Part shown: positions 1-64,000 of the stretch, piece by piece
How the letters are laid out: every line of letters starts with the position of its first letter
How positions within the stretch are numbered: position 1 is the first letter of the stretch
Assembly: GCA_008632985.1 (NCBI GenBank)
Contig: QPGO01000090.1
Span: 62,001-126,000 of the forward strand
DNA: 64,000 nucleotides
Direction: 5' to 3'
From: Psammoneis japonica
Lineage: Eukaryota
Notes under the pieces: model-generated
Databases searched by the model: none
The model's input: the letters and a program-made list of their open reading frames with translations, nothing else
Told to the model about the DNA's origin: nothing
Made by a program: the position numbers and the translations under genes

Positions 1-1649
1 CGGAAAAGATCTTTTTGGAACAATTCATTTTGCTTCATCAAAACGAAGCTGCTGCGATCGTTGTTTTGTTCTTCCAAAACTCAAGAGTACAGTGAATGGC
101 GCAAGCAGTCGGCATATGGCGCAAGCAGTCGGCATTATCAAGCGTCACAACAAAGAATGACTGCCATGGCGACAAAGCTTCCAAAGTTGCGCAAGCTGCT
201 ACAACCAAAAGATAGAGCTAGCCGGTGGCGCTTGGTCGAAAGTAACATAGGCACTAAGTGCTAAGCGCTTATCTTTGGTTTGACCTTTATTTTGTAATAG
301 CCATGCACTAAATTGATAGGTCCTCTTGATAATACTGAATGGATCCACTGCAGACAGTCTGCATTGTGATGTTTTCAATGGATAGCAACACTATCTAACT
401 CTTTCCAGCCTCTTGCTCCTTCAAAAGCTTCCTGTATTCATAAACTCTCAGGTCTCGCCGTTCCATGGCGAACTTCCATTCGTCACGAAGGATTTGACGT
501 TCCTAGTAATGAAGAGAAGCAATGTGAAAGTAGACAGGAGGTTAGATTCAATCGAGAAATTAAGAACTCTCTCCACAGTATCCAACGAATGACACTAACT
601 TCAAAACGACGGTGAATCCGTTGGCTCGGTCGACTACAACGCAACTGTCCCTTGACTGCAAATAAAAACGACAACTAACATCAAAGATACCGCGTCTTTT
701 GCTTGACAACCCCACTGATGAAGTTCACTTCCGTAGGTGGCACAGGTTATGATTCCCAGTCATCACCGACGCACGCGAAAAGAACATACCGTTCCATATG
801 CGACTCTGTGGACTCCCCACATCAATCCAGCTACCGCATTGAAGGCTCCTGCGATAATAAGCAGCGATGGGACTGGTTGCCACGGCATGGTTGTTTGTTT
901 CAGCAAGCAGCGGCGACGACGCAAACAATCACAACGTCAAGAGCGCGATGTTGTGGTGCTTTGCGCGTTCCTTCGCTCAATGCAAATCAACGCGCGAGTG
1001 AACGCGCGAAATAGGAATCGCAAAATTTTCTTTCGATGACGAATGCTTGATGACGCATCATGACGTCGGAACAGCTGCCACGTCGAGGCTAAATTATTCG
1101 CAATAAATTCTGATTCCGCGGAACTCCCTTCGTAGATTTCTACAGGAAGTACTAGAATACTGAAAAATGAAGTGAAAAATGACGTATGTAGAATCTAGTG
1201 GATGCAGTAGATTTGAAGACCCCACGTCCGAATTATACTGAATCCTACGAACCGCGTGAAACACAGTAATTTCTCTACATGCGTGATTTTAGTATGTTTT
1301 GCACGGGCGACCGTACCACCTCTACGTGAATTTTCCCGTAGAAGGGTACCAATTCCAAAACCGCCTTCTCACCTCCGACTCAGCTCGGACGACTGCCATT
1401 TTCCCACTTCCACACCCTTGCAAACAGCCGAATTTGCATTGAAAACCATCACTTTGCTATCAAACCACACAATCCTTCTGTTGCTTTTGCTCATTCGACA
1501 GCTAATAGTATCTGCTGCAACGTCTCAATTCTCCGCATCATCTATTCTTCATTCCAAAGACTGGTTTTCGCAAAAGTCACCGAAACACACTAGTATTTCC
1601 TCATCGCTCATCGCGCATTGCCATCAAACAACTTGATACAACTACCACA

Positions 1650-3113
1650 ATGATTATTGACTCTAACCCTCAAAACAGTGCTGAACAGCACGAAAAGGTC
1701 TGCATCATCGGAAGCGGTAACTGGGGTTCTGCAATCGCTACCCTCGTGGGTCCGAATTGTGAGAAACTTCCAAACTGCGAAGACCGAGTAAACATGTGGG
1801 TCTTTGAAGAAACAGTCCAACTCGAAGACGGCTCATCCCACAAGCTCACAGAAGTCATCAACACACGGCACGAGAACGTCAAGTACTTGCCAGGCATTAC
1901 GCTCCCCGAGAACGTTATTGCCGTCCCCGATCTGAAGGAAGCATGCGAGGGCGCCACGTTGCTAATCTTTGTCCTTCCTCACCAATTCCTACCAAAACTC
2001 CTCCCTACCGTTCGACAAGCCGCTCATCCATCCTGCCGAGGAGTGAGTCTCATCAAGGGTCTTGGTAAGTGCCACACAAAGAAAACATCGTTTCGTTGGT
2101 ACCAAGCATCGTTTTGCATCGGATCGTTTTTTCCATGCGCCATCCGATCCAATGATGTTCAATTTGCCACCTACATACTGATTCCTACGTAGACGCCACG
2201 TACTTATGACTCCCGGGACATGCGCGCCACAAAATGTCTTTGGTCGCGCAACAGCTGTTCAGCCCACCCCATCATTTTTTTGCCCTCCACTTTTTTCTCA
2301 CACTCGGTTGTCACCTTCCACCATATCTTCACAGACTTTTGTCCTGAGACCAAGCTTCCTCAGCACATTTCCAAATCCATCGAGGAAGCCATGGGCGACG
2401 GCTTTCAATGCGGTGTCTTGATGGGCGCCAACGTTGCCAACGAAGTTGCTCAAGGCCAAATGTGCGAGAGTACTCTGGCATCCAACTTTGGTCCTCCCGC
2501 CGATGAGCTTACCCGACTCGTCTTTGACTCGCCGCCGTCCTTTCGCGTTCAGCACGTGACGGACGTTGCTGGTGCCGAGACATGCGGAGCTCTCAAGAAT
2601 GTGATTGCGCTCGGAGCGGGCTTTATCGATGGTCTTGGAATCGGTTCCAATACCAAGGCAGCCTTGCTTAGAGTGGGCCTCGGCGAGATGGCCAAGTTTT
2701 GTCACATGTTTTTTGAAGGAGTCCAAGACGAAACCTTTATGCAATCATGCGGTATGGCCGATCTCATCACCACATGCTACGGCGGACGCAACCGCAAATG
2801 TGCCGAAGCCTTTGCTCGTGAATTTGCCGAGTCTGGTGAGAACCTTAATCCTCAAGCAGAGGACGCTCCCCTTGATCTTGAAGACTTGTGCGAGAGTCGA
2901 TGGGCCAAGATTGAATCTGACCTATTGAACGGACAAAAGCTTCAAGGTACACTCACCGCTAAAGAAGTTCATGCTCTCCTCGAATCGCGAGACATGTTGG
3001 GCTACTTCCCGCTTATCAATACCATTTACGAGATTGCCTTCAAGGGCAAGCCCATCAACACCATTGTTGAGGGCATTGTTGATGTCAAGCCACGCCTTCC
3101 CTCAAGCTTGTGA
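1650..3113 (+). CDS. GPD1: NAD-dependent glycerol-3-phosphate dehydrogenase, 2 exons (1650-2064, 2335-3113)
   Basis: [11 protein letters not shown]ossmann motif, [33 protein letters not shown] and NGQKLQG. Removing the intron 2065-2334 (GTAAGT..ACAG) joins KGL-D-FCPET in frame. Confidence 0.96.
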
Positions 3114-3833
3114 ACAAGGTTGAGAGCTATCCTTCCTGTATATCTTCTTATAAATTTTCTCTTCAAGCCTACCAAGACTATTTCGCCATTGTACTGTACT
3201 GTGACAACGACCAAGTTCTTCGTTTTACGCCCAACAGCTTCAAGACTTGTGTCGTCAACTTATATATTTGCTACCAATGCTGTGTACAACCGTTATCTTT
3301 CCCATGAACAAGTTGGCGCATTGTGCATCCACCACCGTCGCCTAAACTGCCTCTATGGGTTCATGCAACGTAACTGCTAGACAAAGCCATTATCGGCACT
3401 TCATTTTTCCTATCATCAACATTAAGTTTTGCGTTCGAAAGAATTCTGAATGTCACGCATTGCGATTTGGGCTCTATATACGGTAGCAACAGGTGCTATG
3501 ACGATTTTTCGGTTGCTTCGTTGTGCGGGTAGACAGTTTGACATGAATGGATGAGACGAGCAGGCTTAATATAGATATACTCGTTGAAGGCTCTCAAATA
3601 AACTATACAACTCGGTGGCGTTGGACTGCTTGATACCATCCCTGCAGATTTCTTGTGCTCAGAGCGCTTTTCGAGCCAGGAATCAACAATGCTTCGTAAG
3701 TCTACGGCACACTAGCAATGGGTAAATAATTTGTTTTGTGTTCTAAAAGCACTTTATGCATTGTATATCGTTCTGATAATAGCAGTGCGTTACGAGCAAA
3801 CCAAAAATGCTCCTTCTTGCATCTAACGCAACT

Positions 3834-5025
3834 CTATATCTCACCAATCTCACAATCCTCCGTCGCCATGTACAAACCTTCCTCGTCCGTGACAATCCTG
3901 TCAGGATCTTGATGGATAGGAGAAGATGCCATGGCATCCGAGAAAAAGTCCGACGCTTCAAAATGAATCGTATCGTGTGGATGCTTGGTGCTAAAGGGAG
4001 TTTCCAATCCCGTAGAGACGGTTGTAACCGTGCCATCCAAATTCTTGTGTTCCTACAAGAGGGAGAGCAATGCGGTAGCGTGTGAGCAAACAAATGCGGA
4101 TAGTAACGAGCAACCCCGAAACAAAATCACAACAATCCAATCAACTTACACCACTTCGACTTCTGCTTCTCGATCTCAAATCACGAGACAACGGAGGAGC
4201 TCGTCCGTCCGCCTCCTCCTTGGCAACTTCATTGCTCCAGTACAGGGCCTCGTTGCGCCTCCAATTGCTTTCAAACGTGCTTCTCGAGCTTTTTGACGAT
4301 TTGGTAGAACGGGTCATTTTGCTCATGGCCGACGTGTTGCTTCGTCCACGAGGCAGCTCCTTCTTCTTCTTCTTTTCGAGCTGTTTCGCAGCCTCTTCAA
4401 AGCTATCCGAGGTCAAATCCGAGCCCACGTGAAGCACGGTAATTTGTTGCTTCTTTTCCTCAACTCTCGCCATTTCATCTAGCGTATGCGCGGATATAGC
4501 CGAAATACCATCGTCAAAGGTACCGGCATTGTCAATTCCGGATGATTCAGGGATAATCTCCTTGATCAGTGCTGGAGTTTTAAAATAGTGATGTTGCTTT
4601 TTTGGTGGAGCTGATACCGGAAAGGGTTTGCCAAGAGAGTTCTTTGCTGCTTGAGACTCACGAGGAGGAGATCGTCGTCGTTGTTGTTCTTGTGTTGACG
4701 ATTCCGGCAAAGGAGACGCTCGTGGCGACGTTGTTCTTGTTGTTATTGTAGTTTTCCTGTAGTGACTAGACCGACTGGCCTGAACAATGCTACTTTGTGA
4801 TTGTGACGCACGAAACGGACCTGTTGTACAGGAACCAAAGATTCGAGTCATTACCCCGTCAAACACCCCATCGGCTGGATCCTCATGCGTTGTAGATGCA
4901 GTCTCAAACGATCCTTCCTCCCGAGTGATGGAACGAAGCTGCGACCATACGCCATGGAATTTCTCACGGGCCGAAGCCGCCATGGTGGAAGTATCAACCT
5001 GTTCCATTTTCATAGTTTGCAACAT
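3834..5025 (-). CDS. Hypothetical low-complexity Ser/Thr/Arg-rich protein, 2 exons (5025-4150, 4052-3834)
   Basis: The 294-aa ORF ends at a GTAAGT donor (4149). A polypyrimidine+TAG acceptor (4053) joins in phase 0 to EHKNLDGTVTT...EIGEI*. No recognisable domain. Confidence 0.7.
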
Positions 5026-5588
5026 ACTCTAATTGTTTGAGTTTTTTATTGTAATGGGAGTTGACTTTCAACTCCTCTTGAGAATGACAAAACTCTCGCT
5101 ATATAAAAATGGACTGATCGTGTTCAGCTACAAGGTTTAGTGGGTCGAAGGAGGTTAGCGATGTCACAACTTTTCATCACTCCACACGAGCCGTGTGAAG
5201 CATCGCACAAACATGGTTACTGCCAGAAGTGAATATGTTCATTTACAACACGAAATTTTACTTGCTTAACAAAAAATCTATGTAGATATACGTGAGGTTT
5301 CTTTTCAATAATTAAATTACTACCCAACGGATGCGTCTTATCGCCGTCGAGTCCCGTATAGAATGTTAATTTAATAATTAGAAGACGAATATATTTTGTG
5401 TGCTTTCATTTTATCTTTAGCCCTAAGAGTAAATATGTATATTACCTCTAATTAGATCGCCGTCTCACCAGGTTCGATTTTTGGCGGGAACACTTGAATA
5501 CTCTATTAAGCTACGTATATATATTCCATGTACGTTGAGCGAAGGAAAGTTCCAACCGGTTCCAAGCCTTCACTTTTTTTCCACGACC

Positions 5589-6413
5589 ATGGTTTCGCTC
5601 AAATTTTTGCTCTCTATCGTTTGCTTGACAGCGCTTGTAAGCGCGACCAATGCCTTTTCGGTTGCAAGCGTAAAACATGCCATTCATCATCTGCAGGCAT
5701 CGCCTCCAAAAGACACTGTCCAAGACCTTGCCAATCAAGTGATTCGGCGTCGCGACGGCGGCGAGATTTTGGCGCATTGTGTCAAGCCAAAAACCACCAA
5801 AAGAACGAAACCAGCCGTGCTCCTTTTGATTCATGAATTCTTTGGATTGTCACGTTCCATTTGTGACAAGGCACAGGGTCTGGCTGACGATTTGGATTGT
5901 GTCGTTGTCGCGCCCGACACGTTTCGGGGCGAATCGTCCACGTTTATTCCAAAATGCATTTGGCTGGCTCTGACGACGCCACAAGACCGAGTCAATGGTG
6001 ATTTGGATGACGTAGTGTCGTGGATAGAAAGCGAAATGGATGTTTCAAACATGGCAATCATGGGATTTTGTTATGGAGGTGGCAAGGCGATTCGATACAC
6101 GACGGAACGTCAACCCGACCTGCCGACCGTGGTTTGCTACGGAAAGCCCGTGACGGATGTTGAGGCGCTTTCGAAACTATCCAAACCAGTCTTGGGGATT
6201 TTTGGCGCAAATGATGTGCAGTTTCCACCATCCATGTTGGAGTCCTTTCGCATTGCCTTGGATCAAGCCAAGGTCGAATCGGATGTCGTCGTGTACGATG
6301 GCGTGGGACACGCGTTTTGGACCGACATGGAGCAGATTCGTCGTGGAGATGAACCCCAAACGCAAGCATACCAGCAAATCACAACTTTTCTCAAGAAGCA
6401 ATTCAATGCCTAA
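5589..6413 (+). CDS. Dienelactone hydrolase family protein, probably plastid-targeted
   Basis: LLIHEFFGL, GFCYGG nucleophile motif, FGANDV and YDGVGHAF. Signal peptide ends TNA-FSV (ASAFAP-like). Confidence 0.92.
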   Translation: MVSLKFLLSIVCLTALVSATNAFSVASVKHAIHHLQASPPKDTVQDLANQVIRRRDGGEILAHCVKPKTTKRTKPAVLLLIHEFFGLSRSICDKAQGLADDLDCVVVAPDTFRGESSTFIPKCIWLALTTPQDRVNGDLDDVVSWIESEMDVSNMAIMGFCYGGGKAIRYTTERQPDLPTVVCYGKPVTDVEALSKLSKPVLGIFGANDVQFPPSMLESFRIALDQAKVESDVVVYDGVGHAFWTDMEQIRRGDEPQTQAYQQITTFLKKQFNA

Positions 6414-6515
6414 TGCAATGAATGATTTTTGAATTTGGTTCATGGGCAGCCCTCCGTTTTGGAAGTTAGGCTGCAGTGAGAGAATGGAATTCATGGGTAT
6501 AGACGTCTGCAGCAG

Positions 6516-7170
6516 TTGACTGCGGAGCACAGTGATACCGGTATTGTTTTCGGTACTCAGAAGAAGAAGAAGAAGCGTACAAAAATTGATCACAAAGACA
6601 GTCTGGACCCAACAATGGACAGTGTCGACGAGCAGCATCAACTACCGCTTTCGGAGCTATTTCTCAAGACTCTCGACTATCTTCCCTTTCATGATGTGAG
6701 ATCTGTGCTCTCAACATGCAAGAGTAGCCAGTCACTTCCCCGAGCTCATAAAGGCCCTCCGCATTCTTCGTCCCCATCGCAGCTTCACACACTCGTTGGC
6801 ACGACAATGACACTGCAATAGTGTGGAGATAGTCTGTCTTTTGTATTCTTCCATTCTTTCAATCTTTTTTTTTTCAGATACAGGAACTCGAAAACGGAGA
6901 CAAACTCAAGGGTGTCGTTTCTGGATATGGAAGCCCCTCTGGGTTCGTCTATTCGTTTTCCGACATCCCCGAGGATTCCGGTGCCCTGATTCGTGTCCTT
7001 GTGCAGACTTTTTCTGGCGCATTTCAGGCCGGTTTATTGTCACAAGATCTAAGTAGATGGGTTGGTAGCGTTTGAGAATGGGGACTTTAAAAGTTATGGT
7101 TGCGAGCCTATACCAGGTGAGGGAAGCCCCTGCAAGCTCTGCCGCACCGTATACTTCCCCTAAGAATGGT
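6516..7170 (+). pseudogene. Disrupted gene with possible F-box-like N-terminus; TpA-intact paralogue of 18580-19260
   Basis: LPLSELFLKTLDYLPFHDVRSVLSTCK resembles an F-box. The frame breaks afterwards. Aligns by eye with 18580-19260. Confidence 0.4.
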
Positions 7171-7847
7171 TCGCTCAACGCACCAAACTCTCGAGAGAGA
7201 TCGTGCATGCAAGTATTGCGTTCGAAACAAGCGTCGTTTCTATGCCATCTCACGCAGACCTGGAGGAGACTCTGTATTTCACGAAAACAAGCCGCTTGTT
7301 TGTCTTCAAGTACTCACTTGTCAAGTGGCACCCAATTGTTTTAGACTGCCTCGGCTCTGGGACAAAATCTATCTGGAATTCAAGAAAGAGAAAAGAGTCC
7401 ATCAGCATTATGTCTACCATTGGGGGGGGGGATACGTTAGAGGCAATTCGATTGTTAGTGACTACTAGGTACGGCTGCCGTTACCATGCAACTTCTTTTA
7501 TCTGTGGTGAGGATGTAAGCCAGGACCGATTCTTCCTTGATCTGGACGTGTTCGAAGAAGTCAAGAAAGATATCTTCGCGTCAGGCTCGGTCGGCGGGGA
7601 AAGATCTCTGTAGTTGGGGTCTTTTAAGTTCTTCATTTCAAATTCACTCTAAGAATAAGACATGTGGGTGGGGAGAATGGAAGCTCATTTGAAACTAGTA
7701 GAGTAGTAGTTTTCTAAACCAGTACGTCGTACGGAACCAAAACTCGGCGGATTCGCTGGAAGCGCGAGGCTTCTTACTCGGCACCCAGCCTTTGCTGTGG
7801 TTGTAGCGTTTGACAGACAAATGCGGCTACGGTGCTTGCGTTGACCG

Positions 7848-7852
<5 letters not shown>

Positions 7853-7880
<28 letters not shown>
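7853..7880. repeat. (CT)14 microsatellite
   Basis: Directly visible. Confidence 0.95.
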
Positions 7881-7884
<4 letters not shown>

Positions 7885-8330
7885 GACAACCAAGAGGCAA
7901 GTCTAAATGCGTTTCGTCCAGACAGGAACGACGTCAGAATCGTGGATGTTCGCCACCTTTCTCCTTTATTTGTCTTCACATTCGAGAGAAGATGAACGCA
8001 TGGTGCCACCTCGGTGCAAGCACGGATTGCAGAGTCGCCAATGAGGGATTGCAGCTCTATCTGAAAAAGCAATGCCTGTTACGCACGTGTCTGCAAAATT
8101 CTAGAGGGTGTAGCAAATTTGTTGTTTTGTGGAGTGAGTCCCACCGTACACTAAATCAAAGAAAAAAGACGACTTGGAAGATCTTTCCCGAAAGTGATGC
8201 AAAAGATCGTAATCTTATATCATGTGATACTTAAAAACCCAGCCTTTGCTACTCGCTTTACACAAGACGATACTGATGTTCGTCGCACCGAATCGGCCTT
8301 ATCAATGTCATCAATATCCGCAGGTGCGAC

Positions 8331-9684
8331 TCAAAATTTCTTGATCAGCTCGTTGATCTTGTCTTGATCTTTCCGCCAAGTCGCCAAGTTTCCACACTGC
8401 TTCTTGGGCTCCTTCCAGTCGTTCAGCTGGCACTCTCTGGAGCAATAGCAAACGACCTTGCATCTCCCGCACTTCTTCAGATCCTTGGGTGGCTTGAAGC
8501 ATGACAAATTGTTGCAACACTGAAAGCTCACGTCACCGCTGTACTCATACTCTCCGGGCTGCGCAAAGCCTCCAAACCGATTGTTGAAACCCTTGTCCAA
8601 ACCTTCTACAAGATCATCTTTGATAGCCCGATAAATCTCTAAACGCTCCTGGTACTTGTTAGGGGTGCTGAGGTGGAAGCCGCTCTCCACACATTTCTTC
8701 TCAAATTCAATGACAAAGTGTCCATGCCCCTTGCCGAAATGTACTTCTTCATCACACAAAGCAAAGATAAGCCTCTGATCTTCAGCTGCTCGGCTGCTAT
8801 CCCACTCAGAATCGTACGGCTCCCGAATCTGTTTCACCACACGTTTCGCTTCACGAATCCTAGCATGTTGGGTCTTGTCTGCGTACGTGATGGGTTCGAT
8901 AGAGCCCATCTGAATAGCGCTTTCTTCTCGAGTGATATGGATGTCGCGAACTGTCACGAAAAACATCGTGAGCGCTTCCGCCCATTTGATGTAATCATAA
9001 GAGTTCCAGCAAAAATTAATTTGGCTCATGCGGGGATGTTCCGCAAACGCGGCATCACACAAGAGTCTCCAACGGAAGCCGTAATTCTTCTCGTCCTCTG
9101 TCAGCGGACGGATAGGACTACGCCGGTCTTCTGAGCACGGTCCACCTCCGAACAATCCCAAGAAGAGTTTGATTTCTTTACCAAAGTCTAATTCTTTTTC
9201 TGGCACGATGAAATCTTCATTGTTGCCCGAGTGCTTTTTTCCAACTTCTTCATTCGCCTTCGAGAAACTTCCTCCAGTAACGCTAGTTGATCCATTTCCT
9301 CTTTAGTTCGCATAAGGCTTTGTGATTCATCAGGAGGGTTCTTTATGTAATACTCTTCTATTAGATCTTCTCCGACATCGCGATCATAAATGTCGTCCAT
9401 TTCGATCTCAAGCTCAGTTGAAATATAGCGCACGACACCCAGATACGCCGCATAATGTTCAGTTGTATTAGGAGGAAGTGGCTCATCTGGGCACAGCAGG
9501 CCAACAGCCACCTGTGACACCAAGAAAATTCTCTGCTGGGACTGAGCCTCACAAATAGTGGCAGGTCCTCGGGAGTGTCATCGCAGGAGGCTTCGGCAGC
9601 ATCGGAGTAATGACAGCATCCCGCGGCAAAGAGACGTGCTGCGGCCCCTGTCAGTTTGGCGGGAAAGCGTTTGTTCCTCGCCAT
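8331..9684 (-). pseudogene. MYND zinc-finger protein gene with two apparent 1-bp frameshifts (pseudogene or assembly error)
   Basis: C-terminal C..C...KKCGRCKVVCYCSRECQLNDWKEPKKQC MYND motif. Three overlapping ORFs (9684-9361, 9523-9188, 9206-8331) join through single-base shifts near 9525 and at the T6 run near 9235. Confidence 0.75.
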
Positions 9685-12600
9685 TGCTCGTTGGATTCTC
9701 GTAGAATGGGCAGAAGCGTCGCAGCTCAGAATCTACAGCTCGGCTCGGGGCTGTTCGTCACGCTGAATACTGAATACACTATCAACCATGCAATGAACAG
9801 AGAACAAACAACTTGTAAACTTGTTTAGTAGTCAGGTGAGGATTTTGCGGGGTGTGGCGCTGTTGACAATAAGCCCCCCCGCCAGTTTCAGCAATGCTGC
9901 TGTCTGTCTGTATTCAAGCACCTGCGACACGGCCCCCACCCAGTCCCCCTTGTGCAAAAAAATCCGTTGATGCGACAACAGCCGTCGCGCCATAATTTTT
10001 TCACTTCATCGATGGTTTTCCTTTCAACAAGAGCGTTGGTCAAGAGAAGCCTCCTGCGTGTTGTCGTTGTCATACCTGCACTCGAAGCAATGCTTGTAAA
10101 GATGGTCAAGTCCTTCACACGACTTAAGAAGTTGAAGCAAAGCACATCTCAAAGTCAGTGCCCCCCCTTTGAACAAGTGCGAAAGAGGAGGGTGTGATGC
10201 TGAATGATGTGCTGGAAAGCAAAAGGAAGTTGACAAAGCCAGTCGATTCAAATGGAGGTGTGATCAACTTAAGAAAAGCAAAAAAATCATGAAAGAATTA
10301 AAGCTTGAGTTGACTTAGATCAAAAACATGCAAATGGCACACATCAAAGGGCCAGGGCACAAGAAGAGGGGCTGCAACGAAACTCGCCACACGAGCCCAG
10401 ATGCTTCAAGGTGCAAGTCATCAGAGAAAGTTTGACTCAGGTTCTGAAAAAGGTTGAGCCAGATTTCCTTTTAGCACTGCCACAGGGCTGCAGAAACAAC
10501 CTTGTCAAGAAGAGTGCTTTGAGCAATTGCTTTTCTCTGCATCACACAAGAAGCATTTTTTGATGCTCCCGAGTCTTTGGCAGATTGCAGCACCTCCACA
10601 AGCAATCTCAACTCAGTTGGGGATGCCCCAGCATTGAGCCCAAGGATGCATTGAAGCCTGTGTTGTGTGAAAAAATGACTGAGTTGAGTGTGAAAAAGAA
10701 AAACAAATGACCCCCACTGTCATGCTGATGTGGAGCACCAGCAGCAAAAAGAGCAACTTCTTGCTGCTGGACCACATTAAAGTGCCAACTCATCCAACTG
10801 TGGTGCCACAGGAGTTTGTTCATTCACAATGCCCTTGCATGCACCCAAACATCAACAGCACAGCAAACAGTTGGCGGTGGTGACCAATGTGCTTCTTGGT
10901 GTCATGGCCCTTCCCTCATGTGAGCACTGCATTTGCAACACCTCTGTCAGGTGGGGATGTGGATGAAACCTCTGACCCAGTGCACAGGTCTGCCCAAGGC
11001 TTCACTTTTCTTTGCTTGATGAGGTGGGAACTGAGCATGCACCTGGATCAGGTTGGAAGTGCTTTTCTTGCTCAGCGGCAGAGTTTTTGAGCACACAAGA
11101 GCTGAGCACAGCAGCACAAGATTTGCAAGCAGCACTGCACCTGTTTTCTCAGAATGAATGGTGACAGGAGGGTTGGGAGCATGGAATTGACACAAGTGCT
11201 CAAACTGCAGCAAGCTTGTGAAATTGTGCAATGGTTTGCTTCTGCGTGTTGTGTCAAAGGCTGTCAAACACCAACTTCCTGATGGGATCATTTGTGCAGT
11301 TCCGAGAAGCCATTTTTCTTTTTGCCTCACAAAGAGGTGAGCAGCAGTGACAGTGAACTGGCAGGTCACAGAGAGCCAGACAATGGAAAAGCCCTTTTCA
11401 TCAATCTTCCCAGTCAAAGCACAAGCTGCCTCAACACATTTCTGACTTTTCACAAGGGCAAGTTGTCCTTGGGTAAATTTCACAATCTGTTGGCCTGTTT
11501 TGGAGATGAGGGTTTGCAACAAACAATGCTTGTCAACAGTTTGAACCTCCATGGTGTGACACAACCTCAAGCAGCTAAAGCCCAAAGGATCGACAAAGTG
11601 AGGGACAGATGCAGTGGGGTGATGGACAAATGGGCCTTTGTTGAGGGGGGTGGGTGAAGAGAAGTGTGGTGTGTGTGTGACTCCAAGGTGCTGGACAGGG
11701 CGGCAGCTTGGTGGAGAGGGCATGGAGGAGCTTGTGGTTGAGTTTTGGGGCATGCCATGCAAGTGGTCTGCTGGAGACTTGGTGATGGCACAGCTGGTGC
11801 CACAATGGAGCGCAGTGTGCAAAAACTTGTTGTTGCTCCAAACTGCTGCATCAGATGGAAACATGCCTTGTGAGGAGCATTTCTTGTGAAAGAGAATGCA
11901 TCAAAGCAGGTGAGTGGGGGGAAGAGAAACTGAGTTCCAGGGTGGATGGGGGGGAAGCTTCTGCTGGCAACTTGCTGGAAGAAGAGCCAAATGAGAGTTG
12001 TTGGCAGCCAAAGCAGGCAACAATCAAGAGAGCCCAGGTGACAAACAGCAAGAACAGAGTGATGTGCTTTTTGTGGTTGAGGCAGCCAGAGTCACAGTGG
12101 GCCCATGTGCTTTTTTGCCGTTTCCCTGGAGCCCCCTCTTTGTGAGCACAGACAAGCCTCTGAAGGAGCTTGAGGAGGAGGAAAGAGCTTCCAAACAGTT
12201 GCATCAATGGCCATGCATGCACAGCAGAAGGGAAAAGCACATTGTGGCAAAAGTTTGAGCTGGGCACCTGGGCTCATCATGATCTTTGGGGCACTTTGCT
12301 GCTCTTTCTCACTGTGTGCTTTAGTCCAGCCATCAGGCATGCCATTGGCCAAGTCACAGCTGCAAAAATCTGAAAGGTGCAAGCGGCAAAGGACTCTAAA
12401 AATGGGAAAGGATCAAAAATGGAAGTGGGAGAAAAAAGTGCTTCTTCTGACAAGGTGCACAAAGCTCAGACCTTGTTTTCTTTGCACATGGTCCTTCTTC
12501 TTGGAAGCAACAGTGTCAGCAGCATTTGCCACTTTTGCTCCTCATGCCAGGCAGCCACAAGCAAATCTGTTTTGATGACAGCTCATTTGGATGTGATGAT

Positions 12601-13618
12601 TCCACCATGAATGTCAAGGAATGGAATCTCTCGAGCCCCAAATGACTCAAGAGACAGTGGTGGGGAGAAAAGAAGAACCCGCCAGCACCCTGCACCTTTG
12701 CGCTGGCATGTGATTTGAAGCAAATGAATCTGCACAGCCACAGCATCATAAAGAACACAGCTCATGCCAAGGCAACCACACAGTCTTTCACAAAGCAGGA
12801 GCATGTGATGGAGAGGAGCACCCAATGTCTGGAATGCAAAACAACAACTTGTGCATCTGAAGTGGACTGCATGCAATGTCGTCACTTGTTGAACAAGCTA
12901 CACTCCCAAGCTCCTTTGTTTTTGAGAAAGAACAAGAGCGCAGATGAGGCATGCTGAGAGTCTCGCTGTGTTGAACAGCAAAAGCAATGATCAAAAGAAG
13001 AAAGAAGAGATGGAAAGAGCTGTGGTGAGCCAATCATGCAGTGTGGGTGCAGGCAGAGAAAGGCAGTCCACAGAAGAATTGCACTCAAATTTGGAAAAAC
13101 TGGCAACAACAGTTTGGAGTTAGAGCACAAGTGCTGTTGTTCCAAGTCCTGCCTGCAGCCTTGTGATGCATGTTGTTTGATCTGGCATGTTTGCTCATTG
13201 CAAAGATTGTGGCACAGCAAGACATGGCAACTGTGGTGCAACAGAGAACACCAGGTCAAATGCAAAGGGTGTTAAGTTTGGCAGCAACAAGAAAAAAATG
13301 CAAGCAGAAAGGCAAAGGCAGGGGCAACAAGAAACCACAACTGGCACAAAAGTTGGTGAAAACACAAGTGCTGGCTGAGCTGTCAAGCAACAATGAAGAC
13401 AACAAGGAGGAAGAGGAACAATGCAAGAGTGCCACAAACCCACTGGAGGCTGCTGTTCAAATGACAACAACAGCATGTTGCAGAGCCAGCCCAGCCCAAG
13501 TGGTGCTTGCAACTGTCCTGGCACATGAAGCCAATCCTGGCCAGCAAACAACATCACAGCAACCAGCAAACAGGGCAGCAAAAAATTAGAGATGACTGGC
13601 TTCTGAGCACGTGGTGCA

Positions 13619-14100
13619 CCTTGTCACTCAGCAAATTCTGATTTTTGTCTCAGCAAAGGCAATGACAACATTTTCAACAGGAATCGTTCGAAAATGTCGT
13701 GTGGGTCATAATTGACATTTTGCACGAGGAAAACCACCACAAAATCGCGCAGAAATGTGCACAATGTCACGCGAGAGAGTGATCAGAGCTGATGACTTTT
13801 CGGGAACTGAGTTGAAATGCCATCTGATTGACGGCGTTGGCCTTCACCATGTGAATCAAAATGCCGTCAATCAGACAGCATTTCAATTGATTTCCTGAGA
13901 AATTGACACTCGTGTGCGGATGGATGGACAGACTGACGACAATTGTTTTTAGTGCTCTCCTGCACAATTTCTGCGTGGTGACTCTCAGGACCCGAATGAC
14001 TCCCATTGGCAAATCCACTGCCTGCAATCTAAAAAAAGGATCTTCAAAAGTTGTGATGACAAAATCAGCATTTTTGTTTGTCAGGCATTTGGTGACAAGG
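13619..14100. mobile_element. Fold-back MITE-like element, about 480 bp
   Basis: Ends CCTTGTCAC..GTGACAAGG with subterminal inverted match (CTGATTTT..GTC). Central hairpin about 13800-13900 (GTTGAAATGC.ATCTGATTGACGGC / GCCGTCAATCAGAC.GCATTTCAA). No clear TSD. Confidence 0.65.
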
Positions 14101-15567
14101 GACAGGGGGTTCCTTGAAGCACAAACATTTTTGTAAAAAAAAATTGTTGTTCACCACAGTTAAAAGAGCAAAGTTTTGAACAACCAGCCATCTTTGATGG
14201 CGCAAAAATTGCACCTGTGAAAGGGGAAATTTTGCCATGAGATGGGTGCCCTTTGAGGCAATGTGCCATCTGATGTGGCTTCCATTGAGAAAGTTGGCAG
14301 TCCAAAAAATTGCTCATGCTGCCCACCAGCCACCAGCTCAGGCTTGCTTTGAGCCTGATCCTCCAAAGGAAGCCTCCCACTGGCCAGCGCTTGCTGCTTA
14401 AGAAGACCAGGGGCAGGAGAGTGATGCGTGAACCACTTTTTGAGCATCATGTCAGCATGGGCCCAGACTTCTCAGGTGACTCTGAGGTGGATCTGTTGCC
14501 TCCAAAGATCCCAAAGCTGTCAGATGCCACCATGGCTGCTCTGTCATCAAGCACATCAGCAATGTTTCTCTTTGCTCACAGCCCAAGCTTTGAACCAAAT
14601 TTGCCCCCTGCAGCACTGAGCCCAACTTCTTGGAGTTGGTGCCTGCTGCTGCAAGATGTGCCAAGCTTTTTGTGCATTTTTCAGAGGAAGCATTGACAAA
14701 AGATTTTTCTGAGTGTTGCCAGCAAGAGAGAGCACCTCATTTCTTGTTGCTTTTCCCATTTTTTCAAAGAACAAGAGCAGCAGCAGCCAACCAGCAACTG
14801 ACAGCAGCCACGTGCACTGATTTGCAATTCTTCAAACATTGTGGCTGTGCTGTGCTGTGCTGTGCTGTGCCATCATGCTCTGCCACACAAGAACCCAGCT
14901 TCAAATGACAGAACAAGAAGGTGCTCATTGGGGACCTTGGATTGAAGTGGCAATGTGGACAAAGTGCTGGGTGCACAAGAGCAAACCTTGGAGATCTCAA
15001 GCACAGCTGAGGCATCCTTGAAAGTCTTGGCTTGGCTGTGGCACTCAATTGTTTCGGTGGTGTAAACAACTGCAATGGTTGGAGGGGCTTCAATGGGTGG
15101 AAGGGTCGTTTCACCTTGTCAAACTGGTGCACTGAGGATGTTCATGCATGGGTGACTGCTTTGGACCACACAACTGCTGGAACAGAGAGCAGCTGCTGAG
15201 GTGACACAGGGTGAAAAGGTGCAGGGAATGATGTGGCACAGTGCAAAAAGGTGCAGCGAACAATGTGGAGAGCTGCCGGCTGCAACCAGAATGGTGTGCC
15301 ACCAACACAGATGCTCTGTCAGCACCAGTGTCCTGCTCTTTGCAACATGCAAAAGGTGAGCTGATGACACTGTCAGCATCCTTTCCAGAGAAGCCGTGGT
15401 GTTTGTTTGTGGTTGTCCAAGTGCAAAATGAGCAAGCTTTCTTGAGCAAAAGATTTGGGCTGAACTCAATTTTCCATGAATTTTTGTGCTGTGCATTTGC
15501 AGTCAGGCAGCTCCAGTTGCACTGAGAAAGCTCTTCATGAAATCAAACCAGTGCATTCTTGTTAGCT

Positions 15568-15945
15568 TCAAACAGTTGCAGGCTGCTGAGTGACCAACAA
15601 TCTTGTCTTGTGCAACTCTGTGAGGATCTCAGGTGTCACATCATGTTCTAAATTGTTTGCAAGCAAGACAGGCAAGTCATCAAACAACCAATGCCAGCCA
15701 TTGGACCCATCGAGTGTGTCCATGACAGGTGTTGCTCCCATGTTCAGGGCTTCCCAAGTGCGGCAGCAATCATGTGCACAACCAGATGGGGACAGAATGA
15801 ACTTAGATTGTCTTGATTCTTCAAAGCAGTTGTCCTCAGCTCCCATCTTGCAAGCATTCTTGACACACAGACCATCAAACTTCTTCAACACAGACTTTGT
15901 GGTGCTCAACTGATTGTCAAGCTCTTGGCAGTTAATCAACCACAA
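15568..15945 (-). pseudogene. Exostosin/GT47-like glycosyltransferase C-terminal remnant
   Basis: SKFILSPSG..HDCCRTWEALNMGATPV...LFDDLPVLL matches the family pattern SKFxLSPxGxGxDCYRxWEALxxGxIPV..LPVL, with Tyr converted to Cys. Confidence 0.7.
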
Positions 15946-16398
15946 GAAGCTGTGCTCTGTTTGGAGACCAAGGCTGCTTCAAATGCCCCCATTCCTTGCT
16001 CCTGGTGGCAGAACATGCACTGCGCCATCTGTTTGCACAATGTGCACTTGCTCTTTGTCACAACAGCCACACTGCAACATTTGTCAAGCATGTCATGCTG
16101 CATCCCCCACCTGTTGTGAGTTTCAAAGAGGAGCCAAAGGTGCGCCACTGGGGGCAATGTTGACAAAATGGCCAACAACTGCTGAGCCTCTCTTGAAGGA
16201 TCAGATGAGTGCGGCACCACACTTGCACTGAAAAAGCAGGGGAAGAAGCTGGAGAGGAGCAGTGCCATGACCCAAGCAACCTTGAAGGGCATGACATGGG
16301 CCAGCTGGCTTTTGGAAAAAAGATGATGCAAAGGCTGCAAGGAGGGTTTGGAGATGATGGCATGTTTGCCATGAGATCCATCATTTGGCCACATTTAA

Positions 16399-16920
16399 CA
16401 CGGGATCCACGGATGCACCAGGGGAATCTGCGAAACGCGGGATGAAAGGGGAAAGGGGCAAATGTGAATGGTGGAAAAGTGACATGCTGCTGTTTTACCT
16501 GGAGGGACCCTTTGGTCAGCCAAACACGCTTGTTGCCGATTTGACCTCGCAGGTCGTCTTTTGAGGTCGTTAATTTGAGAGAGCAGACGCGGTCTCTAGA
16601 AACAATTTTGTGCATTTCATCAGACCATTGACATTGTGCAAATCTGAAAACGACACACATGAAAAAGTGAATTTTCAACTTTGTGTGACCTTCACAGCCG
16701 TGCACATTGTGCAACGATCAATCCTCAAGACGCGTCCCGTCACAACATTTTGACACCCCCCACAAGACGGACCTGTGATGGTCAGATGAGAAATGTGCGT
16801 GTGTTCGGCTCACTGAAGGGACCCTTGAGGCACAATGACAGCCCCTCACTTTCCCACCATTCCCATTTGCCCCTTTCCCCTTTCATCCCACAATTCCCGG
16901 GTGCACCCATGGATCCCATG
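16399..16920. mobile_element. TTAA-flanked MITE with long imperfect TIRs (piggyBac-like)
   Basis: TTAA|CACGGGATCCACGGATGCACC ... GGTGCACCCATGGATCCCATG|TTAA. Arms stay complementary for well over 100 bp (GGGATGAAAGGGGAAAGGGGCAAATG). Confidence 0.8.
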
Positions 16921-18215
16921 TTAAAGCTGCACATCTGGAGTGGTGGTCTTTGTGCAACTTTCCAGCACTGCAGTGGAGAGAGATTTTTCTCAGCAACTGA
17001 GCACATTGTCAAGACAGCTCAGCAAAACACTTTGCACAATGGCATTTTTGTGGCATCATTTTTCTTGTTTGTGCAAGGGATGTGATGCAGCAGTGAAAGG
17101 CAATGGAGAAGCATCTTAAGTTGCACAGAGCATGTGTGAGGTGTGTTTTCTGCCTTTGTTTTGTTGCAGCAAAGCATGATTGCAGTGAGCCTGGTGCTGC
17201 ACCACACGCATCCTGCACAGTGTGCATTTTCTCTGTGCAATTGTGCACTCCATGACTGCAGATCCCTGCACTGCATGCTGTGCATTGAGCCTGTCCCTGG
17301 GAGCAGAAACAAGCCAAGGACAAAGTTTTCAACTCATGCACCATGCGACATCTCAGAGTGGGGGGATGTGAGAGTGTGTGTGGTGGCTGGTGCTCACCAC
17401 AGACAGCTTGGACACCACATTTTGACATGCAAGCACAAACCCATCATGCAGGTTCCACTCGTGTGACTCTGTGTGACATGGTGCAACAATCTGCAAGATC
17501 CATCATCCCAGCTGGTTGAGCATGCAGCCAGAAATGAAAGACACAATGACTGCACAAGAGCAGGCCCTCTGCTCTTGCTGGCTGCAGCAGCCAGGCTGCA
17601 ACTGGAGCTGCACTCTGGAGTTTTTGAGCAGATTTCCAAGCAACTGGCACTGCACCTCCTCACCCAAGTTGAAGCTCATTTTTTGGAGGGAAAACAAAAA
17701 GTGCAAGGATTGTCATGTGTCAGGTTGCTCAACAACGATGCTCACAGCAGCTTCTTGAAAATCCTTGGCTTTTAGAGCTGCAACCTGTGCCCACCTTCCT
17801 CACCCACCTGTGAAGCTCCCTGAGTGCCAAGGTGCACAAACCCACCATGATGCCTGATGTCCAAAAAATTGCTTGCATCAAAACATGTGCATCAGCTGTT
17901 CTCGTGGACTCTTGCACTCACAATCAATGGATGCCAGCAGACCTGTGGGCAGAGCACTGCAATGCAAAATTCAACATCCAATGAAAAGGGAGCCCAAATC
18001 ATGGGCAGAAAGATGAAAAATGTGTGTGGCGGTGTCAACAGCATTTAAAATTTGATGGAAAAGAACAGCGTCACAATGTTGCCCATGGCAAGGGTGGGTT
18101 GTTGGGGGCTGCAGTGTGAGAATGCAGCTCATGGGAATGGTGTCTGAACAAAGCTGTGTGCAGTGGATGAGGTGTGTTTTGCCAGCTCAAAAAGACATGT
18201 TCATCAACTCACATG

Positions 18216-18427
18216 NNNNNNNNNNNNNNNNNNNNNNNNNNNNNNNNNNNNNNNNNNNNNNNNNNNNNNNNNNNNNNNNNNNNNNNNNNNNNNNNNNNNN
18301 NNNNNNNNNNNNNNNNNNNNNNNNNNNNNNNNNNNNNNNNNNNNNNNNNNNNNNNNNNNNNNNNNNNNNNNNNNNNNNNNNNNNNNNNNNNNNNNNNNNN
18401 NNNNNNNNNNNNNNNNNNNNNNNNNNN
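18216..18427. other. Assembly gap (N run)
   Basis: 212 N. Confidence 1.
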
Positions 18428-18579
18428 GGGAAGATGGCCAGACAAAAAGGGGTGTGTGAAAGATTGTCCTGTCCAAGCCACACACAATTGAGTGTCTGCC
18501 TCCTGCTGCCCTCTGAAACATTCCAATGAAGTCATGCAAACTGCAGTGTGAGAAATCAATTCATGGGAACAACATCAGC

Positions 18580-19660
18580 CTGCAGTTGACTGTGGAGCAC
18601 AGTGATGCCTGCATTGGTTTTGATGCTCAAAAGAAGAAGAAGAAGAAGAAGCACACAAAAAGTGACCACAAAGATGGCCAGGACATGGTGGTGAACAACA
18701 TCAATGAGTGGCCTCAACTCTTGCTTTTCAGGCAAAGTTGTTTCTCCTCAAGACTCTCTGCTGTCTTCTGTTTCATGATGTGCAATCTGCACTCCCAACA
18801 TGATGCAATGGCCTCACAGCCAGCAACTTCCCGGAGCTTGCAAAGTGCAAAAGCCCTCCACATTCTTTGCCCTTCACAGCTTCACACACTCATTGGTGCA
18901 AAATTTCCCACATGCAATGTGGAGGAAGTCAATGAGTTGTGCCTGTTTCAAGACAAAATGCATCAAGAGCTTGTCTTTTGAACCCAAAAATGGACACATG
19001 CTCAAGGGTGTTGTTTTGGAAGCCCCTCTGGGTTTGCCTGTTTGCTTCCCACTGTTGCACCAAGGACTCCACTGTCCTGGTTCATGCCCTCTTTCAGACA
19101 TTTCATGGCACATTTCAGGCCAGCTCCTTGCTGTGAGATTTGGAAGTGGGTGGGTTGGCAGCATTTGAGAATGGGGACTTTTGGAGTTGTGGCTGCAATC
19201 CTGTCACTCTGTGAGCTCTGTTGCTCCACGACATGCAACAAGAGCTTTTCCCAAGAATGGCACACTGAGTTCAAATGGAAAAGGCAGCTTGGCAGATTTT
19301 TCCTGAATTTTGTGCAAAGCATTGGTGATCTCACATCATGTGATGTGCACAAAGCCCGCCTTTTGCTTTGATGCTCCATCTGAAAAAAGACGCTGACACT
19401 GGCTGCACCAAATTGGCTGCATCAGCATCCACAGGCATGACTCAAATTTTTTTGTCAGCTCATCAACCTTGGCTTGGACTTTCTGCCAAGTTGCCAAGTT
19501 TTTCTGTGCTGCTTCTTGCGCTCCTTGTTCCAGCCCTTCAGCTGGCCCTCTCTGGAGCACCGTCAAACAACCTTGCATCTCACACACTTCTTCAGATCCT
19601 TTGGCAAAGATGAGAAGCATGGAAAGTTGCTGCAATTTTGAAAGCTCACATTGCTGCTGC
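18580..19660. pseudogene. Hypermutated paralogous copy of 6510-8550 (F-box-like 5' part and MYND 3' end), lacking about 7170-8145
   Basis: Collinear matches such as GACTGTGGAGCACAGTGATGCC vs GACTGCGGAGCACAGTGATACC, and CCTTGCATCTCACACACTTCTTCAGATCC vs CCTTGCATCTCCCGCACTTCTTCAGATCC. Confidence 0.85.
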
Positions 19661-20584
19661 GCTCAAGCCAGTGCCATGGACAGCAAACACCTTTTCACCA
19701 CCGCCAGCTCTCTTGAGCAAGAGGACAAGGGGAGGCACTTGTGGTCTTGCGGCATCCTCTCATGCTGGCGCTGGTGCTCCTCCTGGCAGCGGGTGAGCTC
19801 CTCCTCCTCCTCCTTGTCCTCCACCCTCATTGCAGCACACACACACAAAAGCCAGGGGAAAAAGATGCACAAAGCTGTTTTCTTGTTGCAGAGCCGGCTC
19901 CAGTGAGAGTGGAAAACTTGTTGTGGCTGCTGTGAGTGGGGAGGAGCAGCAGCACTCATTTGTCTTCTCAGTGAGTTTGGCTCTTGTCAAAGAGCAAAGC
20001 ATTTTCCAGTGGGCAATGGGTGCAGATGGGTTGGTTGGAGGAAGTTTTGAAATGAAGAGGGGTGCAGGGGGCTTTGAAATGGAAGGGAAAAGGGGGTTGT
20101 CCAACGCACAATGCGATCTTGTTGACAGCAGGTCACGTGTTTCTTGGAAGAGGATTCTCGTTGCTGCTTTTTTTTTTGACAATCAGCAGTGCTCCAGCAG
20201 AGATTGTGGCTGCTGTGGACTGAGTGATGCAACTGCAGTTTCCAGCCAGAGGCCCCACATCATCATGTCATTTTGTTCATTTGCGCTCGATTGCACGCAC
20301 CTCAGGCACCTGGCTGGAGTCGTCAACTCCTCGTGCGCGTCAGTGGACGCATCACAACTTGAAGTTTGTCATGAACCCTCGACAGCTTCAGCCGACGCAG
20401 AACATCTTTCGTGGATTCTTTTGAACAAAAAGAAGAAACCAAGCACACAACGCATGTGCGAGCATTGCCGGCATCGCCGCTGCTGTCACCAAGCTGAGAT
20501 GACCGATGCCAAGCACAAGGCCGCTGTTGATTGTGCCCGCAAGGACGTTGAGGGGATGTTTGAGAACTCAAATCTGCAAGATGA

Positions 20585-23411
20585 GGCACGTTCCCACCCT
20601 GACAATTTCGGCCGTAAAACAAACACAATTTCGTTCTACACAAAATTGCTGTAGAAACTCTCGTACAAGAAAAATCGCACGTCTGTTTTCCATCCGCCAA
20701 TTTAGGCACGTTCCCACCCCGATAATTTCGGCCGTAAAATAAATGTAATTTCGTTCTACACAAAATTCCTGTAGAAACTCTCGTACAAGAAAAATCGCAC
20801 GTCTGTTTTCCATCCGCCAATTTACAGCCGAAATTATCAGCAAATTACGACGACAGGTGTCGGTCGTCGTAAATTCTCTCCCGTAAATATAATTTTCACG
20901 GTAAATTCGGCGTTTTGGGAGCTCGAACGTGCCACGTCACACAAGCCGCCCATTTTTTTCTTTCTCCGCTCCGCCCGATCGCACAACAACCATGATGGCT
21001 GCTGCCATGAACGGACCCGTTCATACACGAACGACCGTCCTGTCTACGAAGGTAAGAATGTAGAGACAGGTCAATAAGACTACGCTCGATACGATCAAGC
21101 TGTCACAATTTTGATTTTTCGTTGTTGTTATGGCTTATGACGACCGTGTCGACTAATGGTATTTTTGATGTCTTCGTTTCTCTTGTTCAGATTTCGCGTT
21201 GGGATTCTTCACAAACCATACGTCTACAGACTTGAGGCCGAATCCTCGTAGCAATATATTATGATCTGATGTTACATTGAGGTGGTTCTTTGGTGTGTGC
21301 TCAAGGTTACTTGATTGACGGTCAAGAGTCAAGAATGCAATATTTTGGTCACTTCAACAACAACAGGAAGGCTTGTTGTGATAGAATATGACTATGAAGA
21401 AGGCTGTGTGCACTTATTTCATCAATCTTGTCGGAAGTTAGGACAATGATGCCGGTGGGGGTCAATGTTTTGCGCAACATCGTCGGCATTGTGCCTCACA
21501 GTGCCTTACTCTACTGTCTGGAGGCCTTCTCTGCGACTTGCTCTTTGTTACTTTGCTCTTTGAAATGGATTTAGGCCAATGGTGAACTGCAAGAGTTGAC
21601 AATGGTGCCTTTTAGTACCTCACATTCTGTAGAAATTACATTTAGTAGTTTTACATGCTGTAGTCTCACTGCATGCCATTGTTTCGTGCGTCTTTCTGAT
21701 CTCTCTGCAACTCTTGCTAGTGGATTGAATGTTGGATATATTTCTTCTGACCTTCACTGGTGTTATCCTGAGTCTTGGGTTACCGTAGAGCAATCGCAAA
21801 ATGGACAACGATTGTCGCTGACAATGTTGTGGTGTCTCTCTAGCTAGCAGCTCTAGCCAGTGCTGTAGTAGCAGTGTAAACAGTGCTGTGGCGTGTAGCG
21901 TCCTCACCGAGCTCGACATGAGATTTTGATCTTTTTTACCGATCGAATTCGTTCCCAGCCTGACGCCCGTAAATACGTAAATTTGGCCAAATTATATTTA
22001 TTTTACGGCCGAAATTGTCAGGGTGGGAACGTGCCTTACAGCCGAAGTTGTCAGCAAATTACGACGACAGGTGTCGGTCGTCGTAAATTCTCTCCCGTAA
22101 ATATAATTTTCACGGTAAATTCGGCGTTTTGGGAGCTCGAACGTGCCACGTCACAAGTTCCCCATTTTCTTTCTCCGCGCCGATGTTCGCACAACAACCA
22201 TGATGGCTGCTGCCACAAACGGACACGTTCGTGCACGAACGACTGTCCTGTCTACGAAGGCAAGAAGGTGGAGACAGGTCAACAAGACTGCGCTTGACAC
22301 GATCAAGTTGTCAGAATTTTGATTTTGCGTTGTTGTTGCAGCCTGTGACGACCGTGTCGACTGACGGCATTTTTGATGTCTTCGTTTCTCTTGTTCAGAT
22401 TTCGCCTTGGGATTCTTCACATGCCACATGTCGATCGACTTGATGCCAAAACGAAATGGAAACACATGGTTTGATGTTGCGGCGACGCGGCTCTTTGATG
22501 TGTGTTCCGGGTTGTCCACTTCTGGGGCTTCGATTTGATTGAGGGTCAAGACCACACAAGGTTTGGGCATCGACGAAAAGAAGGCTCATGCTCCGTTGTA
22601 ATCGAACATGGTGGTGAACAAGGCCACGCGCACTTTTTTCATTGCTCTTGTCACAAGTTGGCACAACAAGACTGGCGGGGGTCAACTTTTTGCACAGCAG
22701 CTTCGGCAACGTGCCGTGCAGCACCTCGCTCTGTTGTTTGTTCTGTTTTCGTGATGCACCCAGATCACTTTGAAGCCATGGGGTTTGATCTTACATTTGC
22801 ATCAGTGTTTTTGCAATTGCATTGGAGTTTCAATGCTTGGTCTCGCCCTGCATCCTGTGACTCGGGGCTTCTCTGCTCGGTTGCCCCGCCGGTGCGGCGC
22901 ACAAAGTTTCTTTTTGCTCCGGGCTTTCCCATCGCCACTGCATTGCCCTGACCTTTGTCCAATGGAATTGCAGCAAAGGAGCGCCGTTGGACAACGTCGC
23001 GGTTGCCTTTTAGAAGCTGGGATGAAGTGCAACTTACACTGTGGCAGTGCTCCTGTCAACGTGACTGCGTGCCGCTGCAAAAAGAAAACACATTCGTCGT
23101 GCTTTTCTCTCTGCACTTTCACTTGACAGTGGATTGGATGCTTTTCTTCTGATCTTCACCAGTGCAATCATGAGTCTCAAGTGTGGGGCAATCGCAAAAT
23201 GGACAACGACTGTCACTGACAAGGTTCGTGCGTTCGATGCCTGTCCCACCAGTGGAGCTGTTAGCAGCAGCGTTCTCACCGAGCTCGAGATGTGATTTTG
23301 ATCTTTTTCATGTACGGTTCGAATTCATTCCCAGCCTGACGCCCGTAAACACGTAAATTTGGCCAAATTGTGTTTATTTTACGGGCGAAATTATCAGGGT
23401 GGGAACGTGCC
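20585..23411. mobile_element. PIF/Harbinger-type non-autonomous element (outer copy, about 1.49 kb of own sequence)
   Basis: TIR GGCACGTTCCCACCC.GA.AATTTCG..CGTAAAA at both ends. 3-bp TSD is TGA on the left (mutated) and TAA on the right. Confidence 0.88.
20705..22035. mobile_element. PIF/Harbinger-type non-autonomous element (inner copy nested in a relative)
   Basis: Same TIRs with a perfect TTA TSD (20702-20704, 22036-22038). The outer element resumes at CAGCCGAA after it. Confidence 0.92.
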
Positions 23412-24994
23412 TAAGTCTGACGAATTCCCGAAATTTACCAAGCAAGAGCTCAAACTCGGAAAGATCCTTGGCAAGGATGGCGTTTTCACCGTAAACGAGG
23501 TACGCGCCTTTTTGGTGGGAGGGGTCAAACAGGAAAAAACCAAAAGGGGCAAGGAGGATGAGCAAGTGACGGATGGTGAGAGGGAAGGTCGCGATTTCAT
23601 TGCGAAACACTGCCTTCGTACGGTGGCAATGCACGTTCTTATGCTGTCAAGTACCTTGCAAAGGACAGGATCGGAGACGACCTGGGTTTGTACATTCAGG
23701 TCATCAAGGACCTAGCTATCGAAACGCGTTTCTTATCAAGCATTGTACATCCTAACATTATCAAGTTGAGAGCCACGTCGAATCTAGATCGCTTTGAAAA
23801 AGATTACTTCATCGTGATGGATAAGCTTTATGATACCTTGGACAAGCGTCTTGCCAAGTGGCAAAAGATCAACAAGGGAACCCAAGGCTTGGTTGGAAAG
23901 CTTGCACATCGAAACGGGAAAAAGGCGATCAAACTCATGCAGGATCGACTTGTTGCTGCTTTTGACCTCAGTGCCGCAATCGAGCATCTACACGAGCACA
24001 GGTGATGTATCTGAGAATTGAGTGCCTTCACATTCTGCTGCCCGCTACTAGCTAGTAGCCCCCTCTAACCTGCTTCTTATTCCACCTATTATATTTGACT
24101 GCGCAGAATAATTTACCGTGACATTAAGCCAGAAAACGTCGGTTTTGATGTGAGAGGCGACATTAAGGTTTTCGATTTTGGCCTTGCCAAAGAGATTCAT
24201 CCTGAAATGAGGGTGAGAACAGCGACACATACAAGTTGACGGGTTACACCGGTTCCATTCGATACATGGCTCCTGAGGTAGCCCTCTGCAAGCCTTACAA
24301 TTTTGTGGTGGATACCTACAGCTTCTCTATTCTGCTATGGGAAATTTTGGCCTTGGAAAAACCTTTTGCTGCATACTTGATGTCGAGCTTTGCTACCAAG
24401 GTGCACAATGGAGGAAAGAGGCCCTTCATCAAGGAGGAGTGGCCTGTGCCCATCAAGAATCTCCTCGCAAATGGTTGGTCAGAGGACATTTCGGAACGTC
24501 CTCAAATGGGGGATGTTACCCAGATTCTCAAGAGTGAACTTGTCCGTGTGCATTTCGGTGAAGACACGGGACAACTTGAACACGAACGCAGGCGCTCAAC
24601 CTTTGTCTTTGAAAAGGGACAGTGAGTATCCTTTTCTGAACGCTTTCTAACTGCATTTCAGAGTTTTGTGTATGTACACCCCTATTCCTAGGAGAAAAGC
24701 CTTTCGAATCAATCACTGCGGCTTGGTTTACACATCGAGGGTGCTACACGACTTCAGCCAAGTAGATGGGTTTCCTTTGCATTTTTTCAATCCGTTATAT
24801 TTTCACATGTACGTGTACTCCAAATCCATGTTAGTTACAAAAGTAACCGAGATTTCTTCTCTTTCTATTTATGTATCTTTGCATGCCTATTGCTTCTCTG
24901 CAAAAGTCTTTCAAAACACACAGTCGCTTGGTTTGTATTACGATAGCGAGCGACACACTCTTTGTCTCTTACCACAACAAAAGACTTGTGTTAC

Positions 24995-25867
24995 TCAAAA
25001 CAACTTGGGAAGCAACATTCCGGTCTGTTTCTTCCACTCGTTGTATTCTGGATACCGCGACAGAGACTTTTCCTTGGTTGGTATGGTAACGAGGCAGGAA
25101 ACCGTCACAAGATACGCAATGGGGACCCACGAAAGGGGTTTCTTGTACCCCGCCACGACAATCATGGCCAACCACATTAGATATTCACCCAAATAGCTTG
25201 GATGACGGATCCGTGAGAAGAATCCTTCCGTAATGAGACCAGAACCGGCGTATTTTAACGTGAAGAACTTTTGTGCATCCGCCGCATAATGAAAGAATCC
25301 GCCAATGACAAACAGAAAGGATGATAGAAAGGTCTCGTACACGGTCAGGGGTTCTTCGTTCTTGACGGCAAGGTAGGGGTACAAAAAGTACAACGACACA
25401 AAGGCAGCACCCGTCAAGACGAAACCCAATCCACCTTGATTATCAGGTGCATTGTAAAATTGCTTGTCCCAAAAGATGTACGACTTGATCACCCAAAGCA
25501 CACCGTATCCCCCAAACATGCCAGCCATGAGACCGGCACGTGGTGTGTACGAATCAAAAGCCACCATGAGACCGAGGGCTAACGGAAGCCAAACCGCCTT
25601 GTGAAATTCAAGCATGCGTCCTACAGAGTATTTTCCATGAGGCAGCACGGCCTTGCCCATGGGGTCTTGTTTAAGACGACGACCAAACGCACCACCGCGA
25701 GGCACCAGTGTCACACGAACCGATGATGATTCTTTTTCTCCATGGAGTGAAAATGATGCCAATTGAGAGAGCGGCTGTGTTGGAGACATTCGGGCTGCCA
25801 CAGAATCATGAATGCAATAAAATGTCAGCAGCGCCACGATGGACGAAAGGAATGGATGACTCCTCAT
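24995..25867 (-). CDS. DUF1295 / steroid 5-alpha-reductase-like membrane protein with signal peptide
   Basis: ADAQKFFTLK..GLITEGFFSRIRHPSYLGEYL, KEKSLSRYPEY..WKKQT and several hydrophobic segments. Likely start MRSHPFLSSIVALL. Confidence 0.85.
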   Translation of the reverse strand: MRSHPFLSSIVALLTFYCIHDSVAARMSPTQPLSQLASFSLHGEKESSSVRVTLVPRGGAFGRRLKQDPMGKAVLPHGKYSVGRMLEFHKAVWLPLALGLMVAFDSYTPRAGLMAGMFGGYGVLWVIKSYIFWDKQFYNAPDNQGGLGFVLTGAAFVSLYFLYPYLAVKNEEPLTVYETFLSSFLFVIGGFFHYAADAQKFFTLKYAGSGLITEGFFSRIRHPSYLGEYLMWLAMIVVAGYKKPLSWVPIAYLVTVSCLVTIPTKEKSLSRYPEYNEWKKQTGMLLPKLF

Positions 25868-26049
25868 GGTTTCCACGCAGTTCGATTGTTGTGTGTTGTG
25901 TGTCACTGTGTCACGCTTTCGAAAAGAGGAGAAGATCGCAAAGTCAAAAGATTCAAGATCGGAGCGAGATCGGACATCGGGTGTGCGCATGCATAGCTAT
26001 GCTCGCGTTCGTTTGTGTGCAGATGATGAACGGATGAATAACAGACGAA

Positions 26050-29000
26050 CGAAGTGTCAGTTGAATGAACGAACAATGACATGTGTGTGATTGTGTGGTG
26101 TAATCGGAGACACTGCTTCTTTCCACTCGGCAAAAATGTTCATCACCTCTTCCTTGATTTGTGTTGCCATTTTGATTGACATCTCCCTTCCTGAACTGCA
26201 TTGGTTGCTCTGACCATTCTTCGCCCGCTTTGGATGGGAGAGGGCCAACCGGTGAACCAATCCTAAGATCTCAAAGAGGTGTGTTCTTCATGGCAAGTCA
26301 TTTGGACATTTTGTGCATGACAGTTCAACAAATGACAAATCAGGTTGCTGCTGACATGTCCTTGAGTGCCACATGCACTTTTCTTTTTTTGTTGTCGTTT
26401 TTGAACGCACCGGGAGTGACAAAGTTTGTCACAACATCATCATTTGCCCATGTGCCAAACAGCTTTTGGTTTGTTGCTGCAATTGCACTGTTTGTTGGGA
26501 TGCATTTGCAGATGGAAGAAGCCCTCAAAGACTGCAACAAAGGCTTGTTGCTGCAACCAACTTGTTTCAAGGCCCAGCTTTGTCGTTTCTCCATCTGCCT
26601 GCTGCAAACAACAATTGGAGAAACATGACTGCACACTTGAGGATGCTCTGATGGTCGTCAGAAAGCCAGGTTAGTCTGAACTCAAAAATTCAACCACTTC
26701 CTGATTGGAACAACTGAGCAAGGAACAGTTTGAGAAACTCTGGCAGGAAACAACAATGGGGCAGCTCAAGGATCTTGGCAACTCTGTTTTGGGCAACTTT
26801 GAGCTCTCTCTTTTTGGGATCTTTGTCCCAACACCAGATCCTGCAGCACATCATTCAATCAAAATGACAAGTGGAGCCAGGTGTTTAAATCAAAGCTCAT
26901 TTCAATCCATGTGTTCTTTTGAGTGGGTGGATGGCATGGATGTCAAAGCAAAGGATTGCAAAGAGAGTCTCTTCTGTGATTCATGCAAGCCACCCAACAG
27001 AAAATGCAACAGCCTCTTTCTCAGGAATGCCACATCACTCCAGAGCACACCACCATTTCTGGAGTGTAAAAACACAAAGAGTCACTCTTTTTGTGAGACC
27101 CAGTCACTGCCAGAGTGGGTCACTTGAATCTTGCAGTTGTTGAACAAGTGTCAGAACGTTGGCTGTGTGGTGCAATTGGAGGCACTGCTTCTTTCCACTT
27201 GGTTGAAATGTTTGTCCCCTGTTCCTCAATCTGTGTCACCACTTTGATTGAAGGACCAACAGGTGAACTGACATGCAATCTCAAAGAGTGGAAACTGTGC
27301 AATGTTCATGGTCAGTCAATCAGAGATGTCTTGTGTGACAGTTCAACAAAAGACAAATCAGGTCTCTGTCTGCACATTCTTGAGTGCCATGTGCAACTTG
27401 GTTTTTTGCAGCGCCATTTTCAAATGCACTGGAGCAAGAAAGTTTGTTGTGGCATCATTCAATGACAAAGACATTGCAAAATCAATCAATGTGGGAATGC
27501 CATCATCATGTTCTTGGTCAATGTTGACTTGCACTTTGAGCTCTTGTCCTTGTTGAGGCCATGCTTTGTGCTTGACTCCATCATCATTGTCATCATCAGC
27601 AGTGTTCTCAGGCAAAATGCAAAAAATGCAGGCTGTCCTTTCCAAAATGGCTCTGACACCACCCTCCAGCCACTCTGCAAATTTCAAGCTCTGTTCTTGT
27701 TGCACTGAATTGGTGGGGCAAGAGAAAAGGGCAAACAGGAGTCAGTCTTTTTCAGGAGACAAACTTGCCAGTCCAGTGAATGGGGGGAGTGCCACACAGC
27801 CCAAAGATCTTGAAAACTGACAACCAACAGCAAAATTCAGGTGTCATGTGAGCTTGCCACAAAGGAGGTCAAAGCATGCCAAACAAAGATGGCTGAGGGA
27901 GCTGAGTTCCAGGGTGGGGTTAGAGAGGGAGCAGGTGCTGTTGAGAATCAGCAGCTGAGGCTGCTTCTGCTGCTGAGCAAGCCCACCACAAGGTGACCAG
28001 CAGCAAAGCAGAGCAACTTGGGCCAATCTGTGTGGCAGCTGAGAAGTGGTGAGCAGCCTCAGCAGGTTTGTGAGCTGTTTTGTTGCTGCCTTGAACCTTT
28101 CTCTCTTTGTGCTCAAATTGTCACTGTGCACCCCTGCAAGTGAGTTAACACATGCATCCCAAAAGCAAGTGGGAAAGAAAAGAGGGGCTCAGAGCAGCTG
28201 CACCATGATGCACAATCTCAGAGGGGGGGGGGGGGGGGGCAGGTGAGGCAGCAAACAGGCCCAGTGCAGGTTTGAGTTGGATGCATGCATCTGCAGGGTG
28301 CTGCAATTTCTTGCCTGGCACCAGCAGGTGTCAGAAGCTGTGTGCAGCAAAGGTCATGGAAGACAAAAAGATGAGCTTGTGGTGGCTGGAAGTGCCTCAA
28401 AGCAGGCACCATGTGAGTGCCAGATGAGCTGGTTGAGGCCAATGGGAAAGAGAAGGGTTCAAGCAGTGTCGGGGAAGGCTTGAGCCAGGTGCAATGCTGG
28501 CACAACAGAGAAATGTGTCCACTGAGCCAGCTCAAAAAAAAACTGACAAATCTGGTGAATGTCACCAGAAAGGTGGTGCACAGCAATGCTGGGTGTCAAC
28601 ATGTTTTTTGTGTGTGCCAACTTCACTCTTGTCAGCCATCTCTCTTTGCCTTTTGGCTGCGACTTTTTTGTGGCAACTTTTCCAACATTTCCAACAAAGC
28701 ATTGGCTGCTTGTAAGCTGCTTTTTGAAAGTGGGCTTTCATCAGTGATGATGGTGACAACGCAGAGGAAAAGAGCAGTTGTGGTGAGAAGTTCCTGATGA
28801 AGCAACCACCACAGCCATTAACACACACATGGACAAAGATGGAAAAAGCTGGCACATGCCAAGTGCAGAAGAGCTGTGCACTCAAAAAGATGGAAAGTTC
28901 CAGTGGTGACAGTTTGGAGATGGGCTGCAAGCATTGCAGGTTAAAAATTCACCCACAGTCAAATGAAACATTTGCTCTGTCTGAAAATTGTTGAGATGGT

Positions 29001-29480
29001 CATCAGCTTTGTGAGTTGTTTTGTGAACCTTTTTGTGGGGTGGTTCTACCTGGGTCATCAGGGTGCCCACTCCTGCCTCAGTGTGATTGCAACCAAGGTT
29101 GGATCTTGTGCGAGAAGAATCTTGCATGGATGCAAACCATCTTGACAAATGTCTTGGGAACTGCAGTGCACTTTGCAATGAAAGGCAGCCAAAATTGGCA
29201 AAAAAGATGTTCGAACTGTGGCAACAGACCAATGTGTTTATCGTGTTTTAGCCTGAACCCTTTCAGGGAACATTTGTGCTGGTTGTGTGGAAGGACGTGG
29301 CACTGTTTCGAATGCAGAAGAGAAGACACAAGCTTGGCTGGAATATCAAGAAGTGACCTCCTTACAGATTGCAATGTTGGTTGTCAATCATGGATGTGTG
29401 GGAAAGGGAAATGCAACGGAAAATTGAGCAGAGAAGAAGAAATGGCGTGTCCAGACTGCCGTTGCATTCGCTGAAGAAGA
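26050..29480. pseudogene. Hypermutated block 2: decayed gene(s) with an internal duplication (26090-26430 ~ 27160-27460) and a Cys-rich 3' remnant ending at 29474
   Basis: TA and CG depleted. Duplicated segment CACTGCTTCTTTCCACT...GACAGTTCAACAAA.GACAAATCAGG. CxxC clusters in ORF 29016-29474. No TE motif recognised. Confidence 0.55.
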
Positions 29481-29485
29481 GAAAG

Positions 29486-30742
29486 CTAGAAGCTACATTC
29501 AAGCAACCTCCAGAGAATGTGTTTCAGATGCTTTTCTTTTGAAGAGCAGTGTAAAAAGATGTAATGATAGACACAAATTTTGAATTTTCGCCCTGCATTA
29601 ATGCTGCTTCCCGTCTTGTTGTGGATTTCAGAGACTCCGTCTGGAAGCACCTGTCGAACGTTGATGTTTACTCGATGCTGAGAAAGATAGACCGCTAGCG
29701 CCTCTCTTTCGGAATCTGGCACCAGGCATGTTGACATGGCGGCATCATTTCTTGGACTCACATTCTGTCGGTCCTCTGAAGAGGTACATTCATTATTTGT
29801 TAAAGTAAACTCTTTGGAAACACTGGGGATGGGTACAGCTGCAGGTATCACTCTTGCCATCCCATGAAAACACAATCGGCTTTTCCCTCCCATCATCATG
29901 ACATCTCCAGGACGAACCAAGATTGGAACAACCGGATCTTGTTTTGATTGGCCGCCCAAGAGAAACACTGCTGCTAGCCCCAGACTCATGGACACGACGG
30001 GCTTGTCTAACGCGTACTCCAAATCATCCTGATGACCACCCATGATGGACTTGCAGTGGTAGAAGTTCACAATGCATGCAGACGAAGTAAACTTGAGTGC
30101 TGATGGTTTGGAGGACGGATTTGTATGCCATAGCGACGTCAGTGCAAAGGATGACGCCAATCGAGCTAGATACTGGGGCACTGGAGATTTGGCCTCTTCT
30201 CGATAAGCTCGAGCTGTCCAATCATAATGATATCCCATTGTCGACCACGAAAGTTTGTCAAAACTTCGATACTTCTTCTTTTTCTTCTGTTTGCCGTTTC
30301 TATTTTTCCGACTTTTGTCGTCGTTTCTAGTGACCGACGACGACACGTTTTGCTGCTTCCAGAGTTCCCACATGGAATCATCCGTGTTATTTTCTTCCAC
30401 ATGTTCTCGTGGCGGCATGAGATCAATGTTCGTTCTGTGTGGTTTATCGCAATATTGGGAAACAGAAAGATATGCGAGCTCCATTTGAACTGATTCAGAG
30501 AGCGCTTGAGGTGCGTAGAGAAAATCCGGAGCAGAAGATATGCCATACAGGGGTCCAATGTATTGTTCCGGATGGATCGGTTCAATGGCTTCTACTTCGA
30601 AGATTCGGTCATCTTCTCGTGGATTGGAAAAATCTGCAAGCTCCGTCAAGTCGTCAATCCGATTGGGCGAAGCTCCTTGTCGACGGTGTCTCTGTTGTGC
30701 CCGTTTGAACACGGATGTCCCGCCATCTGCACTTGTTGCCAT
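29486..30742 (-). CDS. ALKBH1: AlkB-family 2OG-Fe(II) dioxygenase, ALKBH1-like
   Basis: LSWSTMGYHYDW, IVNFY...GGHQDDLE (HxD), SMSLG..AVFLLGG, GDV..MGGKSRLCFHG and RVNINVRQV. The extreme C-terminus is uncertain. Confidence 0.88.
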   Translation of the reverse strand: MATSADGGTSVFKRAQQRHRRQGASPNRIDDLTELADFSNPREDDRIFEVEAIEPIHPEQYIGPLYGISSAPDFLYAPQALSESVQMELAYLSVSQYCDKPHRTNIDLMPPREHVEENNTDDSMWELWKQQNVSSSVTRNDDKSRKNRNGKQKKKKKYRSFDKLSWSTMGYHYDWTARAYREEAKSPVPQYLARLASSFALTSLWHTNPSSKPSALKFTSSACIVNFYHCKSIMGGHQDDLEYALDKPVVSMSLGLAAVFLLGGQSKQDPVVPILVRPGDVMMMGGKSRLCFHGMARVIPAAVPIPSVSKEFTLTNNECTSSEDRQNVSPRNDAAMSTCLVPDSEREALAVYLSQHRVNINVRQVLPDGVSEIHNKTGSSINAGRKFKICVYHYIFLHCSSKEKHLKHILWRLLECSF

Positions 30743-31178
30743 TATTCCGAGCTAGTCCTGACAACTTTGTCCGCCTACACGTCGCCGCGACGGGATATCG
30801 ACGTCATTGTCTTTTGTCTATTCCACTTGGTTGTGTCGTTTATTGTGTTTCAAAAATACAATGAATGCGAGAGGGCGGGCCAGGGACATAAACATCCCTG
30901 GGGCGGGCGGGGTTGAAGAATCTGTCAGTCGGGCCGTCTTCCCGCCAAAACGTGCGTCCATCGTCAGTGTCGGAGGGAGAAATTCAAAACTCAAAAACAC
31001 GTACGTCGTGAAATCTACGTCGCTCTCCGTACATTCATTCGAAGCGGCAAGTTGAAGTATGGACGCCCCTTCATTCATCACCGATCGTTCAAAAAGAAAA
31101 GGCAAAACCATCAACAACTGAAGTCGTTGTTGGCAACGTAACTTTCCTCCCTATTACTTCCAACCCCTTCTTTTCAGG

Positions 31179-32221
31179 ATGAGAGTCACTACAGTCGCAC
31201 TTGGAGTCGTCCTCCTTTCTACGGGCGTCTCATCGTTTGTTCCCGTGTCACATCGACATGCTGTGCCTCGTGCATTTGTCTTGAATGCCAAGAAGAAGAA
31301 AAAGAACAAAAAGAAAAAAGCCAAGGTTCAAAAGTCGTATGCAGAGCTGCTTGGACGCACAGATACAAGTCAGGATGGTGAGAACGACACAAAGGAACTG
31401 CATGATTTAGCTTTTCAGTGAAGGAGTCTAACGGATAAAAATTGATTTGACTGTTTTCTACAGAAGGAACTACAACAATGGTCCTGGAACCACCGGCTGT
31501 AGAGGAAACTGTCGCCGAGGCAGCGCCAGTTGCAGAAGAACCTGTTGTCGAGGAACCAGTCGCAGAGGAAGCACTCGTCGTTGAGGAACCAGTTGCGGAG
31601 GAATCGCCTGTTGTGGAGGAGGAACCCGCCGTCGAAGAACCTGTTGCGGAAGAAACACCTGCTATTGAGGAGCCGGTCATTGAGGAGGAGCCCGTCATTG
31701 AAGAACCTGTTGCAGAGGCCGCTCCTGTTGTTCAGGAACCGGTTGTAGAAGAACCTGTTGCAGAAGAAACACCTGTTATTGAGGAGCCAGTCGCAGAGGA
31801 ATTGCCAGTTGTGGAGGAGGAACCTGCCGTTGAAGAACCTGTTGCTGAGGCTGCCCCAGTAGTTGAGGAACCGGTTGTAGAAGAACCTGTTGCCGAGGAG
31901 ACACCTGTTGCCGAGGAGCCAGTTGTGGAGGAGGAACCTGCCGTTGAAGAACCTGTTGCTGCGGTTGCCCCTGCAGTCGAGGAACCGGTTGCCGAAGAAG
32001 CTGCTGTTGTCGAGGAAGAACCTGTCGAGGAGCCTGCTCCTGCAGAAACTGGACCAAAGTTACAAGATGCATCTGTTTACGAATCGATGGGGGTAGAGGA
32101 GCGTGCATTTAGCATTTTGGCCGACCTTGGGATGGTTGGGCTCAACACTGACCCAGAAGATTCTTCGTATGACAACTCCAAAGATGACGAGCTTGTGGCG
32201 GATATTATCTACGAAGAATAA
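31179..32221 (+). CDS. Plastid-targeted protein with poly-Lys patch, long acidic EEPV(A/V)EE repeats and a short C-terminal domain; 2 exons (31179-31377, 31464-32221)
   Basis: Signal peptide ending VSS-FVP. The intron 31378-31463 (GTGAGA..ACAG) joins SQD-E-GTTTMVLEPP in frame. Confidence 0.85.
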
Positions 32222-32382
32222 AGCCACCCTTTTGAGTATCCAAGATTTGTATATCCAAGTCTTCTCTTCTACACGAAATCAGCTTTTAAAAGCACACAGC
32301 GCTACAACTATTCTTTAACAGGAGAGAGTGTAGCATAAAGTAGGGTCTGTTTTATAATCCAAACCGATAGTTTATTGGGCTT

Positions 32383-33395
32383 TTAATCTTTGATGCCGAC
32401 AAGGAGATCGGCATTTGCGTCGCCTTCCCTTAGCGGATCGAAAATCGAACTCAGCGTAACCTTTCGGCTTCCAAGATCAGGAACTTTGGCGTCAGCGCCC
32501 TCTCCGTAAAAGTCTTCGGCTTCAGTGCTGGAAGTGTAGGTGATGACGCATTTCATTCCCTGTCGAACAACAACGCCAATCATCAGGTCATCGTGAAAAG
32601 TTGATGAAACTAAACGTCCACAAATGTATGACTTACCGCGCCCTTTGCAGCTTTCAGACCAATCATACTGTCCTCGATAACCACACAACGACTTGCGTCG
32701 ATGTTTATTCGCTCAGCTGCTGTAACATATATCATTGGGTCGGGTTTGAGCTTTGATACATCGTTTCCAAGAATGCAAACATCAAGTTTCTTTCTCCTGT
32801 CTTCGCCCAAAGCAACGTCCAAGACCTTAGTTACGGCTTCTTTTGTTGAAGCCGAGCACACTCCAACGGCAATGGATTGATCATTGATTGCCTCGTCCAT
32901 CAATTCCAATACACCTGGACGCGGAACCGCCTTTTCAGCAATCAGCTCCTTGTACAGCTCCGTTTTGTGCGCCTGGAGCGAATCCACAAGGTTTTGCTGT
33001 TCTTCGGGGGTCACTGGGGCCGGTTTGTCCCCGGATAAAGGGAACGCCTTGGTTATATTACGGAAATGGAAAAACATTTTACCCTTGCCTCCTCCCACAG
33101 TATTTTGCAACACATCATAATATTCCACCGACCATTCAACAGGGTTTCCGTCAATCGTCAGGTCCGCAGCTTTAAAGGCCGCATTATAAGCTAGTCGATG
33201 GAGTTCTTCTGTTTCGATGATGACACCATCGCAATCGAAGATTAGCGCGTACTCGAACCCACTTTCAGCTGTTGCCTGCGTCGAAGTCTGTCTCGAGACG
33301 AACGATGGTGAACTACTAGCACGAGGGGCAAAAGCATGCGCGCTAGCAATCAGTGTGACAAGTAGGCACGTTGCGAATAGGGTGACTGAGTTCAT
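32383..33395 (-). CDS. cbbY: CbbY-like HAD-superfamily phosphatase, plastid-targeted; 2 exons (33395-32637, 32559-32383)
   Basis: AHA-FAP targeting motif, LIFDCDGV..ETEELHRLAYNAAF, VGGGK, PRPGV, KPDP.IY and VIEDS.IGL.AAKGA|GMKC. Intron 32560-32636. Confidence 0.92.
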
Positions 33396-33869
33396 TGTTA
33401 CAAAGGTGGCGTTTGGCTAGAGGTGCAGACAAGTTACTATCGACGACGATAGCGACGCAAATTTCCAAATTGAAAATGTGAGGAACACGTCACAGGTCAC
33501 AGCGTCGAAAGACAGTGCGTGCGTGCAACGGACGAACTCAGAACGGTGACGAGGGCAAGGCGCGCGCATGACGGACTGACCCTACGGTAGCTGATGAGAT
33601 AGATCTATCTCTCTCTACTCTCTAGAGAGTACGGTAAGTAAGTAGAGTCTACTCTAGTCTCTCTACTCTAGAGCCTAACAAGCAAGCTTAATGCTGCCAT
33701 GGTAAAGCTCAGCTCAATTGAATTCGGATTTGGAGTATCAGAGGTTTCCTTGATAGTGTTGAGTTATAATCAATAGCGATTTCTCGGGTTTGTCATTATT
33801 ATGAGTTCGAGCTAAAACGATTGGTCGACCGAGCAGAATTAATAGGGAGCGCTGTCTTCACTGCTCTGT

Positions 33870-35303
33870 CTAACTCATACCTTCCAGAGACATGGTGTAC
33901 TGCGTAATGAAAAAGATAGATACGATACCGCTCATCAGGGAAGCAAACTTTTTCCATTTGTGCTCTGGTTCTTCCCACTCTTCAGGGATTACTTCTGTCG
34001 CGCCCACGTACACAAAAGTTCCAGCTACGACTGCAAGCATGACTGCATCTACAATGGGTGCAGCAAACTCATTCACCGCCATCCCCAGCGCAACCCCAAT
34101 TGGACCCATAGCGCTAAATATAGACAAAAACTGAATAATATCATTCTTGGACATGCCAGACTTCAGAAACGCCACCAGCAGCGCGATAGATTCGGCAGGC
34201 TGTAACGAGAAAGGGAGATCAGAAGTTGATGCTGAGAATCAATGCAATTCGCAAAACACAATGGATATACAAAGGAAGGAAAAGCATACCTGATGAAGCG
34301 CAATTGATAGAGTCAAGAGGGCGGCATCACCAAACGAGTCTGCCAAGCCCAGTGCCGCCATCTCCAGGACACTATGAACGGCCAGTGCACCCAGCAAGAT
34401 GACGGCGCTGCGGCTGCTACTTTTGGTTTCGCCATTTCCCTGTTGTTTGGCTTCTCCGTTTACAGCAGTCTGCCCACCTTCTTCCATTTCATGCAAGGCC
34501 CCGTGTGCATCAAACGCAACCTTTTCAACAAAGAAAATCAAAAGGTAGCCGCCCAAAACCAACATGTACGGCATGACCTCATTGTACCCGTGAAATCCAT
34601 GAACGCACTCTGGAATTAAATGACCAAAGGCAAGAGACAGAAACACTCCACCCGAAAAGGCATTCGCTAAAGACAAGGCCAGTTTGTTCTCCGTCATTTT
34701 CTTGCTTCGAAGAGGAACCAACCAACAGAAGACATTGATGGCGGTCAAGAAAGCTTGGAAAAGAACCTTCCAAAGATTCAACGGAAGACCATAAGGTGCT
34801 GGTGCATGTGTATGACCACTGCCAACAGAAGATGCCACGGTCTCTGCCGCCTCTTTTACTGGTACGTGTCCTCCACGAGGTATACTATGACACTTTTTAA
34901 TGATTTGCTCGCGGTCCATACAGTTGGAGCATTCCAGACAACAATCCTCTGCAAAGCGCTTTGCCGTACTGATTCGTCGTGCCAATCGATTTCTAGGATA
35001 TAGTCGAGCAGGAGGCAAACTGGGTGTGGCTAAACATGACTTTTCTCCCGGAGTAATCGCATCAGCGGTTTCACAGTCGTTTTCTGCTTGTGCCCGTCGG
35101 GCTGCTCGAGCAAATGGACTATCTTCATAGGGCACTCCGCGACTCCCTCTTGCCCAGTGATCATGAGACCATGATTGATAGGTAGACCAAAAGGTAACTG
35201 CGTTTGACAACGAGACACTCTCGGCAAGAAGTATCAATCCGAGTGTCAGAATACCTTTTGTATGTAGATCTGTCGGCTGTTTTCGATGACAATGTCGAGC
35301 CAT
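33870..35303 (-). CDS. ZIP-family zinc/iron transporter; 2 exons (35303-34290, 34199-33870)
   Basis: ANAFSGGVFLSLAFGHLIPE, ALAVHSVLE, IALHQ|PAESIAL and AGTFVYVGATEVIPEE. Intron 34200-34289. Confidence 0.92.
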
Positions 35304-36096
35304 GGCGTTTGAAGTTCTACTCTTCTTTTTTTCTAGTGACTGAAACTGTCTCAATTCTTCTCAAGGCAACACAATCTGTGCCTTCATGCACTGAGCACGT
35401 TGAAAATGTTTCAAGTTCATGAGCAATGAGCAACGAGCAGCTCACAGCACGACGAGAGTGTTCTATTCTCGCGGTGATGCTGATACCGCCGCGTGTAGAA
35501 ACCTACGGAGAAGTACGTACGTGAGCTTGGAGGGAGAAACGAGAGAGGGACGGACGCCGTAAGGACCGCAGTCGCTCGGTCGTAGCATGAATCTACCGTA
35601 TGAGACGTCGAACGTGTTGTAGAAGTCATTGGGCACAGGCAATGGACTCCAGAGCTCATTGGTGATGTCACACCAGGCGATCCAACCAGATTTGCAGGGT
35701 GTGGCTGCCAGGTGCGTCCAGGAACCTCCGAATTGACTCCGGGTCAAACTCTCGTGTTTCATCAATGCATCTTACAAAATGTCCTCTTCACCTTTGGGTG
35801 ATCTGCCAAGCCCAAAGAAACAGATTTGCCAAATTGGGGGGAGCGACACAGCCAGTCAACACCTCTTCCATTGACTTGCAGTTGTGCAAACCATCTGGGA
35901 TTGGGTGCAGGGCTTCAGGCCAAGGAGCCAGCAAGAGAAACTTTTTTGAACCACTCCGCCATGGCATTGAATGACGCTGACTGCCCTGTGGCGCCAATGC
36001 CAATCTAGAACAACAGTCAGAGCTTCTGCAAATTCACTGCTCTTCCCAGAAAATTGCCAAAGGCAGAGGCAAACTCTTGCAGGTTGAGACAGGAGG

Positions 36097-39000
36097 TGTT
36101 GAACCGGCAAGTCAATGTTGCCAAAAGGGAACCCGCAAGGCTTCTTGCGCGCCACTCATTGCACTTGCCCTGGTTGCTTTGGCAGCCATGCTTTGAATGG
36201 AAGTTGTTGACACAAACTTCAAACTCACAGTGCACCGGGCACCCAGCAATGCCGCAACACAAGTTGTGCAAGCCAGGTGATTCACTCCAAAGAGCGAGAC
36301 AAACTGAAAGGTGAGCAAGATTGGTGATGATGAAATGCCAAGCACAAAAAGTCACCAAATCTGTCACATCAGGATCTTCAACATCTTCTCTTCAACATGT
36401 CTGGGTTCTCTGTGTTCCCGCTGTCCACAAATGCTCTCCAACACACTCCTGCCACTCTCAACAATGTTTTTCTTTGTCTTGGGGGATGACATGCCCTCAG
36501 TTGCCTGCTTGCGGTTGTCCTTCAAATCAGCAACAGTGTGTCACATCATGAGCACAATCCACAAAATGCTCCACACGGTTGCGGCAAAATCTCTCCTTGT
36601 CAACTTGCTGTCCTGGTCCTTGGCCAGGTCCACAACCCAACTGCTGATCACCTTGGGGGTCAAATCAAAAAATGCCATTTGCTTGCAAAACTGCTTGTGT
36701 GTGATTTCCATGCAGGGAAAAATCATGGTGTGGAAGAACAGCGCCAACCTCTGTGCATCACAAATGATGCCATCGTTGTCCCTCACAAGTTTGTAAGGGG
36801 TCAACATGATGTCATGGCTGGGAGTCTTGATGAGCTTCACAAGGGCGTCACATGCCCCACTCTTGTCCATGCCACAGGTGGGCAAACAAATGTTCATCCT
36901 TTTTCACAAGTCACGAGTGTCACTCTTGCTCAAGGCCAACTGCAAATCATGCCCTTCAATTGGGAAACATTCTCACCTCTGTGGGGTTCTTCATCACCTT
37001 GTCACCATGCAGACAACAACACATTCTGCCTTGTCTTGAGGCCCAGCTCCCCCAACAACTTGCCAATGTTCTTTGGTCTTGTGAGCTTCATCAGCTCAAT
37101 GCTTTGTCTCAGATGTTCCCATTGGATCATCACGAATGGAGAACATCAGCACAGCAGCGGACATGCTGTGCTCTTTTGTTTCAAAGTCCCACTGTGCCAT
37201 CTCTTCATGCACTTCTGTGATCAACTTGCACTTGCCCAGCCATGAGCCCTTCCACAGCCCTGATGGCTCCAGCTCCCCCCTGCAGGAAGGCACTGTTGTG
37301 TTCTTGGGGTTTTCAGCTTGCATCTGGTCACAATGCAGCCAAACACCTCCTGCAGGTCCAAGGTGTCTTTGCAGAGGTGCAGATCACAAGTCAGTGTTTT
37401 TTGCCTGCTCTTGTTCCATCTTGTTGACCCCTCCATTGGTCTGTTGCAGTCTTCATCTGTCACTCATTTCTTGCACCCTTGGTTTGCTCAAACCTGGAAT
37501 TTCTTGTCCAGTTCAGGTGCTTGAGAGAGAACAGACCAACTTTCCTCAATCTTCATTCCCAGGTGCTCTGACTCATGTGCATGATGCTGCAACAGTGGGG
37601 TGCACATCCATGTGGCCTCTCTTGGATGCAAACAACTCCTTGGCTGCCCATGTGTGGGATGTCTGTGCTTTCTCTGTTGGCAGTCCATTGCCACTGGTGT
37701 CAAAAGGGTTCTCGCCTGCTGGCACGATGGCAGCATCTGCACTCTCAGTCTTTTCTGGGAACTGATCAATCATCTTGTGAGCACAGTTGGTCATGTCAAC
37801 CTTCACCTTGCTCTTGCAGCTGAAGTCCAGTGTCAAGCCAAGACAGTCACATCTTTTCCCTTGTGTGGCAACAACTTTGCCATGGCTTCCACACATCTTG
37901 CAAGCAAGCTCAAAAACTTGTTGTTTGCTTTTGCATTCTCAAAGCTCACTGTCATGTCATCCACATGGAATTGGACAGTGTGCTGTTTGCCATTGACTGT
38001 TCAAGAGCAATGCATGGATCACATGGGTTGAACTCAAACCATGTCTTTTTTCAAGTCTTTGTGAAATTGCTTGCATCCCAGCAGAGCCACAGTCAGCATG
38101 CCGCAGATGGCTCCAATTGTGACTTGGATGTGAAGGACTCTCTTGCATTTCTCCAGGACCACACATGTGGCCCATGTGGGTTGGGATCAATGCTTGCCAG
38201 CATGTTGACCAACACTCATGTGATCTTCATCACAATCTGGTCTTTGCCTTCCTCAGGCTCTGGCATCATTGTCTGTGCACTGAATGCATTTGATGTGTTG
38301 GCACTCATGACATTGCACTTTTCATTGGTCTCAATGACAGTCATCACAAATGTTCCTTCCAAGGATGCTGTCAGGCTTGTCTTTGTGCAGCCATTCTCGG
38401 GTTTTGGTTTCCCACTGCAAACCATTTGTCCTTTGATTTGACCATGTTGCTTCTCAGTTGGGAACATCAAGGCTGCCATTGCCTTGGTCCTTTCAGTTGG
38501 GGCAGTCATGTCCTTGACTGAAGCTGGTGCAAAGCACACTCCATTGTGCAGTTGTTTCATCTGTTTCTCTGAGGCATCATGCCCCTCTGGCCAAGTTCTT
38601 CAAGGCCTTTGTGTGACAACTGTTGTTGTGCAAAAGATGCACTCTTTCTACTTTGGAGTCAGTCACTGGCACTGCACATGAAGCATGCAAGTGCCATTGC
38701 TGTCTCCATTTCACATTCAATGTTGTCCTCTGGATTGGGGCTCACATTTGCACATGGATGGTGGCAGTGCTTGAGCCCATTTTGCTCTTTTGTTGCTTTT
38801 GCAATGTCTTCCACACATGCAAATCAAACTTTCTTTTCTCTGTGTTCATGCAATTTCATGGTGAAGGATGTGATGGATGCCTTTCCACTTCTGGCAGTTC
38901 TGCTCAGCACAACTCTTGCCTCTTCCCCCAATCTGAAATCATTCTTCTTCCCATCTGTTGTCTTTCTGGGAATTGTTGTCCTCTTTGAACTCTTTGTCAT

Positions 39001-42000
39001 TGCAGTGTTAACATCTTGTTCTCTTCTTTGGCTTCTTGTTCATCTTGGATCTTGTGCTGTTTGTTGATTGGGGCTTGATCTTTTGTCAGCCAGTGTGTCA
39101 TTTGCTTCTTCACATTCGCCATCATCTGAGTCAGGTGTTCATCTCTGCAGTCTTCATCTTCTGACTCCTTTGTTGCATGGTTTGCATCATCATGCTCATC
39201 TTCTTTTTTTTGTCCTTGCTTTTGCTGTCACTTTCATTGTTGTCTGCTCCTGCAGTCCAAACAGCATTGTGCAGATCATCCCCATGCTTTCCTGTGAATT
39301 TGAGTTCTTTGATGCCTTGCTTTGCAGCCTTCTTCTTGTCAGCCAGCATGTGCAAGGGAATGGGGGTGCACTTGCAGGGGTTCAGAAGTTTGCCCATGTG
39401 CAGGTTCACAGCACAGTGTCCACCCTGGGGCAAATCAAAACATGGTTGCAGGCACATGCTGTCAATGCCATGTGCTTCCATGGTGTTTGTTGGGTTGTTC
39501 TCAATGTGGGAAATTGCAAATTCCCCAAACTTGAGCTCAAAGTGTTTGTCACTGTCAAGGTTTTTTCATTGCAGCCACAAAAGTGTGTGAGCTGCAAGTG
39601 TTGGAAAACCCTTCCTTTTGCCGGCGCGCAGGTGCACATTTGACATGATGGTGTTCTGGACAACAGCATGCTTGCACATCAACTTGGGTGTCATCTTTTG
39701 TGGCATGTCGTGTGCAGCAGCCAGACTTTGCTCCTTGATGGTCTGCATGCTCTGCTTGACTTTTGGAACATTGTCTTTTGCAATTGCAGACATGAGTTTG
39801 AGATTCACGCCATTCATGACTTTTGCAAGCATGTCCTCAAACTTGGGATCACACTCAATGAAGAAGTCAACCTTGAACAGGGCCATGTTGTGCTGTCAGA
39901 GAATCATGTCCAAAGCTTTGCACAAATCTTTGTGCTTCTCGGACCTCAGTTTTGCACTTGGTTGGCACTTGATCATCTTGTCAATCACACACAGCAGCTC
40001 AAGGGTGCCACACACTTCCACAATGTCAATGCAGAGGATCACACCTTCTTGCTGCTTCTCACAAATCTCACAGGTTGAATTGCCACAATGTCCTTCCTCT
40101 CATGGGAATGGCGCACATGCTTGGTCTTGCCTTTCAGTGCATCTGTTGGTGGACCCCAAATGGTCACCATCCTGTCCATGTCTTCAGGTGTGATGGACAA
40201 GTTCTTCACCTGGTTGGATCACAAAAACAGGTTGAAATCCTTTGCAGTGGGTGTTCCCAGCCTTGCAGTGCAGTCTGAGCACCTTGTTCAGTGCACCACA
40301 GTTCCTCATGCACTCATGTGCTTCTTGTGAGTCTTTTTCACAGCCTTCTTGTCCTTCAACAGCATGCTCACACATGCAACTCACTTTCTTGGACCTCTTT
40401 CATGCAGTCAAAGAACTTCTGACTTTATGATGTGTGCAAAGGCATGCTGTCCAATGTCCTTCACTTCAAACACCGTGACTCACTTGCCAGTCTTCTTGTC
40501 CAGCAGTTGCAGCTTGTCTGCCACTCTGTTGTTGCATGCTGCATGGTGCTTGCTCTTCACATCCTTTGGACTGAGGATGTTTGCTGTTGCATTCTGTGAT
40601 CCAAGCTTTCCATCTCCCCATCTGGGCATGGTGCAGTCCTTCTTGTCCAAAACACACACCCCTGCACTGGCAGACAGACAAATCTTGATCTTTTCCAGTT
40701 GCACACTGCACACAGTGCACTGATCTTCAGCTTGCTGCCATGCTGAGGGTGGAGTCATTGTCAAAGATGTTCTCATCTGACTCAATGCCGGCCTGTCCCA
40801 GCTCCAGGTGCTCTGAGTGGGTTCGATTCCCATCATTTGGCAATTTGTGCATTTGGCGCAATTGGCTTTTTCCAAATCCGTTTTTTGCCAAATCGAAGGG
40901 TGAGTGTGCACTTCACATGTGTTTTCGGGTGTACACTCACCTTTCGATTTTCGAAACGATCAAAATTGAAGGAGTTAATTGTGCTAAACTGCGCAGAAAA
41001 TCGGCCTCTCGCGTGATGAAAAGCGGATCACCTGGAGCTGGAACAGGCCTGCCTGTGTCAGCTTGGCTCCTGGTGTTTCCTTGTCTGGCTGCAACCCATG
41101 CAGGCCATGCAATGCTCTTCTTGCTCCAGCTGGAGTGGGTGGATTGATCAGATCTGGTGGTGTGTTGACACTGACACTGTCACCATCTGCCAACAAATTG
41201 TGCTCATCTCTTGTCTGCATTTGACTCTGTCCCCTGGCATCTGGTTTCTTTCCAGCACCACAGTGTTGCCTTGATTGCCACTCTGGGCATGACTCTGGTC
41301 CTTCCAGTTGCAGACTTCTCTCTGGACCCATTGTTGTTGCTGTTCCTGTTGTTGGAATGCTTGCAACTCCTCTTGTCTCATCACTTGCAAGGGGGTCATC
41401 ATTTTTTGAATGACTCGGTGGTGCATTCATTGCCTTCTCCAGGATCTTTAGACACATGTTCTTGCCCAGGCTGCAATCTGTTACAAAGCTCTTCTTTGGG
41501 CTCTTGCAGAAGCAGTTCTCACTGTCCTCCATGAACAGGTGCACAGTCCATGTCTCCAACACTGCCACCTTTGGCACTTCTCTTTCTGCTGCAGAGGTGC
41601 AATCCTTGCACCCCTTGGCATTGTTGACAAATCCATCTGGCATTCTGTTTCCCGGGTCATTGCTTGCAGCATCTTGCCAATTTTTGAACCTTGACAAGCA
41701 ATCATTCAGCGGCTCATTCTCTTGCTGCTTCACTTCCAACATGTGCTTCAGTGACTTGGCAATTGTGTGGAACAGATGTCAACCTCTCATGGAATCAAAC
41801 GCAAGGGGTTAGATCAGCTTCAACGACTCAGTTGGTTGTCCCCAATGCTCTGGTGACTGGGATCAGAGTGCAGCACTCTCTGCTTCATCAGCTTGGTGCA
41901 GCAAATGTCCGTGATCATGGCAAGTGCTGCAGTCTTGTTTTCTTCAAGCTTCCTCACTTTTTCTCTTTGCAGTTGTGTGGCATGGCCTTGTGCTGGCATT

Positions 42001-42826
42001 CCAGCTCTTTTTCTTTTTGCAACCTGTTTTCCAACTTGGTTTGGCAGTCTTCATCTGACACAGCCAGTGTTGGCACATCTGGCATGCCTGATGCAGGCTT
42101 TTCAGAGTCAAAATCCTTGCACTGCATGTCTTCCAAAGATCTTGCTGGATGCAATCCCTGATCACACTTCTTCTGCATGTTGTTGACAATCTTTTCCTTG
42201 ACATGTTTGTGTGTTGTGTTGTGAGCCTTGTCACTCAGTGATGAAAGATGAAACTTCATCTCAGGCTGAAATCTTTTCTTTGATTTGGTCTTCTTGTTTA
42301 TCTTGCAGCAGGAAGACTTGTGGCCTTTGTCACCTCTACCTCAGTTGCAACCTTGGCCTCTGCCATTTGATCTGCCTCCTCCTCTGCCACTCACAAATTG
42401 GAGTTCCAATGTTGGACAACTGCACATGGAAGTCAGTGTCTGCAAGCTCCAAACACAGTGCTGGCAACTCTCTGGAGTGAATGTTAAACCGGCAATTCAA
42501 TGTCACTGAAAGGAAATCCTGCAAGGCTTCCTGTGCCACTCATCACACTTGCCCTGGTCACTTTGGCAGCTGTGGTTTGCCTGGAAGTTGTGGACACAAA
42601 CTTGAGACTCAAAATGTGGGGTGGGCACCCAGTGACACCACAACACAATTTTGTGTGAGCCAGATGACTCACTCCAAAGAGTGAGACAAACTGAGAGGTG
42701 AGTGAGATTGACAACAATGAAATTTCAAGTGCAAAGAGTCACCAAGTCCACCACATGAGGACATTCAACATCTTCTCTTCAACGTGTCTGGGTTCTCTGT
42801 GTTCCTGCAATCCAGATGCTCCAACA
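36097..42826 (-). mobile_element. Degenerate Ty1/Copia LTR retrotransposon; LTRs 42482-42826 and 36097-36443
   Basis: About 345-bp direct repeats TGTT..AACA, with PPT-like GGCAGGAGTG before the 3' LTR. Minus-strand order is gag, integrase (IECDPKF..NVPKVKQSMQTIKEQ), RT (GKQHTVQFHVDD, LGLTLDF, ASKRG..DVHPTVA). Confidence 0.85.
40790..41049. mobile_element. 260-bp MITE inserted in the Copia element
   Basis: TIR GGCCTGTYCCAGCTCCAGGTG, flanked by TGCC on both sides. Internal hairpin AAATCGAAGGGTGAGTGT..ACACTCACCTTTCGATTT. Confidence 0.8.
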
Positions 42827-44523
42827 GGACAATCCTGGCTCTCACAGAGAGAAGCACTGTGTGACCCAAAGCTTCTAAAAGGACTGTTGCTGATGATGAA
42901 TGATCCCTGGCATCAGTGAAACCTGGCACTTTCCAGGTTGCTCTTTGTTTGCAGCAGCTCCACAAGCAGATTTTGAGCAATGGCTCTGTCCTTGTTGTTG
43001 CTCCCATTGACAAACTGAGTGATGTCTAAAAACAGCTCAAATGTGAGCATTTTCCTTGAGTGCATCTGCCAGATCAGAAGCATCTTGATTTGCAAACTCA
43101 AAGTCCAGCCAGCCCAGTTTTGCATTTGTTGTGGATGGCTTGTTTTCACAAACTGAGATGAAAACAAAGGCAATTTCTTCTTCTGTCATGGGCTGCTCTG
43201 ATGCTGCCAAATCATCATCAATGGCAGAGACATCAGAGTTTTTGCTCCATGCTGGTGACCAGATCTCATGTTTGTCAAGAGACACATGCACCCTGCTTTG
43301 CAGAGTTTTCTGTTGGTGTTGCTGTGCATTGGGCATTTCTCATTTCTCCATTCAGAGCATTTTTTCAAACTGCAGCTGAAAGCATGGCAGCACAACCACA
43401 ATGGCATGAAGTGTGCCACGTTGCATGAAAGGTCTCTGTCCATCCAAGAGACTCTCAGCACAGGTGCAATGGAATTTTTTGTTGGCGCTCTCTTTGTCAC
43501 TCACAAAGGGTGCCCTCTTCCTCAACTGCCTTGACATGATGGTCTTGGCAGCCCACAAATGTGTGGCACACAGCTCGTGCACTTGGAGAAAGAAGTGTGC
43601 AAAGAACATTGCCTTGCTGCACTTTTCCACAGCTTGCAAATGTTCATTCCACCACCAGATTTTGTGGTGCAGATCAGAGACCAATGAGAGAGAGTGGTCT
43701 GAGACTCACCCCCCTGCTCACACAGGGGCTTTTCACTCATGAACTGCTTCCATGTTGAATGACTGATGTGGGAGCAGTGCCGTGTGCTGCAAATCACCAG
43801 ATCAAGCCACTGCCAGCTCACTTCTTTTTTTTTTCATCAATGACACTTTGCTTGTTGATGAGCAAAGAACAAGTTTGCCTGCAGCCCCTGCTGCCCATCC
43901 TTGTGGCTCTCCTGCAGGAGCTTCATCTCCAGGTTCCCCAAAGACACACAAGCTCCTGCATGAGGTCTAGTTCCTTGCAGCTTGTGCAACAACCAACTGG
44001 AAAGCTTTGCAGAGTGTCCACCAGCCACAACAGAGAAGAACAAGGGAGCAAGCAACAGAGGGCAATTGTCAGGCAATCAGACCAGCACAGCCCAAATGAG
44101 GTCTGAGCCTCCATGAACAGGTGAGGCAATGACCCATGCACAAAAACAGCTGCAGCTGCAATGTGGCAAACATCAAGATCATCTGAGCAGCCAAGGACCC
44201 ATGGCCCTTGTCACAAAAATCAACCAGATGGATGATGCCATTGCATCAGCTCCATTCTTGCCAACATGCATCAGCTCCATTCTTGCCAACATGGGCTTTT
44301 AGAACAAAGAGATGTCAACAGCTCTGACAAAGTGAGCCACTCACACTGCAGTCACTGGAAATTGGATGACAAAGAATGGAAGCTGTTGATGTGGCAACCA
44401 GCCAGATTTCCAGAATTTTGACATTGTTCTGCAGCACCACCCTCTGTTTCAGCAGTGGCAGCAGTCTTTGCCAAATGGTCTGTCTGGCAACAGCATGGCT
44501 GCATTTGCTCACAACTGACAAAA

Positions 44524-47500
44524 TGCAGCATGTGTCATGCTGGCACATGGTGCAGACCATGCATGTCCCAGGGTGGCACACACCGCAGCAGTGATGGCAT
44601 GCCCCATGGAAACACAGGGGGGCTCTGTGATTCCATGGCTCAGCAAGAAGTTTGAGCAGTGAGTGTCCATGCACACAGTGTGTGCATGTTGTTGAGAGGC
44701 CATCAATGCAAGCATGATGCAGCACAAAGGCAGCACATGCATGTGCTCATGATGATGCACAAAATGTGGGTTGGAGAAACTGACACATGGCTGATCACAC
44801 ATCAGCCAACAGGGAACTGTGTGACTCCCCATTCACACAATTCCACTTTTCTAGACAAAATCTAATCTCACAATTTTCAAAAACCAACTTTTAAACAACC
44901 CACTGTTTTTTGTTGCCTGACAGTGCACAAGGCATGGCAATGTTGTCTTGCAAGTGTGCAAAGGTTGTGTTGTCAGTTTGACTGCTGACATGCCAACCAA
45001 CCATGAAGAAGCAGAGTGCACTGCCAATTCCATTGAAACATCTAGAAAAGAAGGTGCTGTCAAAAGGAAAGCACCACATGCATGAGCTGAGGAACTTGCC
45101 AACAGATGCTGGCAGCCCCATGCATGAACTTGGTGTTCTGCCCTTCTCTGCATGTGCAGAGCACCTGTCATTCTTGCACAACACTGAACATGCAGTGTTG
45201 GGTGGTGGGGCAACAGAGACAATGTGTCGTTCAAGGCATGTGTTGCCAAAGTTGTGAGAAAGCATCTTCCCATGGAGGGTGGCGCTGTTGCAGAAGGATC
45301 ATTTGCAACATTTCATGCACAAGCCAGTCAACATGAAAACTCATGATTGTGTCGCAAGGGCCATTGAATTCAATGGCTGTGCAATGTTGTTTCTGCCCAG
45401 TGACAGAAGATGGGGCAATGCCTGCATTGCCACCAGATGATGAGCTGGTTGACTTGTTTGAACTTGGAGTGCCAATGCATGGCATGGGGAGATCATCTTT
45501 CAGGACCACAATGCATTGGCACATGGCATTGCCCAATTTGTCTCATTCTGCAAGTGTGCCAAGCAAGTGGAGCTCACCAAAGGTGAGCAGGAGAGTCGTG
45601 TCAAGGTTCCTGGGAAGCAGGGTTGCAAAACAGACAATTGTTGGTGGTGTTTGATTGTGGGTTGAGAGAAATCCCTTAAATGCTGCATTGCATGGTGCCA
45701 ATGTCATGCAAGAGTGTTGCAGTTTGAAGTGTCAGGTGAAATGTCTCAGTGCATCCCAGTTGAACAGTTGTGCTGAGCTGTCTGCATGGAAGCCCTGCAA
45801 TGATGATGAACTTCTTGGTGCAGCCACTGAAGCCAAGGTCAAAGACATCCTCAAGTCCCACAAGGCAAAACGCAAGGCATGCAAAGAAGAGTTGAGTCAC
45901 TTCCATGACTTTTCCTCAAGTGACTCAGATGTTGCATCTGACAATGACAACATCATCTGAAAAGCTGGCCAATGCAAGTCAGATGGGTTTGTCACATTGG
46001 ATGAATGTGCTGATCACAATGTGCCCTGTTGCTGTGCTCACATTGCAGGCCAATCTAATTGGTGCACCAAACACACCCATTTGACACCGACCTTGTTTGT
46101 GGCTGTGAATGCCAAACATGGCAAAGGCAAAACTGAGGCAATTGAGGCACTGCTGGACAGCAGTGCCAGCAGTGAGCTGTTGCACTGCAGCACGCAGTTT
46201 TGAAAGGCGTGCAGTTGTTCCATTGAGTTTCAGTTGCAAAAATTGTCCACAACTGCAGAACTCACATGTGATGTCCAAATGCACAACACATGCCAGAATC
46301 CCAGGGTGTGACATTGCATTCTCAGAACAGCTGTCAAATGGCCAAAGGCTTGTGGTGAAATGCCAGTGAGGGATGCAGAAGTTGCAGCAGAGACATCCTT
46401 CTTCTTCCATCAAGATCTGGAGCCTCTGTTGATGGAGTGACAGAATTTTGAAAATTTTGGGTGCAAAATGCACACCAGCATGCCTTGCAGAGACAACCTG
46501 AGGGAGCACAAGGGCTTGACAGTGACCAGCAAGCAAAGCTGCTGAGGCTGTTGGAACAATGTGAGCTCTCATTTTGATGGCACACCAGGTGAATGGAAAG
46601 GAGGCAAGCCACACCACACCCAACCAAAGAGGACACTTGTGAGCCACATCATGGATGTCTGTGCAAAGTCTCAAGGGCACATGAAGCCACACTCTCAAGG
46701 GCACATGAAGCCACACTCTCAAGGGCACATGAAGCCACACCACACAAAGAAACAGCATGCCTGTGCAAGACTGGCATCCTCAAACATGTTGGCCATTCAC
46801 AGCAGGTCACTCCATCATTTGTCATGCCAAAGAAGGTTTCAAAGGCATGATTTGTTGATGATTTCAGGGATCCACACAAAAGGATCAAAAGATTGCCTTG
46901 TCCAATTCTCCACATCCAAGACATGCTTTCAAAGCTTGAGGGCTTCATGTGGGTGCAACATCATGACAGGATTTAAGTGCAGGACATTGCCACAACACTT
47001 GGCTTGGTCACCTGACAGTGGCAGCTGAAAGCTGTGCATGCTTGTCTTTCCATGGTAGAGAAAGTGCAAGATGCAGGTCCTGCCAACAGGCTCGTGCAAC
47101 TCTCACCTGACATTTTTCAGGAAAAGTTGTCAGAGTCATTCAAAGAATGTTTCATTTGCACATGCGCACAACTCAGATGATCTTCTTGCAGTTGCTGAGG
47201 GCACTTGTGAAGACCAGTTGGAGAAACTGGTGGTCATCACACTGCAGCACATGCATGATGCTGGGCTTGAGGTCAGTGCAAGAAAATCATGCTTTTGTCA
47301 AACCTGGTTGTGGAGAGCACTTGGGCCATTTGGTCACTGGGACAGATCATGCTCAACACCTTCCAAAGCCCACTGACAAAAGGCAGCTGTGCTTGTTTCA
47401 ATTTGTGGGTGTGGTCAACTGCCATTGCAATGCTTGGCCAAGACATTCTGAAATTTTAGCTCTGCATGCAAGACTCACAGACGGGACTTCTAAATGATGG

Positions 47501-49353
47501 GAATGGACATCTGTTGAAGACGAGGTGCTTGAAACCATGAAAAGAGCATTGTCAGATGATGTCTCATCAGGGCACCCAGATTTTTACAAACCATTTGAAG
47601 TCCACGCTGATGCCTCCAAATGTCAACTCAGAGCAGCACCGTCCCAAGAAAACAAACCCGTTGCCTTTTGCAGTGGCTTGACAGTGCACAATTAAACTGC
47701 ACAATGACAGAGAGAGAATTGCACACCATCTTGGAGACCTTGAATAAATTTCAAACAATGCACCTTGGTCAGTGCACAATTGTGCATGCTGATCATAAAA
47801 ACCTCATGTGTGACGTGTTTGTTGACACCACAAGTGTCATGCATTGCCAGCTGGCATGCAAAGAAGAATGCAGCCTGGAACTCTGGTGCATCAAGGGTTG
47901 CCATGACCTCAAACCTCATTGCAGATGCCCTGAGTCACCTGGCACCAAAACTTGGTTTGGAGTCCAAGTGTGGTCTGACAGTCTTAGAAACACCAGGCAC
48001 ATGTCCTCCCCTGCACAAAGCATTTGCTTTGCATGCACTGGCTCCACCTGCAAGCTTTAGAAAAATGCAAATTGTGGGGGAGATGTGCCATGACAGCTGA
48101 CATGCTGTCAGGACAAAATGGTTGTGCCAGAGGCATTGAGACAACCTCCATTTGAGTGGCACTGGAAGCAGCTGTGCCGCCACCCTGGCAAGACACAAAC
48201 AGAAATGTCTGTTGCCCAGCACTTCTGCTGGCCTGGCATGAGAGCTGCAGTGTGCTCTAAATGTGTTGAGTGTGGTCAATGCCAAAAGACAAATGCCAGA
48301 CACATCACTGTGGGAAGTTTTGCCAGAAATGGTGGCTGAGACAGCCAAGATCAAGCAATGTGGAAAGGACACTTTGCAGCTTGTTTGGGCAGCAACCATG
48401 ATCAACCCAGTGACAGGATGGTTTGAGATCAAAGAAGCAACCAATGGACAAGCACATGTTCCAGCAAATTGTGTGGAACAGACATGTGGCTGTGCAGGTG
48501 CCTGTGGCCAAGCAAGGCGATTTGTGACCATGGCACTGAATTTGTGGCCAAACTCAGTTGCATGATCAAGAGTGACTTTGACGTTGCCCAGAAACCAAAA
48601 AGCAGAAGAAATCCACAGACAAATGCCATGGTGGAGTGCATGCACACCAGATTCTTCTTGGAAACATGGTGCACTCATTTCAGTGCAGGATGTGGAGCAG
48701 GACAAGAGCAACCCATGGAGTGGCACTCCATTGGCTTTTGGTCTTTGGATGTGATGCAGTGGAGCTGATCTGCTCAAACAACAAATGCAAGAACATGAAA
48801 AGCAAAAGGAGTGCCAACATGCTGTTGGGTGAACTGGCACTTGTCAAACAATGACAAAAGACAAAATGCAGAGCTGACTGTCATGCAGATTCAGCCAAAA
48901 TTGTCTGCATGAATGACAACGGCACTTTTTGCATGCAAGATGCTGGTGCACTGACAGGTGCACACAATCTCTGTGGCAGATTGTGCTCCCTGGCTGCAGC
49001 GGGGCATCTTGATGCTCATTGTCCTGGGTCATGGGGGAGCATTGTGGTGTGTGTTGCACTGGCATGCAGTGCAGACTGTGCACATCCCAGGGTGGCATGC
49101 ACTGGAGCAGTGATGGTGTGCACTGTGGAAAAAGCACAGGGTGCTCTGTGTTTCTAAAACTTTGTGCCATGTGGTGTGCTGACAGGACCCACCACCAGTG
49201 CAAGCATGATCCAAAATGCCAGCTGATGGTGAATTTGTGCGACCCCCACATTCACACTGTTCAACTTCTCCATGCAGCAAACTGGTCTCATAATTGTCAC
49301 AAAATGGCTTTTGAAAACTCCCTGTTTTTTGCTGCCTGACATCACACAAGGCA
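44524..49353 (+). mobile_element. Degenerate Ty3/Gypsy LTR retrotransposon; LTRs about 44524-44934 and 49043-49353
   Basis: Protease ALLDSSAS, RT (FDGTPGEW, SDDLL..DAGLEVSARKS), RNase H (KPFEVHADAS..TERE..DHKNL) and integrase (HPG..HFCWPGM..C..CQK, TGWFEI, DHGTEF, NPQTNAMVE). GGGGGAG PPT before the 3' LTR, TG..CA ends, possible AAAA TSD. Confidence 0.88.
46669..46740 (+). repeat. 24-bp tandem repeat x3 within Gypsy RT
   Basis: TCTCAAGGGCACATGAAGCCACAC three times, identical. Confidence 0.95.
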
Positions 49354-49861
49354 AAAAAGAGTGGTTGGTTTGTTGGGGACCAAACTGAGGCAGATGACAG
49401 ACACAGATCAAGAAATCTTCATTCATTTCTCATTTCTTTTTTGCCAGCAACTCTTGCCATGATGATTCTGGTGTGTCAGAGGTTTCCCAGTGCCACAGCC
49501 ACCAACTGTCATCATTCATTGATTCAGTCATCAAGACCTCCTTGGGTTGTTGGCCTCGTGCACTTGGGTTCTTGAATGAACCAAAGCTGCAAGAAAGTGA
49601 GTGTGGCAGCAACAGAAAAGCAAGGGTTGGACATTGAGCTGCTTGTCTGGAAGCAGACTTGATCTAGATGATGGCGAGTTCCTTTCAACACAATGCAGGT
49701 CATGCTGGCATGAAAGCATTTTGGGTTCACCTTGTCTCTTGAAAATTGTTCTTATAAAATTCATGACATTTGTTGAAGACAGGCAATTTACAGTGAATGC
49801 AGTGATGGTTAGGATGCAATCCATCTCGAGTGCACCTCTGCGCAAACACAACACCAGCCAC

Positions 49862-51418
49862 TCAGATGCAGTGTGTCTCAGAGCTTGCCTGCATGAACAA
49901 CATCTGATTGAAGTTTCGAGGTGAATTGTGAAGCTCAGAATCAACTTTCGCAGGCACATCATCGGCAATTACAGCTGCGCTGCTCAAAACAGAATCAGGA
50001 GGATGTGCAGCCTTTTTCTTACGAAAACTCTTCAGAAAAGGCAGAATGCGCTCCGTCCGCTTCTTGTGATCGGCTTTTTCTGCCTGGATGGCCGCTTCGA
50101 TGATGGTCTGATTCTCTTGCAAGGAATCAACAACTTGACGAAGCTCCTGCAGTTGCAAACGGAGGTCCACTTCCTCAGTGTCAACCAGTTGGGCCACAAC
50201 AAGAGGCCCGGCGTCCTGGGCTTCTTCAAGAGAGTCTCTTTCACTTGTTTTCTGCTTTCTGCCCACTTTAATGTCAGCCTCAGCCTTGTGAGTGACGTCA
50301 CCAAGAATTTGGTGAATGGCCGGTGGATCCGGTTTCACATGACAAGGAACCGCACCCGCATCAGCCGGAGGATCCGGGCATGCAGAACGTGCACAAGGAT
50401 CCCTTAATTCAAGTGTTTTTGATGGAAGTGAAGCTGTTTTTCGTGTGCTTGTGGCAATCTTGTTGTCAACATCTGGTGGATCGGGACGAGTGGCTGCCTT
50501 CGACTTGTGCTCTGAGCCAAAGGCTCGCTGCAGCAAAAGTCTCCGAGGCCTGCGTGATGTCGATGCCTCGTTGTTGCCACCTTGGTGTTCATTTGTGTCT
50601 TCTCTGTTGCCCTGCAACAAAGAGTCATGATGCTCCTGCTGCATCATTGCCAGCACATCTGCAGTCTCTCGCAAGCAAAGATCTAGTGCAGCAGCAGTCA
50701 TGCTGCGACTGTCTCTCACAAGCGATGCAAGAACTGACGGCATCGACTGCGAGATGGAGTCGAGCTCGAAGGACGCACAAGCAGTTTGCTGTTCTTCGTT
50801 TCTTCCTGGGATGACAATGACACTGGGAGGTTCAGCTTCTGGGTCGTCTTCCCCTCTATCTTCATGCCGCGGAGATGGTGGCGCGTCGTGGATGTGATTT
50901 CTGTCCACCGCATTTGCGTTGAACTCGAAAGCACTTTCCCATGGAGCAATCGCAGAGGCTCCAGTCGGTGGGGAAGGCTTGGTGATTCCCCTCTTTTCAT
51001 TTTTTTCTCTTTCAGCAAGAGACCAAGCAACCACTCTTGACGCAGCTGCTTGATGCAAGTCGCACAGCAGGCCGGGACGCCTGTGGGTCTCATCCCAATC
51101 CACCAGTGGCACACTTGCAACTGCTGATCTTCTGTCCACCTCTTTCTCTTCGAAGGCATGTTCCTCCATGTCATTGCTCGCACCCGCTGAGGCGAGAATT
51201 CCAATTGCGATCCCCCCAATTTCTGATGGACTTTGCATTCTTGATGCTGCCGAACTGCCACATTTTGGCGGCGACAGAGCCTGAAGAATCATCACGTGTA
51301 GATTGCTTTTTGCTGTCTTGTTGTGAGAACTGTTCAGAACACAAAAGTTCACTAAAAGAAAGCAATTCATCTGCATCTTGTGAGTGGGCCGTGCTGCAAC
51401 CGCTTGACTCGGTGTCAC
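49862..51418 (-). CDS. Uninterrupted 518-codon host-type ORF with no tyrosine (TpA-erased, CpG-retaining); true start, stop and functionality uncertain
   Basis: Protein-like composition (PDPP motifs, coiled-coil-like LRLQLQELRQVVDSLQE) unlike the spurious ORFs nearby. No Y in the translation, and CG is abundant. Confidence 0.6.
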   Translation of the reverse strand: MTPSQAVAARPTHKMQMNCFLLVNFCVLNSSHNKTAKSNLHVMILQALSPPKCGSSAASRMQSPSEIGGIAIGILASAGASNDMEEHAFEEKEVDRRSAVASVPLVDWDETHRRPGLLCDLHQAAASRVVAWSLAEREKNEKRGITKPSPPTGASAIAPWESAFEFNANAVDRNHIHDAPPSPRHEDRGEDDPEAEPPSVIVIPGRNEEQQTACASFELDSISQSMPSVLASLVRDSRSMTAAALDLCLRETADVLAMMQQEHHDSLLQGNREDTNEHQGGNNEASTSRRPRRLLLQRAFGSEHKSKAATRPDPPDVDNKIATSTRKTASLPSKTLELRDPCARSACPDPPADAGAVPCHVKPDPPAIHQILGDVTHKAEADIKVGRKQKTSERDSLEEAQDAGPLVVAQLVDTEEVDLRLQLQELRQVVDSLQENQTIIEAAIQAEKADHKKRTERILPFLKSFRKKKAAHPPDSVLSSAAVIADDVPAKVDSELHNSPRNFNQMLFMQASSETHCI

Positions 51419-52990
51419 ACATCATCGTCATCCGTCATCCGCTGTCACAGTTTCTTTTTCTTCTCTGTCTTTTCAATTGATGTGGAACTGCAGCATTGCC
51501 GCCAAGTGCCAATCCTTGTCAGTGCCACAGCACTGTGTGCACAGTGCTGTACATTGCACGGTGTTAAGAGGGCGGTCCAGAGATCGCCTGGTGCACTTTT
51601 TACGTAGAAACTGCCAGAGAGCCAATCACGTACATTCCCACACAGACGCAGCACAAAACAGAAAGCATGGCACTCCATCACGCGACCTCACGACGACACC
51701 ACCTGACGACAACGCATCAAAATGGCGTTGTCCGCATCTTTCTGCAGCTCCTCTTTCACTTGCCCGATTGCTCCAAAAGGGCCAGGGGAAGCTAATGAGC
51801 TTTCTCTTATAACAGAGCAATGCAAACAAAAGTTGTTTTTTATTCCAAAATCTCAGAATACAGTGCAACCGATTGTCAAGGCGAACTCGCACGTTGGCGG
51901 CAACAACACCAGTTGATGTTCACTCTAGAACAACAATGGAGACGTGATGCCCCAACAAAATAAAGTCCACACCCCCATGATAAATTTTAAAGCTGGTTCT
52001 TCTTGTTGGCACACAATCTTTAGCTGCTTTTTAGAGTTTGTTGCATTGGCTGACAAATTGGGCAAGTGAGCCACACATTTCTAGCTTGCAAACTGCCTTG
52101 CAGCCAAAAGAAGCAATCTAAACCTTCAGAACAGCCATGATGCACTGGTCTGCCGAATCAAACTCCGCATCACCAAGTGGAGGCGGGGAGAACCATTGTC
52201 AAAAATGCGCTGTGATGGATCTGAGCTCTTGAGAGCTTGTCCAGCTTTTGACACCACAGCCCCAAATCACCACATTTATCATGAAGTCAGCCTGATGCTG
52301 TGTCTGTGACTTTGCCTCGTTTTGGAATTGCCACGGCCATCGCATTGCAGAATTGACATTCTTGACGAGGAAAAGTGTTTCTGGGACACCTTGCGACGAC
52401 GGAGACCCTGCAGAACAAAAGAACAATGTAGAAAGAGACAACACATGCAAGTCAAACGGGTGTTAATGTGTGAAGCCTCAACGAAACACACAGCACGAAT
52501 GGTGATGCATGAGGTCGGTCGTGATGCAACAGAAGCGACACTGTCAACGCGAACCTTCAGTGAGAATTTTCACCATCAGCTGCCCATGTGAACCTGTGTG
52601 CTCTCGAGCTTGTCACATGCCTTGTGCTGTGACGTAAGACATTCTGTTGAGAGTACACTGTAAAGTGCCTCAGAAACAACCGCATTTTTGAAATCGGCGA
52701 AACGCCATTGTCCGTGTTGTTTTGCGTGTCATTTTGCGTCGCGAGCCAGAAAACACTCCCAAAAACTGTTCTACAGGGCAAAATGCACTGAATCTACACA
52801 GATTTGGGTTGCACCAGGCCACGTAGAAAATGAACGGGCCAAGAACTGTGGTGCGCCCACTTGATGCGTAGAACATGGAACAGCTCTGCTTCACGACATC
52901 CGCGTTTGCTTTAGTCGTGGGTCTTGGCTTGGCGAGTAAATTCCGATGGAGAGGACGGACAGGCGAGAGGAGTGTGAGTCTTGCATGCGT

Positions 52991-55900
52991 GTGGCTGCGC
53001 CACCCAGTGGTCTACCTTTCACAGTCGCCCAGACTTGGACAGTGGGTGCACCAAGAGGCCAGGAGCAACAGGCTGGGACAGTTTGCCAATTGGTCCCAAA
53101 CCTTGCATCCCAGGCCAAGTGAAAGCCCGGGAGTGGAGGAGGGTGGGTTGCAAAAACAATTGCTTCGACCTTCAGACAGCGCTGGTGTCGCAACCGAGGC
53201 AATGAGGTTCAACTGCCTTGTTGTTTTTCTCTCATTGGCTTCAGCTGGTGCATTGGACAGGTCATCTCGTGGGTGATGTGGTCTGAGTGTGCATCTGTTG
53301 TCTGCACGCTTCATCACTGCACCTGTTCCACGCAGACCTCGGTGGCTGCGCCGCCCCACCCAGTCTGGCTTTCACAGTTGCCTGGACTTGGATGGCAGGC
53401 ACGCCAGGCTGGGAGCAATGGGCTGGGACAGTCCACCAATTGGCCCCATTCCTTGCATCTCAGACCAAGCAAAAGCCCACTGCATCCAAAGGAAATTGAC
53501 TGGGGTGGGACAGGCAAAGTGCCTGTTGGGAGATTGTGCGCATCTTCAGCAGGGACTTGGCTCAGGATTGGAAGGGTTGAAGCAGGGATGGCAGAACCCG
53601 GGACAAGAGAAAAACTTCTGTGTGTCAGCATGTTGGTGGCAAAGCTGTGCATGAGGGGTTTGCCTGAGTGTGCAGGTCGCGAAGCATTTTGTCGGAGCAT
53701 CAGCGGCCGACAAGACGAGTCACATCAGGATCTTTGTTGGCACAAAGAAGTGCCATGGCACCACCAGCTTGGAGGCTGCGAGTGGAGGCATCATTGGGAG
53801 ATGAGCTGCAGGTGTTGAAGTTGGCCATGGCATTGAGACAGCTGGCATTGGTGATGTCACTCAAGGCGACATTGGCCCAGCGGTTGTTGCAACAAATGGC
53901 ATGCAGTGGCGTGTCGGAAGGAGCATTGTGCTCTCACAAATGCTTGACATGATGGTGCAAGGCCTGGATCAGACCAATTTTGGGGTTGGGAGTTGATCCA
54001 TGCCCAATCAATTCACCAGGAACTCTGTTCTTTTGCATGGTGAACAGAAGGGTGACAAAATTGGTGGTGCAAAGGTGTGAGAGCGGGGCAACAAGCAGAG
54101 TGTGGAGACGATGGGCGGCAATGTGAAAAGTGACATCTTGGAGTCAAAAGGGGTCACTGCAAGATTGTGCAGTGGTCTCGGCATGTTTGCCAGGATGGCA
54201 CAAGAAGAAGAAACCAATTTAGACCATGTCTGAGACAGCCAACACAAATGTGCCGGTGGTTTGCTTTGCCACAACATGCACTTGAGGAATCAGTGTCAAT
54301 GGTGCAGGCTTCATGTGTGTGGGCGGTGGATCCCAGTTGCACCACCCTTTGAGTTGCTGTGCCAGCCAACAGTTGAGGTTGCAATTGTCCACCAGGCAAT
54401 GGTCTTGGGACCCCAGGCTGGCAATTGTCTGGCTGACACCATGGAGGATGTCCTCCATGGCACAAGACTGGATGGCAACACTGCCAGGAACAATGCGTCC
54501 TTTGCAATGGTGGCAGCAAACACCATGAGGAATTGGGTGGGGTCTTCCATGTTGTCGAGGAAAGGGTCAATGCCCAAGGTTTTGCAATGGCAGGTCCAAA
54601 ATTCCCAGGCAGAATCATGGCGGGCGGCACATTCAGGAATGACACAGGATCTGGCCTCTGACTGCACAGTGCTGAGATCACGGAGGCAAGCATTGTGGGT
54701 CTCAGCCAGCAGAGTCACTGCGGCAGGGTCTGGGGATGTTGCTGTTCAAAATGAGACAGAAATGCAGTGTTGGAGAGGTTCCAGAGTCTGGAGGCATTGT
54801 TGGCAATCATGTTGGTCCAGCCCAAGATGTGATCCCACAGCACCAAGTGGCGGCAGTGGTGCTGGTGTGGTGCACTCAAGCAGAGGAGGTGCACGGCAGC
54901 ATTGCATGCAGTGAGCGAACCTTTTCATGACCGGGATGCTGCAGGCATGTTGTTGGTGAGCACACCTGCTGTGCATTCCCACACATTGTGCTGTTGCACA
55001 AGAATGTCTGGGTGTGCAATGGTGCCAGTGAGCTTGAAGTCACTGTTGGCAAGGTCGCCATGTGGGTCATCCCACAACACAACAAAGCATTCTTGGATGT
55101 TGTGGGGAAATGGCTCACACCATGCAAGAGGTTCACCATTGGGAGTGAACCATGTGCCACCCATTCCCGGTCCCACAGCGTCCACTGTGCCAACAGCAGA
55201 CAGCATGTTTTGCACAATTTTGGCAAGATGTGTGGGATGGGCAATGATGTCACAAGCCAACATTTTGATGCTGTCAAGCTGAGCACGCATGGCAGAGTCA
55301 ATGCAGATGTTGCAACAGGCTGAAGAGCCTGTGCCCACCAGGTGTGGCAATGACCACACTGTGGAGCTCCCCAAGGACTGTGTGCCAAGTTTTGACAGAC
55401 ACACAACAAATGTCACACAAGCTGTCAAAGACTTCCAGGAGATGCACAATTTGGTGTGAGGGCAATGCAATGATCTGTTGCAGGGTGTCAAACCAGTTCC
55501 TTGTGAGTCAAAGCAACCATTGGTGACAAGGGGTGCAAAATGTGTTGTCTGTGGTGATGGTGTGCATGACAACCGAGTGGGAGTGTGCTTGTTGTGACTG
55601 AGCCTCATGCCCGCAACAGTGAGGAAGATGCTCAAGCCACTGTTGATGTCTTGCTTGGGGATCAGCACTGCCCAGCCAAAAGCTGTTCATCAGGTGTTTG
55701 AACAACTCTGGTGTGAGAATGGGAGCATTGGCAATGGCACCAACCTGCTGAGCCCATTGGCCCAACAGAGCCTGGATGGAAGACACAGCTTCACCCTTGC
55801 CTGCCCCAGCCAGGGCATGCCACATCTCAGGTGATGCAGTGTCGTTGTTTGCCTCACACATGTGGCAGATGCTGGCAACTGTCTGGGGAAATTTTTCAGT

Positions 55901-56593
55901 TGGTGACTTGGGAGCATGTTCCACTGTGCAAGTGTCAGTGGCCTTGGTGCACTGCTGGGCAAACTTGGTGTGCATCACTTGGAGCATCTGTGTCAGGATG
56001 GTGTTTGCAGTGCCCATGTGGTTGGCAAGGGCTGGCAGGTCCTGCATCAACCACAACCATGCACAGTGGTTGAGATGAGCATCCTCTGCCAGTGCTGCAG
56101 GGGTGGCCACAGAGATGCTGGGTGGCAGATCAGGATTGCCAGCTGCATTGCCAGGATGGTGGGTGCAGGCCACACAAGCCCAGTCAAGGAGGGGGGTGCA
56201 GGCTTCTCCACACCCATCAGCAACAATGAGCTGCATCACACCCATCCAGAACTGCTGCAGGGTGAAGCTCTGATGATGGGCCACAACAAGGGACATGCAA
56301 GCAGGCAGAATCAGCATGAGGAAACAAGTGTGCACCTCTTTGACTTGTGCCACTCCATCAGCACAAGGTCCGAGACAGTCAGCACTGGCTGCCACAGCCT
56401 CTGATTGCAAAAACAATGGTTTTGACCTCAACAGTGGTGTCATGATCAAAACAATGAGGTTTGACTGCCTCATGGTTTTTCTCTCATTGGCTTCAGCCAG
56501 CGCATTTGACAGGTCATCTTGTTGGTGATGCAGTCCGAGTGCATCTGTTGTCTGCAAGCTTCATCACTGCACCTGCTCCACACAGACCTTGGT
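52991..56593 (-). mobile_element. Ngaro-type (DIRS order) tyrosine-recombinase retrotransposon, internally deleted and degenerate
   Basis: Split direct repeats A1(56593-56405)-ORFs-B1(53478-53342)-A2(53343-53148)-B2(53128-52991). Gag-like ORF 56557-55650, RNase H (DAVGPGMGGTWF..NSDFKL.G.IAH.DIL) and YR motifs IGFFFLCHPG, RSLQAGGAMALLCA and RLVGR..SDKMLR.LHTQA. Confidence 0.85.
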
Positions 56594-57741
56594 CATGCAG
56601 GCATTGCTGATCCAACTGAAATTGTGCAGCACACATCTGGTGTTTGTTGTTTTTTGCATCATTTCTGCAAGCGTTGCATTGCTGATGAATGATCAACAAA
56701 GTCTGATGAGCACAGTTAAAATTTCAAATTCAACAGATGTCAGACCTTCATTGACAAATTTAACATGGAATGGAGCAAAGTGACATCACCTCCTAAACCC
56801 CATTGGCCAAGCTGGATGACAACAACAATGGCAACAATGGCAGCTCTGATTCAACGCCCACAAAATCCCCTGCCAAAAGAGCATGAGTGGAGACTTGAAC
56901 ACTCACCCTTCACACTGAGAAGGAAGAACAAGCAAAGAGATTGAGAGTGGGAGGACATGCTGGAATTGCAACTTGGGGCCAACCTCTCAAGTGCAAATCT
57001 GTTCATGCTACAAACATGGTCAACAAATGTAAGAACAAGGGAGGACTCCCAACTTGCAGAATGACGAGCAACAGGAACTTGGATGTGAAGCCACAGAAAC
57101 TTCCAACCTTCCCAGAATCCAGTCCACTTCAGCCAAAAATCTGTCAATTCATCAACAAGACCCCTGATGCCACTGACAAACAAAACAAAGACAAGGCTGG
57201 CACTGAGGCCAACAAAGAAAACATTGCACATTGGCAGAGATGGTGAGGAGGTTTGAACTGCCACAGAGGGGAGTGCACAGTTGGAGGACAAGGAAAGCTC
57301 AGAGGGAGCTGTCATTCCGTCAATTGATGACACCAATGCCACACCCAACGACTTCAACTCAGATGCAGAATGGATCATGTGTGAAACGCATGGCAAGACA
57401 TGTCATCTTGGCGATGGTGCTGAACTGGATGGTGGGACATTGGACAACAAATCATGGCAAGAGCACTGGCATGCTGGCTGATGCCCTGCCCATTGCAACA
57501 ATGCAATGCACCAAATGGCTCAGTTGGAAAATGATTCATTGCAATGTTGGCAGAGCTGTTGCATGGAGTCACAACATGGAAGTGGAACTTGGAAAGGTTT
57601 GCAGTGTGTCAAATGGTCATTTTGCTGCAGCAGGGCTGCAATGTAGAAGGAGCCAAAGATGTCAAAACCTTGCTCAGCATGTGCATGGATGATTGGGACT
57701 TGGGTGAGAGCAAATGCTGGTCCAGTCAATGAAACAGCTGC

Positions 57742-58767
57742 TTGAAGCAAACCTCAAGACAGTTCAAAGGGAGGAGATGCCTGAACAGCACTTCAAGACA
57801 TTCAATGGATGGTGCTGCTCTCCAAGGGAACCCAAGAGGAGCAGTCAGGCACATCTCTGAATGCAAAAAAGGTGAAATCCTCTCACTGGATGATGCCAAA
57901 GAAAAAACCAATGACACAGTGTTTGAGGCACTTCAGAAGAAACATCCAAACCAGGGGTCCCAGATGAAGACCATTTTCACAAGTTCTGTGAGCTGCCTGA
58001 GCTTCAAAACATCCTCACTGCAAATGGCGCTGTCAAAACCGTTGCACAAAGACTGTCTGGGAGCACAGGACTTGGCAGATCTGATGCCAATGCAGCATCT
58101 GAATGGCTTCTCTGTCATGGAAAGGCCAGCGGAGTGCTCAGAGAAGTGACGCGCATGTTTGCAAATTGGCCAGGCGGCAAATGAGTTGCCCCCATTGGCT
58201 GCATGCTGTGCAATCATGGAGAAGTGACTTGTTGTGCTAGAAAAAAATCCGGGTGTGCATCAGGTTGGCACAGGGGAGGCATGGCAACAAGCTGCGGCCA
58301 AAGCCATTCTCCTGGTTGCTGGAGCAGAGGCCAAGGAAGCTTGTGGGACAGACCTGCTGTGTGCTGGACTGGAAGCAGGCATCAAAGGTGCCATCCATGC
58401 AATGAGTGTTCTCTGGAAGCAACACAAATTTGAAGATGGCTGCAGATTTCTTTTTGTCAATGCCTCCAATGGGTTCAACAAAGAGAACAGGATCCCAACG
58501 CCATGCAACATGAGGCACCTTTGGCCATCCAGTGCAAGGTTCACCTTCAACAGCTGCAAGTGTTGGAGCATCCTGATCATCCACGGGAACTTTGGAGCTG
58601 CCCTCATTTTGTTCAGCAAAGAAGGTGTCACGCAGGGTGACCCACTTGGTGTGGGAGCACATGGACTGGGACTTCTTCCACTGGTCCACAAGATGAATGA
58701 ACGTTTCAAGAATGCACTTGCCCCTTGGTGTGCTGATGACTCCACAGCAGTGAGCGGGAAAATTTGA
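57742..58767 (+). mobile_element. Non-LTR retrotransposon RT remnant, CRE-like clade
   Basis: PGVHQVGTGE, EACG..LCAGLEAGI.GAIHA, RHLWPS.ARFTFN, EGVTQGDPL and WCADD (=WYADD). Element boundaries not resolved. Confidence 0.82.
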
Positions 58768-59380
58768 CATCCTGCGTTTTTTCCCCCGAAGACATCAAGA
58801 TTTTAATGAACCTCAATGAGCTGCACCCACCAGCAATTGATTTTGCCCACAATCATTTCCCTCATGTAAAAAAAGCCAGCGGGCAAGTCCATTCAGCACA
58901 TCTTCTTGCCTCCCAGAAGCCAGAAAAACCCACAAAACACAACATGAGTTGAAAATTGAAAGTGCTTGTGATGCAGGAGAAAAGAAGAGAATTGAAGCTT
59001 GCAGCCAGGAGATTGGTTGCACACACAAACATTCCTGTGACCTGCACATGCAGAAGCTCTGCAGGCGACCCTCAGCATTGTTTGTAGAAAGCACTTTCTC
59101 ACGCAAACAATGTGTTGTGCCAGCAGTCACATGATGTCCTCCATTCTCCATCACAAAAAGCAAAAAATGAAGGAGGGGATGTTGCAGCTTTGTTTCTTTG
59201 TTCCACATCCTGAGTGAACTCAATGATCATTTTTTTTGTGATTTCCAAATTTTGTGCACTGATGAAACATTGTGTGAATGCATGACAGGGAACATTTTGC
59301 CAAGCAAATCACTGAACAATTTTGATGTTTAATCTTAACTCATGTGATGTCGCAGTTTTCTTTTTTTTGTGCTTCTTCAA

Positions 59381-59922
59381 GGCAATCGCAGAACCGCGCG
59401 AGAAATGAGAAGACGATTCGACTTTCTGAATTTTTTTTGCACTGTAAACTTCGTGCGCGCTACACGCATCATCGCTAAAAATCGGCGACATGACGATGGT
59501 GCGTTGTCGTAACGACGGCGATAAAAACGACGTGTCCTCGACTGTTTGGGCACCACAGACATTTAGTTCATTAAGTTTAAGAACGTGTTCAGTCATGAAA
59601 GTCCCCGGGAGAAGCCTCCGTTCGAAAGCAAAACGTCACACCAATGCCGAGCTCAATTTTTCGACCATCGTTTGGTTTGATGCATTCGATTGTGGAACGA
59701 CCAAGAGTTCGTCCGGGGGACTTTCTTGATGCACACGTGTTCTTAAGAGTGTCATTGACACAGTCGCTGAGTGCCAATTGTGAAGTCTTTCTCTAGGAGT
59801 GTCGCAAACTTGTCATCGTCATCGTCGGCATTGAACGGCAATTTGTCGCGCAAATCGCGAAAACACAGCACGGACCGTTGTCTTCCGACATTGAGCTGCT
59901 GCACGCGACTGCTGCGCACACC
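59381..59922. mobile_element. About 540-bp TTAA-flanked non-autonomous element, copy 1 (Kolobok-like termini)
   Basis: TCAA|GGCAATCGCAG...CACACC|TTAA. Collinear with 59951-60484. Confidence 0.7.
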
Positions 59923-59950
59923 TTAAAAAAAAACTTTCATCTTTTTTTAA

Positions 59951-60484
59951 GGCAATCGCAGAATGAAGGGGCAAAGGCACGACAATTTGATTTTTCAGGA
60001 TTTTCCACTGCACGAGAAACGCGCAGCGCGCTACGCGCCTCGTCGCCAACAATCGGCGACGTGACGGTGGTGCGTTGTCACAACGACAGCAATGACAGCG
60101 ACGTGCCCCAGAGTCTTTTGTCATCACAGACATTTAGTTTGTCATGTTTAAGAATGCATTCAGTCATGAAAGTCCCCGCGAGCAACCTCCATTAGAGCGC
60201 AAAACGTCACACCAATGAGGAGCTCTGTTTTTCGACCGTCGTTTTATGCACTCAATTGTCGAACGATCATGAGTTCGTCTGGGGGACTTTCTTTACACAC
60301 ATGTGTTCTGCATGGTGCAATTGATCAATGTGTTAAGTGCCCATTGCAAAGTCATCCTCTGTCAGCGTCTGAAAATTGTCATCATCACGTCGGCGTCGAC
60401 GGCAATTTGTCGCGCAAATCGCAAAAAATGCACGACTGTCGTCTGTCTGACATTGCGCCACTGTGCGCTCGTTGTGCACGTGCC
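59951..60484. mobile_element. About 535-bp TTAA-flanked non-autonomous element, copy 2 (Kolobok-like termini)
   Basis: TTAA|GGCAATCGCAGAA...TTGTGCACGTGCC|TTAA. Confidence 0.75.
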
Positions 60485-61879
60485 TTAAAACGAGTCCTCT
60501 TTTTTTGTGAATGCTGACATCACCCCCTTTTTAAAAATGGGCTTCTTAAAAAAAAAGCTGTGAAGGATCCACATGATGCACTCCATTCTTTGTGTTCACT
60601 TTCATGTGCCAACCTTCTCATGACAACACATTGCAGCATTGTTCTGAAAACGGCCCCGGTGTGAACTGCTGGGAAGCTTTCCAACTGTTGACTGAGTGCT
60701 GTTCTTGCAACAGCTGCAATGTTGAGCAGCAATTTTGCTCCTGTCACAACTCAAAGAGCACGTGAGTGATTGCAACCCTGGCGCAGCGCTTGCATTTGCT
60801 GCGCCACAATTCAATTCTTGTTGCTCAACTGTCTGACAACTTGTTCACCATGACAATGCCCCACCACAATTGCGAGGGTGCTCATGGAGGTGGAGGGGGC
60901 TCAGCCTTGTTGCCCATCCTTCTGTTGTCATCCTCTTTGTCTGAGGATGATGGGGATGTTGTTGGCAAGACATCTCTGGCAACCTCTTGCACTGCTGTTG
61001 GCTGTTTGTCTGAGTCATCAGCATTGTTGGATGATGACAGCAGCTCCCCTTTTGCTTCTTCAGGTCTGAATCTGCATTGTGCAACAAAAGGGATTCAAGG
61101 TGAGTGCAAGAAGATTCCTGCTGTGTCAACGGCTGCTTCTCATGTTGCTCCGGCTTCCAGGTTCTGCACACATGATTCTTCATTGTTAGATGACAGCCTT
61201 TTGGAGTCGCCTTTTGTGGGAAAGAAGCAGCATGCAACGGCCAAGTCTTCCACTTGTGCTGGCAATGAGCTGCTGTCATTAGATTGAGAAGATGACAGCA
61301 TCAGGGAGTCACCATTCCCTGGGTTGCACAGCACCAACAAGTGTTGTGCCAGCGGCAATGAACCATCTTCTTCAGATGAAGATGATGACAAAAGTGTTGC
61401 AGAGTCACCTTTTCACAAATCTCTTTAGCTGCGTCACATCTTGTGGCATCAGATGACTTGCTGAATTTGTCAAAGTGACACAAACACAGCAACATGAGGT
61501 TGCCATGCTCAATCTGTTCCAGCTTGGCAGCTTTGTCAGAGAATGAAACAAGTGCACCACTTTGCAGCTGAGGCAAGCAGTCTGTGCAACAAAGCAATGG
61601 CTTCTGTGGAGGGACATTTGGTGAGTTCTTGTCTCAACACTTGGCAACGTCAGCCAGAAAACTGTTGTAAAAGGCAGCACAGTCTCAACCTGTGTTGCTG
61701 TTGCTCACCATCTCAGCAACATTGAGCATCGCAAGGAGACGTGTGGTGTCTTGCCAACTCACATTGGTGCTGCAAGCTGGCACTGCATGTTGTGGTGACA
61801 CCAAAATCTTTGTGTGGAGAATCTTTGCAGAAGATTGACTGAATTTCTGGTGGCGCCAACACAGACAGAACAAGTCGTC

Positions 61880-62400
61880 TTGTGCCCAGAAGCACGCACA
61901 TGATTTGGGCCATTTGTTTTGTGCACAAATGCATCTTGAAGGAAGGGAACAGCTGACTGAGCTGCAGAATGCCAGGGAGGTCAGTTGTCTCATCCTCCAG
62001 CTTGTTCTTCCACTCCTCCAGATCTGCGTCCCGGAACTTCTTGCCAAATTTGATTGTGTTGTTCACAGCACACCTTGTCAAGCCAAGTTCTGACCGCATC
62101 TTTTCTTTTGACTCTCTGGCAATGTTGCAGACAGTGTCCTTTGATGGTTGTGCAATGTGATTGGCCATGTAAAATGATGCATCTGTCATCTCCACCAAAC
62201 TCTCCTTTGCAAACTCAGATGGCATCTTTTTGCCAGCTCTGAACTCATCAAGCAGATTCATTTGTGCCGTGCTGCAACAAGAACCACATGGCTTCCCTTT
62301 CACATGGAGACAATTTCCTGCAAAGGTCAAACAAAGAGAAAACGCATTCCAGGTCTGTGTGGGACCTCGCACTGCTGAACTGTGACATCAACAGTTTTTT
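61880..62400 (-). mobile_element. Possible Mutator/NOF-like transposase remnant
   Basis: PGILQLSQLFPSFKMHLCTKQ resembles the segment preceding the first catalytic Asp of MULE-like transposases. The catalytic motif itself was not seen. Confidence 0.3.
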
Positions 62401-64000
62401 GAATCGCATTGCATGTTGCGCATGCACATTTCTACGTGATTTTGGCAAAATTTTGCATCATTTTACAGCGCAGTTGTCAGGTGATCCATTCAACAACTTC
62501 TAATGTTTTTTCTTCTGTGCCATTCTCGACTGTCTTGTGAATGGCACAGGGCAGGCGCATCATCCAAAACTTTGAGTGCAAACAGGGATGGATGCACTGT
62601 TTCATGTCAAAGACAAACAATGTGTCCATTGACCATCAAAACCTGCTGCAAAAGATGTTGGACAACCATCAGATGAGGCAGCGCAATGTCCTTTGCTCCC
62701 AAAAAGAAAAAGTTGTGCTTGTGCTTCCTTCCCCTTTTGGCTTTTTCTCCAACATCATTTGGGAAAGGAAGCATGAAATGTTGGTCAAAAGTCAATGAAA
62801 CATGGCTCGGCATGTTGGGATGACCCTTGATCCACTCTCAAGATGAGCTTGACTGCCCTTGCTTGCCAGTTGTTTCAAATGACGGACCTGGCACATCTGC
62901 CCCAATCCATGTGCGCAGCTGCTGAAATGGGGCAGGAGTTGTGCGTGGCCCACATTGCTTGTGTTCCATGAGGGCACAAAGGTCATCATCAAGGAAGGTG
63001 CAAAGTTGCATTGGATTTGCTTCTTTAGGTGCCACTGGAGCCATTTGATTTTTCAGCAGCAGCGGAGCCAGCTGACAACCTTGGTCGGAGTCACGGAGCA
63101 CAATTTCAGGGAGAGTGACACATTGCAATCATCATCTGCAGTGGAAGACAAAGGCTCTGAATGAGGTTCTTGCAAATGGGACATTGCTGGTGAGTCCAAA
63201 AAATCAATGGCGTTGGTGTCATCATTGCGAGAGCTCCTTTCTTCCGTCAAGCCGCCCATGATCACTCTTCCTTTCAAGTCTGCAAAAAGCAAATGAACCA
63301 CTTTGTTGGTTGTTGACTCACAAAGATCATCACGGGAAAGGAGAGGAGGAGTTGTCACTGTGCACTGCTTGCTTGTGTGCAGCAGCAACAGGATTGATGG
63401 AAAACAACCAAGAGCTCTTTCCGTTGCAATGCTTTTCGAATGTAAAAACTCCCTCCGACATCCAACCTTTAAGATGCAACGAAAAAGGATTTCATTGGTC
63501 AATGAAGATGGAAGATCTTTTGTGAGACATTCAGCAGCTTGTCATGCATGTCACAATGTCAACATTTGAGTCACAAATGAGCTGTGTGATGCCACGTGTG
63601 AGGTTTGAAGCAACTGCATCATTCTCAACAAGGGTTTGTCAGAGGTTCTTGAGCACCTGAGTCAAGGCTGTGTCATCATTCTAGGGAGCTTTGGTTGTCT
63701 TGATGATGCAGATGTTGAGATGACATCATGCCACAAGGTTGGTTTGATGCTGCATCACATTGGCACAATTGTGAAGCCACCCTTTGTTTCCAAAGTGCTG
63801 GCTTCAAGTGATGGCAAAATGTGCCACTGTTTTGTCTTTGGGATGACCCGTGCAGAAGAAGATTGTCGCCATGGACTGTGGCTCTGCACAATTTGGAGTT
63901 TTGAGGGATGGTGAACCATTTGTTGCCAGCAAACTCCAGGTGCATCTCAAGGAGTTGGGAACACATCACATGCTTGTTGGTGGAGAAGCCAGCCCTGGAT

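What the first reader, a model, noticed from the sequence alone, without database searches (positions are those of the whole stretch)
9870..64000. Candidate undescribed genome-defence mutator: TpA->TpG/CpA (A>G) hypermutation of repeat domains, on top of CpG decay
Seen: about two thirds of the window is almost free of both TA and CG and saturated with TG/CA, while neighbouring genes have normal TA. Direction can be read from internal pairs (GATACC>GATGCC, GGTATT>TGCATT, GCGTAC>GCACAC, AATAAG>AACAAG, ACTACG>ACTGCG), from TSDs (TAA>TGA at 20582, TTAA>TCAA at 59377) and from invariant Tyr residues (WYADD>WCADD). Established: 5mC deamination explains CG>TG/CA, and fungal RIP creates TA, so neither removes TA. 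Inference: a second, domain-restricted process converts A:T to G:C at TpA on both strands. Candidate mechanisms are a DNA-acting TadA/ADAT-like adenine deaminase, error-prone Pol-eta-type synthesis (WA>WG, though A-runs survive here), or a mutagenic base modification. I know of no description of this in diatoms, but a literature check is needed.
Basis: partly seen in the sequence, partly recalled or inferred. Interest (0 to 1): 0.95.

Follow-up and report, generated by a model that had tools for sequence, protein, structure and literature searches.

The report
TpA-erasing hypermutation of diatom repeats
About two thirds of this diatom genome window is old repeat DNA in which almost every TA step has been turned into TG or CA (besides the usual loss of CG), the mark of a targeted mutator so far reported only in one 2026 preprint on an unrelated alga.

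Summary
In 81 of 127 500-bp windows TpA is below 0.25 of expectation, mostly 0.00-0.09. CpG is also low in 64 of those 81. TG and CA are about doubled, and their gain balances the TA+CG loss.

Contigs rebuilt from a public DNA run at about 60x reproduce the TA-free sequence.

The direction is TA to TG/CA:
- All 4 conserved-Tyr columns of a decayed reverse transcriptase now read Cys or His.
- Unmutated partners of repeat pairs keep TA where mutated partners have TG/CA.
- LTR pairs carry TG-versus-CA discordances that can only arise after insertion.

- The target is 5'-TAY-3'. RTAY sites are essentially gone and TTAA survives.
- CpG loss never occurs without TpA loss.
- The process cannot create stop codons.

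It is no longer undescribed. A 2026 bioRxiv preprint measured TpA-only A>G/T>C hypermutation of integrated viruses in Bigelowiella natans.

This window is from a diatom, and eight literature searches found no diatom report. The enzyme is unknown.

The parts
10001..20583 (.). Hypermutated block 1. TpA o/e is 0.00-0.11 from 10501 on, and 0.20 in the edge window 10001-10500. CpG is mostly 0.00-0.25. It contains the N gap 18216-18427. The last ~480 bp (20100-20583) are TA-free but CpG-normal.
18541..19665 (+). Decayed copy of the TpA-normal segment 6471-8547, in two pieces (18541-19202 and 19271-19665). It holds 0 TA where the partner has 35, and 6 CG where the partner has 48.
   Evidence: 84-88% identical in purine/pyrimidine space
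6471..8547 (+). Unmutated partner of 18541-19665. It lies among host genes and overlaps the 3' end of a zf-MYND ORF (8334-9302, minus strand). It shows that duplication alone does not trigger the process in both copies.
20584..22035 (+). TIR-element copy 1, with 48-bp terminal inverted repeats and a 121-bp tandem duplication at its 5' end. TpA and CpG are both normal.
22036..23412 (+). TIR-element copy 2. In the internal tract ~22230-23270, about 38 of 41 aligned TAs are lost, mostly to TG or CA, while CpG is kept (50 CG against 43 in copy 1). The first ~100 bp keep 7 of 8 TAs.
25751..29250 (.). Hypermutated block 2. TA stops near 25,680, but CpG stays dense until ~26,130.
35751..49750 (.). 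Hypermutated block 3 (14 kb), with TpA o/e 0.00-0.16 and CpG 0.00-0.35. Parts of it are multi-copy in run X1 (depth up to 12,982 against about 60 in genes).
36097..36460 (+). 5' LTR (TG...CA ends) of a 6.75-kb LTR element spanning 36097-42846.
42482..42846 (+). 3' LTR of the same element. It is 78% identical to the 5' LTR overall but 94% in purine/pyrimidine space. Of 76 shared YR steps, 13 are TG in one LTR and CA in the other.
46851..48336 (+). Decayed Ty3/gypsy pol: RVT_1 (E 2.7e-4), RT_RNaseH (4.6e-6) and Integrase_H2C2 (1.2e-9), broken over several frames.
49751..53000 (.). Mostly TpA-low zone (o/e 0.06-0.20 in five of six 500-bp windows) with mid or normal CpG (0.51-0.93). It contains a 519-codon open frame (49865-51421, minus strand) with no Tyr codon.
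53001..59250 (.). Hypermutated block 4. It includes the direct repeat pair 53148-53343 / 56405-56593, where 5 of 44 YR steps are TG-versus-CA discordant.
57000..58764 (+). Decayed reverse-transcriptase element. The ORF 58228-58764 has 2678 homologues. All 4 conserved Tyr columns now read TGC, TGC, CAT and TGT.
59251..60500 (.). CpG-rich island (o/e 1.4) with intermediate TpA (0.26) inside the hypermutated DNA. It is a tandem pair, 59373-59896 / 59943-60458.
60501..64000 (.). Hypermutated block 5. It runs off the end of the window.

Best explanation
The window is diatom nuclear DNA. Gene islands alternate with old, silenced repeats: an LTR element, a Ty3/gypsy remnant, another RT element, a TIR transposon copy, and a stray copy of a host-side segment. 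After they arrived, these repeats underwent site-specific transition hypermutation in place, on both strands. The A of 5'-TpA-3' became G, which reads as T to C on the other strand.

The efficiency depends on the base 3' of the A, in the order T, then C, well above G, then A. This erased about 93% of TpA steps, and essentially all RTAY sites.

Ordinary methyl-CpG decay is superimposed on a subset of the same DNA that is nested inside it and slightly narrower.

Shown here: the signature, its direction, its in-place post-insertion origin, its context rule, and its separability from CpG decay.

Inferred: it is the same kind of process as the TpA-only hypermutation measured de novo in Bigelowiella natans. 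That would make it an enzyme recruited to foreign or silenced chromatin that irreversibly scrambles it.

My preferred chemistry, at about 0.4, is deamination of adenine to hypoxanthine by a TadA/ADAT2-like or other deaminase.

Because TA to TG/CA can never create a stop codon and removes TAA and TAG, the damage comes through missense changes (all Tyr lost, and changes to Ile, Leu and Val) and through loss of TA-containing signals. It does not come through nonsense mutations as in fungal RIP.
For: Signature.
- Core low blocks hold 102 TA in 36 kb, against 778 in 19.25 kb of normal DNA. The TG+CA gain (0.088) matches the TA+CG loss (0.082).

Direction.
- All 4 Tyr-consensus columns of the RT (67-100% Tyr among 16-143 homologues) are Cys or His in the window. 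For comparison, Phe is kept in 4 of 6 columns and Leu in 14 of 20.
- 79 of 80 metagenome relatives of this RT have TpA o/e 0.33-0.95, so the family is not natively TA-free.

Specificity.
- With the TpA-normal copy as reference, A>G is 51/146 at TpA. It is 26/322 at ApA, 39/269 at CpA and 29/284 at GpA (OR 4.5, p 3e-12).

Origin in place.
- The two LTRs of one element differ by 49 transitions and 18 transversions, and 13 of 76 shared YR steps are TG against CA.
- Only one member of each normal/low pair is mutated.

Context rule.
- Survivors are TTAA 27, CTAA/TTAG 35, CTAG 7, GTAA/TTAC 16, and ATAT, ATAC/GTAT and ATAG/CTAT 0.
- A per-strand multiplicative model fits (survival 0.77, 0.33, 0.10 and 0.03 for 3' A, G, C and T; chi2 5.0, df 6, p 0.54). 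Uniform loss is rejected (chi2 279, p 7e-55).
- The pairs agree: TAY 38/86 against TAR 13/60, p 0.005.
- The side that mutated (TG or CA) falls as the model predicts in 13 of 16 strongly asymmetric contexts, p 0.011.

Separability from CpG decay.
- Window classes are 64 TAlow/CGlow, 10 TAlow/CGmid, 7 TAlow/CGnorm and 0 CGlow without TAlow.
- At three of the five block edges I compared, the TA-free zone reaches about 130-480 bp further than the CpG-poor zone.

Reads.
- X1 contigs reproduce the sequence.

Precedent.
- In B. natans mutation-accumulation lines, 230 of 231 mutations in two integrated viral regions were A>G or T>C, and all of these fell at TpA.
Against: - No genome, methylome, mutation-accumulation or enzyme data exist for this organism, so ongoing activity and the enzyme are untested.
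- The 8 fixed differences between run X1 and the window in 30-50 kb include none at TpA. Almost no TpA targets remain there, so this says little.
- The 'expected' TA contexts were taken from host-gene DNA, not from the true ancestral repeats. Some surviving TAs may also be new mutations.
- The outgroup polarity rests on only 4 Tyr columns of one element.
- The TG-versus-CA side test is only borderline over all 33 asymmetric contexts (21 on the predicted side, p 0.08).
- The 3' preference for T and C fits bacterial TadA's natural site only in part. By my recollection it does not fit eukaryotic ADAT2/3 substrates.
- X1 may be the assembly's own data.
Confidence: 0.8

Rival explanations
1. The same targeted process, but the chemistry is on the thymine. 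A TET/JBP-type dioxygenase oxidises T at 5'-RTA-3' to 5hmU or 5fU, which mispairs with G, or is excised and misrepaired, giving T>C.
For: The signature is symmetric, so it cannot tell A>G from T>C. The context rule reads equally well as R-T-A. Dinoflagellate TET/JBP homologues make 5hmU that is enriched in repeats and linked to transposon silencing (PMC11572971, passages). From recollection, not from a call: base J and dinoflagellate 5hmU favour T before A, and 5-formyluracil mispairs with G.
Against: No evidence for 5hmU in diatoms was seen in the papers I read; 'diatom' occurs 0 times in PMC11572971. By my recollection, 5hmU itself pairs faithfully with A. Dinoflagellate genomes rich in 5hmU are not reported as TA-free in the passages I read.
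Confidence: 0.15
2. Error-prone Pol-eta-type resynthesis (WA>WG) during non-canonical mismatch repair of T:G mismatches that arise from 5mC deamination.
For: TpA loss and CpG loss coincide in 64 of 81 TpA-low windows. From recollection: Pol eta makes A>G errors at WA.
Against: ApA is untouched: its frequency is 0.0804 against 0.0798, and A>G at ApA is the lowest of all contexts at 26/322. TpA loss occurs without CpG loss in 7 CpG-normal and 10 CpG-mid windows, and in TIR copy 2. The strong dependence on the 3' neighbour is not a known Pol-eta trait, by my recollection.
Confidence: 0.04
3. A-to-I hyperediting of double-stranded retroelement RNA (ADAR-like) before reverse transcription, so that copies arrive already mutated.
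For: By my recollection and as noted in the preprint's Discussion, ADARs prefer U 5' of the edited A. Several of the affected sequences are retroelements.
Against: The two LTRs of one element differ by independent TG/CA resolutions made after insertion. A TIR DNA-transposon copy and a copy of a host-side segment are affected too. The TA-free state runs seamlessly across element junctions for 14 kb. In B. natans the mutations arise de novo in single-copy integrated DNA.
Confidence: 0.03
4. Assembly or base-calling artefact, with modified bases misread.
For: The library type of X1 is not on record, and X1 may be the assembly's own data.
Against: K-mer contigs at about 60x give one fixed TG or CA choice per site. 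The blocks also carry indels, frame breaks and 5-6% transversion divergence between LTRs. An unrelated metagenome contig (L033) shows the same signature. Illumina mutation-accumulation data show the process in another alga.
Confidence: 0.02
5. The repeat families are natively TA-poor, through selection or avoidance of a TA-directed nuclease or integration target, rather than mutated.
For: Related copies at 90-99% likeness lie on the TA-free sequence in run X1. So some TA-free copies were duplicated after they were mutated, or are natively TA-free.
Against: Invariant Tyr codons of the RT are destroyed. 79 of 80 relatives have ordinary TpA. Unmutated partners exist in the same window. The coding frames are broken.
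Confidence: 0.02

Closest known systems
TpA-specific hypermutation of integrated viral DNA in Bigelowiella natans (bioRxiv 10.64898/2026.01.13.699255; I read the abstract, Results and Discussion, and ran term searches)
   Same: Only TpA is hit, giving TpG or CpA depending on the strand. The process is confined to foreign or silent DNA. There is a long-term footprint of TpA-depleted, TG/CA-enriched clusters, and RT and DDE-endonuclease domains are enriched among the TpA-depleted coding sequences.
   Different: The lineage here is a diatom (stramenopile), not a chlorarachniophyte (rhizarian). The targets are transposon remnants with no viral domain found. Erasure is near complete (TpA o/e about 0.03, against 0.45 for their NCLDV region). 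It is coupled with CpG decay. A 3'-neighbour rule (TAY) is visible. The preprint text has 0 occurrences of CpG, diatom, stramenopile, context or trinucleotide. Nothing was measured de novo here.
Fungal repeat-induced point mutation (RIP)
   Same: Irreversible, transition-only scrambling of repeated or foreign DNA, giving extreme dinucleotide bias in sharply bounded blocks next to normal genes.
   Different: RIP turns CpA into TpA, so it creates TA, lowers GC and makes stop codons. Here TA is destroyed, GC is unchanged (0.46-0.50) and no stop can be made. RIP hits both copies of a duplication, whereas here only one partner is mutated.
Methyl-CpG decay of silenced transposons (5mC deamination)
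   Same: It accounts for the CG to TG/CA half of the pattern. Diatom transposons are CpG-methylated (PMC2806351 and PMC6604790, passages).
   Different: It cannot remove TA. Here TpA is depleted more strongly than CpG, and over a slightly wider area.
Deaminase editing of retroelements and viruses (APOBEC on DNA, ADAR on dsRNA)
   Same: Context-specific hypermutation used against mobile or foreign nucleic acids.
   Different: APOBEC gives C>T at TC or CC. ADAR acts on RNA and, by my recollection, has a different 3' preference. Here the changes arose in chromosomal DNA after insertion.
5hmU-based transposon silencing in dinoflagellates (PMC11572971, passages)
   Same: A SAR-lineage base-level mark on thymine that is enriched in repeats.
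   Different: It is an epigenetic mark. No TA-erasing mutational footprint is reported in the passages I read.

Membership tests
B. natans-type TpA hypermutation of foreign DNA | The excess substitutions are A>G/T>C transitions. | tested here: met
   LTR pairs show 49 transitions to 18 transversions and 23 to 5, with 33 of 49 and 18 of 23 transitions inside YR steps. The TG+CA gain equals the TA+CG loss.
B. natans-type TpA hypermutation of foreign DNA | The mutated A is preceded by T (TpA only). | tested here: met
   A>G is 0.35 at TpA against 0.08-0.14 at ApA, CpA and GpA (p 3e-12). ApA frequency is unchanged.
B. natans-type TpA hypermutation of foreign DNA | Confined to foreign, repeat or silent regions next to normally evolving DNA. 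| tested here: met
   Blocks change state within one 500-bp window. RT, RNase H and integrase remnants lie inside the blocks and host genes lie outside.
B. natans-type TpA hypermutation of foreign DNA | De novo rate about 1000-fold above background, episodic among lines. | not testable with these tools
   This needs mutation-accumulation or pedigree data. Here there is only a lower bound from saturation: TpA survival is 0.07 overall, while transitions outside YR steps amount to about 8% between the two LTRs (16 over roughly 206 positions, my own division of the counts).
B. natans-type TpA hypermutation of foreign DNA | Same enzyme or orthologous machinery. | not testable with these tools
   No genome is held for this window, and the enzyme is unknown in B. 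natans as well.
Fungal RIP | C>T at CpA, creating TpA and lowering GC. | tested here: not met
   TpA is destroyed, not made. GC is 0.46-0.50 in the blocks against 0.46-0.49 in genes.
Methyl-CpG decay | CG>TG/CA with other dinucleotides unaffected. | tested here: inconclusive
   The CpG half fits (CG 0.0094 against 0.0541), but TpA loss needs a second process. Methylation itself was not measured.
Pol-eta WA>WG mutagenesis | Both TA and AA are targeted. | tested here: not met
   AA is unchanged, and A>G at ApA is the lowest of the four contexts.
ADAR editing before retrotransposition | Mutations are made in RNA, so they are shared by both LTRs and absent from DNA transposons. | tested here: not met
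   LTRs differ at 13 of 76 YR steps by opposite resolutions. A TIR-element copy is affected.

The most novel reading that the evidence does not exclude
Diatoms and chlorarachniophytes share an old, possibly SAR-wide, chromatin-targeted DNA adenine deaminase with 5'-TAY-3' specificity. It would be a natural double-strand A-to-G editor derived from the TadA/ADAT2 fold. It marks a slightly wider domain than 5mC and may act upstream of it. It inactivates invaders without ever making stop codons, working as a mirror image of fungal RIP. One metagenome contig from a third organism (L033) already shows the same footprint.
Probability: 0.3. Interest if true: 0.9.

Novelty: new member of a known kind. 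Interest (0 to 1): 0.72.

Why it matters
A mutator that erases one dinucleotide from invading DNA has been seen so far in a single preprint on a single alga, and its enzyme is unknown. Finding the same footprint at saturation in a diatom matters for three reasons.

- It shows the process is not a quirk of one lineage.
- It ties the process to transposon control and to CpG methylation.
- It gives a sharper target rule (TAY; RTAY erased, TTAA spared) that candidate enzymes must reproduce.

Diatoms are ecologically dominant, and some species can be transformed, so the enzyme hunt becomes practical. A natural DNA A-to-G editor would also interest genome engineers.

For annotators there is a practical lesson. 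Long Tyr-free open frames in such blocks are fossils, not genes.

Tried and rejected
- Whole genome: none is held. So no genome-wide profile, no TE consensuses and no search for deaminase genes were possible.
I scanned stop-free ORFs instead. Of the 285 ORFs of at least 75 aa in the low blocks, only 3 gave retroelement domains. No viral (NCLDV or virophage) domain was found.
- The gypsy RNase H ORF, searched against longer proteins, found nothing, so the Tyr test could not be extended to that element.
The 519-codon frame therefore stays unidentified.
- The search of earlier findings returned nothing.
- No RNA holder was listed for the stretch. Runs X2 and X3 cover almost nothing.
- The 8 fixed differences between X1 and the window are not at TpA, so there is no sign either way of ongoing mutation.
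- No tRNA genes were found.
- Among the 80 metagenome loci, TpA o/e does not correlate with the RTAY share (rho 0.20, p 0.075). Only L033 stands out.
- The preprint's supplements (the list of mutated sites) are closed. I could not check whether B. natans shows the same 3' preference, so my statement that the TAY rule is new rests on the main text only.

Full report
**Observation.** The window splits into two kinds of DNA.
- In 2-kb windows, 10001-20000, 36001-50000 and 54001-58000 have TpA observed/expected of 0.01-0.08 and CpG of 0.05-0.24. In 26001-30000 the values are 0.05-0.18 and 0.18-0.26, and in 62001-64000 they are 0.06 and 0.30. TG and CA are 1.64-2.35.
- The gene-bearing parts have TpA 0.31-0.72 and CpG 0.79-1.17.
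- At 500 bp, 81 of 127 windows have TpA below 0.25. One window holding the N run 18216-18427 was dropped.
- I picked core low blocks (36,000 bp) and normal DNA (19,252 bp) by hand. The low blocks hold 102 TA and the normal DNA holds 778, that is 2.8 against 40.4 per kb.
- The loss of TA plus CG (0.082 of all dinucleotides) equals the gain of TG plus CA (0.088). AA is unchanged, and GC content is the same in both compartments.

**Is the sequence real?** One public DNA run (X1) holds 0.94 of the sampled words of 36001-46000.
- Its contigs, at k-mer depth about 60-70, cover the TA-free block with 0-3 differences per 0.9-4.2 kb contig.
- A misread modified base would not give one fixed TG or CA choice per site from both strands.
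- The blocks also carry indels, broken frames and transversions.
- X1 may be the assembly's own data, so this is reproducibility from reads and not a second technology.

**What the blocks contain.**
- Pfam found host genes only in the TA-normal DNA: glycerol-3-phosphate dehydrogenase, dienelactone hydrolase, a zf-MYND protein, a protein kinase, DUF1295, an ALKBH1-like dioxygenase, a HAD hydrolase and a ZIP transporter.
- Of the 285 stop-free ORFs of at least 75 aa in the low blocks, only three gave retroelement domains: RVT_1, RT_RNaseH and Integrase_H2C2 at 47059-48336.
- A further RT remnant at 57000-58764 has 2678 homologues, the best at E 1.5e-50.
- Self-comparison found a 6.75-kb LTR element (LTRs 36097-36460 and 42482-42846, with TG...CA ends) and a second direct repeat pair at 53148/56405.
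- It also found two adjacent copies of a TIR element (20584-22035 and 22036-23412) and a decayed copy (18541-19665) of a TA-normal segment that lies among host genes (6471-8547).

**Direction.**
- I laid 150 RT homologues on the window. All 4 columns in which Tyr is the consensus (67-100% of 16-143 homologues) read TGC, TGC, CAT or TGT in the window. Phe is kept in 4 of 6 columns, Trp in 3 of 5 and Leu in 14 of 20. Arg is kept in 6 of 13 columns, and its losses are of the CpG-decay kind.
- The family is not natively TA-free: 79 of the 80 best metagenome loci encoding relatives have TpA o/e 0.33-0.95.
- In the four alignments where one partner lies in TA-normal DNA, A>G is 51 of 146 at TpA. It is 26/322 at ApA, 39/269 at CpA and 29/284 at GpA (OR 4.5, p 3e-12).
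- In the reverse direction only 3 of 32 TpA sites differ that way.

**Made in place, after insertion.**
- The two LTRs of one element were identical when it inserted. They are now 78% identical overall but 94% identical once purines and pyrimidines are each collapsed to one letter.
- 13 of their 76 shared pyrimidine-purine steps are TG in one LTR and CA in the other. That needs an ancestral palindromic step (TA or CG) resolved independently in each LTR. The second pair shows 5 of 44.
- A DNA-transposon copy and a copy of a host-side segment are also hit, while their partners are untouched.
- This excludes RNA editing before integration. It also shows that, unlike RIP, duplication does not condemn both copies.

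**Separate from CpG decay.**
- The window classes are 64 TAlow/CGlow, 10 TAlow/CGmid and 7 TAlow/CGnorm. No CpG-low window keeps mid or normal TpA.
- In TIR copy 2, about 38 of 41 aligned TAs in the internal tract ~22230-23270 are lost. Its CpG count is 50 against 43 in copy 1, and its first ~100 bp keep 7 of 8 TAs.
- At three of the five block edges I compared (20100-20583, 25680-26130 and 35620-35750), the TA-free zone reaches about 130-480 bp further toward the genes than the CpG-poor zone.

**A context rule.**
- The 102 surviving TAs are far from random. TTAA has 27, CTAA/TTAG 35, GTAA/TTAC 16, CTAC/GTAG 8, ATAA/TTAT 8, CTAG 7 and GTAC 1. ATAT, ATAC/GTAT and ATAG/CTAT have 0.
- A model in which each strand's A survives independently, with a probability set by its 3' neighbour, fits the data. 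The survival values are 0.77 for A, 0.33 for G, 0.10 for C and 0.03 for T (chi2 5.0, df 6, p 0.54). Uniform survival is rejected (chi2 279, p 7e-55).
- Two partly independent checks agree. In the pairs, A>G is 38/86 at TAY against 13/60 at TAR (p 0.005).
- The side on which a TA was resolved (TG or CA) matches the model in 13 of 16 strongly asymmetric contexts (p 0.011). Over all 33 asymmetric contexts it matches in 21 (p 0.08).
- Caveat: the expectations come from host-gene DNA, and some survivors may be new mutations.

**A consequence.** TA to TG or CA cannot create an in-frame stop, and it removes TAA and TAG. This follows directly from the codon table.
- In the low blocks, TAA plus TAG fall from 17.9 to 2.4 per 1000 trinucleotide positions.
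- Long frames persist as fossils. Frames of 519, 350 and 317 codons have no Tyr at all, against 2.8% Tyr in host ORFs.
- Such frames should not be annotated as genes on length alone.

**Organism.** The ALKBH1-like and G3P-dehydrogenase ORFs have best hits at 57% and 84% identity. Every hit that carries an organism name is a diatom or a diatom-derived endosymbiont:
- Seminavis robusta, Fistulifera solaris, Nitzschia species, Cylindrotheca fusiformis and a Bacillariaceae MAG
- names truncated in the tool output as 'Asterion...', 'Duri...' and 'Chae...'

No hit reaches 100%, so this species' proteome is not in the collection, and it is not Bigelowiella.

**Literature.**
- One paper describes this process: bioRxiv 10.64898/2026.01.13.699255, dated 2026-04-14. 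I read the abstract, Results and Discussion and ran term searches.
- In 15 mutation-accumulation lines of B. natans, 231 of 302 mutations fell in two integrated viral regions, at about 6e-7 per site per generation. Of these, 230 were A>G or T>C, and all of those were at TpA.
- Hypermutation was seen in the larger viral region in only 11 of the 15 lines, and in the smaller one in 6 of them.
- Genome-wide they found 124 TpA-poor, TG/CA-rich clusters, and RT and DDE domains were enriched among the TpA-depleted coding sequences. They propose an ADAT2 homologue.
- The text never mentions CpG, diatoms, stramenopiles or flanking context.
- Six of my eight searches were aimed at dinucleotide bias or hypermutation. 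Together with passages of the P. tricornutum transposon paper and mutation-rate paper, they gave no diatom report.

**A third instance.** Among the 80 metagenome loci, L033 (2132 bp, GC 0.56) has TpA o/e 0.12 and TG 1.79.
- All 12 of its TAs are in the contexts that survive here (none RTAY, 9 YTAR).
- Its conserved Tyr positions read Cys and His, and one in-frame stop interrupts an otherwise open RT frame.

**Mechanism.**
- Shown here: a both-strand, TpA-directed, 3'-neighbour-dependent transition process acting on chromosomal DNA in bounded domains.
- Inferred: it is an enzyme recruited to silenced foreign DNA.
- Adenine deamination is my first choice, at about 0.4. The strict 5' T mirrors U33-A34 of tRNA anticodon loops, and the 3' C matches bacterial TadA's site (recalled, not from a call). 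The 3' T preference does not match known ADAT2/3 substrates.
- Thymine oxidation by a TET/JBP-type enzyme is the main rival, at about 0.15. In that reading the context rule is R-T-A.
- Pol eta is disfavoured because ApA is untouched.
- CpG decay most simply reflects 5mC deamination in the methylated core. CpGs with A or T on both sides survive less well than those with C or G on both sides (0.08-0.11 for TCGA and ACGT against 0.37-0.44 for GCGC and CCGG).

**Verdict.** The finding is real and striking. It is best filed as a new member, in diatoms, of a kind of genome-defence mutator first reported in 2026.

Noticed in passing
L033:1-2132: A metagenome contig from another organism (GC 0.56) carries a relative of the RT at 40% amino-acid identity. 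It shows the same footprint: TpA o/e 0.12, TG 1.79, none of its 12 TAs in RTAY contexts, and conserved Tyr replaced by Cys and His.
   Followed up: partly
window:29489-30751 (-): An intact ALKBH1-like 2OG-Fe(II) nucleic-acid dioxygenase gene (PF13532, E 3e-33) sits in a gene island between two hypermutated blocks. Most likely this is coincidence, but the family acts on modified DNA and RNA bases.
   Followed up: partly
window:49865-51421 (-): A 519-codon open frame with no Tyr, 20 His and 11 Cys, in DNA that is TpA-poor but CpG-normal. It is probably the fossil of a real gene kept open because this mutator cannot make stops. Its identity is unknown: there was only a weak UPF0449 hit, and the Atlas was closed.
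   Followed up: partly
window:20100-20583, 25680-26130, 35620-35750: At these block edges the TA-free zone extends 130-480 bp beyond the CpG-poor zone, toward the neighbouring genes. At 25,680-25,996 it overlaps the first ~100 codons of the DUF1295 ORF, whose N-terminal half gives no Pfam match.
   Followed up: partly
window:59251-60500: A CpG-rich tandem pair (o/e 1.4; 59373-59896 / 59943-60458, 76% identical) with intermediate TpA is embedded in hypermutated DNA. It is either a later insertion or a protected element.
   Followed up: no
window:40673-41339: This bin has a summed k-mer depth of 12,982 in run X1, against about 60 for genes, so it is a very high-copy short repeat inside the TA-free LTR element.
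   Followed up: no
window:31486-32049: An internally repetitive stretch, with many offset self-matches at 68-74% identity, lies inside overlapping long ORFs on both strands. TpA o/e is 0.21 but CpG is normal. It is probably a repeat-containing coding region rather than a target of the mutator.
   Followed up: no
window:2190-2192: The two halves of the glycerol-3-phosphate dehydrogenase gene (1509-2189 and 2193-3110) are in the same frame and separated by one stop. About 280 nt there are not matched by the Pfam domain, so this is probably a short intron.
   Followed up: no
low blocks: Surviving CpGs are biased toward G/C flanks: CCGG 0.44 and GCGC 0.37 of expectation, against TCGA 0.08 and ACGT 0.11.
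   Followed up: no

Follow-up and report, generated by a model that had tools for sequence, protein, structure and literature searches.

The window, by which we mean the whole 64,000-nucleotide stretch of the Psammoneis japonica genome analysed here, holds genes with long unbroken open reading frames (ORFs) in normal islands, which alternate with blocks of DNA from which the dinucleotides TA and CG have nearly vanished (hereafter, erased blocks). A full-length MYND-family gene and an F-box-like ORF lie in one of these islands, and parts of both recur about 12 kb away inside an erased block. We refer to the intact segment as copy A and to the erased one as copy B. The features of the pair are listed below, with the strand (+ or -) where one was assigned.

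6471..7175 (+), copy A, part 1, intact, holding the F-box-like ORF at 6480-6821 (blastn; limits from flank alignment)
7176..8155, stretch of ~980 bp unique to copy A, an indel between the two paralogous parts (blastn, flank alignments)
8156..8570 (-), copy A, part 2, the final ~79 codons of the MYND-family gene together with its 3' flank (blastn, tblastn, outgroup comparison)
8334..9684 (-), full-length MYND-family gene, apparent parent of copy B part 2, with PF24324 and zf-MYND in its relatives (Pfam, nine relatives, tblastn)
18541..19266 (+), copy B, part 1, erased (blastn, column alignment, flank alignment)
19271..19691 (-), copy B, part 2, erased remnant of the MYND C-terminus, now a pseudogene (tblastn, outgroup comparison)

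Fate of TA and CG in the two copies

Two blastn matches bear out the original prediction that 18580..19660 is paralogous to 6510-8550: copy B 18541-19202 aligns with copy A 6471-7109 (66.6% over 673 columns, E 6e-59) and 19271-19665 with 8156-8547 (70.1% over 405 columns, E 1e-46). The location holds, and the exact ends had been placed ~40 bp too short on each side. Flank alignments and tblastn set the limits at ~7175 and ~8570 for the two parts of copy A, and at ~19266 and ~19691 for those of copy B. Paralogy did not clearly extend beyond 18541 on the left or 19691 on the right (scores of 20.0 and 29.5, where shuffled controls reached up to 26 and 29), and alignment into the extra 980 bp of copy A (27.5, against a shuffle maximum of 26) merely shifts the break to ~7175/19266. 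The F-box in the ORF of copy A is detected only at E 0.045, below the Pfam cut-off.

The A/B alignment comprises 717 identical columns, 188 transitions, 106 transversions and 66 gap columns; read from A to B, the transitions divide into 99 of the types A>G (46) and T>C (53), and 89 of the types C>T (50) and G>A (39). In 1151 bp, copy B contains 0 TA and 7 CG; the 1121 bp of copy A contain 41 TA and 53 CG, in keeping with the earlier claim that the 6.5-8.5 kb copy keeps both dinucleotides. When each dinucleotide of copy A was followed into copy B at ungapped adjacent columns, none of 47 CG survived (22 became CA, 16 TG and 9 other), and neither did any of 31 TA (10 became CA, 9 TG, 3 CG and 9 other). 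The earlier observation that TA and CG of the intact copy read TG or CA in the erased one is thereby confirmed, with 57 of 78 sites converted and 0 of 78 kept, and the four word pairs quoted for it are all present in the alignment. The remaining 14 dinucleotides were kept at 540 of 915 sites (Fisher p = 5e-29 vs TA and CG). Erasure affected the two strands about equally, CA and TG products numbering 22 vs 16 for CG and 10 vs 9 for TA. TG opposes CA at 17 of 115 sites of the pair, where 4.0 are expected (p = 5e-7). Outside pyrimidine-purine steps the copies differ at ~19% of sites, which argues that copy B is old.

The direction of change was assessed with protein outgroups, the nine relatives of the MYND-family gene, at the 28 columns where at least seven of nine agree. 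Both copies match the outgroups at 18 of these columns, copy A alone at 8, copy B alone at 0 and neither at 2; examples of A to B changes are Tyr TAT>CGG, Arg CGG>CAG and Cys TGT>CAC. On the evidence of these proteins, copy B is the derived copy and its TG/CA state is not ancestral; the opposite outcome, which would have undermined the prediction, was not seen (8 columns vs 0). Part 2 of copy B has lost three zinc ligands and carries one stop codon. The suggestion that copy A also looks broken fares less well: a Pro at a nearly invariant His, the sole departure of its MYND-family gene from the nine relatives, weakly favors it, and the full length of that gene speaks against it. We regard this gene as the functional source from which copy B part 2 descends. 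MYND clusters in a protein atlas are most frequent in Bacillariophyta, a weak lead on lineage to which the ALKBH1-like neighbor adds nothing.

Erased blocks and the context of TA and CG loss

The erased blocks are five in number, occupy about half of the 64-kb window, and have edges that are sharp to within a few hundred bases.

10251..20614, block 1, TA and CG lost, with CG back from ~19.5 kb and TA not until past 20614; it contains a gap of N at 18216-18427
26001..29400, block 2
35900..50000, block 3
49751..51500, zone at the right rim of block 3 with only TA lost and CG kept
49862-51421 (-), open frame of 519 codons without any Tyr, in the TA-only zone
53001..59250, block 4, with less CG loss at 53-55 kb
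60501..64000, block 5, continuing past the window end

In a block scan of 254 scored 500-bp intervals, each assigned to one of three states, TA and CG were both lost in 131, TA alone in 29, and 94 were normal; CG alone was lost in 0 of 254. Over 30.8 kb of erased DNA, observed/expected values are 0.044 for TA, 0.128 for CG, 1.83 for TG and 1.89 for CA, with G+C alike in erased (0.481) and normal (0.470) DNA. At gene-island density ~1,230 TA and ~1,660 CG would be expected in these 30.8 kb, and 92 and 228 were found.

Copy B makes up 1.15 kb of the 10.3-kb block 1, so that the erasure overruns the duplicate, and self-comparison of the window revealed no other copies of the rest of that block. 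Within the window, the limits of erasure follow the block and not the duplication, in agreement with the earlier claim that targeting is not by pairing. The non-ORF DNA of the gene islands has TpA/ApT of 0.76 and CpG/GpC of 0.93; because this DNA keeps TA and CG too, selection is unnecessary for an intact copy A, and the earlier argument that selection alone does not explain its protection is sustained. Chromatin domain is a reasonable inference as the basis of targeting, and the blocks may be considered silent from their lack of recognisable genes and their transposon relics. A contig of X1 (contigs of a single sample, representing a second haplotype or strain) spans the left edge of block 1 (9843-10851), and a joint in X1 runs from 20581 to 23412. 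X2 contigs cover none of 10.0-20.7 kb, which says nothing on expression.

Loss of TA is separable from loss of CG. TA-only rims occur at seven of nine block edges, and these could reflect younger age instead of a faster or wider TA process. The Tyr-free frame of 519 amino acids has no relatives among 8000 scored candidates, and its Pfam matches are all sub-threshold. The two dinucleotides also differ in the contexts in which they survive, survival being TA or CG density relative to gene islands, taken as a proxy for how the blocks were originally composed. TA survival is 0.54 in TTAA, 0.27 in CTAA/TTAG, at most 0.07 in CTAG, GTAA, ATAA and CTAC, and 0 in ATAT, ATAC, ATAG and GTAC (0 found vs ~390 expected), so that the surviving TA lie mostly within TTAA, TTAG or CTAA. 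CG survival is flatter, and highest between G/C neighbors (GCGC 0.19, CCGG 0.18, TCGA 0.03).

Repeats and mobile elements in and beside the blocks

The repeats and elements recognised in or beside the blocks are the following.

13675..14008, another CG-rich island inside block 1, which one X1 contig skips (joint 13674>14009)
16397..16923, 527-bp element with inverted ends and TTAA on both flanks (joint 16396>16924, self-reverse-complement match)
20582..23411, 2.8-kb repeated element that one X1 contig lacks, with units at 20822-21520 and 22036-22740
36097..36460 (+), first copy of an erased, LTR-like direct repeat with TG..CA ends
42482..42846 (+), second copy of that repeat, likewise erased
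47059..48336 (+), decayed Ty3/gypsy-type pol, with RVT_1, RT_RNaseH and Integrase_H2C2 in order on one strand (profile matches)

Where both copies of a repeat lie inside erased blocks, both are erased. Of the 67 TG/CA steps of the LTR-like pair, 13 are TG:CA mismatches, where 1.56 are expected under independent transitions (p = 4e-9); this excess is the mark of independent erasure of the two copies in place, after duplication. A third copy of the repeat was not found, and the flanking 5-mers form no clear target-site duplication.

An identified transposon is present in one block only. In this pol relic, RT_RNaseH scores 27.2 bits (cut-off 24.8), Integrase_H2C2 38.6 bits (cut-off 25.5), and RVT_1, at E 2.7e-4, is below its cut-off. 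Compared with 32 outgroups, the RNase H relic has Cys (TGC) in three of four Tyr-majority columns, and Gln or His (CAN) in four of six Arg-majority columns. A PDB sequence search with the RNase H and RT relics returned 0 matches, and 263 of 270 block open frames of at least 75 amino acids had no Pfam match. The targets recognised are this pol relic, young inverted-repeat elements and one host-gene fragment, which together account for a minority of the block DNA.

The element at 16397..16923 is a CG-rich, TA-poor island inside block 1 and is absent from the X1 contig; by these marks it is evidently a young insertion. At the other CG-rich island, 13675..14008, X1 contigs pile up to a summed depth of 1083. 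The units at 20822 and 22036 form a second control pair, in which the second unit is erased for TA only: of 34 TA, 12 became TG, 8 became CA and 8 were kept, and CG was kept at 30 of 43 sites. Differences between X1 and the window, of which 40 of 107 are listed, were counted as unpolarised events. Among those listed, 20 events fall at 10.0-13.3 kb (4 CA<>TG flips, 3 CG>CA/TG, 1 TA>CA, 1 TG>TA and 11 other) and 15 in normal DNA at 6.0-9.75 kb, with 0 adjacent double transitions among the latter. The CA/TG flips within the block, together with the TA and CG differences, hint indirectly at recent erasure activity.

Proposed explanation and known systems

We think it probable that a region-targeted process acting on silent, largely transposon-derived blocks has converted TpA and CpG to TpG or CpA and spared the island of copy A, apparently through two co-targeted components, a TpA mutator and CpG decay. 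Long ago, two host genes, the F-box-like ORF and the 3' end of the MYND-family gene, would have been duplicated locally, and the resulting fragment, copy B, would have come to lie within a block of silent, largely transposon-derived DNA. Transitions on either strand would then have turned the TpA and CpG of the blocks into TpG or CpA until almost none remained, with copy A, in its gene island, beyond the reach of the process. One component may be a TpA mutator, fast and sequence-specific, like that measured in Bigelowiella natans; it might work by adenine deamination or through a modified thymine that mispairs, and would spare TTAA and, in part, TTAG/CTAA. The other may be a slower decay of CpG, most simply 5-methylcytosine deamination in methylated silent DNA. 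Targeting, as judged within the window, would be by place or chromatin state, not by repeat pairing, and, because the host-gene fragment is erased like the DNA around it, not by foreignness of the DNA.

The original prediction had framed the pair as a RIP-like, duplication-triggered mutation from which one partner escaped, and one copy of a duplicated segment does bear a dense transition load, and both members of the LTR-like pair are mutated. TA, however, is removed and not created, A:T>G:C changes are about as common as C:G>T:A (99 vs 89), and the RIP indices are inverted: TpA/ApT and (CpA+TpG)/(ApC+GpT) are 0.053 and 2.05 in erased blocks and 0.0 and 2.27 in copy B, whereas RIP gives a high first and a low second value, with thresholds of ~0.89 and ~1.03. 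The extent of erasure, far beyond a duplicate with no second copy of the block remainder in the window, also speaks against this frame, as do X1 contigs of at least 95% likeness, which have about the same summed depth over the bins of copy B as over the gene island (summed depth not being a copy number). We consequently set aside the notion of a partner protected from RIP, and regard RIP-like mutation as very unlikely. Still harder to credit is an ancestral TG/CA-rich state in which copy A gained TA and CG, or the arrival of foreign DNA without them. All the changes are transitions, reversible on paper, and only a minority of the block DNA has a traced origin, yet the outgroups side with copy A, the RNase H relic has Cys, Gln or His at conserved Tyr and Arg, and the TG:CA mismatch excess between two erased repeats requires a TA or CG ancestor; foreign arrival is, in addition, impossible for a host-gene fragment.

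A single system could in principle erase both steps, be it a deaminase of A and C in DNA or a 5-methylpyrimidine oxidase whose substrates are the T of TpA and the 5mC of CpG. TA and CG are both self-complementary pyrimidine-purine steps that yield the same two products, no interval has lost CG without TA, and ADAT2-type enzymes are described as editing A and C in DNA (bioRxiv 10.64898/2026.01.13.699255). We nevertheless consider such a system unlikely: there are TA-only zones and a repeat copy erased for TA only, TA survival depends strongly on the tetranucleotide, with the most A+T-rich word spared, CG survival varies little and peaks between G/C neighbors, and, according to the same preprint, B. 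natans lines changed at TpA only. It is likewise most improbable that selection, through nuclease avoidance or chromatin structure, excludes TA and CG. The depletion is extreme and sharply bounded, and the sparing of TTAA resembles the word-level rule of restriction avoidance; against this, the blocks hold dead genes and dead transposons with no visible function to select, single-site purging of ~2,900 sites in 30.8 kb is implausible, and a TpA mutator has been directly measured in another alga (bioRxiv 10.64898/2026.01.13.699255).

Beyond the region-targeted process with two components that we favor, a more far-reaching version is unlikely: a still-active, chromatin-guided mutator that, in one pathway, rewrites all TpA and CpG of silent DNA, foreign or host, to TpG or CpA, with TTAA almost spared. 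If true, it would be a heritable DNA-editing defence in an alga, chemically unlike RIP and methylation decay, with an end state that is the most complete dinucleotide erasure in the literature searched, and the sparing of TTAA would explain how TTAA elements find insertion targets in otherwise TA-free blocks. Until the 2026 preprint on TpA hypermutation in one alga, fungal RIP was the main known example of a defence by targeted genomic mutation, and the window, with its blocks lacking TA and CG, looks like the long-term end state of such mutation. It also offers internal controls that are absent from that preprint, namely a host-gene pair with protein outgroups, an independently erased repeat pair, half-way young insertions and a tetranucleotide rule, the last of which is a constraint for any candidate enzyme. 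Location appears to decide, and host origin to give no protection, which bears on gene death beside transposons and on mutation rate variation along the chromosome. Gene prediction and repeat finding are affected as well, because erased DNA has TGA as its sole stop and no Tyr codons.

Several known systems share parts of this pattern. ADAR (A>I on RNA, favoring a 5' U) and APOBEC (C>U on cDNA) are likewise neighbor-biased transition hypermutators directed against mobile elements, a parallel also drawn in the B. natans preprint (bioRxiv 10.64898/2026.01.13.699255). They act, however, with strand bias on RNA or replication intermediates of single elements, whereas here contiguous chromosomal DNA of mixed origin, 10-14 kb in length, is changed on both strands about equally. 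RIP, which in Neurospora and other fungi relies on RID/Dim-2 type methyltransferases within the sexual cycle, resembles the erasure as transition-only mutagenesis with a dinucleotide signature, ruining repeated or mobile DNA and the genes caught in it. As described in PMC2621366, it makes C:G>T:A changes mostly at CpA, thus creating TpA, needs a duplication and hits both copies. In the window, by contrast, copy A is untouched and the extent is that of blocks and not of a duplicate, half of the changes are A:T>G:C, TpA is near zero where CpA as main target would raise it, and G+C is unchanged. Decay of CpG by 5-methylcytosine deamination, as in the methylated transposons of vertebrates, plants and some fungi, also turns CG into TG or CA within silent, repeat-rich DNA, as seen at 38 of 47 CG sites of the pair and in four Arg columns (to Gln or His). 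CpG deamination is reported to be context-dependent (PMC5054122), with which the slower decay between G/C neighbors agrees. Unlike the process in the blocks, whose methylation would be presumed, it leaves TpA alone and usually lowers G+C.

The genome of B. natans is intron-rich, in contrast to the long unbroken ORFs of the window. In that alga, two integrated viral regions undergo change of TpA to TpG or CpA ~1000 times as fast as background, and TpA still makes up 3.3% and 9.2% of their dinucleotides (Mettrop et al., bioRxiv 10.64898/2026.01.13.699255). The same preprint describes 124 clusters in the 95-Mb genome that are TpA-poor, CpA+TpG-rich and enriched in reverse transcriptase and endonuclease domains, and terms the targets foreign DNA. 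As far as it is described there, the process removes the same dinucleotide, gives the same two products, and is confined to regions and independent of repeats. Both products are seen here (10 CA and 9 TG of 31 sites, 12 TG and 8 CA of 34, Tyr>Cys in three columns), in five discrete blocks. Change almost exclusively at TpA holds only for the 29 TA-only intervals and the pair 20822/22036, CG being lost in 131 of 254. A literature search for combined erasure of TA and CG led only to this preprint, which in its account makes no mention of CpG and gives no tetranucleotide rule, and whose supplementary tables may list either. The TpA hypermutation of B. natans is the closest known case, and what is new here in comparison is the loss of CG, near-saturation (TA at 0.044 of expectation, in blocks that fill about half of 64 kb), the context rule and an erased host-gene fragment.

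Erased blocks and the paralogous pair

The window is eukaryote-like DNA (G+C about 0.48) with a single N gap at 18216-18427. Counts of TA and CG in 500-bp windows revealed five erased blocks, in which these two dinucleotides are nearly all turned to TG or CA, and which together make up about half of the window:

about 10.25-20.6 kb, erased block 1
about 26.0-29.4 kb, erased block 2
about 35.9-50.0 kb, erased block 3
about 53.0-59.25 kb, erased block 4
about 60.5-64.0 kb, erased block 5

In the five blocks the observed/expected ratio is only 0.03-0.1 for TA and 0.03-0.25 for CG, TG plus CA is almost twofold, and the longest run without TA measures 2568 bp (18047-20614). Pooled block DNA (30.8 kb) has observed/expected ratios of 0.044 for TA, 0.128 for CG, 1.83 for TG and 1.89 for CA at a G+C of 0.481; the corresponding values in normal DNA (19.9 kb) are 0.57, 0.98, 1.14 and 1.16 at 0.470. 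The block edges are no artefact of joining in the assembly, since among public contigs from a single sample (X1), covering 6001-26000, one crosses from normal DNA into block 1 (9843-10851) and a joint connects 20581 to 23412. Normal stretches carry genes in long open frames, matched in Pfam to glycerol-3-phosphate dehydrogenase, dienelactone hydrolase, a MYND-family gene, DUF1295, an ALKBH1-like 2OG oxygenase, HAD hydrolase and a ZIP transporter, and because their non-ORF DNA also keeps TA and CG, their protection cannot be put down to coding selection. The ALKBH1-like gene, a 2OG-Fe(II) nucleic-acid dioxygenase (29486-30751, minus strand; Pfam E 3e-33, atlas score 0.97), adjoins the right edge of block 2; a base-modifying enzyme beside base-modified DNA is probably a coincidence. 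A 285-codon open frame without a Pfam match (19797-20654, plus strand) runs across the right-hand rim of block 1, which lacks TA.

Compared with itself, the window holds the blocks in single copy, except for a few short repeats and one paralogous segment, itself a small fraction of a much larger erased feature and lying just before the 285-codon frame. With 18428-20500 as query against the window, blastn gave two collinear matches, 18541-19202 against 6471-7109 (66.6%, E 6e-59) and 19271-19665 against 8156-8547 (70.1%, E 1e-46), which bears out the original observation that the segment at 18580-19660 is paralogous to 6510-8550. Limits were set by tblastn and by flank alignments against shuffled controls:

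6471-~7175 and 8156-~8570, copy A, the intact paralogue
18541-~19266 and 19271-~19691, copy B, the erased paralogue

About 980 bp (7176-8155) are found in copy A only. Their MAFFT alignment (717 identities, 188 transitions, 106 transversions, 66 gap columns) contains all four word pairs that had been offered as examples of TA and CG turning to TG and CA, and the change proved complete: none of the 47 CG of copy A is kept in copy B (22 became CA, 16 TG), nor any of its 31 TA (10 CA, 9 TG, 3 CG), as against 540 of 915 other dinucleotides (Fisher p = 5e-29). Double transitions between CA and TG occur at 17 of 115 aligned CA/TG steps, where independent transitions would give 4.0.

Direction of change and transposon relics

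The second part of copy A is the end of the complete MYND-family gene (8334-9684, minus strand), for which we found nine database relatives, 39-55% identical and carrying PF24324 and zf-MYND. In tblastn all nine match the minus strand from 9684 to 8334, and on copy B only the last ~79 codons are recovered. Over the 28 columns at which at least seven of the nine outgroup proteins agree, copies A and B both match at 18, A alone at 8, B alone at 0 and neither at 2; as the outgroups side with copy A and never with B alone, this protein comparison shows copy B to be the derived state, and the reverse outcome, with TG and CA ancestral, was not found. Copy B carries one stop and no longer has three of the zinc ligands, with an invariant Tyr changed from TAT to CGG, a conserved Arg from CGG to CAG and an invariant Cys from TGT to CAC. 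The sole oddity of copy A is a Pro (CCC; codon 299 of frame 8331-9302) at a nearly invariant His, the zinc-binding residue in 9 of 9 relatives, where copy B has Arg (CGC); in this functional copy the last zinc site may be altered. A second contig set (X2) covers 6001-7371, 7386-7599 and 8224-9770, including copy A and the MYND-family gene, and elsewhere skips 105 bp (23998-24104) with GT..AG ends, so that X2 appears to be spliced, transcript-derived sequence with an intron at that place.

Transposon relics are present in at least one block. A Pfam scan of the blocks, covering 270 stop-to-stop frames with a minimum length of 75 aa (148 + 122), gave two matches above the curated cut-off, with a third, weaker one just upstream:

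47059-47373, plus strand, RVT_1 (E 2.7e-4, below cut-off)
47611-48057, plus strand, RT_RNaseH (27.2 bits, above cut-off)
48094-48336, plus strand, Integrase_H2C2 (38.6 bits, above cut-off)

Ordered in this way on one strand, the three make up the pol of an LTR retrotransposon of Ty3/gypsy type. Four other sub-threshold hits were set aside as noise-like, and Pfam gave nothing for 263 of the 270 frames. With the RNase H relic as query, HMMER searched exhaustively and returned 74 relatives, of which the 32 whose match covers most of query residues 21-100 were aligned and the other 42 left out. At four Tyr-majority outgroup columns the relic has Cys (TGC) three times and Leu once, and at six Arg-majority columns Gln three times and His, Ser and Arg (AGA) once each, which amounts to a second, independent polarisation of TA- and CG-containing codons towards TG and CA. 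The direction of change is established. In this relic all three Tyr to Cys changes are sense-strand TA>TG and all four CGN-type Arg losses, to Gln or His, are sense-strand CG>CA; both kinds alter the sense-strand purine, in numbers too few to call a strand bias; the A/B pair has none.

Erasure in place on both strands, and signs of recent activity

Repeats with both members in blocks record how the erasure came about, the longest being LTR-like:

36097-36460 and 42482-42846, direct repeat of 364 bp with TG..CA ends, copies 6.4 kb apart

Both copies are erased, and 55 transitions and 22 transversions separate them. Of the 67 TG/CA steps in their alignment, 13 set TG in one copy opposite CA in the other (1.56 expected; p = 4e-9), the pattern left when an ancestral TA or CG is resolved separately in each copy. 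Smaller pairs are alike (53148/56405, 5 of 35 steps discordant; 26287/27305, 9 of 29). Erasure thus occurred in place, on both strands, and hit both copies when both lay in blocks.

Differences from X1 point to recent activity. Among 40 of the 107 single-letter differences, 15 fall in normal DNA (6.0-9.75 kb), none adjacent, and 25 positions in block DNA (10.0-13.3 kb), the latter forming 20 events: four CA<>TG flips, three of window CG against X1 CA or TG, one TA against CA, one TG against TA and 11 others. Such flips are expected if TA or CG was resolved separately in each lineage, or if new TA or CG was soon re-resolved, and between sequences this close they argue that the process was active after the two lineages, one represented by single-sample contigs, had split. 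One X1 contig lacks a 2.8-kb element (20582-23411). The two CG-rich islands of block 1 (13675-14008 and 16397-16923) coincide with X1 joints and contig pile-ups, with a summed depth, which is not copy number, of 415-1083 against ~55 elsewhere; we take them to be repeated elements that inserted recently, already TA-poor but not yet CG-poor. The second island is a 527-bp element with ~21-bp inverted ends, lying between two TTAA words and missing from X1, features that make it a polymorphic insertion of piggyBac-like (TTAA-target) type. Self-reverse-complementary stretches occur in CG-retaining islands of erased blocks at 16421-16907, within this element, and at 40852-40988, which could be another such short element with inverted repeats.

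Two losses and their relation to known systems

TA can be lost without CG, and not the reverse: of 254 scored windows, 131 lost both, 29 lost TA only, 94 were normal and none lost CG only, and seven of nine block edges have a TA-only rim. A second control pair lies inside the repeated element at 20.8-23.4 kb:

20822-21520 and 22036-22740, two units of the element

From the former to the latter, 12 TA became TG, 8 became CA and 8 were kept, and 30 of 43 CG were kept, with a total of 52 CG in the latter unit against 43 in the former. Context survival in the blocks, scaled to gene-island density, follows a rule for TA: 0.54 in TTAA, 0.27 in CTAA/TTAG, 0.04-0.07 in CTAG, GTAA, ATAA and CTAC, and 0 in ATAT, ATAC, ATAG and GTAC, where ~390 were expected; 79 of the 92 residual block TA lie within TTA or TAA. 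As TTAA survives best, TTAA-target elements may keep finding insertion sites in otherwise TA-free blocks. Spontaneous 5-methylcytosine deamination would be expected to yield a flat context pattern at CG. CG survival was flat (0.03-0.19, with its peak between G/C neighbours), which fits that expectation (PMC5054122), and an enzyme with a tetranucleotide preference would be the better fit for TA. Since the contexts differ, we favour two processes on the same blocks, that on TA being faster or wider-reaching; the TA-only rims may merely be younger, and we keep one single pathway for both losses as an alternative. A 519-codon open frame without any Tyr (49862-51421, minus strand) lies inside a TA-only zone; no relatives were found, and its Pfam hits were all sub-threshold. 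Even where TGA alone can end a frame, one of this length is unlikely by chance, and this one may represent a live or recently dead gene that passed through TA erasure.

Under the favoured two-process reading, a TpA-specific DNA mutator would act by adenine deamination or through a modified thymine that mispairs, which are indistinguishable because TA is self-complementary; deamination of methylated CpG would form a second step, and silent chromatin spreading from transposons over neighbours, copy B included, would guide both.

RIP indices are judged against usual thresholds; here TpA/ApT is 0.053 and (CpA+TpG)/(ApC+GpT) 2.05. As described in PMC2621366, RIP makes C:G>T:A changes, chiefly at CpA, and hits both repeat copies, whereas from A to B the A:T>G:C changes are as common as C:G>T:A (99 vs 89), G+C is not lowered and the extent follows blocks. 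Change spectrum, dinucleotide indices, steady G+C and block-wise extent rule RIP out. The original interpretation is partly supported: its RIP frame fails on the change spectrum, and the points that stand are that copy B is derived, that selection is not needed for the intact copy and that extent goes by block.

A literature search for combined TA and CG erasure did not find several of its properties in print, and the case extends a very recently described kind of process. The nearest published one is TpA hypermutation in Bigelowiella natans (Mettrop et al., bioRxiv 10.64898/2026.01.13.699255), where, according to the preprint, mutation-accumulation lines show TpA>TpG/CpA at ~6e-7 per site per generation within two regions, one from an integrated giant virus and the other from a virophage, 124 clusters are TpA-poor and CpA+TpG-rich, and an ADAT2-like adenine deaminase is proposed. 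Both cases have the same TA chemistry and are confined to particular regions. The long uninterrupted ORFs of the window, with a weak atlas lead towards diatom-rich clusters, hint at an organism other than B. natans. Unlike in B. natans, CG is lost too (the term CpG is absent from that paper), erasure is near saturation over blocks that fill about half of the window, a tetranucleotide rule applies, and a host-gene fragment is erased, which argues for targeting by place and not by foreign origin.

Follow-up and report, generated by a model that had tools for sequence, protein, structure and literature searches.

Loss of TpA is separable from loss of CpG in a putative nested transposon pair of Psammoneis japonica

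To our knowledge, wherever defence or decay is known to rewrite silent DNA the target is cytosine, as in RIP, decay of CpG and APOBEC-type editing. Fungal RIP comes close to what is described here in that context-specific transitions wreck non-genic or repeated DNA in sharp-bordered blocks by intact genes. Diatom genomes are reported to contain DNMT4 enzymes of unknown function, relatives of RID, the enzyme behind fungal RIP (PMC9998398). RIP is, however, a C-to-T change that creates TpA (TA), whereas in the 64-kb stretch of Psammoneis japonica DNA analyzed here (the window) TA is destroyed by A:T-to-G:C change. In place of the RIP signature (TpA raised, CpA/TpG lowered), converted blocks of the window show an observed-to-expected ratio (o/e) of 0.04 for TA and of about 1.85 for CA/TG. 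Duplicated sequence, a trait of RIP targets, is present in these blocks as decayed paralogues, but conversion has hit low-copy DNA and spared the abundant, probably young inner element of the nest considered below, and the outer element has no strand-coherent tracts. Methylated transposons decay at CpG through deamination of 5-methylcytosine, a pattern that matches the CG-to-TG/CA half of what fully converted blocks show. In contrast, TpA is left untouched by that decay, and the body of the outer element presents the TA half without the CG half (CG o/e 0.14 in converted blocks versus 0.90 in the outer body, values from which methylation itself is not readable).

Two further systems act next to a T or an A. 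Base J occurs in kinetoplastid telomere repeats and 5-hydroxymethyluracil at TpA and TpC in dinoflagellates; these are chromatin-linked marks on T before A which, if mutagenic, would yield T-to-C at TpA on either strand. We know of no thymine modification at TpA in diatoms and of no such mutational footprint described for either system, and a literature search on thymine modification at TpA returned dinoflagellate papers only. Among adenine deaminases that prefer a 5′ T, TadA/ADAT acts on U33-A34 of tRNA and, like ADAR, is an RNA enzyme. A-to-I change after a 5′ T would convert TpA to TpG, and the preference for TAY seen here (14 of 19) resembles the TadA target; unlike with these enzymes, both DNA strands of a DNA transposon were changed. 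Retro-copied, hyper-edited RNA of the ADAR type, which should leave A-to-G changes on a single strand of elements with an RNA intermediate, was rejected as a source, since the 11 CA and 12 TG outcomes lie intermingled along an element that is a DNA transposon. In the freely accessible literature searched at the level of abstracts, no description of silent DNA undergoing TA-to-CA/TG conversion was found; a mutation process of this kind, distinct from CpG decay, is apparently undescribed.

A pattern match of terminal repeats returned the same coordinates for the two elements as the initial annotation, with the outer one at 20585–23411. A terminal inverted repeat of ~35–48 nt is present in four copies, at 20585 and 20705 on the plus strand and at 22035 and 23411 on the minus strand. 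Each copy is one mismatch away from a 35-nt pattern that had no match in 100 shuffled sequences; the arms are 48–50 nt long and 90–94% complementary. The inner element is flanked by an exact TTA duplication (20702–20704 and 22036–22038), and the two copies of the outer duplication differ by one transition. Without its insert the outer element measures 1493 bp. Segment 22036–22155 is 98% identical to inner positions 20822–20941, and the outer body is 71–85% identical to the inner element. Coordinates of the features are given in the table.

Features of the nest and its surroundings (positions in the window)
Feature	Position	Strand	Remarks
Border zone, TA-low/CG-kept	9901-10300		gene 5′ side
Fully converted block left of the nest	10500-20100	.	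TA and CG nearly gone, CA/TG doubled
Left flank, border zone, TA-low/CG-kept	20101-20584	+	5′ side of kinase gene; 0 TA in 484 bp
Outer left target-site duplication copy	20582-20584	.	TGA today
Outer left end: terminal inverted repeat and subterminal part, 120 bp	20585-20704	+	5 TA kept; 4 TA conversions, all ATA/TAT
Inner element	20705-22035	+	1331 bp; TA o/e 0.72; CG o/e 1.11; family with tens of copies
Right TTA copy of inner and outer subterminal segment	22036-22155	+	TA and CG kept
Outer body	22156-23299	+	6 TA (o/e 0.09); 67 CG (o/e 0.90); low-copy subfamily
Outer right end and terminal inverted repeat	23300-23411	+	TA partly kept
Outer right target-site duplication copy	23412-23414	.	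TAA
Protein-kinase gene remainder	23413-24622	+	normal composition; Pkinase profile, translations
Border zone, TA-low/CG-kept	25601-26300		5′ side of DUF1295 gene, start 25990
Border zone, TA-low/CG-kept	35601-35900		5′ side of ZIP gene, start 35354

The nest is non-coding: none of its 39 ORFs of at least 45 aa matched Pfam, and an Rfam search of 20000–24000 at E up to 0.1 gave no match. No DDE (Harbinger-type) transposase domain was found in ORFs of the window, and an exact-pattern scan of the metagenome collection with the terminal repeat was likewise negative. By its 3-bp TTA/TAA duplication, the only basis used, we take the family to be PIF/Harbinger-like. Non-autonomous PIF/Harbinger elements (Tourist-like MITEs) share with it the TTA/TAA duplication (TWA), common inverted ends of ~48 nt, lack of coding capacity and of an own transposase, high copy number and self-nesting at TTA. 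Strictly defined MITEs are usually below about 800 bp, and both elements exceed this size. In the nest, two cut-and-paste transposons, both non-autonomous and from one family, would lie one inside the other; this forms part of the overall explanation set out below, which as a whole we put at even chances.

Reads came from three runs on one sample in one study, and contigs from runs X1 and X2 were compared with the window. Summed read-contig depth over inner-type sequence was 1000–2800, against 57–92 in unique flanks, and ~92–170 over the outer body.

The initial annotation had described the outer body as having lost nearly all TA while keeping CG, and the inner element as keeping TA; the counts agree. 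Six TA are present in the outer body, against a random expectation of 67.4 and one of 38.4 derived from the normal blocks of the window (Poisson P = 1e-10), while 67 CG compare with 73.5 expected. The inner element holds 73 TA and 72 CG, and the subterminal parts of the outer element, also singled out in the annotation, hold 17 TA in 349 nt (20585–20704, 22039–22155 and 23300–23411). Both example strings that it quoted are present in the sequence. Alignment of the two elements over 954 reliable columns gave 140 mismatches, 92 of them transitions and 48 transversions. At the 44 sites where the inner element has TA, the outer one has TA in 17, CA in 11, TG in 12 and another dinucleotide in 4; conversely, the 19 outer TA sites correspond to TA (17), TG (1) and GG (1) in the inner element. 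Differences at CG are symmetric (11 sites with inner CG and outer TG or CA, 10 of the reverse). TA contexts in the inner element resemble those of normal DNA, with two conversions at its ends.

The nest lies in a mosaic. About half of the window, ~34 kb, consists of converted blocks adjoining normal genic blocks. The converted blocks (33.8 kb) contain 95 TA (o/e 0.04) and 284 CG (o/e 0.14), with CA at 1.89 and TG at 1.82, compared with o/e values of 0.57 for TA and 0.97 for CG in normal blocks (17.8 kb). GC-biased gene conversion was rejected, AA, AT and TT being the same in both block types. Among 638 windows of 300 bp, 346 were fully converted, 202 normal, 83 TA-low with CG kept, and two CG-low with TA kept. 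CG loss in converted blocks affected WCGW first, with SCGS relatively kept. A Pfam search with 115 ORFs of converted and border blocks returned one weak RT_RNaseH match (47611–48057) and two sub-threshold ones.

Paralogues show what was lost. A decayed copy of the normal region 6471–8547 is found within a converted block at 18541–19665, with ~70% identity overall. In the first aligned stretch, 14 of the 21 TA and 24 of the 29 CG of the normal copy read CA or TG in the decayed one, where no TA and one CG are left; in the second stretch this holds for 7 of 12 TA and 14 of 18 CG. Between the converted paralogues 36097–36460 and 42482–42846, one TA is left, versus eight sites with CG in at least one copy. 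At ~70% overall identity of the converted-block paralogues, bulk conversion could be slow and old. A tblastx comparison of 17000–20584 with 5000–10000 placed the end of the paralogy near 19690, and the left flank of the nest lies outside that duplication.

On its right side the nest adjoins the kinase gene. The glycine-loop exon begins directly 3′ of the nest, and positions 24–258 of the Pkinase profile are matched across three ORF pieces. An X2 contig skips 105 nt with GT..AG ends (intron 23999–24103), so that run X2 behaves like RNA. The frames on either side, read from translations, would agree after removal of the nest and one duplication copy; since the open frame of the left flank is in phase with the kinase exon across the nest, this flank probably contains the point where kinase coding once began, and the promoter with it.

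The initial annotation had proposed that TA conversion requires no prior CG decay, that it largely took place before the inner insertion, and that the nest orders the two losses in time. The near absence of TA at a CG o/e of 0.90 in the outer body bears out the first point. It extends to the whole window, where the 83 TA-low/CG-kept windows stand against the two of the opposite kind; the MITE-like insert with long inverted ends at 16394–16937, which lies in a fully converted block and has lost TA while keeping ~17 CG, agrees. The data thus support the view that TA and CG loss are separable and that TA loss is the faster. A further element of the proposal, that TA loss was episodic, found no support: the 23 TA conversions in the outer element form 12 runs of CA and TG outcomes versus 12.5 expected (hand count). 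Because the two outcomes alternate, no strand-coherent burst is indicated, and a steady process that outpaces background substitution fits just as well.

The TA-low/CG-kept composition may in part depend on place, close to promoters, and not on time alone. At the extreme it would be a lasting local condition and no step on the way to full conversion. The outer body would then lie in the promoter-proximal part of the kinase gene, where CG is never methylated and never decays, and the TA process would act on non-transcribed DNA by the silent block; the two processes would differ in where they act, and no order in time would be indicated. Zones of this composition are indeed found mainly at the borders of converted blocks with genes and are widest on gene 5′ sides; taken without the inner element, the left flank and the outer element form a single border zone of ~1.9 kb, like that at 49801–51700. 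However, TA-low/CG-kept islands, apparently later insertions, also occur deep in converted blocks (16394–16937 and 13501–14100), and within converted blocks the CG residue (0.14) exceeds the TA residue (0.04), as expected if TA loss is faster. As the whole explanation, we consider the local-state reading unlikely and retain a faster loss of TA.

According to the initial annotation, the TA-free state was acquired at this locus, as judged from the mutated left duplication and flank, and the idea would fall if all copies of the outer subfamily were identically TA-free. The left duplication copy does differ from the right one as claimed, and the left flank is free of TA. A 318-nt contig from run X1 (record 6) represents a second outer-type copy, paralogue or allele, with 29 differences from the outer element of the window. 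It keeps TA at nine sites that are CA or TG in the window's copy and has TG at four sites where the latter keeps CG, and only ~8 other positions differ. Among the X1 contigs that passed the filter, none carried the window's own version of 22446–22592. Judged from these sequences, the TA-free state is not a trait of the subfamily, since this copy keeps TA at nine of the lost sites, and we infer that the outer element was converted where it now lies.

Alternatively, a TA-poor body could have been inherited from a converted donor, or the element could be a gap-repair chimera with young ends and an old interior, in which case only about one third of the end sites, those that are converted, changed at this locus. 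Similarity to the inner element falls abruptly at 22155/22157, from 98% to 85% and then to ~71%; TA sites kept and converted number 16 and 8 in the ends compared with 1 and 15 in the body; and both outer terminal repeats have the same outcome at a double TA site. All of this is accommodated by such an origin. Against it, the nine TA of record 6 imply that the ancestor of the subfamily was TA-normal shortly before, and the adjoining flank is itself TA-free, so the TA process acted at this place. An inherited or chimeric body is in our view quite unlikely.

The ends had been regarded as partly shielded. They do keep more TA than the body (Fisher p = 2e-4), but end conservation, copy correction from family members or a chimeric origin would account for TA-rich ends no worse than shielding. 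Located between the TA-free flank and the body, the outer element's left 237 bp keeps 11 of 15 aligned TA, including those in the sensitive RTAY context, and is diverged from the inner element by 0.8% at other sites versus 8–18% elsewhere, ~10-fold less. A uniform process acting in place does not predict this retention. All eight end conversions are in ATA/TAT contexts. Flanking context was found insufficient as a cause of TA retention at the ends, given that three RTAY are kept there and every context was converted in the body.

The inner element likely inserted after the outer one had been converted. Among the 15 of 22 read-contig joints listed, none ran from 20704 to 22036–39 (empty site). 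Rather than being younger, the inner element could be protected, being transcribed or in open chromatin, with protection reaching ~120 bp into the outer element on each side. The TA-keeping parts on the left side of the outer element coincide exactly with the stretches of 120 bp and 117 bp that adjoin the insert, and contigs from the RNA-like run X2 match inner-type sequence. These contigs differ from the inner element at 13–22 positions, however, and so derive from other copies; the family is abundant, with 83 of 377 contigs at least 99% alike, as expected for recent activity; and TA contexts are like those of normal DNA, while protection cannot restore TA already lost. Protection in place of youth thus appears distinctly unlikely, and a later insertion remains our preferred reading.

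The alignments show the change as a loss of TA, not a gain. One site across the four terminal repeats is present as TA, CA and TG, three states that single steps can produce from a TA ancestor alone; ten CA-versus-TG double differences separate the two elements; and the inner TA level of 0.72 is normal, not raised. In the reverse polarity, the outer element would be the original and the inner one and other TA-rich copies would have gained TA by RIP-like C-to-T change at CpA/TpG, and 21 of the 28 listed differences from the window's outer element to its X1 relative do read as C>T or G>A. The same comparison contains four A>G and three CA-to-TG doubles, which are beyond C-to-T; the outer TA level of 0.09 is far below that of normal blocks; CA/TG in the decayed copy correspond to both TA and CG in the functional paralogue 6471–8547, and C-to-T cannot make CG. 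Together with the three-state site, this makes TA gain very improbable.

Loss of TA depends on the flanking bases: RTAY is preferred and YTAR spared. The TA left in converted blocks lies in RTAY once, in mixed contexts 29 times and in YTAR 65 times, compared with 205, 373 and 122 in normal blocks. Mixed contexts followed RTA to RCA or TAY to TGY in 14 of 19 cases (p = 0.06).

The same signature was found in two independent metagenome assemblies (L016 and L017, 99.93% alike) of another diatom-like species. They share a 1.3-kb block of the converted type, with a TA o/e of 0.0–0.17 and CA/TG of 1.6–2.0, in which residual TA is in YTAR (7) or mixed contexts (5) and never in RTAY. In L016 a stretch at 5001–5500 is low in CG with normal TA, so TA loss coming first is not universal. 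The signature appears not to be an assembly artefact: modified bases cause systematic miscalls in some long-read data, but the sequence is reproduced by an exact 295-nt X1 contig on 20147–20442 (0 differences), a stretch that also occurs as a divergent variant at half depth, and by a 3869-nt contig on the right flank (though X1 may be the assembly's own data), the signature recurs in these two independent short-read-style assemblies of another species, and paralogue alignments show ordinary divergence beside the conversions, so that an origin in base calling or assembly is hardly credible.

From the structure of the nest, the compositions, the polarity and context preference of the change, the separability of the two losses, the TA-retaining relative and the signature in the second organism, the best explanation, the one to which we give even chances as a whole, would run as follows. 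The outer element would have inserted at a TAA ~28 codons into the protein-kinase gene, where a silent converted block meets normal genic DNA, and the inner one, from a still abundant subfamily, later at a TTA 120 bp inside it. Silent DNA would be eroded by two separable, context-specific transition processes. The first would change TpA to CpA or TpG on both strands and one site at a time, with RTAY changing most quickly and YTAR most slowly; it would be fast compared with ordinary substitution and extend from a few hundred bases to ~2 kb past fully converted blocks. The second, CpG to TpG/CpA, presumably by deamination of 5-methylcytosine, would be slower or more narrowly confined. The outer body would have passed through the first in place and hardly through the second, and the inner element through almost neither. 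As to chemistry, we conjecture that an enzyme modifies or deaminates TpA sites in silent chromatin; candidates could be thymine hydroxylation of the JBP/TET kind leading to T-to-C, or adenine deamination of the TadA/ADAT kind leading to A-to-G.

In the window, TpA has been removed almost completely from about half of the DNA, in the chemical direction opposite to that of the known processes, with sharp borders, a four-base context rule and recurrence in a second diatom-like organism. If the process is active, it would suggest that a major marine algal group possesses an unknown system for modifying or deaminating DNA. Silent DNA would lose many regulatory words and two of its three stop codons; the process would also explain why old repeats are unrecognizable there and allow insertions to be dated by a dinucleotide clock. 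Here the nested pair is useful in that the TA component acted without the CG component and unconverted relatives are at hand. Tentatively, and at somewhat less than even chances, we propose that some diatoms run a chromatin-domain-specific mutator, enzyme-driven at TpA, that erases TpA from silent DNA by A:T-to-G:C change, RTAY first and YTAR last, separately from and faster than 5-methylcytosine decay. If this is true, fungal RIP would have in this mutator a second counterpart, of a different chemistry, and the nested pair, the MITE-like inserts and the border zones would form a built-in age series giving the rates of both processes.

The window is a mosaic throughout, in which normal blocks of genic composition alternate with TA- and CG-depleted (converted) blocks, and the transitions between blocks are sharp, on a scale of a few hundred bases. 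In 17.8 kb sampled from normal blocks the observed/expected (o/e) ratio was 0.57 for TA and 0.97 for CG. In converted blocks (33.8 kb sampled) TA stood at 0.04 (95 sites), CG at 0.14 (284 sites), CA at 1.89 and TG at 1.82, while the remaining dinucleotides were essentially alike in the two classes; for the depleted blocks of the whole window the TA and CG ratios are about 0.03 and 0.1. The loss of TAA and TAG leaves many long spurious open reading frames (ORFs) in converted blocks; no recognisable genes were found in them, 115 ORFs yielding one weak RT_RNaseH match and two sub-threshold ones. One converted segment is a decayed paralogue of a normal region (table), with an overall identity of ~70%. 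In two stretches of this pair, 14/21 and 7/12 TA sites and 24/29 and 14/18 CG sites of the normal copy now read CA or TG. CA-versus-TG double differences between two converted paralogues are many (13 in 361 nt); they are the footprint of ancestral TA or CG resolved independently.

Features of the window and of the related metagenome contigs L016 and L017
Feature	Position (strand)	Description
Normal region	6471-8547	Dienelactone-hydrolase gene end and MYND-finger gene
Palindrome	13797-13901	51-nt arms, in converted block; TA almost gone, CG partly kept
MITE-like insert	16394-16937	~130-nt inverted ends, inside converted block
Assembly gap	~18001-18500	212 N, within converted block
Decayed paralogue	18541-19665	Converted copy of 6471-8547
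Outer element	20585-23411	1493 bp without inner; TGA left, TAA right
Inner element	20705-22035	1331 bp; TTA on both flanks
Skipped interval	23999-24103	GT..AG ends
ALKBH1-like gene	29486-30742 (-)	2OG-Fe(II) nucleic-acid dioxygenase; adjoins converted block, probably by coincidence
Tandem array in ORF	31469-32082	33-nt (and 15-18-nt) period, giving a repetitive protein
TA-low/CG-kept zones flanking converted blocks	9901-10300, 20101-20700, 25601-26300, 35601-35900, 49801-51700, 59101-59500, 60101-60700	Zone 49801-51700 is 1.9 kb long
518-aa ORF in 1.9-kb zone	49862-51418 (-)	No family match; gene or spurious frame
Tandem duplicate	59373-60506	~570 bp, 75% identity; CG o/e 1.4, TA 0.15-0.26
Depleted block, L016	3751-5000	1.3 kb
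Depleted block, L017	~355-1750	1.3 kb

One detail within this larger mosaic is a nest of two transposon copies of one family, one within the other, in eukaryotic DNA with a window GC of 0.48. Their terminal inverted repeat occurs four times, on the plus strand at 20585 and 20705 and on the minus strand ending at 22035 and 23411. All four differ by one mismatch from a 35-nt pattern that has matches in none of 100 shuffles, and the arms are 48–50 nt long and 90–94% complementary. A 3-bp TTA/TAA duplication is the mark of PIF/Harbinger elements, which both copies resemble in this respect. None of the 39 ORFs of at least 45 amino acids in the nest had a Pfam match, and no Rfam match was found there. 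The initial annotation described a nested MITE pair; the nesting stands, but at 1.3–1.5 kb the copies are too long for strict MITEs and are non-autonomous elements. Read data came from one sample with three runs. Contigs of run X1 have a summed depth of 1000–2800 over the inner region compared to 57–92 in the unique flanks, and the family therefore comprises tens of copies; over the outer body, the ~92–170 indicates only few relatives.

The depletion of TA in the outer body (22156–23299) was confirmed to be far beyond chance, with 6 TA sites where 67 are expected at random and 38 from the TA level of normal blocks (Poisson P = 1e-10), whereas CG is abundant (67 sites, 73.5 expected). The inner element retains 73 TA (o/e 0.72) and 72 CG (o/e 1.11), and the composition initially described for both elements is thus borne out. 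Over 954 reliably aligned columns, 23 of 44 inner TA sites read CA (11) or TG (12) in the outer element, compared to only one of 19 outer TA sites reading TG in the inner; CG differences were symmetric (11 vs 10). TA was lost, not gained, since outer TA is far below any normal block and inner TA is ordinary, since there are 10 CA/TG double differences between the two, and since the CG-to-TG/CA change in the same blocks is impossible for the reverse process. One site reads TA, CA, CA and TG across the four terminal repeats, and only a TA ancestor accounts for these states by single steps.

Residual TA in converted blocks comprises 65 YTAR, 29 mixed and one RTAY site, compared to 122, 373 and 205 in normal blocks. 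In mixed contexts the changed base pair adjoins the purine/pyrimidine flank in 14 of 19 cases (two-sided p = 0.06), that is, RTA becomes RCA, which equals TAY becoming TGY. An origin of the outer element from retro-copied edited RNA is excluded by its balanced and interleaved outcomes on both strands (11 CA and 12 TG; 12 runs by hand count, 12.5 expected). Nothing in this run count points to a strand-processive burst, and the episodic loss initially proposed has no support.

Mapping of 300-bp windows with a step of 100 returned 346 fully converted, 202 normal, 83 TA-low/CG-kept and 2 TA-kept/CG-low windows; some 12 of the 83 fall within genes, whose coding sequence keeps TA low. Because TA-low/CG-kept zones flank converted blocks and islands of this kind also occur within them, TA loss does not depend on CG loss and does not come after it. 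This agrees with the initial proposal of TA conversion without prior CpG decay, as does the MITE-like insert, which has TA of the YTAR type only and ~17 CG. We conclude that the two losses are separable, TA loss being the wider and, within converting DNA, the faster process. The pattern may partly be one of place, not time, with CG safe and TA not safe in unmethylated promoter flanks; border zones are widest at the 5′ sides of genes, and therefore it may be partly spatial. That the inner element inserted later is a plausible reading with live rivals.

Exact X1 contigs cover 20147–20442 (295 nt) and the right flank of the nest. At 20147–20442 two X1 contigs lie at about half the unique depth (33.5 and 31.5), one identical to the window and the other with 27 differences and 14 gap letters; they could represent very divergent border-zone alleles, or a paralogue.

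Another outer-type copy, a 318-nt X1 contig (record 6), matches 22392–22709 with 29 differences and is a paralogue or allele of the outer body. It keeps TA at 9 sites that read CA or TG in the window copy and shows TG at 4 of the CG sites kept by the latter; three CA/TG doubles and ~8 other changes were also found. Record 6 is thus a mirror image of the window copy, with some CG lost and TA kept. Its 9 TA sites imply that the outer subfamily was TA-normal shortly before; copies of this subfamily are not all identically TA-free, and the TA-free state of the outer element was very probably acquired and is not a subfamily trait. From the initial annotation, the separable losses and the probably acquired state survive; the episodic course is unsupported, and place may matter besides time.

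The ends of the outer element partly keep TA, as had been noted: 16 of 24 aligned sites are retained there compared to one of 16 in the body (Fisher p = 2e-4). At all other sites the left 237 bp are only 0.8% diverged from the inner element, the next 300 bp 8.1%, the middle 13–18% and the last 155 bp 7.7%; other divergence between the outer body and record 6, a closer relative, is ~2.5%. All 8 conversions in the ends are in ATA/TAT contexts and three RTAY sites survive there, while in the body TA is converted in every context. Sequence context alone does not account for the TA kept in the ends. Given the end/body contrast together with the low end divergence, three explanations stay: the ends may be truly shielded from TA conversion, they may have been corrected from the many family copies, or the outer element may be of chimeric origin.

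To the right of the nest lies a protein-kinase gene (matching Pkinase profile positions 24–258 in three pieces), whose glycine-loop exon starts directly after the nest. A contig of run X2, which behaves like RNA, skips the interval listed in the table like a spliced transcript. Upon removal of the nest and one duplication copy, the left-flank open frame would be in phase with the kinase exon, with a candidate ATG ~28 codons upstream; thus, the outer insertion probably split the kinase gene near its start. At the left junction (20583–20591) the sequence is similar to a GC-type 5′ splice site, and the right one (23410–23418) gives AG; predicted splicing across the nest would keep the kinase frame.

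The best named relatives of the ALKBH1-like protein are from diatoms (Seminavis, 46%). Its profile retrieved 35 metagenome loci, of which 20, each at least 3 kb, were composition-profiled; 18 of the 20 were normal throughout or nearly so. L016 and L017, contigs of another diatom-like species from different assemblies, are 99.93% identical over 5.8 kb and carry a depleted block with TA o/e 0.0–0.17, CG 0.07–0.41 and CA/TG 1.6–2.0. Residual TA in this block amounts to 7 YTAR, 5 mixed and 0 RTAY sites; elsewhere on the contig the counts are 87, 300 and 112. The only three substitutions between the contigs, a CA/TG double and a TA/CA at GTAC, are too few for statistics. A 916-aa ORF on the contig has Seminavis robusta (48%) as its only named relative. 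The signature is, therefore, neither an artefact of the window assembly nor confined to one species. At L016 5001–5500 CG is low and TA normal, so TA-first is no universal rule.

A literature search at abstract level found no published description of TA-to-CA/TG conversion of silent DNA. Base J/5hmU at TpA and the target preference of TadA/ADAT are possible parallels to the TA process. Many diatoms are described as encoding enzymes of the DNMT4 type, relatives of RID, the RIP enzyme of fungi, whose function in diatoms is not known (PMC9998398). The remarkable part of the finding is the TA-specific erosion of silent DNA.

Follow-up and report, generated by a model that had tools for sequence, protein, structure and literature searches.

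Why has DNA just upstream of an apparently intact gene lost nearly all of its TA dinucleotides and kept its CG? Positions 25870–26420 raise this question within a 64-kb window, by which we mean the whole stretch of DNA that was analysed. A sequence-only reading had described such zones as a halo of TA loss around CpG-depleted blocks. It attributed them to an A>G activity that extends further than CG methylation and decay, or precedes them, in the way a processive enzyme or long patches of repair would act. We find the TA-lost, CG-kept rim partly confirmed and this interpretation of it partly supported.

The TA-poor zone and the neighbouring gene

The following features define the locus.

24995–25868, minus strand: apparently intact gene for a DUF1295/steroid-reductase-like membrane protein (Pfam PF06966, E = 3.5e-13)
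25870–26420: focal zone, TA nearly gone, CG normal (TA after 5/168 T, CG after 25/113 C)
25672–26411: measured rim of 739 bp, from the TA to the CG maximum-likelihood change point
26092–26440, plus strand: inner rim, a diverged copy of core sequence 27164–27458 (repeat comparison)
26411–29199: core block, CG and TA both lost (composition, hidden Markov model (HMM), change points)

The TA count of the focal zone (o/e 0.13) departs strongly from the normal rate of 0.149 per T (P(≤5) = 3.4e-7) and cannot be told apart from that of cores (0.012, P = 0.053). The CG count (o/e 0.88) matches the normal rate of 0.229 per C (P = 0.48) and greatly exceeds that of cores (0.0295, P = 3.4e-15). The zone has thus lost TA and kept CG, as claimed. 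None of its five surviving TA is an RTAY site, as in cores. Change points place the TA border at 25672 (95% support 25629–25738) and the CG border at 26411 (26250–26454).

A rim of this kind might reflect no mutation at all. Ordinary composition of promoters or UTRs, RNA-level selection against UpA, chance, or an error of assembly or base calling could each leave DNA poor in TA. TA is indeed under-represented throughout normal DNA of the window (o/e 0.5–0.7, with certain coding windows down to 0.21–0.25), and cytoplasmic RNA has been described as under selection against CpG and UpA (PMC3829696). Yet intergenic stretches elsewhere in the window have TA o/e of 0.75–0.95, which sets the focal value well apart, and the survivors lack RTAY in the manner of cores. 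Selection on RNA dinucleotides is rejected by the copy comparisons below, which show conversion and not avoidance. A base-calling artefact is rejected by contigs from sequencing run X1, which reproduce the sequence at about 60x depth. One of them, 3,869 bases long, spans 23441–27305 and differs from the window in two letters; X1 is perhaps the source sample, so that its agreement lends no independent support. Taken together, an origin without mutation is hardly credible.

The product of the gene, with the start set at the Met that precedes a signal-like segment, has 385 homologues, the best of which is a diatom transcript at 56% identity, and a contig from run X2 covers the gene up to 25827. 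Gaps in X2 cover, in parts of the cores and over 25828–26200, carry no weight here, since the kind of this run is a guess. Contigs of run X3 gave no match to the window; all three runs come from one sample. The TA change point falls within its first ~65 codons, where TA stands at 2/38 compared with 26/145 in the remaining gene, a contrast too weak for a claim of its own. TA loss probably enters the coding part by 130–240 bp, and these TA-poor codons are the one feature that directly, if weakly, suggests spread into host DNA. Positions 26092–26440 are, judged by sequence similarity, repeat-derived and not unique host promoter DNA, because they form a diverged copy of the core sequence (80.7% identity over 88 nt, 67.5% over 154 nt). 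The statement that TA loss reaches the upstream region of an intact gene holds for the 5′ flank of this apparently intact DUF1295-family gene.

Nested footprints of TpA and CpG loss

The window was segmented with two independent two-state HMMs, one for TA and one for CG. The resulting classes comprise 22,224 bp of normal DNA, 6,877 bp that lost TA but not CG, and 34,899 bp with both lost; the class with CG lost and TA kept comprises 0 bp of the 64 kb. Across nine parameter settings, TA-only DNA amounts to 6.5–7.7 kb and CG-only DNA to 0–0.5 kb. The depleted DNA totals 41.8 kb in six segments, with 0.012 TA per T as opposed to 0.149 in normal DNA. Within cores CG falls to 0.0295 per C from 0.229; CG o/e is 0.0–0.2, TA o/e 0.0–0.1, and TG/CA o/e 1.8–2.2 at unchanged G+C. 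Genes keep a CG o/e near 1. Hence, in this window CpG-depleted stretches are always enclosed by TpA-depleted ones, never the reverse. Cores are slightly more TA-exhausted than TA-only DNA, as TA in mixed contexts survives at 4.4% in cores and at 12.3% in TA-only DNA (P = 8.7e-4).

Borders were located as maximum-likelihood change points with 95% support intervals. All seven block borders have their TA change point further out than that of CG (sign test, one-sided P = 0.008); two of these borders, B8 and B9, flank one intermediate region and may not be independent. At five of the seven the support intervals are disjoint, and there the TA-poor rim reaches 0.3–1.7 kb past the CG border. At the other two the gaps measure 76 and 39 bp and the supports overlap. 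Only four borders adjoin a gene. With disjoint fronts at most borders and no CG-only DNA, the TA footprint is indeed the wider one, and HMM classes, change points and parameter settings agree that the TA-removing process is separable from CG decay.

The other zones that had been listed as edges with TA loss and retained CG are real as a group and uneven in quality. They and further features of the blocks are given here.

20278–20608: second clear rim, TA 0, CG normal (change points), ending at the terminal-inverted-repeat element (20584)
20584–22036, plus strand: copy 1 of a ~1.4-kb terminal-inverted-repeat element, TA and CG normal (repeat comparison)
22120–23311, plus strand: TA-only island, interior of tandem copy 2 (22036–23412) of the same element
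49825–51548, minus strand: TA-only zone with an open 519-codon frame (49862–51418, minus strand)
53013–54179: TA-only zone, CG partly decayed, at the onset of the next core (change points)
16399–16919: miniature inverted-repeat element with TTAA on both flanks, inserted in a core
59342–60495: CG-rich, TA-poor island in a depleted region, itself an internal tandem duplicate
47059–48057, plus strand: reverse transcriptase and RNase H remnants (RVT_1, E = 2.7e-4; RT_RNaseH, E = 4.6e-6)
18541–19665, plus strand: core copy of normal sequence 6471–7109 and 8156–8547, which reads out both conversions

The zone at 20100–20580 fits its description fully (TA 0/120, CG 25/125). At 49900–52990 TA is low (38/798) and CG somewhat below normal (137/790), but the zone is heterogeneous and its part 51549–53016 retains some of its TA. 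The zone at 35640–36300 has lost TA (2/145), but its CG is already reduced (o/e 0.36). Further along, 53017–53923 holds TA 0/200 and CG 26/214. Two zones have no separable halo: 9870–10200 (TA 6/81, P = 0.03) and 29200–29480 (TA 4/69, P = 0.017) are weak and correspond to the borders with gaps of 76 and 39 bp, respectively.

Confining this pattern to block edges proved too narrow. The island at 22120–23311 (TA 6/347, CG 72/298) is 1.2 kb long and lies about 1.8 kb off the nearest core. Conversely, islands that kept CG and lost TA sit within cores at 13679–13999, 16400–16808, 40814–41028 and 59342–60495, the last with a CG o/e of 1.46 and a TA o/e of 0.26. Because TA-only DNA occurs away from edges and CG-kept islands occur inside cores, the pattern is a nested footprint and not a rim alone. 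Scans of the 64-kb window for tRNA and Rfam families gave no match, and the CG-kept islands are therefore not known RNA genes.

The DNA affected by TA loss includes retroelement remnants, the TTAA-flanked miniature element, a copy of the terminal-inverted-repeat element, a duplicated host segment and an orphan frame. Pfam searches with the 222 frames from the blocks that run 90 aa or more from stop to stop matched four at E ≤ 0.001, namely RVT_1 (a match under the Pfam cut-off), RT_RNaseH and two weak, below-cut-off matches to unrelated families; the other 218 had no match at this threshold, and no viral gene was recognised. By these domain matches, the core at 47059–48057 appears to hold a decayed LTR-type retroelement. 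The named best matches of two proteins encoded in the window are from diatoms. For a 2OG oxygenase in the window, a protein atlas pointed to an ALKBH1-like family, with no informative lineage.

The orphan frame at 49862–51418 contains no tyrosine codon, and frames of this length have a chance expectation of 0.001. Searched against proteins of 284–907 residues, it matches none at E ≤ 0.001. Loss of TpA by transition never makes a stop codon out of a sense codon, and it erases tyrosine codons, which accounts for long open frames in TA-depleted DNA.

One could read the rims as a mosaic, in which separate sequence units with exposure histories of their own happen to lie at block edges. One end of the terminal-inverted-repeat element, a family of ~20 copies by X1 depth (~1260 versus ~60), coincides with the TA border at 20608. 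The zone from 49.9 to 51.5 kb is one 519-codon frame, the inner rim at 26092–26440 copies core sequence, and the CG-kept islands 13679–13999 and 16400–16808 coincide with inverted repeats. Against this reading stand the identical sign of the offset at all seven borders and the absence of CG-only units, since a random mosaic predicts a single sign only if TpA loss is consistently the earlier or the wider of the two, which is the very question under debate. The pooled profile is also graded and not stepwise: aligned on CG borders, TA is already at 0.30–0.42 of normal in the outer 400 bp, and CG declines from 0.21 to 0.04 of normal across the inner 2 kb. We therefore regard a mosaic as unlikely.

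Conversions, target context and strand

Two pairs of related copies reveal what became of the lost dinucleotides; all differences are fixed between copies and unpolarised with respect to an outgroup. The partner copies at 6471–8547 and 20584–22036 are unmutated. In the core copy at 18541–19665, none of 29 TA is kept and 20 now read TG or CA, while 1 of 47 CG is kept and 39 now read TG or CA. At the 57 TA of element copy 1, copy 2 keeps 16 and reads TG at 17 and CA at 12. It has thus lost 41 (72%), 29 of them to TG/CA. At CG it keeps 43 of 62, with 12 losses against 15 gains and so no net loss. Both conversions, TA to TG/CA and CG to TG/CA, are directly visible in these comparisons.

These copies also bear on the possibility that there is one domain and two speeds, meaning that a shared silencing intensity fades towards the edge and acts with a higher rate constant on TpA than on CpG, without separate targeting. 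Such a gradient would explain why CG loss is strictly nested in TA loss and why both dinucleotide profiles are graded around borders. It also agrees with the rate of the TpA process reported for Bigelowiella natans (below) and with the miniature element inserted in a core, which has lost its TA (3/98) at normal CG density (21/91) and whose arms differ at four CG/TG positions. The island at 22120–23311 argues against it. By transversions this island is as old relative to its sister (8.3%) as the core copy is relative to its normal sister (7.7 and 8.2%), yet it lost 72% of its TA at no net cost in CG, whereas the core copy of equal age lost 46 of 47 CG. Nor does a shared gradient fit the CG surplus of the TA-poor island 59342–60495, or the log-retention ratio, which is not constant at ~0.2 outside and ~0.8 inside the CG border, a step inflated by alignment on that border. 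We consider two speeds within one domain rather unlikely. The same pair of equal-age copies (CG 43/62 versus 1/47) speaks against a purely temporal reading. That TA loss precedes CG decay is compatible with the data, as in the miniature element, and falls short of proof.

The TA process prefers T-A-Y. Surviving TA in the 41.8 kb of depleted DNA comprise 1 RTAY, 51 mixed and 89 YTAR sites, compared with 236, 474 and 156 in 22.2 kb of normal DNA. YTAY sites became TG over CA by 13:2 and RTAR sites became CA over TG by 10:6 (Fisher P = 0.009). A>G differences amount to 46–59% at TAC/TAT and to 2–11% in most other contexts; they are also raised outside TpA, to 21–32% at N-A-C (pairwise, unpolarised), which makes "TpA only" an approximate description. 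Since TpA is self-complementary, A>G after T is inseparable from T>C before A. The A>G activity that had been proposed is therefore one reading, and T>C before A is equally valid.

If an A>G enzyme worked processively outward from a methylated core and past its edge, or if long patches of repair did so, TA-poor rims such as the 0.3–1.7 kb seen at five borders would be left. But where an unmutated sister is known, the TG and CA outcomes, each the sign of hits on a different strand, are intermixed (17 runs, 15.1 expected, z = 0.75), and over 2-kb bins of depleted DNA a TG/CA skew is absent (−0.09 to +0.09). There is also TA-only DNA about 1.8 kb from any core, in the island at 22120–23311. Because the TA process leaves no strand-coordinated tracts, this part of the earlier interpretation is unsupported, and we judge it very improbable.

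Known mutators and a proposed explanation

The closest parallel comes from mutation-accumulation lines of B. natans, in which de novo TpA>TpG/CpA hypermutation is confined to integrated viral DNA, has a rate of 1e-7 to 1e-6 per site and generation in certain lineages, and is proposed by its authors to be a defence against foreign DNA (Mettrop et al., bioRxiv 10.64898/2026.01.13.699255, 2026). As far as that preprint's main text describes it, the TpA mutator of the window matches this process. Target dinucleotide, products and confinement to particular regions are the same, and both the window and the B. natans genome contain TpA-poor clusters rich in CpA and TpG with remnants of reverse transcriptase, and in B. 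natans also of transposase. The window holds both the TpA>TpG/CpA substitutions and the discrete TpA-depleted, CpA- and TpG-enriched regions.

The differences are equally clear. B. natans is a chlorarachniophyte, whereas the named best matches of window proteins are diatoms. The main text of the preprint contains no occurrence of CpG, whereas TpA loss in the window is nested with near-total CpG loss. That main text also gives no flanking-base preference (contexts may be in its Table S2), in contrast to T-A-Y here. Depletion in the window is deeper (TpA o/e 0.0–0.1 compared with a Rho of 0.45 for the B. natans viral region) and, unlike what the preprint's main text reports, it extends to a duplicated segment of host DNA and to one copy of a DNA transposon. 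Finally, the B. natans events were seen de novo, whereas ours are read as fixed differences between copies. Full-text literature searches surfaced only this preprint and no paper on TpA loss in diatoms, and they found no link or nesting between TpA and CpG depletion.

The CG component resembles the decay of methylated transposons, as it is confined to repeat-rich blocks and leaves genes their CG; the core copy (39 of 47 CG to TG/CA) and the core rate (0.0295 versus 0.229 per C) both show it. In the diatom Phaeodactylum tricornutum, DNMT5a-dependent methylation represses young transposons (PMC9998398). CpG decay alone would leave TpA in place, whereas in the window the CpG-depleted domain forms only the interior of a wider mutated one.

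Fungal RIP is likewise a dinucleotide-context transition hypermutation that inactivates repeated or foreign DNA, and it leaks into neighbouring single-copy DNA. We rejected it: RIP makes TpA from CpA, so that TpA rises, whereas TpA vanishes here, and RIP mutates both copies of a duplication, whereas one duplicated copy (6471–8547) and the ~20-copy family (20584–22036) are unmutated.

ADAR enzymes, which edit A to I in double-stranded RNA, and the tRNA adenosine deaminases ADAT2/TadA convert A to G with U or T before the edited A. In tRNA the conserved U33 precedes A34, and the bacterial TadA substrate reads U-A-C, which resembles the T-A-Y preference of the window. An adenine deaminase of the tRNA-editing ADAT2/TadA kind would be the leading candidate from the literature. 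ADAR editing followed by retrocopying is rejected by the runs test (z = 0.75) and by the non-retro sequences affected; RNA editing and reverse transcription cannot explain changes in the DNA-transposon copy or the duplicated host segment.

As the best explanation, to which we give an even chance, we propose two context-specific transition processes, the TpA process being the wider, with 25870–26420 as the outer rim of the 26.4–29.2 kb block. The window would be nuclear DNA of a diatom or close relative, in which gene-rich parts take turns with old blocks that derive from repeats and are mostly single-copy. The first process turns TpA into TpG or CpA, its target being A after T, preferably before a pyrimidine, or equivalently T after a purine and before A. 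The second turns CpG into TpG or CpA, as in deamination of 5-methylcytosine. The first has the wider footprint, and the focal zone would carry its mark alone. The domain mark that recruits a fast TpA mutator most likely covers the graded edge of the silenced domain. CpG methylation, and hence CpG decay, would be limited to the interior and absent beside the active DUF1295 promoter. The two conversions, their nesting, the offsets at the borders, the preference for T-A-Y and the lack of strand tracts are observations; the loss of CpG by methylation, the unmethylated state of the rim CpGs, the nature of the mutator and its targeting are presumed. The rims weigh against this explanation by their heterogeneity, with a younger element insertion at 20584, the orphan frame at 49862–51418 and a repeat copy in the focal rim. 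So do the two borders out of seven that show no offset, the raised A>G at N-A-C and the restriction of the evidence to one 64-kb window.

TpA hypermutation of silenced DNA has so far been reported in one preprint on one alga, the main text of which makes no connection to DNA methylation. The same signature is found here near completion in a diatom-like genome, beside classical CpG decay. Fewer enzymes remain as candidates once the T-A-Y preference and the absence of strand tracts are considered, and the open frames in TA-depleted DNA matter for gene prediction in such genomes. Somewhat short of an even chance, we suggest that in diatoms a DNA-level T-A-Y hypermutation marks silenced DNA, wider than and independent of cytosine methylation, and is able to creep into neighbouring active genes at their promoters and 5′ ends. 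As a chlorarachniophyte is reported to carry this TpA signature too, it might be an old, SAR-wide genome-defence mutator acting alongside, and upstream of, 5mC. The nested footprints, with TpA the wider, imply that two layers of genome defence follow an order or hierarchy that can be tested. A mutator able to reach the regulatory DNA of a working gene would be a possible cost to the host and a possible source of regulatory change.

TA and CG borders in the window

The window has a G+C content of 48% and a single run of 212 N (18216-18427). Long open frames in its normal DNA match ordinary eukaryotic families in Pfam. Diatoms are the named best matches of two of the encoded proteins: the DUF1295 protein shares 56% identity with a Synedropsis transcript, and the dehydrogenase 66-78% with those of Asterionellopsis, Cylindrotheca, Fistulifera, Nitzschia and Seminavis. 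On this basis the window is taken to be nuclear and to come from a diatom or a near relation of one.

Open frames in normal DNA with Pfam matches
glycerol-3-phosphate dehydrogenase
dienelactone hydrolase
MYND zinc finger
DUF1295
2OG-Fe(II) oxygenase
HAD hydrolase
ZIP transporter

Two regimes were separated in 500-bp windows. Normal DNA has observed/expected ratios (o/e) of ~0.8-1.5 for CG and ~0.4-0.9 for TA; in the depleted blocks these are 0.0-0.2 and 0.0-0.1, with TG/CA at 1.8-2.2 and unchanged G+C. TA amounts to 568/3807 T (0.149) in normal DNA versus 64/5340 (0.012) in the cores, where both dinucleotides are lost, and CG to 803/3513 C (0.229) versus 142/4818 (0.0295).

Depleted blocks (approximate, kb)
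10.3-20.3
26.4-29.2
35.8-49.8
54-59.3
60.5-64

The sequence-only reading had described zones in which TA is lost and CG kept. This was confirmed at 25870-26420, the focal zone adjoining the DUF1295 gene, and, with the corrections given below, across the window in general. TA (5/168, o/e 0.13) is indistinguishable from the core rate (P 3.4e-7 versus the normal rate), and CG (25/113, o/e 0.88) is normal (P 3.4e-15 versus the core rate). Change points place the TA border outside the CG border at all seven borders of the window; at the focal border the 95% support covers 25629-25738 for TA and 26250-26454 for CG.

Change points at the seven borders, with 95% support
TA 10316, CG 10392; support overlaps
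TA 20608, CG 20278; support disjoint
TA 25672, CG 26411; support disjoint
TA 29238, CG 29199; support overlaps
TA 35620, CG 35753; support disjoint
TA 51548, CG 49825; support disjoint
TA 53013, CG 54179; support disjoint

Two independent hidden Markov models, run on this one window, assigned 6,877 bp to TA lost with CG kept, 34,899 bp to both lost, and 0 bp to CG lost with TA kept. Across nine settings the TA-only class measured 6.5-7.7 kb and the CG-only class 0-0.5 kb. The order of the borders and the empty CG-only class support the proposal of a TA process with a longer reach or an earlier start than CG decay. In a profile pooled over the window and aligned on the CG borders, TA is already reduced on the outer side, to 0.30 of normal within 200 bp, 0.42 between 200 and 400 bp and 0.61-0.65 from there to 800 bp. 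On the inner side, CG declines over 2 kb from 0.21 of normal to 0.04, alignment on the CG border exaggerating how step-like CG appears.

The six halos originally listed fared differently. Those at 20100-20580, 25870-26420 and 49900-52990 are well supported, and 35640-36300 is partly as described, with CG already at o/e 0.36. The zones 9870-10200 and 29200-29480 are inseparable from a common TA/CG border and are not halos.

Conversion in duplicated sequences and its context

Copies inside the window served as controls and show that TA and CG were lost by conversion, not avoidance. Core segment 18541-19665 is a diverged duplicate of normal 6471-7109 plus 8156-8547. It keeps none of the 29 TA of its normal sister (20 are now TG or CA) and 1 of 47 CG (39 now TG or CA). 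The other control is a terminal-inverted-repeat element of ~1.4 kb that occurs twice in tandem. TA and CG are normal in copy 1 (20584-22036); copy 2 has lost 41 of 57 aligned TA (17 to TG, 12 to CA) and kept 43 of 62 CG, 12 losses being balanced by 15 gains. Counted only at sites outside TA and CG, these copies have diverged by 8.3% in transversions, and the normal and core sequences by 7.7% and 8.2%. The ages of the two duplications are thus similar, but CG was lost in only one of them. These figures count against the main rival explanation, a single domain in which the two losses proceed at two speeds, which we regard as possible but rather unlikely.

Together the element copies span 20584-23412, with terminal inverted repeats of 48-50 nt and a 120-bp tandem repeat at the element start. 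TA mutation has spared copy 1 and affected the interior of copy 2; the ends of the copies, with 98% identity over 120 nt, seem to have been homogenised recently. Between 6471-7109 and 18541-19202, 9 of 43 CA of the normal copy are TG in the core copy. This change needs two steps, which suggests cycling via TA or CG intermediates.

Retention of TA depends on the flanking bases (R, purine; Y, pyrimidine), as counted in 41.8 kb of TA-depleted DNA that includes, for example, 10320-20608 and 35626-51548.

TA by context in normal (22.2 kb) and depleted (41.8 kb) DNA
RTAY: 236 normal, 1 depleted, retention ~0.2%
mixed contexts: 474 normal, 51 depleted, retention ~6%
YTAR: 156 normal, 89 depleted, retention ~30%

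The three retentions match what would be expected if the two strands were hit independently at a three-base target (0.55 squared, 0.55 x 0.10 and 0.10 squared). Among surviving TA of the depleted DNA, TTAA is 6.3-fold enriched, and ATAT and ATAC are absent. With the original context read from the unmutated sister, YTAY became TG rather than CA at 13:2 and RTAR became CA rather than TG at 10:6 (Fisher P 0.009). The target is thus A after T and before a pyrimidine or, indistinguishably, T after a purine and before A. TG and CA products lie intermingled (17 runs versus 15.1 expected, z 0.75), and 2-kb bins of depleted DNA show no TG/CA skew, so the pattern reflects numerous separate hits to either strand instead of tracts. 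The cause once offered, processivity or long repair patches, is accordingly unsupported.

TA-only DNA is slightly less exhausted than the cores, its mixed-context retention being 12.3% versus 4.4% (P 8.7e-4). Surviving CG of CG-depleted DNA is enriched in CCGG (2.9x), GCGC (2.3x) and CCGC (1.9x) and depleted in TCGA (0.34x), indicating that CpG decay is slower at G/C-flanked sites. This agrees with the easier deamination of A/T-flanked sites.

Islands, rims and neighbouring genes

Rims at block edges exist as first described, but they are only part of the geometry, which is a nested footprint. The interior of copy 2 forms a TA-only island of 1.2 kb (22120-23311), with ~1.8 kb between it and the closest core, and others lie within cores.

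CG-kept, TA-lost islands in cores
13679-13999
16400-16808
40814-41028
59342-60495

The second of these is a miniature inverted-repeat element (16399-16919) with arms of ~107 nt, 77% complementary, and TTAA at both flanks, which resemble those of piggyBac-type insertions. The element is inserted in the core and shows TA 3/98 and CG 21/91; four CG/TG positions already distinguish its two arms. A near-perfect 51-nt palindrome with a 3-nt loop (13797-13901, arms 76% complementary) lies at the centre of the first island.

TA loss reaches the upstream region of a gene, as had been claimed: the focal rim spans the region 5' of the DUF1295 gene, which occupies 24995-25868 on the minus strand. The TA change point would also place the first ~65 codons in the rim, a weak extension (TA 2/38 versus 26/145 in the remaining part). 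The inner rim (26092-26440) is repeat-derived, since core 27164-27458 is a diverged copy of it; 25870-26091 has no match within the window. The rim 20278-20608 stops at the start of the terminal-inverted-repeat element (20584). One open frame of 519 codons (49862-51418, minus strand), which lacks tyrosine codons, makes up the zone 49.8-51.5 kb. Frames this long have a chance expectation of 0.001 in such DNA, and no homologue was found at E <= 0.001 among proteins of 284-907 residues. The frame resembles a former or orphan gene in which TA alone was rewritten. Because of the genetic code, the TA process turns no sense codon into a stop and removes TAA and TAG.

Contigs from two sequencing runs of one sample were compared with the window. 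A 3,869-base contig of X1, possibly the source sample, spans 23441-27305 with 2 differing letters and so reproduces the focal rim. X1 depth is ~57-65 over normal DNA and core alike (23.8-35.8 kb), so the cores are now single-copy. Depth rises to ~1260 over 20.8-22.0 kb, giving ~20 copies for the copy 1 family; as this family is unmutated here, copy number alone is not the trigger. One contig of X2, on record as a guessed DNA run, covers 23627-23998 and 24104-25827. It skips 105 bases (23999-24103) with GT..AG ends on the plus strand, as expected of a spliced transcript, and hints that the gene region is transcribed up to 25827.

A gene for an ALKBH1-like 2OG-Fe(II) nucleic-acid dioxygenase (29486-30742, minus strand) ends ~250 bp from a core-block border at its 3' end, probably by coincidence. 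The plus-strand open frame 31478-32221 consists of imperfect 15/33/66/114-bp tandem repeats, is GAGGAACC-rich and encodes an acidic Glu/Pro/Val repeat; its low TA (o/e 0.21) is due to composition, not block mutation.

Known systems and a possible division of labour

In Bigelowiella natans, two regions of integrated viral DNA are described as holding 231 of the 302 de novo single-nucleotide mutations; with one exception, these 231 are A>G or T>C on TpA. The genome has 124 TpA-depleted, CpA+TpG-enriched clusters, and the authors propose an ADAT2-like DNA adenine deaminase; the main text of this preprint makes no mention of CpG or flanking bases (bioRxiv 10.64898/2026.01.13.699255). For diatoms, DNMT5a is described as methylating and repressing young transposons (PMC9998398). 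No paper about TpA loss in diatoms, or about how TpA and CpG depletion relate, came up in full-text literature searches. A fall of TpA in place of a rise, together with the intact partner copies, excludes RIP. The absence of strand tracts and the hits in non-retro sequences exclude ADAR editing plus retro-copying.

We favour, at about even odds, separate targeting of the two processes. A TpA mutator would act over an entire silenced domain, its fading edge included, and CpG methylation would be restricted to the interior and missing next to an active promoter. A>G change is also elevated at N-A-C outside TpA (21-32%), and such change would generate new CpG.

Follow-up and report, generated by a model that had tools for sequence, protein, structure and literature searches.

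Near-complete, flank-dependent conversion of TpA to TpG or CpA in silent blocks of an algal genome

Introduction

De novo hypermutation of TpA to TpG or CpA has been described in mutation-accumulation lines of the chlorarachniophyte Bigelowiella natans (B. natans; Mettrop et al., bioRxiv 10.64898/2026.01.13.699255). According to the main text of that preprint, integrated viral DNA was hit, 231 de novo mutations were recorded, and the genome contains further clusters that are poor in TpA, rich in CpA and TpG, and carry RT and DDE domains. The mutations were nearly all A>G or T>C, lay at TpA on either strand, and were confined to certain regions. We describe the same features in the window, by which we mean the whole 64-kb stretch of DNA that was analysed. 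The two cases differ in host, as the nearest named relatives of the window's genes are diatoms, and in degree: depletion in B. natans is mild (region Rho TpA of 0.45), whereas the observed/expected ratio (o/e) of TA here is 0.03-0.04. The main text of the preprint does not mention a preference for particular flanks, a link to CpG or any diatom; flanks may be shown in its Table S2 or Fig. 2B. No second report of TpA hypermutation was found in the literature searched.

Fungal RIP is likewise a hypermutating defence: it ruins transposons through transitions at a single dinucleotide, and a dinucleotide signature is what remains. The change in RIP is from C to T, in Neurospora turning CpA into TpA. 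RIP therefore raises TpA, whereas here TpA is destroyed, with a drop of ~12-fold. RIP also requires duplication and mutates both copies, whereas here one copy can stay intact and the erased DNA is now single-copy.

Deaminases and thymine marks offer further comparisons. ADAR and APOBEC3 produce transition clusters that disable selfish elements, but they edit RNA or single-stranded replication intermediates, so that no further edits are added once the element has integrated; here the changes are later than integration and affect both strands. The natural enzyme TadA edits a U-A-C-G loop. TadA and ADAT2-ADAT3 deaminate A after U or T and have residues that read the 5' and 3' neighbours; in the same account, the preferred DNA contexts of amphioxus ADAT2 are GAA for A and TCG for C, and evolved ABEs tolerate a wide range of contexts around A (PMC10354150). 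In dinoflagellates, also SAR algae, 5hmU is enriched on repeats, prefers T in TA and TC, and helps to silence transposons; that source describes a silencing mark, not a mutator, and its account of the mark reports no link to T>C (PMC11572971).

Results

Extent and composition of the erased DNA

In silent blocks of this alga, almost all TA steps have been turned into TG or CA. Five erased domains, totalling 36.3 kb (Table 1), have o/e values of 0.04 for TA, 0.15 for CG, 1.89 for CA and 1.80 for TG. Base composition and the dinucleotides AT, AA and TT are the same as in normal DNA; TA and CG alone are down, and CA and TG alone are up. About 54% of the window lacks both TA and CG, and another 11% lacks TA only. 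The blocks are sharply bounded and the adjoining DNA is spared. In the domain at 35751-49750, TA falls to 0-8 per kb (22-61 in normal DNA) and CG to 1-15 per kb (33-69 in normal DNA), and most of its length is single copy (read-contig depth ~61-75). The erased DNA comprises a gypsy pol remnant, LTR-like repeats, a pseudogene copy, flanks, and mostly unidentifiable single-copy sequence. When ORFs in the erased and TA-only DNA were searched with Pfam, matches beyond three gypsy domains were weak and below curated cut-offs, with no viral hallmark.

Table 1. Coordinates of erased domains and repeats in the window
Feature	Position	Strand	Remarks
Erased domain	10251-20250		Intact genic segments 6467-7111 and 8146-8547 recur here as an erased copy (18537-19665)
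TA-only erased copy	22036-23412	+	Copy of the adjoining intact unit 20821-22036
Erased domain	26251-29000		
Erased domain with the finding	35751-49750		TA and CG nearly gone, CA/TG excess
LTR-like direct repeat, left copy	36094-36465	+	
MITE-like insertion	40787-41052		Not erased; 10 CG; holds GTAC (40931-40934), sole RTAY of 36100-49400
LTR-like direct repeat, right copy	42479-42851	+	
LTR-like repeat left of gypsy remnant	44520-44940	+	Pairs with 49039-49360
Decayed Ty3/gypsy pol, single frame	46801-49101	+	18 stops, 0 Tyr, Cys 7.7%, His 5.3%
RVT_1	47059-47373		E 2.7e-4, under the Pfam cut-off
RT_RNaseH	47611-48057		E 4.6e-6
Integrase_H2C2	48094-48336		E 1.2e-9
LTR-like repeat right of gypsy remnant	49039-49360	+	
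Margin	49751-51500		TA erased, CG kept; 519-codon ORF 49862-51421 (minus) without Tyr
~50-copy repeat	51342-53342		Partly TA-depleted; copies differ mainly at TA
Erased domain	53001-59250		CG loss partial in first ~1 kb
Erased domain	60501-64000		Reaches the window end

These counts, together with pairs of intact and erased copies, rule out three general explanations: foreign DNA with a composition of its own, selection against TA, and GC-biased conversion. A further explanation is that the letters are wrong, with modified bases (5mC, modified A or T) misread in DNA that really keeps its CG and TA. Both erased dinucleotides are plausible modification sites, and no sequencing platform is recorded for the supporting run. 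However, k-mer contigs from run X1, the sole DNA run containing the stretch and possibly the same sample as the assembly source, agree with the erased DNA, showing 0-6 differences per 0.85-4.5 kb and a uniform depth of ~65. The window also contains a gap of Ns, as is usual where short-read assemblies have been scaffolded, and the same signature occurs in contigs and proteins of other sources. We regard such an artefact as highly improbable. In the domain at 53001-59250, many of the differences between window and read contigs are CG<->TG/CA.

Surviving TA sites define a graded flank rule

An earlier note based on a hand scan had put the TA steps between 36100 and 49400 at roughly 30-35, about two thirds of them TTAA, CTAA, TTAG or CTAG, with a few half-sites and a single RTAY, a GTAC inside a MITE. 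The exact census bears this out: 36 TA, made up of 24 YTAR (67%; CTAA 8, TTAA 7, TTAG 6, CTAG 3), 11 half-sites (ATAA 3, CTAC 2, TTAT 2, TTAC 2, GTAA 1, GTAG 1) and one RTAY, whose G is at 40931. The 266-bp element around it is high-copy (read-contig depth ~13,000 vs ~65 in its flanks), with 27-nt inverted ends (40787-40813 and 41026-41052) that are 89% complementary.

Across the five domains there are 107 survivors (YTAR 74, RTAR 19, YTAY 13, RTAY 1), compared with 883 genic TA (YTAR 167, RTAR 234, YTAY 248, RTAY 234; chi2 137, p 1e-29). YTAR thus makes up 69% of erased survivors and 19% of genic sites, and RTAY 1% and 27%; YTAR is also the biggest class in each domain taken alone. The erased DNA's own xT/Ay frequencies predict 31.9, 25.7, 23.5 and 18.9 for YTAR, RTAR, YTAY and RTAY, whereas 70, 18, 11 and 1 were observed (p 2e-15); in both comparisons genic DNA or internal frequencies stand in for the composition of the real ancestor. 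Survival in this NTAN census, which the earlier note had proposed, is therefore strongly non-uniform after two separate composition corrections. This result, the unchanged AT, AA and TT, and the base composition support that note's view of an enzyme-like specificity over generic GC bias.

A uniform model of survival relative to genic DNA (logL -114.4) was far poorer than one with per-strand purine/pyrimidine rates (logL -41.4; LR 146, p 1e-33). Allowing all four letters at +1, numbered from the adenine, improved it further (logL -28.5, p 2e-6) and gave an adequate fit (deviance 15.8, 12 df, p 0.20). The relative rates by +1 base were T 3.36, C 2.15, G 0.93 and A 0.31, corresponding to per-strand survival of 0.035, 0.12, 0.39 and 0.74. 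The flank rule is graded, not binary, with a 3' order of T >= C > G >> A. Protection also comes from an A at +2, which is present in 58.5% of survivors and 30.3% of reference DNA (p 2e-14), and the effect holds within +1 = A, G or C. Survivors lie in T-run/A-run contexts, with T at -3 in 58.5% and A at +2 in 58.5%. A model of independent hits on each strand fits the survivor data. In TA-only DNA, one RTAY was observed against 7.25 expected under strand independence (P 0.006), which suggests that the two strands may not be read independently.

Products and aligned copies point to the A of T-A-Y

Three lines of evidence, namely conversion products, polarised alignments and variants among copies of a young repeat, point to the A of T-A-Y as the base changed. 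In aligned pairs, 19 half-site conversions went toward the A followed by a pyrimidine and 7 went the opposite way (p 0.014); pooling alignments and repeat variants gives 24 of 31 in the TAY direction (p 0.0017). The earlier note's observation that asymmetric sites mostly change this A is confirmed, as is its exception GTAG>GTGG, which is the main one (5 vs 2 in aligned pairs). YTAY sites gave TG in 12 cases and CA in one, while RTAR sites gave 7 CA and 6 TG, so that their direction is unclear. All six YTAR sites in aligned pairs had lost TA, five of them to TG or CA; this is contrary to refractoriness, in a small sample. Compared with reference DNA, the per-kb gains in TA-only DNA were +19.7 for YTGY+RCAR, +7.8 for YCAY+RTGR, +20.3 for RTGY+RCAY and +0.8 for YTGR+YCAR. 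Thus, ~80% of half-site conversions follow the direction that the survivor-derived rates predict.

Some duplicated DNA has one copy erased and the other intact, including adjacent tandem units. In the polarised intact-to-erased comparison, 0/30 TA and 0/47 CG were kept. Per strand, A>G events are concentrated after T (31/68, compared with fractions of 0.13-0.18 after A, C or G). The TA-only pair gave A>G at 3/25 TAA, 11/29 TAC, 6/16 TAG and 12/27 TAT, and in its first aligned segment (22036-22715) 8/29 TA were kept, 11 had become TG and 6 CA, while 29/41 CG were kept. TG and CA are about equal in each erased kb, and both strands are hit. CA/TG discordant sites between repeats fall into R..Y 13, Y..R 7 and half-site 25, a division that is uninformative because CG-derived sites are mixed in.

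The main rival to an adenine deaminase takes the other base of the pair as the target. A TET/JBP-type dioxygenase would mark the T of R-T-A as 5-hydroxymethyl- or 5-formyl-uracil, and occasional pairing with G would give T>C. On duplex DNA, A>G at T-A-Y is indistinguishable from T>C at R-T-A, and 5-formyluracil mispairs with G. The dinoflagellate mark, with its enrichment on repeats and its taste for TA, also fits. However, that mark prefers TC too, and in our erased DNA TC/GA is just slightly lower than elsewhere (TC o/e 0.99 vs 1.11), a difference that carries little information. 5hmU itself is weakly mutagenic, and we know of no such thymine mark or enzyme in diatoms. We consider thymine oxidation unlikely.

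Changes in retroelements postdate integration

The LTR-like direct repeats 36094-36465 and 42479-42851 are 78% identical in letters, 94% identical in purine/pyrimidine code, and discordant at 13 CA-versus-TG dinucleotides; the pair around the gypsy remnant has 20 such discordances. These 33 discordances indicate that the changes postdate integration. Transversions affect 24 of ~369 and 31 of ~316 aligned positions, and the erased elements are old. The gypsy pol remnant has 324 homologs (best E 6e-36), and columns with a conserved Tyr now hold Cys 5 times, His 3 times, another residue 3 times and Tyr never.

These observations bear on ADAR-like editing of retroelement RNA that is then copied into DNA on retrotransposition. 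Such editing would produce A>G with a 5' U/T target, and one erased block is a gypsy element. However, the discordances arose after integration, the strands are equally affected, and erasure extends to the pseudogene copy, the flanks and single-copy DNA that is mostly unidentifiable. ADAR also favours G as the 3' neighbour, whereas the order here is T > C > G > A. This explanation is very improbable.

Copies of the ~50-copy repeat (depth 3,000-3,800) have seven listed variants, and 7/7 are TA<->TG/CA (P 3e-5). As a sign of ongoing new mutation, these variants are only suggestive.

One of 18 related lineages shows the same excess

Among public pol homologs, 10/150 have Tyr at or below 0.6%. The 26 metagenome loci matched with the Tyr-poor protein P0176, which we used as controls and which supplied lineage L024, are not TA-depleted (o/e 0.41-0.96). 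Differences between P0176 and the protein of L001 are explained by TA>TG/CA in 14/24 cases, a direction that is biased because silent outcomes are invisible. Among 18 outgroup-polarised lineages of a related gypsy family in metagenome contigs, L024 alone was hit: A>G occurred at 20/120 TA sites and at 3/502 elsewhere (~28-fold, p 1e-12). TAY was preferred over TAR (14/53 vs 6/67, p 0.014). The order of purines was opposite to the window's (TAG 1/33, TAA 5/34).

This bears on an enzyme-free process, in which spontaneous or polymerase A>G accumulates at weakly stacked TpA in late-replicating or poorly repaired silent DNA, the flanks acting through mechanics. The age of the erased elements suits such a process, and the T-run/A-run context of survivors could stiffen the step; flank effects could indeed come partly from TpA-step mechanics instead of protein contacts. 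However, 17 of the 18 lineages have no TA excess while one has it ~28-fold, and erasure has struck one tandem unit but left its neighbour intact. If DNA mechanics common to both were the cause, the window and L024 would not be expected to rank the purines differently, as they do. The B. natans preprint also describes bursts in only some lines. On balance we find an enzyme-free origin improbable.

CpG loss is nested within TA loss

No 500-bp window has CG o/e <0.3 with TA o/e >=0.2, and six stretches are TA-erased with CG kept. TA loss extends at least as far as CpG loss in all cases. One such margin contains the ORF 49862-51421, for which a search of proteins of 285-909 residues gave no homolog at E <= 0.001. 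The CG to TG/CA change in the core of erased domains resembles 5-methylcytosine decay in methylated transposons, but TA loss precedes it and covers more ground, and CpG decay explains just half of the CA/TG excess. One enzyme for both CG and TA was rejected: CG survival is low after T and after A, with no TCG-specific signal. In this respect CG loss differs from ADAT2, as it has no T-specific 5' preference.

Discussion

We propose that chromosomal TpA is mutated to TpG or CpA in place, on both strands, by a locally targeted process whose rate is set by the flanks, and we consider this reading probable. It draws on what the window displays, namely the specificity, the direction of change, action on both strands and after integration, and CpG loss nested in TA loss. 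In our model, a local mutator would convert resident TpA on either strand, and the bases beside the adenine would set its rate per strand: T obligatory at -1, T >= C > G >> A at +1, and a protective A at +2. With such rates, RTAY is lost first, half-sites mostly lose the A before the pyrimidine, and the survivors are YTAR sites, especially those resembling TYTARA. The targets would be silent blocks, including decayed LTR retroelements, a pseudogene copy and unidentifiable sequence, with spill of 0.5-1.7 kb past the block core. CpG loss would be a separate, slower process nested in the same blocks, presumably 5-methylcytosine deamination.

We infer that the agent is an enzyme and that silent chromatin directs it. 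The leading candidate, to which we give about an even chance, is a TadA/ADAT2-like polynucleotide adenine deaminase that would attack DNA during transient unpairing. The T at -1 matches the TadA context, but at +1 C is good and T is better, and the loss of CG masks any preference for G at +2. The TadA analogy may serve as a lead only. More tentatively, it is possible that SAR algae (diatoms, chlorarachniophytes and perhaps more) share a dedicated defence enzyme that rewrites R-T-A-Y A:T pairs in silenced chromatin. Such an enzyme would parallel fungal RIP but act on A:T pairs, independently of repeats and more quickly than CpG decay.

TpA hypermutation has so far been known from one report on an alga, whose main text gives no flank rule, and the window represents its end state in another lineage. 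Our data yield a quantitative target motif, in-place action on both strands, and an order relative to CpG decay. The flank fingerprint (T at -1; T >= C > G >> A at +1; not A at +2) may be specific enough to identify the putative enzyme: candidate deaminases and dioxygenases can be checked against it, and the 231 B. natans mutations can be re-read for their flanks. Erased domains are invisible to annotation by protein homology, and, with their TAA and TAG stops lost, they contain long false ORFs. Should the agent prove to be a natural adenine deaminase that works on chromosomal DNA, no such enzyme would have been shown to shape whole genomes before it.

Results

The window alternates normal DNA with blocks that are nearly devoid of TA and CG. 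In the five erased blocks (36,288 bp) we counted 107 TA (observed/expected 0.04), 320 CG (0.15), 4159 CA (1.89) and 4197 TG (1.80), compared with 883 TA (0.50), 1431 CG (0.97), 1978 CA (1.22) and 1952 TG (1.20) in 26,000 bp of genic DNA. Neither base composition nor the AT, AA and TT dinucleotides changed, and TG roughly equalled CA in each erased kilobase. Read-derived contigs of a public run, which may be the assembly's own sample, agreed with the erased sequence, and their depth was even at about 61-75. Thus, the erased blocks are real in the reads and are single-copy today.

Features of the window
Feature	Position	Strand	Remarks
Erased blocks	10251-20250, 26251-29000, 35751-49750, 53001-59250, 60501-64000		
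TA-erased, CG-kept stretches	20001-20500, 22251-23250, 25751-26500, 49751-51500, 52251-53750, 59001-60750		Mostly edges of erased cores
Fully erased pairs (intact/erased)	6467-7111/18537-19204, 8146-8547/19260-19665		
TA-only pair	20821-21520/22035-22740		
Tandem units	20584-23412		Two units of about 1.2-1.4 kb; a 121-bp tandem repeat and inverted 48-bp copies of it form the borders
Scaffold gap	18216-18427		212 N, within an erased block
ALKBH1-like 2OG-Fe(II) nucleic-acid dioxygenase gene	29486-30751	-	Pfam 2OG-FeII_Oxy_2, E = 3e-33
Internal direct repeats	31486-32049		Several, overlapping, 67-74% identical, within ORFs of a normal region
First LTR-like pair	36094-36465/42479-42851		
Second LTR-like pair	44520-44940/49039-49360		Ty3/gypsy pol remnant between the copies
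Tyr-free ORF, 519 codons	49862-51421	-	Within a TA-erased, CG-kept margin
Multicopy repeat	51342-53342		About 50 copies, TA depletion partial
Tandem duplication	59364-60506		Repeat units about 580 bp long, sharing 76% identity; rich in CG (15-24 per 250 bp), poor in TA

The earlier note had described the TA sites that survive in 36100-49400, and its description was accurate: we counted 36, comprising 24 YTAR, 11 half-sites (RTAR or YTAY) and one RTAY. This lone RTAY (GTAC at 40931) lies, as claimed, inside a MITE. The element, 266 bp long with inverted ends of 27 nt, is unerased and has a depth about 200 times that of its flanks.

Uniform survival of NTAN after correction for composition was rejected with both the genic and the internal references. 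The four purine/pyrimidine (R/Y) classes differed between erased and genic DNA (chi2 = 137, p = 1e-29). With expectations derived from the xT and Ay frequencies within the erased DNA itself, YTAR, RTAR, YTAY and RTAY were observed 70, 18, 11 and 1 times against 31.9, 25.7, 23.5 and 18.9 expected (p = 2e-15), and every one of the five blocks had more YTAR than any other class. Poisson models, in which the adenine of each strand survives independently with a probability that depends on its 3' neighbour, gave log-likelihoods of -114.4 (uniform), -41.4 (R/Y; LR 146) and -28.5 (four-letter; LR 25.9, p = 2e-6). The last of these is compatible with the data (deviance 15.8, 12 df, p = 0.20) and places survival per strand at 0.74 before A, 0.39 before G, 0.12 before C and 0.035 before T. 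Position +2 also matters: A occupies it in 58.5% of survivor strand-views versus 30.3% in reference DNA (p = 2e-14), an effect that persists inside each of +1 = A, G and C, and TYTARA-like sites are the most refractory. The 59251-60500 interval holds 22 TA, 15 of them YTAR and none RTAY.

Four repeat pairs contain one intact and one affected member. In the fully erased pairs, the erased copies retain 0/30 TA and 0/47 CG, which mostly became TG or CA, and A>G per strand was 31/68 after T versus 0.13-0.18 after other bases. The TA-only pair has lost TA only: its second copy retains 8 of 29 TA (11 became TG and 6 CA), and CG was retained at 29/41 in one direction and 29/47 in the reverse. The pair belongs to tandem neighbours of which the first is intact and the second lacks most TA while keeping CG. 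A>G rates in TA-only pairs were 3/25 for TAA, 11/29 for TAC, 6/16 for TAG and 12/27 for TAT (TAA versus the rest, p = 0.013). The claim that half-sites mostly change the A before a pyrimidine held overall (19 in the TAY direction versus 7 against it, p = 0.014) and for YTAY (12:1), but not for RTAR (7 versus 6), where GTAG>GTGG was the main exception (5 versus 2).

Alignment-free product counts in TA-only DNA, where TA is erased and CG kept, agree with this direction of change. Gains over the reference, per kb, were +19.7 for YTGY+RCAR, +7.8 for YCAY+RTGR, +20.3 for RTGY+RCAY and +0.8 for YTGR+YCAR. In fully erased DNA about 80% of half-site conversions ran in the predicted direction, if CG products are assumed to be evenly split; survivor-derived rates forecast a similar share.

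Among 500-bp windows, a CG observed/expected below 0.3 never coincided with a TA value of at least 0.2, and six stretches lost TA but kept CG. This nesting means that TA loss is faster or wider, and that the two processes can be separated. CG survival varied with weak versus strong flanks and was low after T and after A alike, with no TCG-specific signal. Across all erased domains, surviving CG was enriched between G/C (GCGC 39 versus 85 genic, CCGG 20 versus 40) and rare between A/T (TCGA 12 versus 121, ACGT 14 versus 103). A single enzyme for both losses was also considered and set aside, as nothing points to one.

The LTR-like pairs bear on timing. At 13 dinucleotides of the first pair and 20 of the second, CA in one copy faces TG in the other. 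Thus, ancestral TA or CG was resolved separately in each copy after insertion. The gypsy remnant carries RT, RNase H and integrase zinc domains in one frame, with 324 homologs found by search. Translated through its 18 stops, it lacks Tyr, with Cys at 7.7% and His at 5.3%; at 11 columns that are mostly Tyr in homologs, it has Cys in 5, His in 3 and other residues in 3. The repeat discordances, the equality of TG and CA, and the Cys and His at Tyr columns together show that both strands of resident DNA were hit. This rules out RNA editing of the element prior to its integration.

The multicopy repeat shows signs of recent activity. Among 40 of the 66 differences in the compared region, those separating the window copy of the repeat from other copies were TA<->TG/CA in 7/7 cases. 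As 22.7% of possible transitions there create or abolish TA, this has P = 3e-5. The half-site differences among them ran in the TAY direction in 5/5 cases and, pooled with the aligned pairs, in 24/31 (p = 0.0017). Within 53001-56000, the read contigs depart from the window at many sites by CG<->TG/CA, at single-copy depth, and CG depletion is partial in the first 1 kb or so. Allelic, ongoing CpG decay would fit these differences.

Normal regions encode glycerol-3-phosphate dehydrogenase, dienelactone hydrolase, a MYND-finger protein, a ZIP transporter, a HAD hydrolase and the ALKBH1-like dioxygenase. The last has top relatives at 54-57% identity, and its named relatives are diatoms: Asterionellopsis (54%), Seminavis (46%) and a Chaetoceros-labelled transcript (42%). 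On these grounds the source was taken for a diatom-like stramenopile. This gene for a nucleic-acid base-modifying enzyme is flanked by two erased blocks, probably by coincidence. With TAA and TAG stops lost, all erased domains contain many overlapping stop-to-stop ORFs of 150-350 codons on either strand, and gene finders would over-call there. Apart from the gypsy remnant, none of the ORFs scanned in erased and TA-only DNA had a trusted Pfam match. Among proteins of 285-909 residues, the Tyr-free ORF had no homologs at E <= 0.001. Either spill-over has damaged an orphan gene here, or stop loss has permitted a false ORF.

Beyond this genome, 10 of 150 public pol homologs have at most 0.6% Tyr and elevated Cys and His; these ten come from four source collections. 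With one of them as query, a scan yielded 26 metagenome contigs that carry a related gypsy family and showed no overall TA depletion. Of 18 outgroup-polarised lineages, 17 had ordinary spectra. The exception, L024, had A>G/T>C in 26 of 32 changes, with A>G at 20/120 TA versus 3/502 sites elsewhere (p = 1e-12). By +1 base these were A 5/34, C 7/28, G 1/33 and T 7/25, that is, TAY 14/53 versus TAR 6/67 (p = 0.014). The affected segment, L024:1164-2675, is a copy of the L001 and L002 contigs' element that has recently undergone TpA hypermutation. In another lineage (L003:7-2087), A>G at TA was confined to TAT (3/41 versus 0/131 for TAA, TAC and TAG).

Discussion

Sequence comparison shows that TpA conversion is local, strand-symmetric and post-integration, with graded flank specificity. 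We infer that an enzyme carries it out. L024 is an independent early-stage case, with the pyrimidine preference of the window and the two purines ranked differently. If real, this difference in ranking favours protein read-out over DNA mechanics alone.

The simplest chemistry would be deamination of adenine to inosine. Passages of PMC10354150 describe a TadA/ADAT2 fold that senses both neighbours of the target base, with a DNA context of GAA for ADAT2 and a broad one for evolved ABEs; because of these contexts the fit is loose. In a mirror reading, thymine may be oxidized, followed by T>C at R-T-A. Dinoflagellate 5hmU offers a precedent of sorts: passages of PMC11572971 place it on repeats, in lieu of T in TA and TC. 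One result speaks, tentatively, against independent reading of the two strands: TA-only DNA contained 1 RTAY versus 7.25 expected under strand independence (P = 0.006), and unequal exposure from block to block would shift this count in the opposite direction. It is possible that the RTAY palindrome is recognized on duplex DNA.

Fungal RIP, ADAR or APOBEC editing, and plain CpG decay each conflict with the TA erasure of the window in a defining feature. TpA hypermutation is described in a 2026 preprint on Bigelowiella natans (Mettrop et al., bioRxiv 10.64898/2026.01.13.699255), whose main text does not contain the words 'context', 'flanking', 'trinucleotide', 'CpG' or 'diatom'; our literature search found no other report. 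The earlier proposal of an enzyme-like specificity, with TAY as target and YTAR refractory, is supported by survivor counts, models, polarised pairs and products, and is now quantitative. The TA erasure belongs to a kind of process that was described very recently, to which a quantitative flank rule is added here.
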